Position numbers and translations under genes: made by a program | Notes under the pieces: model-generated | What the model was told of the DNA's origin: nothing | The model's input: the letters and a program-made list of their open reading frames with translations, nothing else | The model's database searches: none | Source of the DNA: Octopus bimaculoides | Lineage: Eukaryota | NCBI RefSeq assembly: GCF_001194135.2 | Contig: NC_068988.1 | Coordinates: 93,726,280-93,768,660, forward strand | Direction of reading: 5' to 3' | Length of the DNA stretch: 42,381 nucleotides | Shown here: in pieces, positions 1 through 42,381 of the stretch | How positions within the stretch are numbered: the stretch's first letter is position 1 | Layout of the letters: each line of letters starts with the position of its first letter

Positions 1-100
<100 letters not shown>

Positions 101-440
101 GAGCACTCAGAGAGCGAAAACATCCGCCAAGACAACATCAACGTCCTCTGAACGATTAACCGGAGATGATTTTTAAAAATGAGAATATCTGAAATAAACT
201 CGACTGCTCTCACAAATGAGAATACTAAAAATGAACCCGACCGCTCTCAAAAATTAAGCATAAAAAAAAAAACAGGAAAAATAATCCAGAATCGTTGTCC
301 GGTACCGGATCGATCCCAAAATCTAATCAGTTCCTACCAGTTACGAGGCCAAACATCCCTGAAAGTTTCATCCGAATCCATCCAGCGGTTCTTGAGATAT
401 CTTGTCCACGGACAAAGAAAGAAACTCACAAACAAACAAA
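101..440 (+). mobile_element. Non-autonomous repeat, possibly DINE/HINE (Helentron-associated)-like
   Basis: Motif gaaagtttcatccgaatccatccagcggttcttgagatatc followed by an acaa/acgg microsatellite resembles DINE-1-type elements; family assignment is from memory only. Confidence 0.3.
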
Positions 441-880
441 CAACATCACAGAAACAAATAATTTGATCAAAGCAGCAAGTATTGTTGTAGCAGAAAACGT
501 GGGTGTCGATGTCAAGAAAAAGAAACATAACGGGAGTGACAAAAGGAAAGATCCATGGTGGAAAAGAAGAGTCCAGGCAGGGTTAGACATGCCCTCAAAG
601 GAAATCTCTGTGTTTGACAGAAAAGAGAAAGGGGAGCTTAAAAGAGAACAAAAATACAGGGCACTGAAAAGGAAGTATAATATTGAAAGAAAGGGCCTGA
701 AAGTAGTAGTGGAGGAACTGAAACAGCGCCTCATTGCAAAGAAAGCAGAGATGGTAAGATACGACCAAAGAATGAAGGGTTACCACCAGAATAGGTTATT
801 CAGAGCAGATCAGATAAAGAAATAAATGGAGAGTGTACAGATGAAAAGTTGATACTAGACAACATTGAAAGTCAAAGGTT
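440..880 (+). mobile_element. R4/Dong-clade non-LTR retrotransposon fragment (region upstream of RT)
   Basis: ITETNNLI...PWWKRR...EELKQRLIAK...RY...YHQNRLF.ADQ pattern typical of R4-clade ORFs. Confidence 0.75.
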
Positions 881-1319
881 TATGATTAAGATCTAAACTG
901 TTAATATATGAATGCGAAAGAGATAGTTGAATAACTGTAGACCTACTTTTGGGCCACCCCTGTATGTAATAAATAATATCCGTGCATTTTATAATGTTTC
1001 GTTACTCGTTTTTATCCTCCGTTCCGCGGAAAAATTGTCTAGCATGAAACCACTAAGCGGACCAAAAGAGGTTGGGGGACTGCAACCGTATATTACACGT
1101 GATTCGCAGGACAGGCAAGGGGTTAACTTTACACCTTACAAACTGCAGCAATTTCGTTTGTGACTGTGACAGAAATCAATACTTTCTTTGCATTGTCCTT
1201 GGAAACATTCTCGCTGCCTTCATCATAGAAATTAGCCAACAAACCGTCACAAACTCCCACGAAATACTCGCTTCTTCTTCGTTTACTATGATCAGGTTTT
1301 TACTATGTACGACTAACCA

Positions 1320-1350
<31 letters not shown>

Positions 1351-1495
1351 CAGTGTTCTTGTTGATGTTGTTAAGCTGAGAGAAAGAGCCTTTAGTTTGT
1401 TCATATTTTTGTTTTTTCTATTTTATTCTGCTTATATAAATTTCTTTCCTTTACACTCCTTGCTATTAAAGCTTTCGTTTGTAAACTGAGGCAAC

Positions 1496-1502
1496 GCACA
1501 CA

Positions 1503-1592
<90 letters not shown>
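1496..1592. repeat. (CA)n microsatellite
   Basis: Direct reading. Confidence 0.99.
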
Positions 1593-1594
<2 letters not shown>

Positions 1595-2261
1595 GTTTCT
1601 CATTGCTGTTACGGTAAACACGCCATCAATTTACAGTCTCGTACTTAGCGTATTTGTGGCTTTAAACACGGCAAACTTCAAACGAATTTCTAGCGTAGGG
1701 AATTGGTAGTGCCTTTTATTTTTGTTTTTATACCTTCTTCTTCTTCTTCTTCTTCTTCTTCTATAGGTCAACACGTTAAAGAAACAAATACATGCACCGC
1801 CCCCCCCCCTGCACTTACCTTTTCCTCTTTTATTTACATGTCTGCGCCGTAACAAAGCGATGCACGGTATTAACAGGCACGAAAGAAATGTAAACTCGAC
1901 GAAGATTGAACAGAAAGAACATTAAAACAACCGAACTACTAGGCGACAACTGTTCATTTCCGTGAAATTGTAACTTATGATATTTCATTAAGTATGTTAT
2001 CACGGTAATTTATTTCAGTCATCATAGTACTGATATATTGGTATTCGCAAAGGGAAAGAAAGAAAGAAAGAAAGGAAGGAAGATTCAAGGTATATGAGAA
2101 CCTTGTTGTTAATAGTTATCTCCATTCTCTAGATGGAAAGAACGCTTGTTGGAATGGGACACTCAGTGATGTGCTTCAAAGGTCTGGGTATATCTTGAAG
2201 TGAGTGGGAGATTAAAGAGTTTGGTGAGCACGATCCAGTTGGGAAGAGGAATATTTTGAAT

Positions 2262-2386
2262 AAGGCTTTGGTCAACCCGAAGCTATAGCAGAAGACACTT
2301 GACCAAGGTGCCACATAGAGGGACTGAACCTGGAACCATGTGGTTGAGAAGCAAGCTACTTACCACACAGCCATTCCTGCGCCTAT
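2262..2386 (-). mobile_element. tRNA-derived SINE head (family A, octopus OK/OR-like)
   Basis: Reverse complement ggctgtgtggtaag...ggttcagtccc...ccttggtcaagtgtcttc; the same family recurs at 4409-4835 and 6340-6440. Confidence 0.8.
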
Positions 2387-2435
2387 ATAATACATATATA
2401 TATATATTACATATGTAATGCATATATAATGCAAA

Positions 2436-2646
2436 AACGCCCTGGTCATATTGGTAATATGAAGGCGGGCGTTGTCGTGCAGCAGAAGAACTCCATGCTG
2501 ACGATTACGTCTTTTCTCTTGAATAGCCGTGTTGAGTCGTCCCATCTGTTCCGCGTTGACCGTTTGGCTCCGTTCAAGCAATTCGTAATGGATAATCCCT
2601 TCCCAGTCCCACCATATGCACAACATCGCTTTACGCGGATAAGCAC
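2436..2646 (-). mobile_element. Mariner transposase fragment
   Basis: KAMLCIWWDWEGIIHYELL...VLLLHDNARLH. Confidence 0.9.
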
Positions 2647-2723
2647 ACCAACATCGGTTATCAAGCGATGTTGGAGGGACAAACACAGACACACAAACAT
2701 ACACACACACGCACACACATACA

Positions 2724-2792
<69 letters not shown>

Positions 2793-3170
2793 NNNNNNNN
2801 NNNNNNNNNNNNNNNNNNNNNNNNNNNNNNNNNNNNNNNNNNNNNNNNNNNNNNNNNNNNNNNNNNNNNNNNNNNNNNNNNNNNNNNNNNNNNNNNNNNN
2901 NNNNNNNNNNNNNNNNNNNNNNNNNNNNNNNNNNNNNNNNNNNNNNNNNNNNNNNNNNNNNNNNNNNNNNNNNNNNNNNNNNNNNNNNNNNNNNNNNNNN
3001 NNNNNNNNNNNNNNNNNNNNNNNNNNNNNNNNNNNNNNNNNNNNNNNNNNNNNNNNNNNNNNNNNNNNNNNNNNNNNNNNNNNNNNNNNNNNNNNNNNNN
3101 NNNNNNNNNNNNNNNNNNNNNNNNNNNNNNNNNNNNNNNNNNNNNNNNNNNNNNNNNNNNNNNNNNNNNN

Positions 3171-3500
3171 CATACATACATACATACATACATACATACA
3201 CACACACACACGTACGTATGTACGTACGCACGTACATACACGCATACATATACACTTATACGAAGTGACATTTTGTGTGCCTATATACATACATACTTAA
3301 ATATATGTGTAACTGAACACATGCATACATACATACACACACATACATAGATACCGGCATAATTCTTACATACATACATACACACATACATGCATGCATA
3401 CGTACATACATACATACATACATACATACATACATACATGCATATATACATACATACATACATACATACATACATACATACATACCTGCATGCACGCATA
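3171..3500. repeat. Compound (CATA)n/(CA)n microsatellite
   Basis: Direct reading. Confidence 0.97.
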
Positions 3501-3577
3501 GATAGAAGACCGTCATTTCATTGCAGATAAACATCATCTCAAGAAGTGAAGTTACCCCAAAGCAACAGAAACAAATG

Positions 3578-3890
3578 AAGTGACGTGGCTGCGTGATTAG
3601 GGTGCTTGATTTGCTGCCACGTGGTTTTGGGGTCAATCCTACTGCGCGGCACTTGCGTAGCTGGAGGTGGTGTGCGGCAGGGGCGGTCCGCGCCGGGCGT
3701 CGCTTTTAAACGAACACCACTTTTGGGTCTGCTGTAGGCGATAAGTGTTTTTTGTGTGGTCCGGGGGCGACACACACTCTAGCAGCCCTGGTCGTGAGCG
3801 GCACTTTGGGCAGGTGCCTTCTACAATAGCCCCGTGTCGACCAATGCCTTGTGAGCGGATTTGGTCGACGGAAACTGAAAGAAGCACGTT
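3578..3890 (+). mobile_element. Family A SINE head interrupted by a 143-bp insertion
   Basis: Removing 3655-3806 restores ctgcgcggcactttgggcaggtgccttctacaatagcc, matching the intact copies. Confidence 0.8.
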
Positions 3891-4408
3891 GAATTTGTGT
3901 GCATGTGTGTGTGTGTGTGTATGTTGTGTCTGCGTGTGTGTTGTGTTGTGTGTGTGTGTATGTATATGTATATTNNNNNNNNNNNNNNNNNNNNNNNNNN
4001 NNNNNNNNNNNNNNNNNNNNNNNNNNNNNNNNNNNNNNNNNNNNNNNNNNNNNNNNNNNNNNNNNNNNNNNNNNNNNNNNNNNNNNNNNNNNNNNNNNNN
4101 NNNNNNNNNNNNNNNNNNNNNNNNNNNNNNNNNNNNNNNNNNNNNNNNNNNNNNNNNNNNNNNNNNNNNNNNNNNNNNNNNNNNNNNNNNNNNNNNNNNN
4201 NNNNNNNNNNNNNNNNNNNNNNNNNNNNNNNNNNNNNNNNNNNNNNNNNNNNNNNNNNNNNNNNNNNNNNNNNNNNNNNNNNNNNNNNNNNNNNNNNNNN
4301 NNNNNNNNNNNNNNNNNNNNNNNNNNNNNNNNNTAAGTTATGGGGTTGATTTGTTCGACTAAAACATTTCAAAGCGGAGTTACAGCATGGCTGCAATTCA
4401 ATGACTGA

Positions 4409-4835
4409 AGGCGTGGCTGTGTGGTAAGAAGGTTGCTTATCAACCACATGGTTCCTGGTTCAGTCCCACCGCATGGCACCTTGGGCATGTGTCTTCTACT
4501 ACAGCGTCGAGCCGACCAAAGCCTTGTGAGTAGATTTAGTAGACGGAAACTGAAAGAAGCCCGTCGTATATACATGTGTGTGTGTGCGTCTGTGTGTGTC
4601 TATGTGTGTGCGCGCGCGCGTGCGTATTTGTGTGTCTGTGTTTGTCTCCACCATCTCTTGACAACCGATGATGGTGTGTTTATGTCCCCGTAACTTAACG
4701 GTTCGACAAAAGAGATCGATAGAGTAAGTACTAGGCTTACAAAAGATAAGCCCTGTGGTCGAGTTGTTCGACTAAAGGCGGTGCTTCAGCATGGCCATAG
4801 TCAAAAGACTGAAACAAGTAAAAGAATAAAAGAAT
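4409..4835 (+). mobile_element. Near full-length family A SINE (tRNA head, internal GT microsatellite, cagcatggcc...gactgaaacaagtaaaaga tail)
   Basis: Pol III box-like motifs; pieces are repeated many times in the window. Confidence 0.85.
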
Positions 4836-5039
4836 ATATATATATAATTAAGATTCAGTTGAATTAGGTACTTAAATTGTGGCACCAAGCCAGTTCGGTA
4901 TAGTCCGCACAGCTCCAAGGTACGTATGTATGTACGTACGTACGTATGATTTTTTTAGTTCAGTTTAATGTGAGCCGGTTGCTATCAAAGCGACACGATT
5001 TTTTGAATTAAGATAGTTCCGGGTGTTTGAAATATGTGG

Positions 5040-6295
5040 TCGAGTTGATGTGCTGGTTGAACTGTCGATCCATACACCAAAGTGTGCGCATCTATTCACA
5101 TAAGAATCTCACATGGAGAATTTTTGGAATGTCTCACAGACCTTCACTGTGTCACTACTAGATTGGATTTAGGGAATCCGCGTCAATTCCTTTTGCTTCT
5201 TTTCCGTGAACTCGAGAATTTCTAAGATTTTGTGCAAATTTGTTCGTACATAACCTAATGCCTCTATGATGGGAATTCATAGTCAGGGTACACGAGCTGT
5301 AAGTTCCACATCAATTCGCCTTAAACGTTCTCTTTTTCCTGGGTCTGTTGATTGTCCATTCACATCTGCTGGACAGTTGACCTCTTCAACAGTGCATGTC
5401 CTTCGTTGCCTGACCCACAGAACAATATCAGGTCTGTTATGTTTGCACCGAATTGATGTTCTACTGGGATCTTTCACAAATATTCCTTGCTTTTAAGGTG
5501 TGAATACCTGCTGATTCTGACGTGCCTTTGATGTATGTGTTAGGGCTGTCTTTCCTGCGGATAGCATTGTAAATAGTCTTTGCAACTATATTATGCCTTA
5601 GGGGCAGATAGTATCTCGTAGACATTTTGGTGCAACTGCTGCTGATGTAGCTGATATTTTCCACTCTGGTATAACAAAGCCGCCATCTTTGTTTTTATCA
5701 CAACGTGGAGGTTTGGTGGTATCTTTGTCCCTCTTGTTTATCAGGGATTTAGTAACTATTTCCTGTTCTTGGATAGCGAAGGTATATATCTTTTTAGGAA
5801 GGATGTAATGCGTCTATTGCAGAGATCCAGGAGGGGCTCCCTGTCACCCTGTAGCTTACAGGATGTGTACACATGCATTGCTTTCTGTTGGTATGTTGCT
5901 TGCTTCTACTTCGAGTTTCCGTTTAGGTAGGCCATTGCAGCCTCCTTTGCGTTGCATGAAACGGTTGTATTCTCAGAATACTTGCTCAGTAGTTCTTCTC
6001 CAGCTCTGAAGATGTTGTTGCTCTCACTTTTATGTATACATGGAATGTACTCATTTCTTTCCTCGTTGTTCAGCAAGTATCGTCTCTGAGTGATACAATG
6101 CGACATTCAAACGCTGTTCAGACAGCTCTTATGCTTCTACCGCCATCACTTCATTTCACATACATCCTATCAATATCACTGTTGATGTGGAATTTGCTAG
6201 TTGTGGCCAGTACCTTTCTGGGTTTAATGTCCAGGCTGTGTATCTCGTCCAGTATCCCAAATGTTGGTACTAGCACTGATGCTACAAAACCAATG
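5040..6295 (-). mobile_element. Decayed R4/Dong-type LINE 3' region (post-RT, zinc knuckle, restriction-like endonuclease)
   Basis: IDRMYVKRSDGGR; HISSSC...RHNIVAK; HNRPDIVLW...EVNCPADVN; TVKVCETFQKF, with frameshifts. Confidence 0.85.
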
Positions 6296-6874
6296 TGAGA
6301 TATGGTCTTGTTAAATGCAAACAGCTCTGAATTCCATAGCCCTGAGGCTATAGTAGGAAACACTTGCCCAAGGTTCCACACAGTGGGACTGAACCTGGAA
6401 CCATGTGGTTGAGAAGCAAACTTTTTAGCCCGCGCCTACCTATGTATGTATGTGTGTGTGTGAGAGCTTGTATGTATGTATGTATGTATGTGCGTATGTA
6501 TGTGTGTATTATGTATGCGCGCGCGCGCGTCTAAGAAATTTAAAGAATATTTTCAAAACAAAATTCTACACGAAGCTAATTAACAGAAGAATCAGAAAAC
6601 TAAAAATGAAAAAAAAAACAAAATGATAATACAAAAAAAAAAGGCAATAATATGAAACAGCAACAGGACAACAAAACAAAAAAAAACAACAAAAAAAGTA
6701 CCCCGTATACGACGTATTTCTTTGTCCTCAACCGGTCCTCGACCAATTAAAGACGCATGTCGTACGTGTGCCATTAATTTCGTTATCAGGTTTGGCGACG
6801 GTTCCACGCGGGATGACTGAAAACTTAAACGATATGAAGACTTGATGTAGAATTAAATATAAAAACAACAACTG

Positions 6875-6877
<3 letters not shown>

Positions 6878-6907
<30 letters not shown>

Positions 6908-7020
6908 TGTATGTATATCCTATTTCGATGTAATAGCGAAATCGCACAGAGACAACATGCCCGACTTTAAGGTTGAGTTAGCAATGTTAATACCGATACG
7001 ATAGGATATGTGTATGTATG

Positions 7021-7058
<38 letters not shown>

Positions 7059-7067
7059 CATACACAC

Positions 7068-7098
<31 letters not shown>

Positions 7099-7131
7099 AT
7101 ATATATACATACATACATGCATACATACATG

Positions 7132-7165
<34 letters not shown>

Positions 7166-7234
7166 TGTGTGTGTAAGTATATATGTATGTTATATGTATA
7201 AATGTATATCTATGTATGCATGTACATATGCATG

Positions 7235-7265
<31 letters not shown>

Positions 7266-7550
7266 ATGCATGTAAATATATATGTATGTATGCATGTATG
7301 TATATATGTGTGTACACACACACACACACACACTCATACGCACTCACAAAGACTGACATGGAGACACACATGAATCGTACACGTGCACATATGTACGCAT
7401 TCATGGACATATCCAAGCCACACTATATAATATGCATTATCTGTCGCCATTTAGCTGAATCTCGATTTATCTGGATGATATATAATAAATATACGTATGC
7501 ACACATGCAAACACATATTCATGCACACACACACACACGTACACACACAT
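6878..7550. repeat. Compound AT/AC/TATG microsatellite tract
   Basis: Direct reading. Confidence 0.95.
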
Positions 7551-8289
7551 ATTAACCGTTATCTCTTAACTATGAAGTCATTAGATAAGAAGAAAAAAAA
7601 AACACTGATTTTAATTTAATTTTTTTTAGGTGGACAATAAACAAAGAAGAAAATAAAATAAACAACTTTTTCTTTTACTAAATTCTGCTGCATTTTTTAA
7701 TTCCTAATCTCATGGATTTCTTCTGCTATTGCTATCTGCCTGTGTGATAAGCTATTAACTGGCGAAAACGAACTTAGCGCTTCAGGCATGTTTGCACCAC
7801 ACCAAGAGTGAATGTACGACACATCATTCTTGTGTCACGAGGCGATGCTCAAATTCCTTCTTATCAATTAGACGTAATCACTAGCCTAAACTTAATAAAC
7901 ACAATTGAATTAGTGGGATCGAAGGCCAAGTGGTAGAAAAATGGAGAAAAAGTGAACGACAACGGCAAAGTGTATCTGATATCCTAATTTTTGTTAAGAT
8001 CTTTACTCTAATAAAAGATTGGTTCAATTACCTACCCCTCTCCTCGTGCAAGTCTGGGACTACCAACTTTCAGGGAGGTATTCTGCCTTTTTTTGTCTTC
8101 TCTATAGAATGGCTGAGCTGGAAGGCTAAACGCTCTGCTCTGAGTTCAATCCCAACCGAGGACAACTTTGCCTTCATCTTGCAGTATCAATAAAATAAGG
8201 TACTAGAGAAGAATTGGGGCCATGTTTATCAACTAACCCACTTCTCTAAAATTTCTGTCTTTTTTTGTTTTTTTTGTCAGTGTTAGAAA

Positions 8290-8851
8290 TGATTGGTTTC
8301 AACTTTTGACACAGGGCCAACAATTTTGGTGGCGGGAGCTGGTCGATTACATCGACCCCAGTGTTCAACTGGTCCCTTATTTTATCGACGTCGAAAGGCC
8401 GAAAGTCGAAGTCGACCTCGGCGACATTTGAACACTGAATGGAAAGTCGGAAGAAATACCGCCAAGCATTTTGTCCGGCGCGGTAACGGACGATTCTTCA
8501 TTCTTTTCTACTCTAGGCACAAGGACCGAAATTTTGGGGGAGTGGGGGCCAGTCGATTAGATCGACCCAGTACGCAACTGGTACTTAATTTATCGACCCC
8601 GAAAGGATGAAAGGCAGAGTCTACCTCGGTGGAATTTGAACTCAGAACGTAGCGGCAGACGAAATACCGCCAAGCATTTTACCCGGCGTGCTAGCGTTTC
8701 TTTTTCTACTCTAGGTACAAGGCCCGAAATTTTGGGGGAGTGGCGGGGCCAGTCGATTAGATCGCTTCCAGTATGCAACTGGTACTTTATTTATCGATCC
8801 CGAAAGGATGAAAGCAAAGTCGACCTCGGCGGAATTTGAACTCAGAACGTA
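8290..8851 (-). mobile_element. Three head-to-tail copies of a tRNA-derived SINE (family B, Deu/Nin-domain-like)
   Basis: Unit of about 200 bp containing (reverse complement) gagttcaaattcc..gaggtcgactttgcctttcatcctttcggggtcgataaattaagtaccag; runs into an N gap. Confidence 0.8.
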
Positions 8852-9743
8852 NNNNNNNNNNNNNNNNNNNNNNNNNNNNNNNNNNNNNNNNNNNNNNNNN
8901 NNNNNNNNNNNNNNNNNNNNNNNNNNNNNNNNNNNNNNNNNNNNNNNNNNNNNNNNNNNNNNNNNNNNNNNNNNNNNNNNNNNNNNNNNNNNNNNNNNNN
9001 NNNNNNNNNNNNNNNNNNNNNNNNNNNNNNNNNNNNNNNNNNNNNNNNNNNNNNNNNNNNNNNNNNNNNNNNNNNNNNNNNNNNNNNNNNNNNNNNNNNN
9101 NNNNNNNNNNNNNNNNNNNNNNNNNNNNNNNNNNNNNNNNNNNNNNNNNNNNNNNNNNNNNNNNNNNNNNNNNNNNNNNNNNNNNNNNNNNNNNNNNNNN
9201 NNNNNNNNNNNNNNNNNNNNNNNNNNNNNNNNNNNNNNNNNNNNNNNNNNNNNNNNNNNNNNNNNNNNNNNNNNNNNNNNNNNNNNNNNNNNNNNNNNNN
9301 NNNNNNNNNNNNNNNNNNNNNNNNNNNNNNNNNNNNNNNNNNNNNNNNNNNNNNNNNNNNNNNNNNNNNNNNNNNNNNNNNNNNNNNNNNNNNNNNNNNN
9401 NNNNNNNNNNNNNNNNNNNNNNNNNNNNNNNNNNNNNNNNNNNNNNNNNNNNNNNNNNNNNNNNNNNNNNNNNNNNNNNNNNNNNNNNNNNNNNNNNNNN
9501 NNNNNNNNNNNNNNNNNNNNNNNNNNNNNNNNNNNNNNNNNNNNNNNNNNNNNNNNNNNNNNNNNNNNNNNNNNNNNNNNNNNNNNNNNNNNNNNNNNNN
9601 NNNNNNNNNNNNNNNNNNNNNNNNNNNNNNNNNNNNNNNNNNNNNNNNNNNNNNNNNNNNNNNNNNNNNNNNNNNNNNNNNNNNNNNNNNNNNNNNNNNN
9701 NNNNNNNNNNNNNNNNNNNNNNNNNNNNNNNNNNNNNNNNNNN

Positions 9744-9784
<41 letters not shown>

Positions 9785-10559
9785 AAAATTAAGGAGAGGA
9801 GAAAACAAATTCAAAGGCCAATATATGTATTCATTCAATCCATATTAACGAAATTCTCCATGGTATACAAAGTACATAGATAGATGCATTCATCGATATG
9901 ATATATAAAATTTTCTGATACAAGCAAGCAAGTGATTAAACAACACATTGCTTGCATAACAAATTAACCTACGTATCACTATAATATTGTTATATTCCTG
10001 AAGCTCTATCGGAGCGCTAATCAGTTGAGCTGTATAAAGTGGATACCTATATCACTTATTTCTTCATTATATGTGTGTGTGTGTATGTGTGTAGTACAGT
10101 ATGTATATCAATATATCAATTTCGATATATATGAATGTTTTCCCTCAACTGGCCCTGCCCTCTTGAACGTAAAGCCAAAACACATAAGGGTAACGATTCG
10201 TGAAGGAATTGCGCCAACAAACTCCAACTAAATCCCCTTCGCTTGGATGTATCTCGGCAAACAATAATTCTTTATTAAAACTGACAATGATGGCCAAAAG
10301 TATGGCAGTAACATGATACATAATTAAGAGCCTTCATGGTGTTATTAGATAGCCATGGTTTGGTAGCTGGAACCCATCTGAGTATCTAAATATATTTATA
10401 TAAGCTATTTACTTCAAGCTCTTCTGCTACAGTCATCTCAATCGTATTAATGGAACCAAATGTAAAATAAAAGCTTGGCGAGACATTTGTCAGCGAAGTT
10501 GTCTGATTTGAAACCGTGAGTTGAAACTAAAAACGATTACAGCGTGAAAGACACAAATT

Positions 10560-10760
10560 GATTTCAAATTGTGACACAAGGCTAACAATTTCTGGGGCGG
10601 GTGGAGGTAAGTCGATTACATTGACCTCAGTGTTCAACTGGTACTTTATTTATCGACCCCGAAAGGATGAAAGGCAAAATCTACTTTAGCGGAATTTGAA
10701 CTCAAAACATGAAGACTTACTAAAGTGCCGCTAAGCATTTTTGCCCAGTGTGATAATCAT
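10560..10760 (-). mobile_element. Family B SINE copy
   Basis: Same core as 8290-8851; further copies near 8095-8250, 19250-19370, 25570-25710, 38945-39050 and 40690-40850. Confidence 0.75.
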
Positions 10761-11060
10761 TCTACGTGCTCACTACTGTATGAAAGCCACATAATAGCTA
10801 TTTAAAACACACACAAAGGCTGTTAATTTCACTTAATCATTTATTATTTGGTGTTAAAATTTTCGTCATACCGTTCATGACCTGGTGTTTTTTGTATGGT
10901 TACTCTGTGTGTTCGTCGCTGTTGTATGAAAAAAGATTTTCAAATGTACTTCAAGTATTTGTATTATGATTGTTTCAAAATCCGTTTTGATCCTGTCGTT
11001 ATCTTCCCCGTCTTTCTATGTGTTGGCAATTCTACAGAAGCTACAAAATTATTCCGTTCA

Positions 11061-11702
11061 TTAATGATCTGCGGTCCAAGTTCTATACGAAAAAGTTCTA
11101 CATGAAAGAGGAAAGTTAACCTTACTTAGAGTCTCACAGAAAAGTGTTGATTGTGGCACATTGTGAGGTATATGAAAACGATGGAACAGCATTGTCATAT
11201 AAGACGGTTTGCAAAACTTTCTTTCCAGTTGGGCCAAACAAATTTCTATAGTATTAACAACAGTTGAAGTTACGCAACACAGCACTAGTGTTTGCCATAG
11301 AGTGGAAGTTGGCGATATTACAGGATAAAGCAGAAGTTGGATGTACATTAAATACAAGGTTACAATGAATAGATTTTGAAAAAACAAACCATCGAGATGA
11401 AGCCGGTTAAATGCAATGACGACATATCCATAGAACGGTTGACAGAATGAACGATCGAACTGGTTGGCGACGGCGTCGCTCCAACTTACGCTTTCGGTAA
11501 CATCTTGTAACACTTTCTGTCGCGAACATACGTCTATAATGATTATTAGTAGAAGGCTTCCGAAACAAACAAAAGGTACCATTATAAAATAAACCTGCAG
11601 AATCTTTCGCAAATATTTTCGCCAAGTGGTGGACAATATTGAAGCGTAAGATAAAACTGAAGCAGTTTGAAAGAAAATTATTGCAACTAATAAGGTGTTC
11701 AT
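11061..11702 (-). CDS. Candidate gene: 213-aa multi-pass membrane protein of unknown family
   Basis: Long non-repetitive ORF in AT-rich DNA, caaaATG start context, 4-5 hydrophobic segments (about aa 3-23, 34-56, 105-129, 134-157); no TE motif recognised. Confidence 0.55.
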   Translation of the reverse strand: MNTLLVAIIFFQTASVLSYASILSTTWRKYLRKILQVYFIMVPFVCFGSLLLIIIIDVCSRQKVLQDVTESVSWSDAVANQFDRSFCQPFYGYVVIAFNRLHLDGLFFQNLFIVTLYLMYIQLLLYPVISPTSTLWQTLVLCCVTSTVVNTIEICLAQLERKFCKPSYMTMLFHRFHIPHNVPQSTLFCETLSKVNFPLSCRTFSYRTWTADH

Positions 11703-11924
11703 TTTGATTATAGTTTTATAGTTTTTATGACTTGCGTTTTCTCATCAACAGAAATTTGAATTTTCTATAAAACGCGAATAATGATAAAAGTATTTTAGGC
11801 CAAATAGAATCATAGCAGTACTATAGTGATGATACGGAGGTTAATTTGTTATGTAAGCAATGTGTTGTTTTATCACTCCCTTGCTTGTTTCAGTCATTGG
11901 ACTGTGGCCATGTGGGGGATGGAG

Positions 11925-12470
11925 GCGAAATTTTTTCCCCCGAGAGTTCCGGACCCCAGTAATGAACTCATTTACATACAACCAATCAGAGCTCACCTTG
12001 AACTTGTTGTCAAGTTAACAAACTCACTCTACCAAGTAAACTCAAGACGAAGAACGGTGTTGTAAGTCGACCGATCGCCAAGTTATGCCTGATTTTAGAA
12101 GGGATGGACAGTTTGGTGTGGATGGGAGATTATGCATCTATACCTATTATCGGATTTTGTTTAAGGCCGCCCCATATGGTAAAAATGTGGGCAGAGGGTT
12201 ATGTGCTAGCAACCCTCTCCCCTTATTGTTTTACAAAGTAAACAACAACACAAATAACTACGCAGAGGCAGCCATGGTTGAAACAAGAACAAGAACAACA
12301 AGCATTCTTGAAAGAGAAAAGAAGCATGGTCATTCCTTAAACAAGTGACCTTATCTTATCGCTCATCACTTGTTATACGCTCATAAATTAGTTTGATAGT
12401 TGAGCTCTGATTGGCTGTATGCAAATGAGTTCATAACTGGGGTCCGGAACTCTCGTGGGAAAAAATTCGC
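11925..12470. mobile_element. Non-autonomous TIR element (about 70-bp inverted termini)
   Basis: 11925-11995 and 12401-12470 are reverse complements with 4 substitutions and 1 indel. Confidence 0.8.
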
Positions 12471-13679
12471 ATGCGGGGTTTCCGCCTTAAAAGTTTAGTC
12501 AAATCAATCCCATTACTTATTGTTTCCAAGTCTCTTACAATTTCTCTTACTATCTCCGTCCATTATAAACCCACAGCCTCACACCCTCCTCTCAACTTCT
12601 CCTTCTCCCATCCATACCAAACTCTTCGTCCCTTACTCTCTGTTCCTCCGTCTCCGTGACTTAGAGACACAATCCCAATACATATAGCAAGCCACTTCAC
12701 CCAACGGCGACACCCCGACACACTGTTATCCGATCCGCCTCCACCTGTGTGCCCTATCCGCTGACCTTGCATCCGCTCTCTTTCCCGCACCCGCCCACCT
12801 TTAGCTCCTCACCTACAACCTCTCCACCCTCCTCTCCAATGCACCATTCCTTGGGCTTTCTGTCGAACTCAGTCTGACCCCGCTGACCACTTCACCACCC
12901 ATATCTTCCTCAATCCATTCCTCCCCTCCTTCAAACGCGCCCACAACCCACGTGACCTTCCTGTTCGCAGCCTCCTCACTTCCGGCGTTCAACCTGGCGC
13001 CTTGCCTTGCTTTCGACGACATCAAAGAACTGGACTGGAAAGAACTGGCTGACTGTATGCCTGCAGAACAACACGAAGGAACTGAAGATCCTTGGCACGC
13101 CATCTCCGAGTCGCGGAGAGAACTCCTGGCTGGCTGATCCAGAAACATTGTATTTGCGGCTTTCTTCATTTAAGAAGGTAGATTGTAATCTTCGGTAAAA
13201 TTTTCCAGTTATTTCTAGAAAATGGAAGGAGCACGTGAGGAATGGGCCGAGACTACTTCGCCTGCATTCAAGTCTGAAACCATTCCTAAAGAAAGAATGT
13301 TAACTATATGTGTGCGTGTTCTTTAACCCTGATTGAGCAAACTTACAATCAGAGATATTCTAGTAGTGGCCAACCCGTTTGTTGTCTTTCGTTTTTTCTT
13401 TTTAGACAAAATACATTAAAAAAAAACACATTTATTAATATGACCTTTTTCTTTTAAGAAGGCAAGATGCAATTTTCAGAGAAGTTTGCCAAATATGTTT
13501 AGAAGGTTGAGCGACCAACTAGAACAGGGACGGAGACTAATTCACTCACATTCAAATCAGAAACTATCTTCTAAGGAAATTCTCTGAAAAAAATCTGCAT
13601 AAATAAAATAAGATAAACAGTTTTAAAGACATTGGTGCACAACAGTATTCCACATATAATTATCTCGAGTATTTGTTTG

Positions 13680-13850
13680 CTCTAGTTCCCTTCGTGTTGT
13701 GCTGCATGCATACAATCATCCAGTTCTTGCTTCCAGTCCAGTCTTTGATGTCGTCATTCCATAAATGTTTTTGACAGCTTCTTCGCTCTCTTCCTCTTCG
13801 CACTTCCTGTCAAGATGGTCTTGAGAAATCTTACCACCTGGGGTAGCTCT
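13680..13850 (-). mobile_element. RTE-clade LINE 3' coding fragment
   Basis: RRGR...W.DDIKDWTG...W pattern typical of RTE C-termini. Confidence 0.65.
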
Positions 13851-14300
13851 TGAGTTTCTTTTTCCTCCCTTTGGGAGGTGGGGGGGGGGCGCGCAACCCT
13901 ATACAGGTATATACAGCAGGCTCAAAAGTAGCGACCCCATAAAAGCGACCGCCCCACGCGCATCTATCATTCTAGCTACGCTTCTGGCTGATACATATTT
14001 TATCCATCTACCCATCTGCGGCCGTTGTTTCTGGGAGGTTCGAGTGGGGTGGGTAGAGAACCCAGGCACCTCCTTCATAGTTTAATAAATTCCAAGCAGT
14101 ATCTCTTTACCTGCATGTAATTATTGCTGTTGTTACCTGTAAAAGGCCAACGCAGTTTGTCCTTTACGTGCGATAATAAAATCCTCTGTTAAATGTTCGT
14201 GGGTGATGTTCACTTATTCTTATTTGCCCAAGAAAATATTTTCATTCATCAACTCAACTAGTCACCATCACCAGACGACGACGACCACCACAACCACCAC

Positions 14301-14340
<40 letters not shown>

Positions 14341-15519
14341 GTCATCAACAACTAAGCGACAAGCTTAAAAGAAGTCAATTCTAATCTCTTTGTTCTGATT
14401 CAAGGAACTGGGTTCGAAATTGAACGCTAAATAATTTTAGAAACATTGAAGAAAAAATAAATACGCTACCCTGTCATGGACAGGGAGTCTCTTGCGAATG
14501 AAATGTTTCCAAAACAATCGTCGATTCATATAAATAAACAACGGTGTATGAACAACATAGCTTTGCTTCTCAAAGTCAAATAATGCAACCACGCACGCAC
14601 GCACACACACACACACACACAAACGCGCAAGCGCGCTCGCTCTCGTTTCCTCTTCCTTTTCCTCTTCTGCTGCTCAACATTACATAGAAATATTTTGTTC
14701 AACGCTTCCCCTCATCTCTCAACTGTAAAGTTTCATTGGCAACCGACTAACATGAAGAACCGGGTTAATCAGAATTCCTCCACCATTAGCTTACCATTGA
14801 TATCATAAAAATAAAGAACATTGAGGTTTTCTTTTTAACCAAAACAAAAAAGAAAATTTACTGTTTAGCCCCAAGACAACCCCGAGTAAACAGATCCTAT
14901 GATCAACATATGAACGAACCATAACCACCTTGTCTTTTTATACATCTGGGACCACATTATGTCTCTGTCGTAGAGTGTAAGTGTTGCTTCGACGAATGAA
15001 AATATGTTTCTTGGGTTGAACAACACCAGCGGATATTTTACAGAGGGTTTTATTATCGCACATAAAGGACAAACTGCGTTGGCCTTTTACTGATAACAAC
15101 AGCAATAATTACCTACTGGGAGAGATATACTGCTAGGAGTACAACACGCTACAGATACAGCAACAGGCAGCTTGCCCAACATAACTGGAGAAAAAAGAAA
15201 TGTGCTATAAGCGTAGTAACTGTGGTTCTTGGTAATTTTTTAGGTGTTTATGTGACAAGAAAGGAGGCACGTGTCACGTGGCTGTCTCAACAATCTGCAA
15301 TTATCGCCAAAAGCGGCCTTCAATAGAGCACAAGAAGATTCTAGAAGACTGAATTACGCAATAGCTTGACACTGATTGGTTGCTTAATAGACCGATCACG
15401 TGAAACTATTGTAGTCTATTCATAATATCTGACCGGTTACTTAGCGCTTCGGTTTCGAATCCCCGTTACATCATTGAAAAATGGGTCCTTTCATTTTGTA
15501 AGATAGCGGAGTGTGAATT

Positions 15520-15775
15520 AGGGATGCGTGGGGCCTAGTGGTTCGGGTGTTGCACTCAATATCGCAAGATCGTGGTTTCTATTCCCAGAGTGGGTGGTAT
15601 ATTGCGTTCTTGAGTAAGACTCTCCATTTCGGGCCATTCCAGTCCACTCAGTTTTAAAATGAGTAACCCTGCAACGGACTGGCGTCCCGTACAGAGGGAA
15701 TGTTGTAATCTCGGACATTTATATGCTGTGGAATACGGGTAACTGGCCTAATGAGTCATAGGACTTCAGATACGA
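15520..15775 (+). mobile_element. tRNA-derived V-SINE-like element
   Basis: gcctagtggtt..gtgttgcactc head plus aaccctgcaacggactggcgtcccgtacagagg, a V-domain-like core. Confidence 0.7.
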
Positions 15776-15989
15776 ATGTCCAGGAGTCAATGATGATGAA
15801 AGTGTGATTTTGGAGGAAATTTGGGTGTTATTTCGAGTGGATCCAGTGGTCACATACAGGCTTCTTACAAAGCTCATTTTAAAACATAGTTAATGATTAT
15901 AGCGAGAATGTTGCTGGCGAAAACCAATTTAGAGAATGCATTTAGTTCAAAATATATACGATATATACAGAAGCAATTATATTCTATCA

Positions 15990-16500
15990 TATACGTGATC
16001 TGATCAATAAGTATCTGGATTGTTACAATAGTAACGAAACTAAAGCACGCAGAATCTGCATCAAATTTTGCCAGAAGTTTGGCGATGCCTGCGCAAAGTT
16101 TTCATCGTTCTCGATACAACCAAGGAGATTTTGTACAACCAAAACCCGAGTGTCATTTTGGCCAGCTTAAAGCAGTTTTGGCACTAACACGCGTCTCACA
16201 CCCAAATCTTCAGTGACAACGGACTGACTGAACTGAACTCATCTGCACATCCTCTGATAACTCACGGATGATGATTCGACGATTTCCTCTCCCAGCTGCA
16301 CACATATCTCTGTTTTTCTCAGTTCTGTTGGCTGCGGGTCTCCCAGAAAATCGTCAATATCGACATTCTTTCGGCCATTTTGGAAACGTCTGAACCTCTC
16401 GTACACTTGTGTTCGACTCATATACTCCTCTTCATACACGTTCTGCAACACTGCGTAGGCCTCTGAGCAGGTATCGCCACAACTTTCTCTGTCATGGTCA
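15990..16500. mobile_element. Mariner relics (N-terminal HTH region on the minus strand; TIR-like start on the plus strand)
   Basis: AYAVLQNVYEEEYMSRTQVYERFRRFQNGRKNVD; tacgtgatctgatcaataagtatc followed by RICIKFCQKFG. Confidence 0.75.
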
Positions 16501-16833
16501 ATGCGACGATCACACGCTACACACCTTCCTTCTAAGCAATGCTGTAAACAGCGGAAGTGAGCTAGAACGTTAAAACTTTGTGCGCATGTACAGAAGAATC
16601 CATACGTAGTTACAATGTCAAGAAACAAAAATTTAAAAGAGAGATTCATGAAACTCAGGACTAACATTAAAGTAAAAGGCACATAAAATATTTATTCAAT
16701 CTAATAGAAATAAATAAAAACAAATATTGTCTGAAACTTTCTGTAGTAAATAAAGAGAGAAACAATGAAACCCAAGAGTGAAGGGTGACATTTCATTTGG
16801 GAAGAAGTTATGAAAGTTATAAACATACTGTGA

Positions 16834-16902
16834 AAGCCCTGATATGGTCCTTGTTTAAGCCCTGATATGGTCCTTGTTTAAGCCCTGATATAGTCTTTGT
16901 TT
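16834..16902. repeat. 3 x 23-bp minisatellite aagccctgatatggtccttgttt
   Basis: Units at 16834, 16857 and 16880. Confidence 0.95.
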
Positions 16903-16982
16903 AATCTCCCTTCATCAAGTAGAGCGATCACAAAAGACGTCAGATTTTCAGTTGTGATAATCCTGTCTTTTTGCAGATACTC

Positions 16983-17275
16983 TTTACTCTCTCCCTTTTA
17001 CTCTTTTACTTGTTTCAGTCATTTGACTGCGGCCATGCTGGAGCACCGCCTTTTAGTCGAGCAAATCGACCCCACGACTTATTCTTCGGAAGCCTAGTAC
17101 TTATTCTATCGATCTCTTTTGCCGAACCGCTAAGATACGGGGACGTAAACACACCAGATTCGGTTGTCAAGCAATGTTGGAGGGACAAACTCAGACACAC
17201 AAACAAATACACACACATACATATATATACATATATACGACAGGCTTTTTTCAGTTTCCGTCTACCAAAGGCACA
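16983..17275 (-). mobile_element. Family A SINE (tail and middle)
   Basis: Reverse complement of the 4409-4835 tail. Confidence 0.85.
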
Positions 17276-17324
17276 ATGATAGATGTTTTACTCTAGAGAA
17301 GATATTTGGCTACTCCAGGGGGGA

Positions 17325-17364
<40 letters not shown>

Positions 17365-17403
17365 AAATATATAATACGTATAAAATATGTATTTATGTAT
17401 GTA

Positions 17404-17452
<49 letters not shown>

Positions 17453-18286
17453 TGAACAGGAATGGAGGATGTCAAATCTTTGAGGATTACATCATACAGG
17501 ACCAATAATCGTTTCTATCGTGTAAGCATTTTTAGATATAGAAAAAGGTACAAAATACAAATCAATCCATGTAAGATCGATTGTAAAACTCAATGTATCC
17601 AAAATTTATGCGAATGCAATGTGTTATCAAGGTAACCCATGATACTTGAATTCAAAGTGAACTGATAGGATGGCTATTATACCTCAACATAGACAAAAGA
17701 GCTTTAAGAAGAAATATTATATGTTTAGAAAAGCCAAAACTCATGATGATGTCAATGGTCAGTAAAATAATAAAAAATATAAACATAAAAAAGGCTACCA
17801 CAGTACATTTAGTTATCTGGCTAGTTAAGAATGCTAGAAATAATTTTTTTTTAAATTTAGAAAAATTATGTTTATTAATTACAAGAAAAGCAATTACAAT
17901 GAAAGTGTTGCTCACTATTGAAATATTTAAATGCTTTTCTATACCTATGTGAACATTTCAATGTAAGATTGGTGCAAGTATTTAATAATTCTAATTCTGA
18001 ATTATATAACACATTTCCTCAAGGCAAAGTTCACGTTCAAAATAACACAACAGAAACAATCATTGTTTTTGTATGATATAATTCTGAAATAAAGATATGA
18101 CATTCTCCATTCTAGTTCATCTTGTTAGATACACTGGGTTTTTAGAAATTCTAGCAAACTTTAGATTTATTTATTACACTGGGAGAATAACTGTGGATGC
18201 TATTTCTATTTTAATCAAGTTTTAACCACTGAATGTTTACAAGTGCCTTGATTTATTAAACCATATTACCTGTTATTTACACACAC

Positions 18287-18332
<46 letters not shown>

Positions 18333-18536
18333 CTTCAGGTGTCAATAAGTCTACAACTGTTCAGAAATTATAATTGCTTGCATGCAAAAATGCTGTCTAT
18401 ATGAAAATAACTCTTAGAGTTTGCCCATTCATTCAAATTTCTTATTTTCTTGATACGAGTGTAGTGTTTGAAATATCAAGAATTATTAATAGCAAATGTC
18501 ACAGGTTTGATAAAGGCAATATTGAAAATGAGTTCA

Positions 18537-18608
18537 TCAGGTTATTAACCATTTTTTTCTGATGTGTTTTTCCAGATCTTGAAGTGTTGACCTTTCCTTA
18601 GGCTGAAT
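18537..18608 (-). CDS. Pseudokinase terminal exon O ([23 protein letters not shown])
   Basis: Acceptor atttcttgtttcag; PxxR(P/S)T motif of subdomain XI; TGA at 18537-18539 followed by AT-rich putative 3' UTR. Confidence 0.85.
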   Translation of the reverse strand: MQPKERSTLQDLEKHIRKKWLIT

Positions 18609-19193
18609 CTGAAACAAGAAATAGTAATTATTATTATTATTGTTCAGTAGTTTTATTTTTATAACATGCTTTCACTTCACTACCGAGCGCAGCTCTGTGC
18701 GCCTTGGGTATGTGCTGTGGTTTGCTGTGGTGCTCTTATGTTTACTGTATTGAAAATGTTTTGCATAGAATGTGTGCAGTGCCCAGTAGTGCAATTTTCT
18801 GTATGTTATATATATTTGTAAGTCCTGGTGTTTTTGTTATGTATTTGTCTGAATATTTTTTTTATTATACCTAAGGTACCTACTATGATAGGAATTGCTT
18901 CTGTTTTTAGATTCCATATTCGAGCTACCTCTATTTCCAGGTCTTTGTATTTTGAAAGTTTCTCCATTTCTTTTAGGGAAACGTTGTCATCTGCTGGTAT
19001 TGATACATCAATTAGAAAGCATTTTTTTCCTTCATGATCTTTTACAACTATATCTGGTCTATTGGCCTTAATTTCTCTATCTGTGTGTATTGGCATATCC
19101 CAGAGTATGGTTGCTTTCTCGTTTTCTGTGACCTTTTCTGGCGTGTGTTTATACCATCTTTTTTCTGTTGTTATTCCATAGTGTTGGCATAGC

Positions 19194-19238
<45 letters not shown>

Positions 19239-20467
19239 TTATTTCAACTGTCTGCATGTTCTGAGTTCAAATTCCACTGAGGTCAACTTTGCCCTTCAAC
19301 CACTGGGGTTGATGTGGTCGACTAGTTCCCTCCCCCAAAATTTCAGGCCTTGTGCCTTTAGTAGAAAAGATTATTATTATTGTATTTTATAAAAGAGTGA
19401 CGTAACTCTTCAAGAAGGTAAATAGACAATAAGAAGAGCATGATGCGACTATAATAGATTGAGAATTGAATGGTTTGAGTGATATTTCGATAGCTTGTTT
19501 GTCTTTCTCAAGTTCAAATTGTAAAATGAAAACAACTGCAGAAACACAGAAATTAGAAATATAAATGAGGAAATCCTGTGTTCTTATTTTGATAGCATGA
19601 CATTACATCAGTTTTCAATTTTATAACTGGTAAAAGGAAAAAGAAAAAAAGAAAGAAGAGAAAATAAAAATTAAAAAATATTTAGTTGAACAGTTTTGTG
19701 TCAATGTGATGAAATTCACTTGTCATTTTATTCGTTCCTTCAGGGCGTGATGTCATTAATTCACAAATATATTTGTCCTCGTGCATTTTGAGGACTAAAA
19801 GTGTAGTAGTTTCAGAAAATTTTATGAGAATGTGCACTTTCAGGTGTTCCTCAAAATTGCAGCCACTCGTACATCGAAAGCCCTAAATAAGAGTATATAA
19901 ATATTGAGCTGTAAAATCCCTTTTAGGGAACTCATGTCTCCAGTATACATGACAGATGTTCTACCATTGCACCAAAGCAGCCATTTGAATTTCTTTATCC
20001 ATTTTAGAAACTTTATTCATATCAGTGAGAATTGGATGTTGTTGAAGTCATAAGAATTTATAAACTTTTGAGAGAACATGAAATGAAAACTGATTTTTTT
20101 TTGGAAATGCATCTCAAATTACATATAAAATCATAAATAACAACATGTAAAAAGATAAAATAGTATTGTTAACTTACTATCCAACCATAATGAAGGATGC
20201 ACTTTATCGAACTAGGAGTATAGTTACATTTCCAGCCTCTCTTTGTCATCTAAAACGCAAAGCAAAAACCAAATTAGAGTTATAACCTAATAACACCTAA
20301 AAGGTGAACAGAGTTCATTATTTACATTTGACAGATATTTGTCCTCATCTTGTTTGTTGTTAACACAACGTTTCAGCTGATATAGCCTCCAGCCTTCTTC
20401 AGGTGTCTTGGGGAAATTTCAAATCTGGGTTCTCATTCCTAAGGTATTTTTCGATGTTGTTGTTATT

Positions 20468-20526
<59 letters not shown>

Positions 20527-23500
20527 TGTTATTATTCAGATTACTGCTTGGAATCGAACTCAGAATCTTGGGGTTAGTAGCCTGCGCTCTTAACCACTAC
20601 GCCATATGCCCGTGGGGTCAATTCATTCAACAAAACTTCTTCAGGGTGGTGCCCCAGCATGGTCACAGTATAATGACTGACACAAGTAAAAGATACACGA
20701 TAAAAAAGTATCAGCCATATATATATTTACCTCTCCCCACACTTCCTCCCGTGGCAAGTGTATAAGGTCATCATGGACTACAACTTTGGAGTAGAGCTCC
20801 TTCAGCAAGCAGCAAATACCCCAGACATCAGCATTATTGAAATATTCATAATTAAATTGAAACTGTGAAAATAATAAATTAAAATAATCATAATTAAATC
20901 GAAACTGTAAAAATAATAAATTGAAATAATCATAATTAAATTGAAACTGTAAAAATAATAAACTTTTCCTCATTAGTAATAATATATAATATAAAGGCAG
21001 CGAGCTGACAGAAACATTAGCATGCTAGACGATTTCGTCTGTCTTTACGTTCTGAGTTCAAATTCCACCGGGGTCGACTTTACCTGTCATCCTTTCGAGG
21101 TCGATAAATTAAATACCAGTTGCGTACTGGGGTCGATCTAATCGACTGCCCCATTCCCCCACAATTTCGGGCCTTGTGCCTGGAGTAGAAAAGAATATAT
21201 AATTTTGTCTATTAAACATTGTAACGCTGTGTACGATGTAAGGGAGGTAACTCCCTATTAGTTGCCAAATAAAGTCGACCGTTGGTTGATTAACGTTCTT
21301 TGTAAAATATGTCTTCACATTGTTAATTATGGTTTAATCTATTCCGATCGATCTCTACGCAATTATGCACTTGGCTTTCCTTCAATGTCTGTGTGTGTTT
21401 GTTAGTGTGTTGACAATTAGTACAGTAATAAACCAAGCAGTTAGTGTTGGTTTGTTTACGTCCCCACAATTTAGTGGCAAAGCAAGAAAAAAAAAAGAAA
21501 GAAATCAAAACACATATACAAATGAATAAGTACTAGGCTTTAAAAAAATAAGTCCTTGGGTGGATTTGTTCAATTAAACCCTTCCAGAGAGTACTCCAGC
21601 ATGACCGTAGTCCGATGACTGAAACAAGCAGGTGATAGAAGATAAAAAATATGTACCTTTAATTTTTTTACCTGTTTCAATAATGATTGGACAGCAGGTA
21701 ACAGAATTGGAAATGAAATTCCAGATGTAGAACCAGAACCTGGAATCAAAGGGTCTTAAAGTTGGCCTGGCAAAGACCAAAGCTATGGCATTACTCATCA
21801 TTATCATCGTTTAACGTCTGCTTTCCATGCTGGCATGGGTTGGACGATTTGACTGAGGACTGGTGAACCAGGTGGCTACACCAGGCTCCAATCTGATTTG
21901 GCAGAGTTTCTACAGCTGGATGCCCTTCCTAACGCCAACCACTTCAAGAGTGTAGTGGGTACTTTTACGTGCCACCGGCACAAAGGCCAGTCAGGTGGTA
22001 CTGGCAACGGTCATGCTCAAAATGGTGTATTTTACGTGCTAGTTACTTAGAGATCTTGCCAGTGCTGGTGCCATGTAAAAAGCACCCAGTGCACTCAGTA
22101 AAGGACATCCAGCCATAGAAACCAAGCCAAAACTGACATTGTAACTAGGTGCTGACCTCTGAGGTTGTCAATTACTATCAAACCAGCCCACCCATGCCAG
22201 CATGGCGAAGGGAACATTAAATGATGATGATGATGATGTGTGTGTACATACACACACACACATATGTGTGTGTTTATATATTCTGAGGAAGGTTGAGCAA
22301 CTGCCATCTGTAGCCAGCAGGTATCCGCTACTGAAGATGGGAAAAGACCTAGAAACCATATCCTACTAGTCCTGATAAAGCTGGAGGGGAGTAGCTCGCT
22401 CCCTTTCTCACAATATACCAGACACAGGTTGTGTGTCATTAACCAGTTGTGCCTATTAATATTTTTTTAATATATTTATATATGTATTTAAGGGTCTTTG
22501 TGTTTGTCTCTCACTACTGCTTGACAACCAGTGTTGGTTTGTTTACATCACCATAACTTATCGGTTTGGCAAATAGGGACTGATAGAATAAGTACAAGAC
22601 TTAAAATAACTACTGGCGTAGATTTGTTCAAGGTGGTGCCCCAGCATGGTCGCTGTCCAATAACTGAAACAAGTAAACGATAAAAGATTTTAAATATTCT
22701 CAACAAAACAAAGAATACTTACTTCTGGGGGCAAAATTGTTGGGAATACAAGATTCTTTGTTGTTTCCACGTTCAGGTGTGAAGTGAGAGAAGCTCCCAA
22801 GTGAAAGTTCGTTAACTGTGGAATTCTTTTTTCATTCAATAATAAATTATTAGCTGAAAAACCACAAAGTTAAGCAGATCAGTTTCAGAATGACTGTAAT
22901 GATAAAAATCCCAAATACTATCTCCGCAACTAAATATATATGTAAAGGTAACACACTCAGTCGCATTAACAAAAGGATGTAGGTTCAATTCCCACATGGA
23001 TAGGAAAGCCTTCTTTTTCTGTCAAGGACTTATATGTCCCTTTATTAGACTATTTTCCTTAGTCGTTGCACAGTGATTGCTGTAAGCTATAAGCTAATAT
23101 AAAAATATTGGGTTGTCCAGAAAGTTTGTGCCGATTTTCCAAAAGGTTCTTCTCACTCAACACAGGCACCCCAGGCTAAAGAAGGTCTTCCCCCATTTAA
23201 GGTGCTGTTATCTGTTCGGTAGGATATGTATGAAAGGTTTAGTCCACTTAGAACTTTTAAACTTAAACCAAACGATAACAAAAGAGATCTACTGCGAGCA
23301 GCTTGTGCGGCTTGAGTCAGCGCTAGAAGAAAAACAACTGTCTTTGGTTTTAAGACAAAAGGTATTCTTCCATTAGGATAATGCTCGGCCACATACAGCG
23401 AGGATGACATTCCAAAGGCCGGAGCTGTTTGAATGGGAAACAATGCCTCACTCACCATATTCACTGGACATTGCCGCATCTGATTATCATTTGGATGGAA

Positions 23501-24112
23501 AAAACACGAATTCTGTAGACGAGGTCAGAACAGTACTAGAGGAGTATTGTTCCTCATGGTCAAGTGAATTTTGGGTGAGGGGCCTTGCAAATCTACCAGA
23601 TAGATGTAAGAGCATTGTAGAAAATGAAGGAGAGTATATTTTAGATTAAAAAAGAACTTTGTTTATCTTAATTTTGAAGTATAAAAAACCACATTATTTA
23701 TGGGATGACCCAGTATATGAGCAAAATAATTAAAATATGTTTGTGACATATTTCAATTGCTAAAAGGCAAATTCACTGCAGTTACAATGGTAAAAAGGTG
23801 TTTTTACACCTTTCTATCATAGAGAATTTTTTCTCCATAGTAACTGCAGTAAATTTGTCTTTTAGTACTTGAAATATGTCACTAACATATTTTAACTAAC
23901 CTAAAGATTTTTGCTTCTGCCTAAACTCTGCTNNNNNNNNNNNNNNNNNNNNNNNNNNNNNNNNNNNNNNNNNNNNNNNNNNNNNNNNNNNNNNNNNNNN
24001 NNNNNNNNNNNNNNNNNNNNNNNNNNNNNNNNNNNNNNNNNNNNNNNNNNNNNNNNNNNNNNNNNNNNNNNNNNNNNNNNNNNNNNNNNNNCACACACGC
24101 ACGCACACAAAT

Positions 24113-24143
<31 letters not shown>

Positions 24144-27100
24144 TCTATTGTGTATATGCTAGCTATGAAACTTCTGCAATGGCTACCAGATTCAAATAAT
24201 TGAATGTACAAATTAAATTAAATTCAAAGACTTACATGTCCAAGCTAGAAATAAGATTCCATTTTCATTGAGGTATTTTGCAGCTTCGATTAACATTAAA
24301 ATTATGTCTTTTATTTCGTCAGCATGTAAAGAATTAAGTTTTCTGTGTAATGGTTCTGCAATAGGAATATAACATGAATATACAAATAAACAATGATCTT
24401 CATATTTAAACATAAGACACACACATGCTGAAGATCTTAAATAAGTTAACAAGCTTTGAGGTAACTGCCACCATGGGAAGACAGCACTTATTTTATCACC
24501 ACCGCAACACACACACACACACACACACACAATGGTGGGAGACGCAAAATACAGTTGACATGTTGCTAAGATGAGAAGAGAAAATATAGAGAAGATGATG
24601 TGTGATACATACCACAATAGAACTTGGAACAAAAATAAAGTTCGTTTCTGTTTAGGATAATCCAATTAATTGGGATAATGTATTGATACTGGAGGGAACC
24701 AATCTTCTTTAGAATAGTGAAACATTCGCTCAAGTAATTCTGTTGATGCTGAACATTCTGGCACTGGAATAACAAATGACATTGGCAAATATATAGATAC
24801 ATGCGTGTGCATATAAGTGAATGTGTAGGGTGATAGAGAGATAAAGAGATTTTACAAATTTTCACTTTCTGTTCTCTCTTTTACCTTTTCCCTTTCTCTC
24901 TCCCTCTCTGGTCGTATTTATTTGGTTTGAAGGTGTGGTATTGTTAGGATTTCCTTTGTTAAAATGCTTTGTCTGCCATTTTATGTGACATGAGAGGTGG
25001 TTGATTATTTGCATAAAGAGGAATAAGGCATATATATTCGGAAATTCAACATTGATTGTAGAATTTATTAGGACACTGATGAAGTGAACGTATAACTGCA
25101 TAATGTTTCTACCATGATTATGTAATTATTTCAGCATTTTACTGAAACATGTGTGTGTCCTACAAAGCTTTGAATGCCACATCTGTTTTCTGCTTATTAT
25201 TTTATATATATATATGCGTATGTGTGTGTGTGAGTGCGTGCATGTAGAATCTTTACAGTAGTAACTAGAAGGAATAGACTTACTTTAGTTACTATGACAT
25301 ATTTTTTATTCAGATGCATCAGGTTACTCACTCCACAGATTGGCAACTCTTTTAACTTCACTTTTGTACAATTCTTAACATCGTTTGCGGACTCAAATTC
25401 ACAAGTGTTCGAAAACTGAAACAAGCAAGGTAATAAATAATAATAGTAATAATAATAATAATAACAATAATAATAATGATAATGATAATAACAACAATGG
25501 CATTCTTCTTTTTTTTGCTTTTATATACCTTCTGGAGGAGTTACCTTAATCCTATAAAATATTAATAATAATAATCCTTTCTATTATAGGCATAAGGCCT
25601 GAAATTTGTGGGAAGGTGACAATTCATTATATCGACCCCAGTGTTTCACTGGTACTTAATTTATTGACTCTGAAAGGATGAAAGGCAAAGTTGACCTTAG
25701 CGGAATTTGAACTCAGATTGTGAAGTACCAGGCAGTGGGCCTCACAAAGGCAATGACGAAAGACTGAGACCTCTGGAGATGTGCTGTGACTGCGAAGACC
25801 CGGCAAAGAAAGTGAGTTCACGGCTGTATCCTACACCAGTTTCGCATAACCAGCCCCAGCCCACTCAAAAGTATCTTGGATCCTAGGGCAACCTGCTGTG
25901 CTTGAGGATACCTATTGAGTGAAGTACATCAAAATCAAATGGAAATTGTAGTTGTGATCCCCGTGCCAGTGGCACGTAAAAAGCACCATCCGAAAGTGGC
26001 CGATGCCAGTGCCGCCTTGACAGGCCCCTGTGCCGGTGGCACGTAAAAAGCACCCACTACACTCTCGGAGTGGTTGGCGTTAGGAAGGGCATCCAGCTGT
26101 AGAAACATTGCCAGATCAGACTGGAGCCTGGTGCATCCTCCTGGCTTCCCAGACCCCAGTCGAACCGTCCAACCCATGCCAGCATGGAAAACGGACGTTA
26201 AACGACGATAATGATGATGATGAGTCACCTTTTACTGAACTTCCCAGCATGCAACTTGTCTATTTTAAAATGAAATTCATAGACTGTTGTCACAGACTCA
26301 TCTCAATTAATGAAAAAACTAAATTTTCTTCTTTACCTTAAAGAACTGAGTTGTGTTATCACATTGCACAAATTCTTCAGCTGAATAGATGCATTCCATT
26401 AACTCTTCTTGACTTTGCTTTAATCTGAATAAAGAACAAAAACATGTAAATTGTAGATTTGTTTCATCTTATCATCATCATCATCATCATCATCATCATT
26501 TAATGTCCGCTTTCCATGCTAGCATGGGTTGGACGATTTGACTGAGGACTGGTGAAACCAGATGGCTACACCAGGCTCCAGTCTGATCTGGCAGAGTTTC
26601 TACAGCTGGATGCCCTTCCTAACGCCAACCACTCCGAGAGTGTAGTGGGTGCTTTTACGTGCCACCGGCATGAGGGCCTGTCACGCAGTACTGGCAACAG
26701 CCACGCTCAAAATGGTGTTTTTCACATGGAATTTGTTGAGACAGATTTTCTACAGTAAAGTTTGTTTGTCAACGTAACATGGCAATCCTGGTTTAGAACG
26801 AATATTCCTGTAATTTAGCCCCAGGAGACATCGTCTCCATCTGGCTATACGACACGATCTGTGTCCTTATATTTTTTAAACAAGGGAACCTAGTACCCCC
26901 ACCCAGCTTAAAACAATATCTCTGTATTGCGATTTCCGGGTTCTTTTCCCTCATCAGCACAGAATATAACCAGCTGGAGACGATGTCTGCTGGGGCTAAA
27001 CTACAGCAACATTCATCCTAAACCAGGACGGCCATGTTATGTTGGCAAACAATCTTTACTACAAAGTACTGTTGCTGAATATCTCTCGTGAGATTTACAA

Positions 27101-29038
27101 ATAGTCATTTTCTGTTCATCTTTTATATTTTACTTGATTCTGTCATTAGACTGTGGCCAAATCTACTCATAAGGTTTTGGTCGGCCCCAAGGCTATAGTA
27201 TAAGACACTATGCACAATATGCCACATGGTGGGCCTAATCCCTAAACCATGTGGTTGGGAAGCAAGTTTCTTACCACACAATATATATTATCATTATTAT
27301 TATTATCATTATCATAATTATCATTATCATAATTATCATTATTATTATTATCATTATTATCATTAATATTTGGCAAAAGGGAAGCAAGCTGACAGAATCG
27401 TTGGGCAAAATGCTCAGCGGTATTTCGTCCGTCTTCACATTCTGAGCTCAAATTCCATCGAGGCTGACTTTGCCTTTCATCATTCCGGGGGATCGAGAAA
27501 ATACCAGCTGAACACTGGGGTCGATATAACTGACTTATCCGCCTCCCGCAAATTTCGGGCCTTGTGCCTCTACTAGAAAGAATTAACATTTGGCAGAAGT
27601 AGCAGAGGGATTTTCGGGCTGAGAGTTTTTTGCATCAGCACTTCCCAAAAATAAACTTCCATACTCCCCTCTTTGCTGTGCCCCACCCCGTGTTGGATGC
27701 CAGCTTGCATCTAACTGTTCACCACATCACCCTAACACATAGATTGTGTTTAGCAACCAACTGGTTCCAAGTCAACAATGGAATGTCAACAACAGTCTTA
27801 TCAACATGCTGCACAAAATACCTTTGATCTCACATCTCTCTCTCTTTCACTCACTCTCTCTTTCACTCACTCACTCATGCACTCGCTCTCCCTCTGTCTA
27901 ATTCTTGCAATGAGCATCTGTCAATGATTGTTATTTTTGTCTGCTCCCAGAGGTCAACAAGAATTCAGTGTTATAAACAAACACTTCCCCACCTTTCTCT
28001 CTCTCTCTCCCTCTCAGAGGCTGAGGTAACACAAGTTTGGAACCTTTGTTCTCAAGATAATAATATAAATGACGTACCTTCTTGAGAACTGTGTACAACC
28101 AGTAGCTTTACAAGCAATTTCTTTGCATTTAAGACAGTGTTCTAACAGGACACTAAGTGTATGGCTGTCCTCAAGACCAAGATGTCTGTTCTGGATATTC
28201 TCCTGTAAAGTTTTCACGTATTTTTTGCCCTGTAAATTGATGAAATAGCACAAAAAAGCGTTCTGCTATTAGTAAAAACTAGGAATTTGAAGAACTTCAT
28301 AAAGAGGAAGCAACAAAATCAATAAACAAAAATAAATGTATGGCAAGCGTGCTGGTGGCACATAAACGCACCCCGGAGTCATGTAAATGGCACCCATGCC
28401 AGTGGTACGTGAAAGCACCCGTTGCACTCTCAGAGTGGTTGGCATTAGGAAGAGCATCCGACCATGCCAACCACTCTGAGAATGTAGTGGGTGCTTTTAC
28501 GTGCCACCGGCATGAGGGCCAGTCAGGCAGTACTGGCAACGGCCACGCTCAAAATGGTGTATTTTACGTGCCACCTGCACAGGAGCCAGTCCAGGGGCAC
28601 TGGCAACAAACTCACTTCGGATTTAAAACACTGGATGATGATGATGATGATGAGTAGTGTATGTATGTGTATGTTTATATTCGTGTGTATAGGCGAATGT
28701 GTGTGTGTAACTATCACTTTCATATTTGTAAGAGATTACATGGAAGAGTTGAGTGCATGTATGTATGTATATACAGCTCCCCCTCCTCTCCAACTGTACA
28801 CCACATCACAATCCACGCATTGTGTGTTTAACAACCAACTGGTTCAAGTCAACAACAGCATGTCAAGTGCAGTCTTAACATGCTGGGAAAACTGCCTTTA
28901 ACTCTCTCTCTTTCTCACTCACCCTCCCTCTATCTAATTCCTGTAATGTGTATGTGTCAGTGATTGTTATTTTTGTTTGGACACATCACTCCACCTTTCC
29001 TCCCTGACATCAACAATTCAGCCAATCCAGTGTTATAA

Positions 29039-29119
<81 letters not shown>

Positions 29120-32000
29120 AACACCAGTACAAGTATTTGGTGATCTTTCCACTTATTCAGCCGCTAACCTCTCAATTGTTATTTCATCTGTTTTTCCAGG
29201 TTAGAATGAGTCAAACAAAACTTGTTGACGCAGATTCTCTACAGCCAAAATGCTCCACAGTGTCGCACCTTGGGCAAGGGTCTTCCACTGAAATATTTTC
29301 CAGACATGTTTCCACAAAATATTACAAATGAACGACACGACACTAATTACTGCAGTAGGACATAGACACTCATTAACAATTATCATGTGACATTCAAGAC
29401 AAGGACACACAGACACACACAACATACAGGAGAAACAAAATGGAATTCACGGAAAATGGAATTTATGGAATTCACCATGATCCTTTTGAGCCATCATGCA
29501 CCAGTACCTAGCAGGTGTGATGCTGTGCGAAGACTTGAGATGCATCTCCTTGAGTAACTTTTCATAAAGTTACCTTGTTTTTACTCGCTGTTTCGCTAGT
29601 TTCTGTAACAATGCATTTTGGAGACAGTACGCTGCAATTACCAAAAATGTATTTCTATAGAAATAAGTGAAATAGAGAATTAAAAAAATGAGATGTTTTT
29701 CAAAAGCCACCTGAGGAGATGCATTGACACCTACAATGCATCACAACTATTTATACAGTATCTCACCCGCAAGGTATCAGTGTATGATGAACCAAAACGA
29801 TTGTAGTGGTTCTGAATAACAAGTCACATGAACTCCATTTTCTTTCCCTCATATATTTTATAAACTCTATGGATATGAAAAGATTCCTGAAGGAAATCCA
29901 GTGGCACATACCTCCAAACTGTTGTTGACATCAGGTAGCCAAATACTCTGGAAACAATAGCTGTATACCCAAATATAAAATTACTACATATATATCATAT
30001 ATATATATAAGACAAGTGAGATGTTGTAAGGTCGTATCAGTTTAGCAATAAACAATGAAGCAGTCACAAAACAAACAGTAAGGCTTAATACTTACTTCAA
30101 TACAATCTTCATCGGAACACGCATCGAACTGGCAGAGAAAAGCTTTGTTTAATTTGTTTCTGAAAACCTCGTAACTTGAGATGGATTTGTTCTATAAAAG
30201 AGATTACACAGTTAGAGATTACAGAGAGGGAGAGAGAGAGAGCATGCAAAAGGTGTGTGTGTGTGTGCGTGAGTGTGTGTGTGTGTGAGTGTGTGTGTGT
30301 GCATAGGCATGGTTAGAGGTCTAGGTTGTTGCAATATCTTGTTCTATATCTTGATGGCAAATTTGAAGTCTTTGGCACTACATAGTGGCACCCTGTTCTA
30401 GTTTTATTTTAACTCTCGATGCCAAGGTTTGGGACAAGTCCCTTTAGGATCTCCCAGTTGTATATTATGTCATATCTTTCTCGCCTACGCTCTAAGGAAT
30501 AGAGTTTTAATCGCTTGAGTCTATCCCAGTAGCTTATCTGCTGCATAGAGGATATCTTCTTTGTGTAGCTTTGTTGGATTGCCTCAAGTTCTGCAATTAA
30601 TTTGACACTGGTTGGTGACCATAGCTGAGAGCAATAGTCAAAGCGGCTTAGGACTAGTGTCCTCCAGAGGACCATCATGGTTCCCTGATTTCTCTCTTTA
30701 AATGTTCTAAGAATCCATCCAGTCAGCCGCCTGCATTTCATTGCCAATTTAGCAACATGCACATGGAAGGATGCATCATTACTCATGTAAATGCCCAGGT
30801 CTCGCACTGACTGAGTCTCTGGGATTGCAATCCCTCCAGGTCCTGTGTATTTAATTGGTATTGCATTTAGTTTTGCATGCTGATAGCACAAAGCTTGAAA
30901 CTTTTCAGCATTAAACTGCATGCTATTCTTCTCAGCCCATTTGTATATTTCATCCAACTCACGTTGCAGGTGCATAGCATCTTCAGGGTTCTGTATCACC
31001 TGTGAGACTTTTGTATCATCTGCATAACTTGTGACAATGGCCTTCTGTGTGGCTGAGGGCATATCTGAGAGGGCCATTATGAACAGTAGTGGTTCCAAAA
31101 CAGTGCCTTGTGGAACATCGCTCATTATTTGTGTGTCATTGGTTACTACCACCTGATTTCTATCCTTCAGAAAGTCATGTAGCCATTCTCCCAAACTATA
31201 CCGAGATCATGTAGCTTGGGACATATCATTCCATGATTGACTATATCGAAGACCTTCGCAAAGTCGAGATATATCACATCTACATATGAGTGGTTGAGCA
31301 GCTGTTTCAGCACCCAGTCATAGTGTTATAAGAGCCGAATGAGGCAGCTTCTTCTTTGTTGTCGATGAATGGTTGAATGACCAAATCCAAGCTCCTCTGC
31401 TAGTTCCTCAACAGTTACGATGGGATTTTGTTCCACCAGGGTTTGCAGGATGTTCTTGTCGAGCCCCACAGATCATCCAGGATGAGGCTCATCTAGGCTG
31501 TAGTTTCTGGCTTGAAATATATACACACATATATACACATATATATATACATACACACATATATATATATACACACACACATATATATACACACATATAT
31601 ACACATATATATATATACACATATATATATATATATACACATATATATATATACACATATATATATACACACATACATATATATACACACATATATACAC
31701 ACATATATATATATACACATACACACACACATATTTATTTGAAAAAATGATTAGAGATGGCTTTTGGGGGCGTAATTTTTATTTTAATGATATAATGTTC
31801 ACAGCTTCTCTAATGAGTTTTGACCTTTTCGATGGCTGTTTTAAAACTGGAATTCTTTGGTTTAGAAGTTGTTTAAAGAATTTCAATACTGAATTTTGAC
31901 AAAAATGATTACAAATGTATAAAACTTACCATTTCTACACTGCCCAACTGAATAAAATCTGTAAAATAAATGAAATCTTATTTAGTCAAGAAACAATAAT

Positions 32001-32066
<66 letters not shown>

Positions 32067-34754
32067 NNNNNNNNNNNNNNNNNNNNNNNNNNNNNNNNNN
32101 NNNNNNNNNNNNNNNNNNNNNNNNNNNNNNNNNNNNNNNNNNNNNNNNNNNNNNNNNNNNNNNNNNNNNNNNNNNNNNNNNNNNNNNNNNNNNNNNNNNN
32201 NNNNNNNNNNNNNNNNNNNNNNNNNNNNNNNNNNNNNNNNNNNNNNNNNNNNNNNNNNNNNNNNNNNNNNNNNNNNNNNNNNNNNNNNNNNNNNNNNNNN
32301 NNNNNNNNNNNNNNNNNNNNNNNNNNNNNNNNNNNNNNNNNNNNNNNNNNNNNNNNNNNNNNNNNNNNNNNNNNNNNNNNNNNNNNNNNNNNNNNNNNNN
32401 NNNNNNNNNNNNNNNNNNNNNNNNNNNNNNNNNNNNNNNNNNNNNNNNNNNNNNNNNNNNNNNNNNNNNNNNNNNNNNNNNNNNNNNNNNNNNNNNNNNN
32501 NNNNNNNNNNNNNNNNNNNNNNNNNNNNNNNNNNNNNNNNNNNNNNNNNNNNNNNNNNNNNNNNNNNNNNNNNNNNNNNNNNNNNNNNNNNNNNNNNNNN
32601 NNNNNNNNNNNNNNNNNNNNNNNNNNNNNNNNNNNNNNNNNNNNNNNNNNNNNNNNNNNNNNNNNNNNNNNNNNNNNNNNNNNNNNNNNNNNNNNNNNNN
32701 NNNNNNNNNNNNNNNNNNNNNNNNNNNNNNNNNNNNNNNNNNNNNNNNNNNNNNNNNNNNNNNNNNNNNNNNNNNNNNNNNNNNNNNNNNNNNNNNNNNN
32801 NNNNNNNNNNNNNNNNNNNNNNNNNNNNNNNNNNNNNNNNNNNNNNNNNNNNNNNNNNNNNNNNNNNNNNNNNNNNNNNNNNNNNNNNNNNNNNNNNNNN
32901 NNNNNNNNNNNNNNNNNNNNNNNNNNNNNNNNNNNNNNNNNNNNNNNNNNNNNNNNNNNNNNNNNNNNNNNNNNNNNNNNNNNNNNNNNNNNNNNNNNNN
33001 TTTATAACGTTGACCACTAAGGGATGGGATAAACGACCTGCTTATTCTTAGTGCAAGGTTTGAAGAGTGCAGTTCGATTTTCAGTTATTTTTTCAAAGCT
33101 ATAATGGAAGTGACAAAGGAGTATATTTAGCATATTTTGCTTTATGAATTCAATAAAGGCAATAATGCAATGGAAAATGTGAGGAATATTAATGCAATAT
33201 ATGGGGATCGGACAATAAGTGTAAACCAATGGCAACGGTGGTTCCAGAAATTCCAAGCCAGAAACTACAGCCTAGAAGATGAGCCTCGTCCTGGATGATT
33301 TGTAGGGCTCGACAAGAACATCCTGCAAACCCTGGTGGAACAAAATCCCATCGCAACTGTTGAGGAAAAATTTTGAAACCATACAGATGGTTTAATAGAA
33401 AAATTTGAAATGAAGGCAGCTTATGTTATTGTAACGACATATCAGGACTCATAAGAGCTTGGCTTAAATTACGACCCTAGTGAGTGGAGGCTATCCATAA
33501 ACACTTCGGTTTATAATACTAAAGCTGTGCTACTGCACACAGGTAATAAAGTTCTGTCAATTCTTGTAGCTCTTTCTGTTGTCCGAAAGGAAACGTACAA
33601 AAGTTTATCATTCATATTAGGTTGTATAAGATATAATGAGCAGAAATAGTTGATTTGTGCATACTTGAAAATCTTAGCAATTGAAGTGGCTTACAGGCTG
33701 GATTTACTAAGTACATGTGCTTTTTGTGTCTGTGGGATGGCCGTACTCAGGAAGAGCATAATATCCGTAGTGAATGGTCATTGAGAAATGAGTCAGAAAT
33801 TAGTTCACATAATGTTATACGTGAACCATTGCATATTAAATTAGGCCTTATCGAACAGTTTATTAAGAAGTTAAATCTAGAAGAGCTACCATTTTTGTAC
33901 TTGAAAACTAAGTTTTTCCCAAACTAAGTTTTTCCCAAACTAAGTTTTTTTCCAAACTAAGCCATGTGAAAATCAAAGAAGGGGGATTTGTTGGTCCCCA
34001 AATTCGGCAACTTTTGACAGAAGATAATTTTGAAAACACCTTAAATGTATTGGAACTGGATGCATGGCAAAGTTACAGAAATGTATGGAATGGTCTATTT
34101 GGGAAGTCCAGAGCAGTCAACTATGAAGTACTTTTACAAGAGTTAATTGATTCATACAAATCATTAGGGTGTAATATGTCATTAAAAGTTCATTATTTCC
34201 AATCGCATCTAGCATTAGTTCTTCAGAATGCAGCAGACGTCAGCAATGAACATGGTGAGAGATTCCACCAAGACATAAGTCAAATGGAAACTCGATATAA
34301 GGGGATGTGGAGTCCTGCCATGCTTGTTGACTTTTGATATTTTCTTCAGAGAGATAGACCTGATGCTATACATAGAAAGAAACATAAACATTGTACTAAA
34401 AAATAGATGTTCTTCTTTTAACAAAAGATGCAGATAACGTATTCATTATCAATAACAACCCATTTTGCAGAAAACTCACTTTAGTTCTAGGAAAAAAATG
34501 TTATTTTCACAGAAAATGGCTCACTTTCTAGCAAAAACACATCATTTAGTGACGGCCCATTTTATGAAACACTGGAATCATTTCATGAAAAATGGAGTTC
34601 ATTTTGGTTATCTTTGGTAAAAACTGTTCCAGAAAATGATGTTCTCTTCTCTGTAGCAAAATGATTGTTGTACAATGTTATTAATTATAAATTTATGAAT
34701 TTGCCTTTTGGGCTTTAATGCTTGCTGGCCACCTATATTATTGTTGTTTTTATT

Positions 34755-34795
<41 letters not shown>

Positions 34796-37700
34796 TCTTT
34801 ATATATATATATTATATCATTATCATCATCCTTTAACATCTGTTTTCTATGCTGGCATGGGATGGACGGTTTGACCAGAGCTGCTTTCAGAACAACCTCC
34901 ACCACTGCTAACTCGGTCACCTAAGTAACAGAAACTGTCTACTAAATCTAAGAATCCCTCTGGACATTCAAAGTTGTCTATTTTCTGTACATTCCTGGAG
35001 TTTAACCCTTTCATTATTTCGAGATGCTCTGTGTTTCTTTCAATTACTTTAAATATAACAAAGAATTTAGTAAAAGAACTTAGTTATCATTCAGCTAGTG
35101 TCAGGAACATAAATTGGGACTAAGGTTTGGTGGAAGATTTTAATTCAAAACTTATGAAAACAAGATATTTGTACTCAGAGCCAGTTTCAGCCGGTTTGGT
35201 CACGAAAGGGTTAATGTATCTGTGCATCAGCCACATATAAAGTCTACTTTCTCTGTTGACTTTCCATTGATACTGTTGCACCTCTTGTGTGTTCATAGCT
35301 TGTACTAAGTACACCATATGAAATTTCTACTGAGACCTTTTATACATATCGAGCAGGGCCATTTCCCTGAAGGAATCTATGACTTGTCTGTTTTCCTACT
35401 TATTAGGGACTTTGATCTTTGCTAAATTATTTCTAAATCCTTTTGATTCCAGATCTTGCTTCCATACATGAAATTTCTTCTCTACTTCTGGTAGTGATTC
35501 AGCAATAAGAACAAGGTCATTGGCATAGAGGAGTTCCCAAGGACAGTCTTAGATTCCTCTGTTATAGCCTGGAGACTATGATAAAGCAAAGGGGGCTGAG
35601 AACTGATTGGTGGTGGACTCCTACTTGTACCCTAAATACCTTGCTATACTCATTGGTGACCTTCACCTTTCTGACAGCATTTCTGTTCATGGCTTTCACA
35701 GCTTTCAACAACCACTAATCTATCCTTAGATTCCACAATGCCCATATTAATCATGATTAGCTCCATACAGATTTTTAGTCTTATCTTCATTCTGATTGTT
35801 AATCTTACCTTCATACAGGTTATTAGTCTTATCAGAAAATATGAATTTATATTTTGAACTTTTAAAATTTCTAATATCAGAACAAAATCTGAAAGTCAAC
35901 GTAAGTAATAAGATAACGAATGTCTCCCCCCCACCCCCCACCGCTATAAAAATGCCCTAACAGTGGCTTCAGATGTAAGATATATTATTAATTTTATTTC
36001 CTAATATAATAATAAGCAAAGTGTTTTTATAAATTTGTATATATAAATATTTATCCAGAATCATGAGAATGGATGAGGATAGCTGCCTGAAAAAGTGCCA
36101 CACCCTAACAGTTGAGGGAACCCGTGGAAGAGGTAGGCCCAGGAAGACCTGGGCTGAGGTGGTGAGGCAAGATCTTCGTACATTGGGCCTCACCGAGGCG
36201 ATNNNNNNNNNNNNNNNNNNNNNNNNNNNNNNNNNNNNNNNNNNNNNNNNNNNNNNNNNNNNNNNNNNNNNNNNNNNNNNNNNNNNNNNNNNNNNNNNNN
36301 NNNNNNNNNNNNNNNNNNNNNNNNNNNNNNNNNNNNNNNNNNNNNNNNNNNNNNNNNNNNNNNNNNNNNNNNNNNNNNNNNNNNNNNNNNNNNNNNNNNN
36401 NNNNNNNNNNNNNNNNNNNNNNNNNNNNNNNNNNNNNNNNNNNNNNNNNNNNNNNNNNNNNNNNNNNNNNNNNNNNNNNNNNNNNNNNNNNNNNNNNNNN
36501 NNNNNNNNNNNNNNNNNNNNNNNNNNNNNNNNNNNNNNNNNNNNNNCGTTGCCAGTATCGCCTGACTGGCCTTCGTGCAGGTGACACGTAAAAGCACCTA
36601 CTACACTCTCTGAGTGGTTGGCGTTAGGAAGGGCATCCAGCTGTAGAAACTCTGCCAAATTTAGATTGGAGCCTGGTGTTGCCATCCGGTTTCACCAGTC
36701 CTCAGTCAAATCGTCCAACCCATGCTAGCATGGAAAGCGGACGTTAAACGATGATGATGTTGATGATGAATCACACCGGACGCAGAGGAGGAGAGAAAAT
36801 AGTAATTCAGAGAAGGAGAAGTAGTGAGAGTAATAGCCCTGACTGAGAGGGAGTGAGAGAAAGAAAGCAGTAGCAATGAGAGAAAGGAAGGGGTGGTAGA
36901 TGAATAAGGAAGTAAGGGGTGAAAAAAAAATCAATGTTTCAACTCTGTGTGAGTATATGTGTGCATGTGTGTGCGTGTACAAGGGAAGTATGTGTATGTT
37001 TGTGTGTGTGATTATTATGTACCATATTTTGAACCTTATTTATATATAAAATACAATTAGCCATCATTAGTGACAGCACATGGTCATCTAGTTATTAATA
37101 ATATACTTGTATATTTATTTATAACTTATTCACTTAGTTTCTTTATGTATGTGCCTCAGGCCATCAAACGAACAAGCAAGCATGGCTGAGGGGCATATGT
37201 TTAAATTTGACTTATCTAGCAGCAAGCTTAACCAAAGATGGGAGAAGAATCTATAATTCAAAGCCCGAAATCGGTTTTAAGCTATCTGCCATTTCCTCTG
37301 TGACCTTTGCAAAGGTAGGAGCCTAATTTTTATTCCTTGCTCGATTTATCACCATGCTTCATCATAAACTGAGCTCTTTCTAGCTTCTAAGGTCTCTTGA
37401 CTCCTATGCATATATACATATTCTTTTACTTGTTTTATTCTTTGACTGTGGCCATGCTGGATCACCGCCTTTAGTCGAACAAATCAACAGCAGGACTTAT
37501 TCATTGTACGCCCAGTACTTATTCTATAAAAAGCACCATCCAAACATGGCCGTTGCCAGTCTCCTCTGGCCTCTGTGCCGGTGGCATGTAAAAAGCACCC
37601 ACTACACTCACGGAGTGGTTGGCACTAGGAAGGGCATCTAGCTGTAGAAACATTGCCAGATCAGACTGGAGCCTGGTGCAGCCTCCTGGCTTCCCAGACC

Positions 37701-38601
37701 CCAGTCGGACCGTCCAACCCATGCCAGCATGGAAAGCAGACGTTAAACAATAATGATGATGATGATATGTCTGTGTGTGTGTGTGTGTGTGTGCACGTGT
37801 GTGTTACACACACACACACACACATACATGTATGTGTATAGAGTGCACCTCAACAGAAAGGAAGAGTGTTAGAGTAAATAACTGCATGTGCAGTGTTGAG
37901 GGGTTAAAGCGTGATAGGAGGGACAGGAACAGTTTTGTTCTTGTGAAGGTCTCCAAGGCAACCTAAACAAAAGGGGCCAAGAGAAATAACTCAAACATGT
38001 TAACAACATGAATTTGGATAACAAATAGGTGAATGTTTTTTTTTCTGTTTGTTTTGTTTTTTTCTTATTTGTTTCAACCATTGGACAGCAGCAATGCAGG
38101 AGTCGATTCATTCAACTACAATTGTTTAAGATGGGTGCTCCATTTTGGCCACAGTCTAATGACCGGAACAAGCAAGAGATAAAAGATGTGTAATAAATTT
38201 ACTTACTCGTATAACACGGTGTCGACTTCTCTTTAATTATGTCCAAAAGACTCTTCAGACTGCTTTCTGTGAAGCATACGCTGCTGCCCATACTATCGCT
38301 ATTCAAGCATTCTTTACTTACATCCATTTTTTCAACACTTTTCAAATTTAAGGAAAACTTTAAAGATTTCTTCAGAATGGCTCTGTTGAGTTCTTTCAAA
38401 CATAGAACAATATTTTGGTTATCCACACCGGCTAAACTAATATAGGGTGGATCTTCATCAATAGAACAGTATTGATAGTGAGCATTTTGCTGCTCCGAGG
38501 AAGATTTTTGCTGGTCCATGTGTTGTAAGGATTTCAAGCTTTTGCAGATATTTCCAAAACCAGAGAATTTGTTAAAAGTTACTTCAAGAAGATCTTTGAA
38601 A
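18537..38601 (-). CDS. Multi-exon gene (15 coding exons found) encoding a probable pseudokinase: about 330 aa unassigned N-terminal region plus C-terminal TK/TKL-like kinase fold; 5' end not resolved
   Basis: 15 exons, each flanked by a polypyrimidine-AG acceptor and (except the last) a GT donor, with matching intron phases, give one stop-free frame of 576 codons plus TGA. Kinase landmarks appear in order: YVIVTK (beta3 Lys), SECF (alphaC Glu), ELYFCSKFY (beta5/hinge), [22 protein letters not shown] (alphaE/catalytic loop), QLTNFHLG (DFG position), LPPE (APE), [13 protein letters not shown] (alphaF), [19 protein letters not shown] (alphaH-alphaI). Confidence 0.88.
18625..19170 (-). mobile_element. 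5'-truncated R4/Dong LINE (endonuclease domain plus 3' UTR) flanked by (TAA)n
   Basis: [16 protein letters not shown]...[26 protein letters not shown]; TAA repeats at both ends. Confidence 0.9.
20178..20249 (-). CDS. Pseudokinase exon N (72 nt; [24 protein letters not shown])
   Basis: Acceptor tttttgctttgcgttttag, donor GTAAGT, phase 0/0; TK/TKL-like alphaH. Confidence 0.88.
20362..20407 (-). ncRNA. Minimal type I hammerhead ribozyme motif (Penelope-like element type)
   Basis: Minus strand: GACAC CUGAAGA A GGCUG-loop-CAGCU GAA AC GU U GUGUU. Stem I GACAC/GUGUU, stem II GGCUG/CAGCU, palindromic ACGU stem III. Confidence 0.65.
20543..20612 (-). mobile_element. tRNA-like SINE head (not a functional tRNA)
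   Basis: A box TGGCGTAGTGG and B box GAGTTCGATTCC, but no proper acceptor stem; runs into (GAT)n. Confidence 0.7.
20731..20862 (-). CDS. Pseudokinase exon M (132 nt from the proximal acceptor; [23 protein letters not shown]...VWGE)
   Basis: DVWG alphaF motif; donor GAG/GTAAAT; three in-frame acceptors would start the exon at 20862, 20904 or 20946. Confidence 0.88.
20837..20962. repeat. 3 x 42-bp tandem repeat spanning an intron/exon junction
   Basis: Units 20837-20878, 20879-20920 and 20921-20962. Confidence 0.97.
20996..21197 (+). mobile_element. Family B SINE copy
   Basis: Head ggcagcgagctg, B box gagttcaaattcc, Deu/Nin-like core; a similar copy lies at 27375-27580. Confidence 0.8.
21797..22020 (+). 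mobile_element. Family C interspersed repeat (associated with RTE 3' ends; (CAT)n at one end)
   Basis: ttccatgctggcatgggttggacg...gatgcccttcctaacgccaaccac; copies at 25960-26222, 26470-26725, 28340-28650, 36547-36770 and 37530-37765. It follows the RTE C-terminal fragment across the gap at 36203. Confidence 0.8.
22723..22853 (-). CDS. Pseudokinase exon L (131 nt; [19 protein letters not shown]...LPPE)
   Basis: Acceptor gtggtttttcag, donor GTAAGT; phase 1 in, phase 0 out; matches subdomains VIb-VIII. Confidence 0.9.
23106..23715 (+). mobile_element. Internally deleted DD34D mariner element
   Basis: TA-bounded imperfect TIRs; DNARPH...[12 protein letters not shown] with 34 residues between the two Asp. 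Confidence 0.9.
24236..24355 (-). CDS. Pseudokinase exon K (120 nt; PLHRKL...NGILFLAWT, alphaD-alphaE-catalytic loop)
   Basis: Acceptor attcctattgcag, donor GTAAGT, phase 1/1; kinase alphaE pattern [13 protein letters not shown]. Confidence 0.9.
24613..24763 (-). CDS. Pseudokinase exon J (151 nt; CQNVQ...[10 protein letters not shown], alphaC-beta5)
   Basis: Acceptor tttgttattccag, donor G/GTATGT; phase 0 in, phase 1 out. Confidence 0.85.
25284..25415 (-). CDS. Pseudokinase exon I (132 nt; FSNTCEFES...KKYVIVTK, beta3 strand)
   Basis: Acceptor cttgcttgtttcag, donor GTAAGT, phase 0/0. Confidence 0.85.
26337..26424 (-). CDS. Pseudokinase exon H (88 nt; [11 protein letters not shown]...TTQFFK)
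   Basis: Acceptor tttttgttctttattcag, donor AAG/GTAAAG; phase 2 in and phase 0 out bridge exons G and I. Confidence 0.82.
26752..27061. mobile_element. MITE with about 95-bp imperfect TIRs (Tc1/mariner-pogo-like TA-CAGT left end)
   Basis: agtaaagtttgtttgtcaacgtaacatggc...ccatctggctata is the reverse complement of tataaccagctgg...gttggcaaacaatctttact. Confidence 0.85.
27706..27985 (+). repeat. Dispersed repeat, direct copy 1 (copy 2 at about 28790-29045)
   Basis: Shared blocks caccacatcac, caaccaactggttc.aagtcaacaa, tgattgttatttttgt and cagtgttataaacaaac. Confidence 0.75.
28078..28229 (-). CDS. Pseudokinase exon G (152 nt; GKKYVKTLQ...GCTQFSR)
   Basis: Acceptor tttcatcaatttacag, donor AG/GTACGT; phase 0 in, phase 2 out. 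Confidence 0.8.
29574..29654 (-). CDS. Pseudokinase exon F (81 nt; [10 protein letters not shown]...TASKNK)
   Basis: Acceptor cttatttctatag, donor AAG/GTAACT, phase 0/0. Confidence 0.7.
29767..29811 (-). CDS. Pseudokinase exon E (45 nt; [15 protein letters not shown])
   Basis: Acceptor cttgttattcag, donor GTGAGA, phase 0/0. Confidence 0.7.
29912..29947 (-). CDS. Pseudokinase exon D (36 nt; [12 protein letters not shown])
   Basis: Acceptor attgtttccag, donor GTATGT, phase 0/0. An alternative AG 13 nt upstream would be out of frame. Confidence 0.7.
30096..30191 (-). CDS. Pseudokinase exon C (96 nt; [10 protein letters not shown]...SDEDCIE)
   Basis: Acceptor ctcttttatag, donor GTAAGT; only frame 0 is open. 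Confidence 0.8.
30330..31360 (-). mobile_element. CR1/L2-group LINE reverse transcriptase fragment
   Basis: [56 protein letters not shown]. Confidence 0.93.
31365..31515 (-). mobile_element. Mariner N-terminal fragment
   Basis: [29 protein letters not shown]. Confidence 0.85.
31517..31732. repeat. Compound (TA)n/(CA)n microsatellite
   Basis: Direct reading. Confidence 0.97.
31930..31958 (-). CDS. Pseudokinase exon B (29-nt micro-exon; (N)FIQLGSVEM)
   Basis: Acceptor tttattttacag, donor GTAAGT; phase 1 in and phase 0 out bridge exons A and C exactly. Confidence 0.75.
33104..33367 (+). mobile_element. Mariner N-terminal HTH fragment
   Basis: [13 protein letters not shown]...[21 protein letters not shown]. 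Confidence 0.9.
33480..34400 (+). mobile_element. Decayed DNA transposase, probably CMC/Chapaev3-like
   Basis: [58 protein letters not shown]. The transposase call is firm; the superfamily is from memory. Confidence 0.75.
34885..35750 (-). mobile_element. RTE-clade LINE RT fragment interrupted by a piggyBac-like MITE
   Basis: VQVGVH...[15 protein letters not shown]...WKQDLESKG, then after the [24 protein letters not shown]. Confidence 0.88.
35002..35214. mobile_element. piggyBac-like MITE
   Basis: TTAA-CCCTTTC ... GAAAGGG-TTAA. Confidence 0.85.
36063..36202 (+). mobile_element. RTE LINE C-terminal fragment
   Basis: [27 protein letters not shown]. Confidence 0.9.
38207..38601 (-). CDS. Pseudokinase exon A (395 nt; FKDLLEVTF...KEKSTPCYT)
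   Basis: Acceptor ttttccttttcag, donor GTAAGT, open frame throughout (overlaps ORF 38199-38537); phase 2 in, phase 1 out. Confidence 0.8.
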
Positions 38602-39164
38602 CTGAAAAGGAAAATGAAATTGTGTTAAAGGAAATAAAATATACATATTCTGAATACTACTTGCAACAGAATTTTAAACAAAAAGAAAACATAATTTACA
38701 TTATTTACATTTGACAGATATTTGATGGATATTTGTCCTCATCTTGTTTGTTGTTAACCTTAATCAAACTGTGCTGTATTTGGGTCCTTTTTCGCATTAT
38801 ATAACAGAATATGGCACAGTCTGACAAAGGTAAGCAAACAGACACTTTGAAGTTACTTTCAACTCATTACCACATAAAAAGTTAATAAACAGGAACTCAA
38901 CTAAAACCTATCGATTACTCTTTCATTGGGATGCTAAATTGTTTTCCTTTCAGGGTCAATAAATTAAGTACCAGTTGCATACTGAGGTCGATCTAATTAG
39001 CTGTCCCTCTCCTCAAAAATTTCGGGCTTTGTGTCTAGAGTAGAAAAGACTGTTTTTATGCAACTTGGCATAAGAATGAGCATTAATCTACATCATCATC
39101 GATTAACATCCATTTTCCATGATGGCATGGATTGGACAACATACATACATACACACCTACATTC

Positions 39165-39420
39165 AATGATGAGTGAAAAAGAGAACACCTATGCTGAACT
39201 ATTGAGAACTCAGCAGTTACTCTATCCAGATTACAAGTTCAGGTTTTTACCTGTAATTATTGGGGCCCTGGGATATATAACACACTGCCTAAATACCAAT
39301 CTTGAGAAATTAGGCTTCTCAAAACCTGAAAGGAGAAAGCTAATTTAAAGACTACAGATCCAGTCCGTCACTGGAACTGTAAAAATCTGTAAAACTTTCC
39401 AGAAGTTTATCATTTAAATA
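39165..39420 (+). mobile_element. R4/Dong-type LINE extreme 3' end
   Basis: EKENTYAELLR...FLPVIIGALG...QSVTGTVKICKTFQKF; same family as 5040-6295. Confidence 0.85.
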
Positions 39421-39662
39421 TATATGAGCATGTCTAGATATGCAACTATATGCATGAGAATACATACATAAAGCAAAACATACAAATCTGCACATATACA
39501 TACATACATACCTACATACATACATACATACGCACATACAAAAATAGCCTGTTGTTGATATTGAAATTCCAATGAAGGAGCCTTGGATCTTGGTTAGAAA
39601 CCGGTTCTTTCTCTATTGGCAAAAAATATTGAAATGAAACTGAATAATCACACACACACACA

Positions 39663-39701
<39 letters not shown>

Positions 39702-41787
39702 ACATATGGAGACAGGGCAAACGAAACCGACAGGGATTCTCCAGATTCAGTGAAGATTTGAAAGACATTCTAACAATTTTCCATGTGAGGTTTTACGTTA
39801 TGGGTGAACATTTCGGATCTTGTGAGTTTTCAGAAGTCCTCCATCACCCCTGGAAAAGATTTTAGCCATTAATTTCTTAATTTCTTCATAATTGTAATGT
39901 ATGCTGATTGAAAGGTATTTATATAAAATTTCATCTAAAAAGAAAAAACATTTTCCTAAAAGTTATGAAGGAAAAGCTCGGATCTTGTGAATTTTCTGAA
40001 GTCACCGCCCCACCATTGCTTTCCGCGCTTTTTTGTTTTCATATTCGTTTCCAACACATTTTTTTTACACCTGTTGCATTATTTATTTATTTTATTTCGT
40101 TTCCGCGTACAATTGTAAACATTAATGAAATCTAGGCATTCATTCGGAGTATATCCGGAAATTATCTAGTGCGTCGAAATTCATCATTTTTACGGACATG
40201 TGTACTTCTAGCATCGTAGATCTCGAATCTGATTTCGAAATATATGATAAGAGAAGAGTTGGAAATATTATCCCATCCCTTTTCCTTAATTTATTAGTTC
40301 TGACGGTTTTTTTTTTCTATAATGTTTTCGGATTTACGTTACATATAAGACTTGTAATCCCAGATGTTTAGAAAATAAATCGGAAAAAAATAATAAAACA
40401 AGAAAATTGGTGAAAATGGGACAGCCTTCCTTCTTAAAATGTCTCTGCTCCAAGGGAAACACTTCCCTACATATTTGTAATGTGCAATGCTTAGAGCATA
40501 GTAATAAGAAAAAAATTAAACTATTTGGTACATCAGATAATTTCCGACTCTATTATAAAGGAATACCAAATCTTCTATCCCAGCTGAAGAGTTTTAAAAC
40601 CCGGAAACCCCTGTTAAGAACAACGAACAAAATCTCCGATGCTATCTCGGTCATATGTGACAACGTGATAGAGTGACAGAATTAGTTGTAAGTCAGATGA
40701 AATACCAGACCGTTCTTAGAATTCCACGTCCGAACCTCGGCGATTCAGCTTCATTTTTCCAGAGTCAATTACATAGGTCACTGGTCAACAAAAAACAGTA
40801 ACTTTATCGATTTAATTGGCCAACACTCTCCTTCACAAATTGTAATCGTTACATATTATTTTAGAGGAGCGAAAACAGAGAAAATAACGAGTTAGGTTCC
40901 TATGGGGAGCTTTGATGTGTAACACACACACACACACACACAGACACACACACACACACACAATTCAAGAAGGAAGTCGCTCGGGCAGTTAGAAATAACA
41001 GCCAAAACTATTCTCAGATTGCTCCACAGTATTCGAGGAAGGAAAGATCACATTGGGTAATAAATTCCTAAATACACTTAAAAACCGAAAAAGAAATGGT
41101 TTTGTTTGGTTTGTTGATGCTAATAATTATAGGTAAACAACAACAAAATTTTTTGTGGCAAAATCAGACAATTTGTTGCCAAATAAAACTGCGAAGTTAA
41201 TGCCCTTACTGAAAATTTTAATAAACATCATAAATTATTTCCTTTATCAAGTATTAAAACCTAGAAATGAATGTTTCCGATAAATAAAGCAATTTAGAAC
41301 TAGAAATTCCGGCGATCTTACGTTATTTAATCGAAATTCCCAACAAATGGTTTCAAAACAGTTTTAACAGACATTTTGAAAGAATTAGAAGAAAGTTCTC
41401 CGATAATTTTCTTTCATGTAAATAAATGTCTACGTTAATTTAAGAATTTGCTAGCAAAATATTATAAAATGACAATATTCTAAACGATGTACATGTTTAT
41501 ATGTTATATATGGAAATGAAAGCTCTTCTTATAAATTGAAAAAAGATATATGATACAAATTAGTACATATGCGTGCGGACCTAGCGTTTTATTTATTTTT
41601 ACAATAAAATTCCGATATAACCGTAATTAACACCATCTGACAAGTATTTGGAGAAAATTTCACGAAAAAAAAAAAGAACATAACTGAAGATTATGACGAA
41701 AGAAAATCAGGAATAAAATAAATAAAAAAGAACAAATAAAATTAAAGTTTTTATAAAGTGTTTTGGCCGACAACCCTCACTCCGATT

Positions 41788-41820
<33 letters not shown>

Positions 41821-42284
41821 TGATAATAATTGACAAATAAGAACTCACACGGACCGTAAAAAGTAATTAAAATAAACAACAAAAACATTTTCAATAACTG
41901 TAGCATAATTACCAGGAAAAAAAACAAAAAACGCGTACCTATTTTTGCCCTTTCTTTTTCACGCTTAGGCTTTGCGCCTTAAACAAAACCAGACTCTGGA
42001 GGATTTCGCAGTGAACATCATGTATTCGTTCATTCTTGTGATTTTTCTCCGAGTCTTTTAAAAATGTCCAACTCATAAATGGACCAAAAATGAGGCAGAA
42101 ATATTCTGCTTGTGGTAATTGAAGCAGGGTTAGTTACGACTGCTCTAGATTAGTTACGTCATGTAGCTATGTACATACAATTAAGATCGCGTAGTGTTTA
42201 TATAACAATGAAAAGTACATAGAAGCTGACCTGTTTCGAAGCAGGAACAGGGTTCCGCTAACTGAAATAAGCACGCAATATACA

Positions 42285-42306
42285 TACATGCACGCGCGCG
42301 CACGCG

Positions 42307-42381
<75 letters not shown>
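42285..42381. repeat. (CG)/(CA)n microsatellite
   Basis: Direct reading. Confidence 0.99.

Follow-up and report, generated by a model that had tools for sequence, protein, structure and literature searches.

Exon structure of LOC106869522

The window, by which we mean the whole 42,381-nucleotide stretch of Octopus bimaculoides DNA analyzed here, carries on its minus strand the gene LOC106869522. Its 12 coding exons lie at 38519..18537, with GT-AG introns throughout, and yield once spliced an open 1488-nt CDS for a 495-aa protein. An exact look-up found this translation identical, letter for letter, to XP_014770778.1, titled "uncharacterized protein LOC106869522 isoform X2" in RefSeq. The gene as such is therefore not hidden as regards annotation, nor is it new, having been a RefSeq model for years. 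An earlier note on this DNA had described it as hidden and as having 15 exons; its multi-exon gene at 18537-38601, which for the most part reproduces the RefSeq model, was borne out on the minus strand, as were its exon sizes of 395 nt (the first coding exon) and 29 nt, but we find 12 coding exons both in the RefSeq protein model and, identically, in O. sinensis genomic DNA. The higher count probably included some non-conserved in-frame candidate exons. Such extra candidates, for example those at 29947-29912, 29811-29767, 29654-29574, 19882-19720, and 19626-19607, were rejected: their splice sites are plausible, but they are absent from all orthologues.

The count rises to 13 if the 5′ exon at 42289-42231 is included. 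This upstream exon (42231..42289, minus strand), which is used by RefSeq isoform X1 and falls outside the interval given in the earlier note, reads MYVYCVLISVSGTLFLLRN followed by AG and was placed by mapping the isoform X1 sequence (P0147) onto the window; its donor, CAG|GTCAGC, is joined to the acceptor at 38601. The first main coding exon (38207..38601) extends 395 nt from that acceptor, contains the isoform X2 ATG at 38519, and encodes residues 1-105, part of an N-terminal region modeled with low confidence; it is 92% identical to O. sinensis. The 29-nt exon (31930..31958, residues 105-114) also occurs in the relatives P0001 and P0002 and in O. sinensis genomic DNA.

The remaining exons, likewise on the minus strand, divide the protein into a TAZ2-like module and a kinase fold, both described below. 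Exon 3 (30096..30191, residues 115-146) encodes the first helix of the module and the triad C134-x4-C139-x4-C144, and exon 4 (28078..28229, residues 147-197) its helices 2-3 and a complete putative zinc site, H177-x3-C181-x4-C186-x4-C191. Exon 5 (26337..26424, residues 197-226) links the module to the kinase N-lobe. The Gly-loop position and β3 Lys fall in exon 6 (25284..25415, residues 227-270), αC to β5 in exon 7 (24613..24763, residues 271-321), and αD/αE with FLAWT, which opens the catalytic loop, in exon 8 (24236..24355, residues 321-361). Exon 9 (22723..22853, residues 361-404) supplies the SNN of the catalytic loop, the DFG position, and PPE; exon 10 (20731..20862, residues 405-448) supplies αF, and exon 11 (20178..20249, residues 449-472) is followed by the last exon (18537..18608, residues 473-495 and the stop codon), with the subdomain XI Arg. 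A 42-nt tandem repeat of three copies (20836..20962, minus strand) duplicates the exon 10 acceptor and the first exon 10 codons; every copy is in frame, the annotated isoforms take the last one, and O. sinensis has two copies only.

Runs of N in the window are all intronic: intron 1 holds two (32067-33000 and 36203-36546), and intron 8, which the FLAWT|S junction straddles, holds one (23933-24091). Alignment with the proteins of O. sinensis and Argonauta is colinear across these gaps with zero residues missing, and we therefore conclude that none of the three hides coding sequence. The introns of LOC106869522 are rich in transposon fragments.

A kinase fold lacking catalytic residues

Residues 256-487 match Pfam Pkinase (PF00069; profile positions 16-260 of 263) at 44 bits (E = 2.4e-11), above the gathering cut-off of 31.7 bits. 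Foldseek matched the domain to many kinase structures with a probability of 1.0, and the C-lobe is modeled by AlphaFold with pLDDT > 90. Within this fold there is no GxGxxG, and PICGVSNLM occupies the Gly-loop position; the catalytic loop reads FLAWTSNN (356-363), with Ala358 at the HRD Asp, and NFH (376-378) stands at DFG, with Asn376 for Asp. Retained are the β3 Lys270 (VIVTK), PPE at 402-404 (Glu404), the αF Asp416 (ADVWG), and the subdomain XI Arg478. Every motif listed in the earlier note is thus present in the spliced protein. By sequence, a pseudokinase is a kinase fold that has lost at least one of the β3 Lys, HRD Asp, and DFG Asp; here both Asp residues are lost and Lys270 is kept. 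With the Gly-rich loop also gone and the fold-anchoring residues in place, the earlier identification of a pseudokinase holds, and the product is predicted to phosphorylate nothing. Some proteins without canonical kinase residues still bind ATP or catalyze.

The kinase had previously been called TKL-like, and we found no TKL preference in Pfam scores, profile matches, or Foldseek. Pfam PK_Tyr_Ser-Thr scores 41.7 bits, about equal to Pkinase. The best PDB matches of a profile built from the family described below come from the TK, NEK, STE, PLK, and CAMK groups (E about 1e-23 to 1e-25), with JAK1, NEK1, MAP3K2, PLK2, BTK, PTK6, and MELK at near-equal E-values; Foldseek matches include PAK4, CDKs, CSK, Lyn, MST3, RET, and NEK1. 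The O. vulgaris copies (CAI9727026-8) carry a NEK name, and NEK1 is indeed among the best profile matches (E = 2.5e-24). However, the six other kinases named with it score equally, and the family lacks the NEK catalytic residues. The name seems to have been assigned automatically from a best hit.

A TAZ2-like module precedes the kinase fold

The stretch ahead of the kinase domain comprises about 245 aa, rather than the 330 proposed earlier. Its first 115 or so residues (1-115) are poorly ordered in the AlphaFold model (pLDDT < 50), and a PDB sequence search with residues 1-128 returned nothing at E <= 10. A helical domain follows at about residues 120-200, modeled as three to four helices with pLDDT 84-95. 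A profile of this module, built from the family, matched TAZ2 only (TAZ1 marginally) among 177,635 PDB sequences. The best match, to p300/CBP TAZ2 (E = 6.9e-11), covered the full length (positions 8-83 against 19-94), and in it the helices, each of the seven ligands, and the C-P-V-P-[FW]-C stretch fall in register; the seven Cys/His are invariant in 18 family members. When the cephalopod fragment was submitted to Foldseek, the top seven matches were all TAZ2, with probabilities of 0.35-0.90 (five at 0.69-0.90), TM scores of 0.30-0.55 normalized by target length, rmsd of 3.1-4.7 Å, and weak E-values of 0.24-1.5. The Cys-rich, probably helical region that the earlier note left unassigned is thus best read as TAZ2-like, on the profile match and in agreement with Foldseek.

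The octopus segment alone falls short of TAZ2, and the assignment is therefore transitive, by way of the family profile. A single-sequence phmmer search with the octopus segment gave no TAZ2 match, and a cephalopod-only profile compared with one TAZ2 sequence was not significant (P = 0.008, probability 5%). The Pfam zf-TAZ (PF02135) gathering cut-off of 25 bits was reached by none of the 18 members, the best scoring 14.5 bits (E = 0.03-0.05); sub-threshold matches at E < 1 were obtained for five of the 18, with the octopus proteins not among the matches listed.

Set against TAZ2 of CBP/p300 (PF02135; PDB 7xfg, 3t92, 2mh0, 1f81), the octopus domain shares a helical length of about 75 residues, the C-x4-C-x4-C and H-x3-C-x4-C-x4-C spacings in register, and the CPVP[FW]C stretch. 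It differs in its predicted zinc sites, of which one in three, the third (H177/C181/C186/C191), is a complete HCCC; site 1 (C134/C139/C144) has Arg/Lys in place of His across the family, and the middle site 2 is absent. Because one site of the canonical three is complete, we call the domain TAZ2-like, and on the profile and structural matches the Cys-rich region is a predicted TAZ2-like zinc finger. The context also differs, with a dead kinase in the LOC106869522 family and an acetyltransferase in CBP/p300. To our knowledge, animal TAZ domains are otherwise known from CBP/p300 only, where TAZ2 docks transactivation domains.

An unnamed family from octopus to starfish

In gastropods, bivalves, Lingula, and starfish, the TAZ2-like module and dead kinase form the C-terminus of "uncharacterized" proteins of 760-1130 aa. 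Sequence comparison accordingly delineates an unnamed family common to molluscs, a brachiopod, and starfish, whose members include LOC115215143 (O. sinensis, Argonauta), LOC121371901 (Gigantopelta), LOC101845767 (Aplysia), LOC106181796 (Lingula), LOC110983315 (Acanthaster), LOC119730755 (Patiria), and others. The sequence is highly divergent, with 118 of 1.84 billion representative proteins matching at E <= 0.001. In proteins of Mercenaria, Babylonia, Lingula, Lymnaea, and further species, profile matches start at about query residue 123 and reach the C-terminus, and single-stretch matches cover query residues 123-497. The earlier note would have taken a clear match to an already described gene family as a refutation, which applies only by half: a RefSeq model does exist, but neither the gene nor any of its relatives has an annotation beyond "uncharacterized," and we found no published paper on the loci of this family or on a TAZ-kinase architecture.

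Members share a signature, the TAZ2-like module (C-x4-C-x4-C ... H-x3-C-x4-C-x4-C) followed by a kinase with [YF]L.W...N where HRDL would stand, N[FL]x where DFG would stand, PPE/APE, SD.WG..C in αF, and a subdomain XI Arg that never varies. The window protein shows all of these features, as do 18-26 relatives. The pattern [YF]L[N/x]W...N, N[FL]x is common to 26 members, two starfish included. At the HRD Asp position, all 26 have lost Asp (Asn, Ala, Leu, Tyr, or His), with Ala rather than Asn in cephalopods; at the DFG position 24 members carry Asn, and P0015 and P0021 retain the Asp. Cephalopod members have no Gly-rich loop. They also lack the long, disordered, Ser-rich N-terminus of the non-cephalopod members, and with it the conserved motifs LPD[LV]V, SSGYG[TS]G, and [DE].P.LSI[FM].

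A neutral dN/dS, which would mark a decaying kinase, had been named as evidence against the pseudokinase proposal. Relative to O. sinensis, we obtained 0.18 (bootstrap 0.11-0.28), indicating that LOC106869522 is under purifying selection rather than in decay. In the Argonauta orthologue the motifs are invariant at 61% overall identity. In another cephalopod lineage, the CDS is contiguous on Logan contigs of 1-2.6 kb, which points to spliced mRNA there.

Proposed role and alternative readings

We consider it likely that LOC106869522 is the cephalopod form, reduced in length, of an old bilaterian family combining a TAZ2-like module with a dead kinase, and that it acts as a non-catalytic adaptor. 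The TAZ2-like domain would dock partner proteins through their short amphipathic peptide motifs, much as CBP/p300 TAZ2 docks transactivation domains, and the rigid kinase fold would offer a second binding or switching surface. A scaffold or switch protein had been suggested before; a dead active site under purifying selection makes this a reasonable reading, which we infer from sequence, as the earlier note did.

The finger itself could be read differently, as a zinc ribbon peculiar to the family that does no more than brace the kinase N-lobe and resembles TAZ2 through convergent Cys/His spacing rather than homology. Such a reading would fit the degeneration of two canonical zinc sites out of three, the sub-threshold Pfam zf-TAZ scores, and the weakness of both the cephalopod-only comparison and the Foldseek E-values. 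We nevertheless regard convergence as unlikely, given a whole-domain profile match at E = 7e-11 that keeps helices, seven ligands, and C-P-V-P-[FW]-C in register, the restriction of PDB matches to TAZ2 (TAZ1 marginally), and an independent structure prediction that ranks TAZ2 first to seventh. Less probable still is a kinase that is atypical yet active, or some different enzyme that uses ATP, in which other side chains compensate for the missing Asp residues. Such activity would fit the conservation of Lys270 and the catalytic-loop Asn363, the invariant αF Asp and subdomain XI Arg, the DFG Asp of P0015 and P0021, and the strong constraint on FLAWTSNN/YLNWTSxN, which suggests that this surface still does something; but the catalytic base is missing in all members, Asn takes the place of the Mg-binding Asp in 24 of 26, the cephalopod proteins are without a Gly-rich loop, and the family alignment reveals no acidic residue that would compensate.

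That the locus is a decaying former kinase gene, whose open exons the Gnomon model merely joins, is largely refuted, and we give it very little weight. The high divergence of the sequence, reflected in its 118 matches, and the transposon fragments filling the introns are what one might cite for decay, yet a 495-codon frame is intact over 12 exons with consensus splice sites, O. sinensis has the identical exon structure, dN/dS is 0.18, the motif blocks show no change in Argonauta and can still be recognized in starfish, and transcript-like contigs exist in another cephalopod. We find just as hard to credit an MLKL/RIPK-like (TKL) pseudokinase whose dead-kinase switch releases an N-terminal helical executioner domain. 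The earlier note's analogy to MLKL draws on a superficial likeness, a helical region followed by a C-terminal non-catalytic kinase fold, and none of our tool results supports it: the helical Cys-rich region aligns with TAZ2 and has no four-helix-bundle match, residues 1-128 are without a PDB relative, and MLKL and RIPK are missing from both the 60 best sequence-profile matches and the 50 best structural matches. In Pfam and profile matches the kinase domain shows no TKL preference, and it is no nearer to MLKL/RIPK than to many other kinases. A further comparison in layout is KSR1/2, where a zinc-binding Cys-rich module lies N-terminal to a kinase-fold scaffold and a disordered Ser/Thr-rich region is present, as in the long members of the LOC106869522 family. 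The KSR module, however, is a C1 domain, and KSR1/2 retain the HRD and DFG Asp residues; neither a C1 nor a KSR match was seen in our Pfam or PDB searches.

Returning to the adaptor reading, the new point is that a Cys-rich region unnamed in databases is a predicted TAZ2-like finger, and that finger and dead kinase are conserved as a module from octopus to starfish. If so, the metazoan kinome gains a pseudokinase family overlooked by vertebrate-centered catalogues, the docking of an amphipathic peptide in the TAZ2 groove becomes a testable binding hypothesis, and the O. vulgaris copies can be freed of "NEK protein kinase," an automatic name that misleads. A more elaborate version, possible but on balance doubtful, is an ancient bilaterian signaling adaptor of molluscs, brachiopods, and echinoderms, apparently not vertebrates, in which TAZ2 and the dead kinase act together, transactivation-domain-like peptides are read by a pseudokinase switch, and the long forms are destroyed via a PER2-type SSGYG[ST] β-TrCP degron. 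If that version held, it would represent a new pseudokinase class and the first animal TAZ domain known to function apart from an acetyltransferase. The cephalopod proteins are natural truncations without the long regulatory N-terminus and are therefore handy for expression and structural work.

A 12-exon gene encodes an uncharacterized 495-residue protein

An ORF search of the window revealed no long ORF across 18537-38601, and the motifs quoted in the earlier note lie on the minus strand; we therefore searched that strand exon by exon. Reading it in three frames, we found that the exon encoding FLAWT runs one base past this motif to a GTAAGT donor at 24236, and that the following exon has a TTTTTCAG acceptor at 22853, opens with Ser, and runs through PPE to another GTAAGT. 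Equally clean junctions bound the exons encoding β1–β3 (25415-25284, ending in VIVTK) and αC–β5 (24763-24613). A word-indexed search with this draft kinase part led to two octopod orthologues, Octopus sinensis LOC115215143 (P0001, 497 aa) and an Argonauta hians homologue (P0002, 495 aa), and tblastn of both proteins against the window placed every exon, including 20862-20731 (ADVWG) and the N-terminal exons.

The final model (minus strand, 38519 to 18537) consists of 12 coding exons, all flanked by GT-AG junctions of good consensus, which together comprise 1488 nt and encode 495 aa. An exact look-up matched its translation, without differences, to XP_014770778.1, [quoted passage not shown], and the gene, previously described as hidden, is therefore an existing RefSeq model. 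Six N runs occur in the window, three of them within 18537-38601 (two in intron 1, one in intron 8). Because these runs are intronic and the orthologues align without missing residues, we conclude that the gaps contain no coding sequence.

The earlier note had counted 15 exons and an N-terminal region of 330 aa. Its exon count and N-terminal length were off, both probably including some false in-frame candidates; the observation was otherwise largely right, and its start coordinate of 38601 is explained by isoform X1, whose 5′ exon splices to an acceptor at that position. Candidate exons at 19882-19720 and 19626-19607 combine an open frame with good splice sites, yet were ruled out by the orthologues. 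Three in-frame candidates in intron 3 (29947-29912, 29811-29767, and 29654-29574) were likewise rejected, being missing in all orthologues.

A kinase domain lacking the HRD and DFG Asp residues

The full protein matches Pfam Pkinase at 44 bits (cut-off 31.7); a draft bearing false C-terminal exons and lacking 20862-20731 had scored 29 bits, just under threshold. The catalytic Asp is replaced by Ala358 and the DFG Asp by Asn376, and the Gly-rich loop is absent; the residues kept are β3 Lys270, catalytic-loop Asn363, APE Glu404, αF Asp416, and subdomain XI Arg478. Every item of the motif list drawn up earlier is correct in the spliced 495-aa protein, and the pseudokinase reading that accompanied it is supported.

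AlphaFold2, supplied with an 18-sequence family alignment, predicted a kinase fold in which the C-lobe exceeds pLDDT 90, and Foldseek matched many kinases at probability 1.0; its matches include PAK4, CDKs, CSK, Lyn, MST3, RET, and NEK1. Searched against the PDB, the family profile matched JAK1, NEK1, MAP3K2, PLK2, BTK, PTK6, and MELK at near-equal E-values. With profile and Foldseek matches spread over so many kinases, nothing points to a particular kinase group; TKL, RIPK, and MLKL are not indicated, and neither the suggested TKL-like kinase nor the suggested resemblance to MLKL architecture is supported. NEK1 appears in both sets of matches alongside kinases of other names, and the name "NEK protein kinase" carried by the O. 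vulgaris copies looks like a best-hit transfer.

A TAZ2-like module precedes the kinase fold

The N-terminal domain had been reported as unassigned. This holds for residues 1-115, which have low pLDDT, two predicted helices, and no match in a Pfam scan; residues 1-128 had no match in the PDB. An NCBIfam search returned nothing. The Cys-rich part can be assigned by means of a family profile. When the module was cut from 18 family members and the resulting profile searched against PDB sequences, the only significant matches, 15 distinct sequences with a best E of 6.9e-11, were to TAZ2 of p300 and CBP. The alignment is full-length and in register at the seven ligands and along the CPVP[FW]C stretch; TAZ1 reached an E-value of only about 5. 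Pfam zf-TAZ matched 5 of the 18 members below threshold. AlphaFold modeled the module as helices (pLDDT 84-95) both in the O. sinensis protein and in a cephalopod fragment of 222 aa, and the top seven Foldseek matches of the fragment model were TAZ2 structures, with modest scores.

The counterpart of the third TAZ2 zinc site is complete in the window protein (H177, C181, C186, and C191), whereas the first site of the module lacks the His and the second is absent. Neither single-sequence phmmer with the octopus TAZ-like segment nor a cephalopod-only HHalign comparison gave significant similarity to TAZ2 by itself. Because the octopus segment alone does not reach significance and the assignment draws on the family profile, we regard "TAZ2-like" as the honest label for what this Cys-rich region appears to be.

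The protein belongs to an unnamed family found in molluscs, a brachiopod, and starfish

A profile built from the P0001–P0002 alignment was run exhaustively with HMMER against 1.84 billion representative proteins and returned only 118 of them at E ≤ 0.001. After the octopods, the best matches were proteins of 760-1130 aa, whose C-terminus aligns with the query from approximately residue 123 to the end. The members include gastropods (Gigantopelta, Aplysia, Babylonia, Haliotis, Lymnaea, Littorina, Candidula, and Nucella), bivalves (Mercenaria, Argopecten, Saccostrea, and Dreissena), the brachiopod Lingula, and the starfish Acanthaster and Patiria. Nearly all are labeled "uncharacterized", and we found no name for the family in Pfam or NCBI annotation. 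The word-indexed search behaved differently: a 106-aa exon-1 query missed P0001 despite 92% identity over the exon-1 peptide, which reflects a limit of the index and not biology, and the 18-member alignment retrieved nothing beyond the two octopod orthologues and a handful of generic kinases, missing the gastropods and bivalves it included. Since this search overlooked known relatives, its negatives cannot be read as absence.

Among the 17 invariant columns of the 18-member alignment, seven are Cys or His, arranged as C-x4-C-x4-C ... H-x3-C-x4-C-x4-C; others include a W in place of the Leu of HRDL, the APE Glu, the αF D-x-W-G, and the subdomain XI Arg. None of 26 members has the HRD Asp (mostly Asn; Ala in cephalopods; Leu, Tyr, or His in a few), and the DFG Asp has become Asn in 24. 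Given that the HRD Asp is absent from all 26 and the DFG Asp replaced in all but two, we infer that catalytic loss is ancestral in this family, which is older than the protostome–deuterostome split.

Three short motifs, S-LPD[LV]V, [RK]xSSGYG[TS]G, and [DE][LIV]PxLSI[FM], recur in the disordered N-termini of the long forms (P0004-P0094), and the second is kept even in starfish. The cephalopod proteins, a trimmed form of the family, have lost the first two, and of the third octopus keeps no more than what may be a remnant (DPPYISL, residues 23-29). The PER2 D2 degron has the sequence SSGYGS and is similar to the β-TrCP motif (PMC11223080); because the long-form motif matches this degron, the long forms may, by analogy, be turned over by SCF-β-TrCP.

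The gene is under purifying selection

A decaying kinase, the alternative raised in the earlier note, would be expected to show neutral dN/dS. Reconstructing the O. sinensis CDS from genomic sequence (L001), we found the same 12 exons, identical in length except for exon 1, with a dN/dS (Nei–Gojobori) of 0.18 (bootstrap 0.11-0.28); the values by half were 0.10 (N-terminal) and 0.33 (kinase). No motif block differs in Argonauta, where overall identity is 61%, and a distant cephalopod orthologue (P0123, 514 aa) carries FLAWTTEN, NFHMG, VPPE, and ADVWG. Its CDS is contiguous on Logan contigs of 1-2.6 kb and in this looks like spliced mRNA. On this evidence the gene is not decaying, and purifying selection acts on the whole protein.

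Relative to O. sinensis, dS is 0.35 in the N-terminal half (exons 1-5) and 0.13 in the kinase half (exons 6-12), values based on small numbers of synonymous differences (35 and 18.5, respectively), and dN hardly differs (0.036 and 0.041). Synonymous sites of the kinase half may be constrained, for instance through RNA structure or editing. On another Logan contig of the distant orthologue (L002, 405-1954), the reading frame is broken into overlapping ORFs of 222 and 302 aa, while a different contig encodes uninterrupted P0123; the split may stem from an indel in the assembly, from alternative splicing, or from variation at the RNA level. The 12 coding exons are spread over 54 kb of O. sinensis sequence (L001 10001-64036) versus 20 kb in the window (18537-38519). 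Either introns are far longer in O. sinensis or repeats are collapsed in the gapped O. bimaculoides assembly, in which three gaps of estimated size sit in introns of this span.

A putative adaptor architecture

In the predicted protein, a TAZ2-like zinc-finger helical module (about residues 120-200) is joined by a linker of ~45 residues to a kinase fold that would be structurally intact and chemically dead. Short amphipathic activation-domain peptides dock on the TAZ2 domain of CBP/p300, and the TAZ2 structures matched in the PDB are complexes with p53, p63, p73, STAT1, C/EBP-ε, and NUT peptides. By analogy, a partner protein probably docks on the TAZ2-like module through a peptide motif, and the pseudokinase would provide a second interaction or switching surface, which in combination would make the protein an adaptor. 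We consider this overall reading likely, holding the architecture more firmly than the adaptor mechanism.

The gene model is already public and a pseudokinase is a known kind of protein. In the literature searched, we found no papers on the TAZ2-like/pseudokinase combination or its phyletic spread, and nothing relevant on cephalopod pseudokinases, the locus or its accessions, or TAZ together with kinase domains.

Surrounding sequence and isoforms

The window is AT-rich (38% GC), with abundant microsatellites and transposon fragments. These include a reverse-transcriptase fragment in intron 2 (RVT_1, 30412-31194, minus strand, E = 6e-10), a mariner-type transposase DDE fragment in intron 8 (23113-23373, plus strand, E = 1e-7), and a Mos1-type HTH domain downstream of the gene (16242-16682, minus strand, E = 3e-6). 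A 213-aa minus-strand ORF with many hydrophobic stretches at 11064-11702 (MNTLLVAIIFFQTASVLSYASIL...) has no Pfam match and could be an exon of a neighboring membrane-protein gene or a chance ORF.

Isoform X1 (542 aa) employs an additional 5′ exon, 42289-42231, joined to the acceptor at 38601. Its N-terminal extension of 47 aa takes 19 aa from this exon and the remainder from the usually untranslated start of the 38601 exon. The 5′ exon adjoins a (GT)n run at 42310-42381; because the extension starts directly after this microsatellite and the long isoform of O. vulgaris (P0148) does not share it, 5′ UTR may have been taken as coding here. Finally, a 42-nt tandem repeat on the minus strand (20836-20962; three copies, 92% matches) covers the exon-10 acceptor (TTTTTACAG) and first codons, and is present in two copies in O. 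sinensis (L001 about 59830-59945). In the annotated isoforms splicing is to the last copy; since every copy preserves the frame, splicing to one of the two upstream copies, which lie near 20904 and 20946, would add 14 or 28 aa.

What the first reader, a model, noticed from the sequence alone, without database searches (positions are those of the whole stretch)
20837..20962. Splice acceptor triplicated in frame: a 42-bp repeat that could add 0, 14 or 28 aa next to the activation segment
Seen: three 42-bp units, each with polypyrimidine tract + CAG + the first about 25 nt of exon M. They give acceptors at 20946, 20904 and 20862, all phase 0 and stop-free ([14 protein letters not shown] / [14 protein letters not shown] / [14 protein letters not shown]). 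Established: in canonical kinases such as PKA, APE is followed by 11 residues before the alphaF Asp, and only the proximal acceptor gives this spacing ([15 protein letters not shown]). Seen: a branch-point-like CTAAT lies about 30 nt upstream of the distal acceptor. Inference: either tandem alternative acceptors produce three length isoforms with an aromatic, Asn-rich insert, or intron sequence is being exonised by duplication, possibly as a copy-number polymorphism.
Basis: partly seen in the sequence, partly recalled or inferred. Interest (0 to 1): 0.78.

Follow-up and report, generated by a model that had tools for sequence, protein, structure and literature searches.

The report
Triplicated splice acceptor in kinase-like gene
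A 42-base stretch covering the end of an intron and the first nine codons of an exon of a degenerate kinase-like gene is copied three times in a row, giving three look-alike in-frame splice acceptors. The structure is real, but it is a known kind of tandem duplication and no data at hand show that more than one acceptor is used.

Summary
Window 20836-20961 (minus strand) holds three head-to-tail 42-bp units, 90-95% identical. Each unit is 15 nt of intron (TTATTATTTTTACAG) plus the first 27 nt of an exon.

The exon belongs to a spliced kinase-like gene. Four consecutive exons (J-M) have GT-AG borders and matching phases, and score 41.6 bits against Pfam Pkinase. The catalytic motifs are lost: HRDLK is FLAWT, DFG is NFH, APE is PPE.

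Only the exon-proximal acceptor (20862) gives the normal APE-to-alphaF spacing. Adding 14 or 28 aa lowers the Pfam score by 11-12 bits.

All three acceptors look usable, each with a branch-point-like motif, a pyrimidine tract and a clean AG-free zone. The sequence cannot say which is used, and no transcript, orthologue or annotated protein could be found.

"In frame and stop-free" is expected about one time in five for such a duplication, and tandem repeats cover about 8% of this window.

The closest precedents are the human F7 intron 7 minisatellite (donor side) and a SETD5 acceptor duplication.

I read it as a near-neutral minisatellite whose proximal copy stays the main acceptor. It is a new member of a known kind, of modest interest.

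The parts
20920..20961 (-). Repeat unit A (distal): TTATTATTTTTACAG + TTTCAATTTAATTATGATTATTTCAAT. It equals the consensus. Its AG is at 20948-20947, so the first exon base would be 20946.
20878..20919 (-). Repeat unit B (middle): 2 substitutions against A (CAA>CGA, Q>R; TTC>TTT, silent). Its AG is at 20906-20905, so the first exon base would be 20904.
20836..20877 (-). Repeat unit C (proximal): 2 substitutions against A (T>C in the pyrimidine tract; GAT>GAA, D>E). Its AG is at 20864-20863 and the first exon base is 20862. It continues into the unique part of exon M.
20972..20978 (-). TACTAAT, the best branch-point-like motif. Its branch A (20973) lies 26 nt before the G of the distal AG. It sits in the A/T-rich tail of the upstream SINE.
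20935..20941 (-). ATTTAAT (fits yTnAy) inside unit A. Its branch A (20936) lies 31 nt before the middle AG.
20893..20899 (-). ATTTAAT inside unit B. Its branch A (20894) lies 31 nt before the proximal AG. A second motif, TTTTAAT at 16 nt, was created by the C>T change in unit B.
20731..20862 (-). Exon M with the proximal acceptor, 132 nt, phase 0-0: [44 protein letters not shown] (alphaEF-alphaF region). The donor is GTAAAT at 20730.
22723..22853 (-). Exon L: (S)[43 protein letters not shown]. It covers the end of the catalytic loop, NFH in place of DFG, and PPE in place of APE. The donor is GTAAGT.
24236..24355 (-). Exon K: (E)[44 protein letters not shown] stands in place of HRDLK. The donor is GTAAGT.
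24613..24763 (-). Exon J: [50 protein letters not shown] (alphaC to beta5). The donor is GTATGT. Adding it raises the Pkinase score from 36.0 to 41.6 bits.
20993..21208 (-). SINE copy in the intron just upstream of the acceptor array, 76-90% identical to 8 other copies in the window.

Best explanation
This is a three-copy, 42-bp minisatellite made by tandem duplication, by slippage or unequal exchange, across the intron/exon-M boundary of a degenerate CDK-like kinase-domain gene.

The duplicated block carried a pyrimidine tract, CAG and the first nine codons. These codons are AT-rich and include a TTAAT that can serve as a branch point for the next copy. Each copy is therefore a self-contained acceptor module, and all three are in frame.

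Most likely (inferred, not shown) the exon-proximal acceptor at 20862 remains the main 3' splice site. It would use the TTAAT 31 nt upstream in unit B. It is closest to the purine-rich, enhancer-like sequences and the donor of exon M, and it gives the only product with normal APE-to-alphaF spacing.

The two upstream copies would then be intronic pseudo-acceptors. They are silent or used at a low level, giving in-frame +14 or +28 aa products. The array would be near-neutral rather than an evolved isoform switch.
For: Shown:
- The repeat and its anatomy.
- The exon is part of a spliced kinase-like gene with consistent phases and GT-AG borders. Pfam Pkinase scores 41.6 bits against a cut-off of 31.7.
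- The proximal isoform is the only one with canonical spacing. The score falls to 30.9 (+14 aa) and 29.7 bits (+28 aa, where the alignment stops before the insert). The CDK7 alignment needs only one 1-residue gap. The +28 form finds no PDB chain at E<=0.001.
- Pyrimidine content at -3..-22 is 0.70 for the middle and proximal acceptors, like exons J, K and L (0.65-0.70). It is 0.50 for the distal one.
- The middle and proximal acceptors each have a yTnAy motif at 31 nt and a 42-nt AG-free zone.
- There is no RNA structure that would mask or loop out a copy (z=0.09).
- The copies have diverged by 2-4 substitutions without indels, so the array is not brand new and is tolerated.

Precedents:
- A 31-bp SETD5 duplication of an acceptor leaves the downstream native acceptor in use, by RNA-seq (PMC9912651).
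- The repeated 5' sites of the F7 intron 7 minisatellite stay silent (PMC1557585).
Against: - No RNA evidence of any kind is available.
- The best branch-point match, TACTAAT, lies 26 nt upstream of the distal AG. Under the scanning rule the first AG more than about 12-15 nt downstream of the branch point used becomes the 3' splice site (PMC1431707; PMC9284458). That rule would favour the distal acceptor.
- Positions -16 to -1 (and the first 27 exon bases) are the same in all three copies apart from four single-base differences, so their intrinsic strengths are close.
- The argument from protein fit assumes the gene is under selection. That is doubtful, because the catalytic motifs are gone, the beta1-beta3 and alphaG-alphaI exons were not found, and no related protein was found.
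Confidence: 0.45

Rival explanations
1. The distal acceptor (20946) is the main site. U2 pairs with the near-consensus TACTAAT in the SINE tail, and the first usable AG downstream is the distal CAG. The mature protein would then carry a 28-aa aromatic, Asn-rich insert ([28 protein letters not shown]) between PPE and alphaF. On this view a tandem duplication across an acceptor is expressed, unlike one across a donor.
For: TACTAAT has its branch A 26 nt from the distal AG. The two AGs in between lie only 4 and 10 nt from the branch A, close enough to be bypassed. The scanning and AG-exclusion-zone rule comes from PMC1431707 and PMC9284458. The internal motifs (ATTTAAT) match the U2 pairing consensus less well (sequence).
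Against: The distal acceptor has the poorest extended pyrimidine tract (0.50 against 0.70). It also lies furthest from the GC- and purine-rich part of exon M. The +28 product loses 12 bits against Pkinase and all PDB matches. In the SETD5 precedent the downstream copy won.
Confidence: 0.2
2. Two or three acceptors are used at appreciable levels, possibly regulated or varying with copy number, giving 0/+14/+28-aa isoforms of the loop next to the activation segment.
For: All three modules are complete and nearly identical, in frame and stop-free. No substitution has destroyed an AG or a pyrimidine tract.
Against: The in-frame, open property has about a 0.2 chance expectation. With only 6 substitutions there is no power to show constraint. 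The inserts are hydrophobic copies of intron plus exon sequence in a structurally tight region (inference). No transcript or orthologue supports them.
Confidence: 0.15
3. The locus is a decaying or unexpressed kinase-derived gene, so the acceptor array has no consequence and simply reflects the high tandem-repeat and TE turnover of this region. This overlaps with the best explanation.
For: - HRDLK, DFG and APE are all altered.
- No Gly-loop/VAIK exon and no alphaG-alphaI exon were detectable in the window.
- Exons A, J-K and L-M find no protein among 5.8 billion clusters. That collection holds at least one O. bimaculoides RefSeq/EukProt protein.
- SINEs sit within 20-45 nt of three donors and of this acceptor.
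- About 8% of the window is tandem repeat.
Against: Four consecutive exons (178 codons) keep open frames, matching phases and good GT-AG consensus. Together they pass the Pfam gathering score. Missing exons may lie in the six N gaps or be too diverged to detect. Pseudokinases with all three motifs lost can still be functional (general knowledge).
Confidence: 0.3
4. The triplication is an assembly artefact.
For: This is a draft assembly with six N gaps in 42 kb.
Against: The three copies differ from one another at 2-4 positions and have no indels. No gap is adjacent. The whole array is 126 bp, which is within the length of a single read.
Confidence: 0.03

Closest known systems
Human F7 intron 7 37-bp VNTR minisatellite (Borensztajn et al. 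2006, PMC1557585)
   Same: A minisatellite with one unit spanning an exon-intron boundary, so that the real splice site is followed by identical pseudo-sites. It is a natural model for how the spliceosome chooses among tandem identical sites.
   Different: F7 involves the 5' splice site, and there 5'-to-3' scanning picks the exon-adjacent, native site. Here the 3' splice site is repeated. Scanning from an upstream branch point would pick the copy farthest from the exon, so the outcome is not predictable by analogy. Copy-number polymorphism and silence of the pseudo-sites are shown for F7 and untested here.
SETD5 c.568-31_568dup, a 31-bp duplication of an acceptor (SpliceAI-visual paper, PMC9912651)
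   Same: A short tandem duplication across an intron-exon border gives competing nearby acceptors.
   Different: It has two copies, the upstream one is out of frame, and RNA-seq showed that only the downstream native site is used. It is a rare human variant. The array here has three diverged copies, all in frame, and each brings 27 nt of exon.
Tandem alternative acceptors (NAGNAG and longer in-frame tandem 3' splice sites; e.g. PMC3250501)
   Same: These are in-frame alternative 3' splice sites that add or remove whole codons.
   Different: NAGNAG sites are 3 nt apart, share one branch point and pyrimidine tract, and have documented usage. Here the spacing is 42 nt, each site has its own tract and branch-point candidate, and usage is unknown.
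AG-exclusion-zone rule and AG-creating acceptor variants (PMC1431707, PMC9284458)
   Same: An AG placed between a branch point and the native acceptor tends to capture splicing. This is the rule that would favour the distal copy.
   Different: Those cases are single AGs created in an existing tract. Here each extra AG arrives with a full copy of the acceptor module, including a possible branch point for the next copy.
CDK7 and other CMGC protein kinases; pseudokinases in general
   Same: The best PDB matches are CDK7 (E 2e-7), CTK1, CDK12/13, CDK9 and p38. The Pkinase score is above the gathering cut-off. [12 protein letters not shown] and DVW..C.L.EL align with the catalytic-loop end, subdomain VII and alphaF.
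   Different: The catalytic Asp and Lys of HRDLK, the DFG Asp and the APE Ala are all replaced. No Gly-loop/VAIK exon was found. No orthologue is detectable, so it cannot be called a CDK7 family member.

Membership tests
Protein kinase domain (Pfam PF00069) | Profile score above the curated gathering cut-off | tested here: met
   Spliced exons J-M with the proximal acceptor score 41.6 bits against a cut-off of 31.7, E 1.3e-10, covering profile positions 43-195 of 263.
Protein kinase domain (Pfam PF00069) | Catalytic residues of an active kinase: HRD Asp, catalytic-loop Lys/Asn, DFG Asp | tested here: not met
   FLAWTSNN stands in place of HRDLKxxN, and NFH in place of DFG. The Asn of the loop is kept. 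The sequence is kinase-like, and catalytically dead if expressed.
Protein kinase domain (Pfam PF00069) | Complete domain: Gly-rich loop, VAIK Lys, alphaG-alphaI | tested here: inconclusive
   No such exon was found by a home-made kinase HMM or by motif scans on six-frame fragments. The window has six N gaps and short exons score poorly.
Minisatellite spanning a splice junction (F7 IVS7 type) | Tandem units longer than 10 bp, one of which straddles the exon-intron boundary, each carrying the splice-site consensus | tested here: met
   Three 42-bp units, each with a pyrimidine tract plus CAG. Unit C runs into the unique exon.
Minisatellite spanning a splice junction (F7 IVS7 type) | Copy-number polymorphism among individuals | not testable with these tools
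   Only one assembly is available. No second genome of the species or of a relative could be reached.
Minisatellite spanning a splice junction (F7 IVS7 type) | Pseudo-sites silent, one site used | not testable with these tools
   No transcript data. Protein and contig look-ups found nothing.
Tandem alternative 3' splice sites | Two or more AGs demonstrably used in mRNA | not testable with these tools
   No RNA-seq or EST access.
Tandem alternative 3' splice sites | Alternative sites separated by a multiple of 3 with no stop codon in between | tested here: met
   Exon lengths are 132, 174 and 216 nt and all are open. The chance expectation is about 0.2.
Transposable-element exonisation | The added exon sequence derives from a TE | tested here: not met
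   The unit occurs nowhere else in the window. The upstream SINE ends at about 20993, outside the repeat.

The most novel reading that the evidence does not exclude
The array is a copy-number-variable acceptor minisatellite. Its copies are all used, so splice-site choice and repeat number together set the length (0, 14, 28 ... aa) of the loop between the activation segment and alphaF of a lineage-specific pseudokinase. That would be a protein-length polymorphism encoded by a repeat at an intron-exon junction.
Probability: 0.1. Interest if true: 0.6.

Novelty: new member of a known kind. Interest (0 to 1): 0.3.

Why it matters
If transcripts could be examined, the locus would be a clean natural test of how a 3' splice site is chosen. 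Three near-identical acceptor modules sit 42 nt apart. The best branch point lies next to the distal copy, while the enhancer-rich exon body lies next to the proximal copy. It is the acceptor-side mirror of the F7 donor minisatellite. It would also show whether a duplication across an acceptor is buffered or becomes an in-frame protein insert. As it stands it is a structural curiosity in an unannotated, catalytically dead kinase-like gene in repeat-rich DNA.

Tried and rejected
- **Homologue searches.** Exons L+M, the putative exon A and exons J-M found no related protein. So there is no orthologue for comparing copy number and no annotated splice choice.
- **Exact look-up of the 110-aa ORF that contains the array.** Not on record.
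- **Spliced peptides in the representative-library search.** By the same stated rule, structure prediction of the isoforms was not possible. The single job was instead spent on the RT fragment to learn whether octopus proteins are in the collection; at least one is.
- **Search for the remaining kinase exons.** I tried tblastn with CDK7 written from memory (a lead only), a home-made six-kinase HMM and motif scans. Only J, K, L and M were found. An earlier longer version of exon K ([11 protein letters not shown]...) was dropped once exon J with a matching phase was found.
- **RNA folding of the array.** No structure beyond shuffles.
- **TE origin of the unit.** Rejected.
- **tRNA scan for the SINEs.** Nothing.
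- **Literature on HEXB-type acceptor duplications.** Not retrievable in the library.

Full report

Yes. On the minus strand, window 20961-20836 consists of three head-to-tail 42-bp units. TRF gives period 42, 3.0 copies, 92% matches, no indels and score 226. A search with the unit allowing 3 mismatches finds these three copies and no others in 42 kb, with none in 100 shuffles. The repeat finder agrees.

Unit A (distal, 20961-20920) equals the consensus. Unit B (20919-20878) has CAA>CGA and TTC>TTT. Unit C (20877-20836) has a T>C change in the pyrimidine tract and GAT>GAA. A-B and A-C differ at 2 sites, and B-C at 4.

Each unit is TTATTATTTT(T/C)ACAG followed by 27 nt that read FQFNY(D/E)YFN. 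The AGs place candidate first exon bases at 20946, 20904 and 20862.

**2. What is the exon?**

Exon M (20862-20731, donor GTAAAT) follows exon L (22853-22723, donor GTAAGT), exon K (24355-24236, donor GTAAGT) and exon J (24763-24613, donor GTATGT). The phases fit: J ends with 1 nt and K starts with 2; K ends with 1 nt and L starts with 2; L/M is phase 0.

Joined, J-M score 41.6 bits (E 1.3e-10) against Pfam Pkinase, whose cut-off is 31.7. They cover profile positions 43-195. The best solved relatives are CDK7 (E 2e-7), CTK1, CDK12/13, CDK9 and p38.

The catalytic motifs are gone. [14 protein letters not shown] stands where GIIHRDLKxNNLLL is expected. NFH replaces DFG and PPE replaces APE. No exon for the Gly-rich loop/VAIK or for alphaG-alphaI could be found. 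The window does have six N gaps.

Three searches of a 5.8-billion-cluster protein collection, with exons L+M, a putative first exon at 38519-38207, and J-M, found nothing. That collection holds at least one Octopus bimaculoides RefSeq/EukProt protein: a jockey-like reverse transcriptase, XP_014783059.1, which is 57% identical to the RT fragment in this window. This hit shows that octopus entries are present, not that the proteome is complete, and I did not establish which species the window comes from. Within that limit, no protein related to this locus is on record. The locus is a spliced, kinase-derived, catalytically dead sequence that is either an unannotated pseudokinase gene or a gene in decay.

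**3. The spacing argument**

With the proximal acceptor the protein reads [15 protein letters not shown], which is 11 residues between the APE-equivalent Glu and the alphaF Asp. HMMER aligns this to CDK7 APE-LLFGARMYGVGV-D with a single one-residue gap. PKA has 11 residues, E208 to D220 (my knowledge).

Adding one repeat (+14 aa) lowers the Pkinase score from 41.6 to 30.9 bits. Adding two (+28 aa) gives 29.7 bits, and the alignment then stops at profile position 157, before the insert (the same trend appears). The +28 form finds no PDB chain at E<=0.001.

**4. Can each acceptor work?**

Positions -16 to -1 and the first 27 exon bases are the same in the three copies apart from four single-base differences: the T/C at -5 in the tract, and three substitutions in the exon part.

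- **Distal acceptor.** It has the best branch-point match, TACTAAT at 20978-20972, with the branch A 26 nt from the AG. The two AGs in between are only 4 and 10 nt from the branch A, and AGs that close are normally bypassed. Upstream of -16 the sequence is purine-rich, so the pyrimidine fraction at -3..-22 is 0.50.
- **Middle and proximal acceptors.** Both have a pyrimidine fraction of 0.70, like exons J, K and L (0.65-0.70). Each has an ATTTAAT (yTnAy) 31 nt upstream, supplied by the exon-derived part of the preceding unit, and an AG-free zone of exactly 42 nt.
- **Extra motif.** The C>T change in unit B adds a second TTTTAAT 16 nt before the proximal AG.
- **RNA structure.** The RNA shows no structure beyond shuffled controls (z = 0.09).

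All three modules are plausible, and sequence alone cannot decide among them.

**5. Which one is likely used?**

Two established principles pull in opposite directions. The scanning and AG-exclusion-zone rule says the first AG more than about 12-15 nt downstream of the branch point used becomes the 3' splice site (PMC1431707; PMC9284458). If TACTAAT is the branch point, that AG is the distal copy.

Against this, the proximal copy has its own branch-point candidate and a better extended tract. It lies next to the GC- and purine-rich body of exon M and its donor, where exon-definition contacts form (inference from general splicing knowledge).

In the one documented human case I could retrieve, a 31-bp duplication of the SETD5 exon 8 acceptor, the downstream native site was used exclusively by RNA-seq (PMC9912651). 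The donor-side analogue is the 37-bp F7 intron 7 minisatellite. Its functional pseudo-sites stay silent because selection proceeds 5' to 3' from the exon (PMC1557585).

The copies here have accumulated 2-4 substitutions without indels, so the array has been tolerated for some time. I therefore favour the proximal acceptor as the main site, with the upstream copies silent or minor (0.45). The alternatives are distal-dominant (0.2) and real multi-isoform use (0.15). The possibility that the gene is not functional at all (0.3) overlaps with these.

**6. Is the arrangement more than chance?**

The repeat itself certainly is. Its suggestive properties are not.

- A duplicated block has a 1/3 chance of being a multiple of 3.
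- The only new codons are the five read from the 15-nt intron tail. These are open with probability 0.73 from composition, or 0.64 empirically (166 of 259 AG-ending 15-mers nearby). Together this gives about 0.2.
- By my sum of the rows, tandem repeats at TRF score 60 or more cover about 3.3 kb of the 39.3 kb of non-N sequence, about 8%. One of the eight junctions of exons J-M falling inside some repeat is therefore not unlikely if such events are neutral.
- The repeated 27 exon bases are 11% G+C, intron-like. By my count the rest of exon M is roughly 50% G+C (sequence). This fits slippage in AT-rich low-complexity DNA.

**7. Origin**

The unit is not a transposable element. A SINE copy (21208-20993) lies immediately upstream, and its A/T tail supplies TACTAAT. 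The junctions show only a single shared T, which is consistent with replication slippage or unequal exchange (sequence).

An assembly artefact is unlikely. The copies are distinguishable, no gap is adjacent, and the array is only 126 bp.

**8. Comparison and verdict**

This is an acceptor-side member of a known class: tandem duplications or minisatellites that span a splice junction and multiply the splice-site consensus. It differs from NAGNAG-type tandem acceptors in spacing and in having separate tracts and branch-point candidates. It differs from the F7 case in the side of the intron involved, which makes the outcome less predictable.

It is real and neatly built. But no evidence shows use of more than one site, the host gene is of doubtful function, and the striking in-frame property is expected fairly often. 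Interest is modest (0.3). RNA-seq junction counts would settle it at once.

Noticed in passing
window 38080-38206, 22590-22722 and 20600-20730 (minus strand): The same SINE family (…ATCTTTTATC…TTTACTTGTTTCAGTCATTGGACTGTGACCATGCTGGGGCACCACC…) begins 20-36 nt downstream of the GT donors of putative exon A, exon L and exon M, always in the sense orientation (alignment A1, 71% mean identity). This could be chance in a SINE-rich genome, or an insertion preference for the A/T-rich start of introns.
   Followed up: partly
window 20993-21208 (minus); also 8329-8851, 10610-10716, 19241-19383, 25564-25717, 27376-27583, 38945-39049: A second SINE family (…GGCAGTCGATTAGATCGACCCCAGTA…GAATTTGAACTCAGAACGTAAAG…) has nine copies in the window, 76-90% identical. 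They include a 208-bp-period tandem array at 8329-8851. ARAGORN sees no tRNA in them.
   Followed up: partly
window 24236-24355 and 22723-22853 (minus): The kinase-like gene has lost HRDLK (now FLAWT), DFG (now NFH) and APE (now PPE), yet keeps open exons, matching phases and good splice consensus. It has no detectable relative in the protein collections searched.
   Followed up: partly
window 38207-38519 (minus): An open 104-codon stretch starts with ATG and ends at a GTAAGT donor ([25 protein letters not shown]…). It may be the first coding exon of the same gene. It has no Pfam hit and no homologue.
   Followed up: partly
window 30412-31206 (minus); 16242-16691 (minus): There are transposon remnants inside the gene's span: a reverse-transcriptase fragment (RVT_1, 39.9 bits; 65% identical to an unnamed 984-aa ENA protein and 57% to an Octopus bimaculoides jockey-like RT) and a Mos1-type HTH_48 fragment.
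   Followed up: yes
window 2793-3170, 3975-4333, 8852-9743, 23933-24091, 32067-33000, 36203-36546: Six runs of N mark assembly gaps, often flanked by microsatellites. One lies in the K-L intron. Missing kinase exons could be hidden in them.
   Followed up: no
window 11064-11741 (minus): A 226-codon open frame, hydrophobic and with membrane-like segments, has no Pfam match. It was not examined further.
   Followed up: no
window 20468-20526: A perfect (ATC)x19.7 microsatellite lies in the intron about 200 nt downstream of exon M. It is one of 36 tandem-repeat arrays in the window.
   Followed up: no
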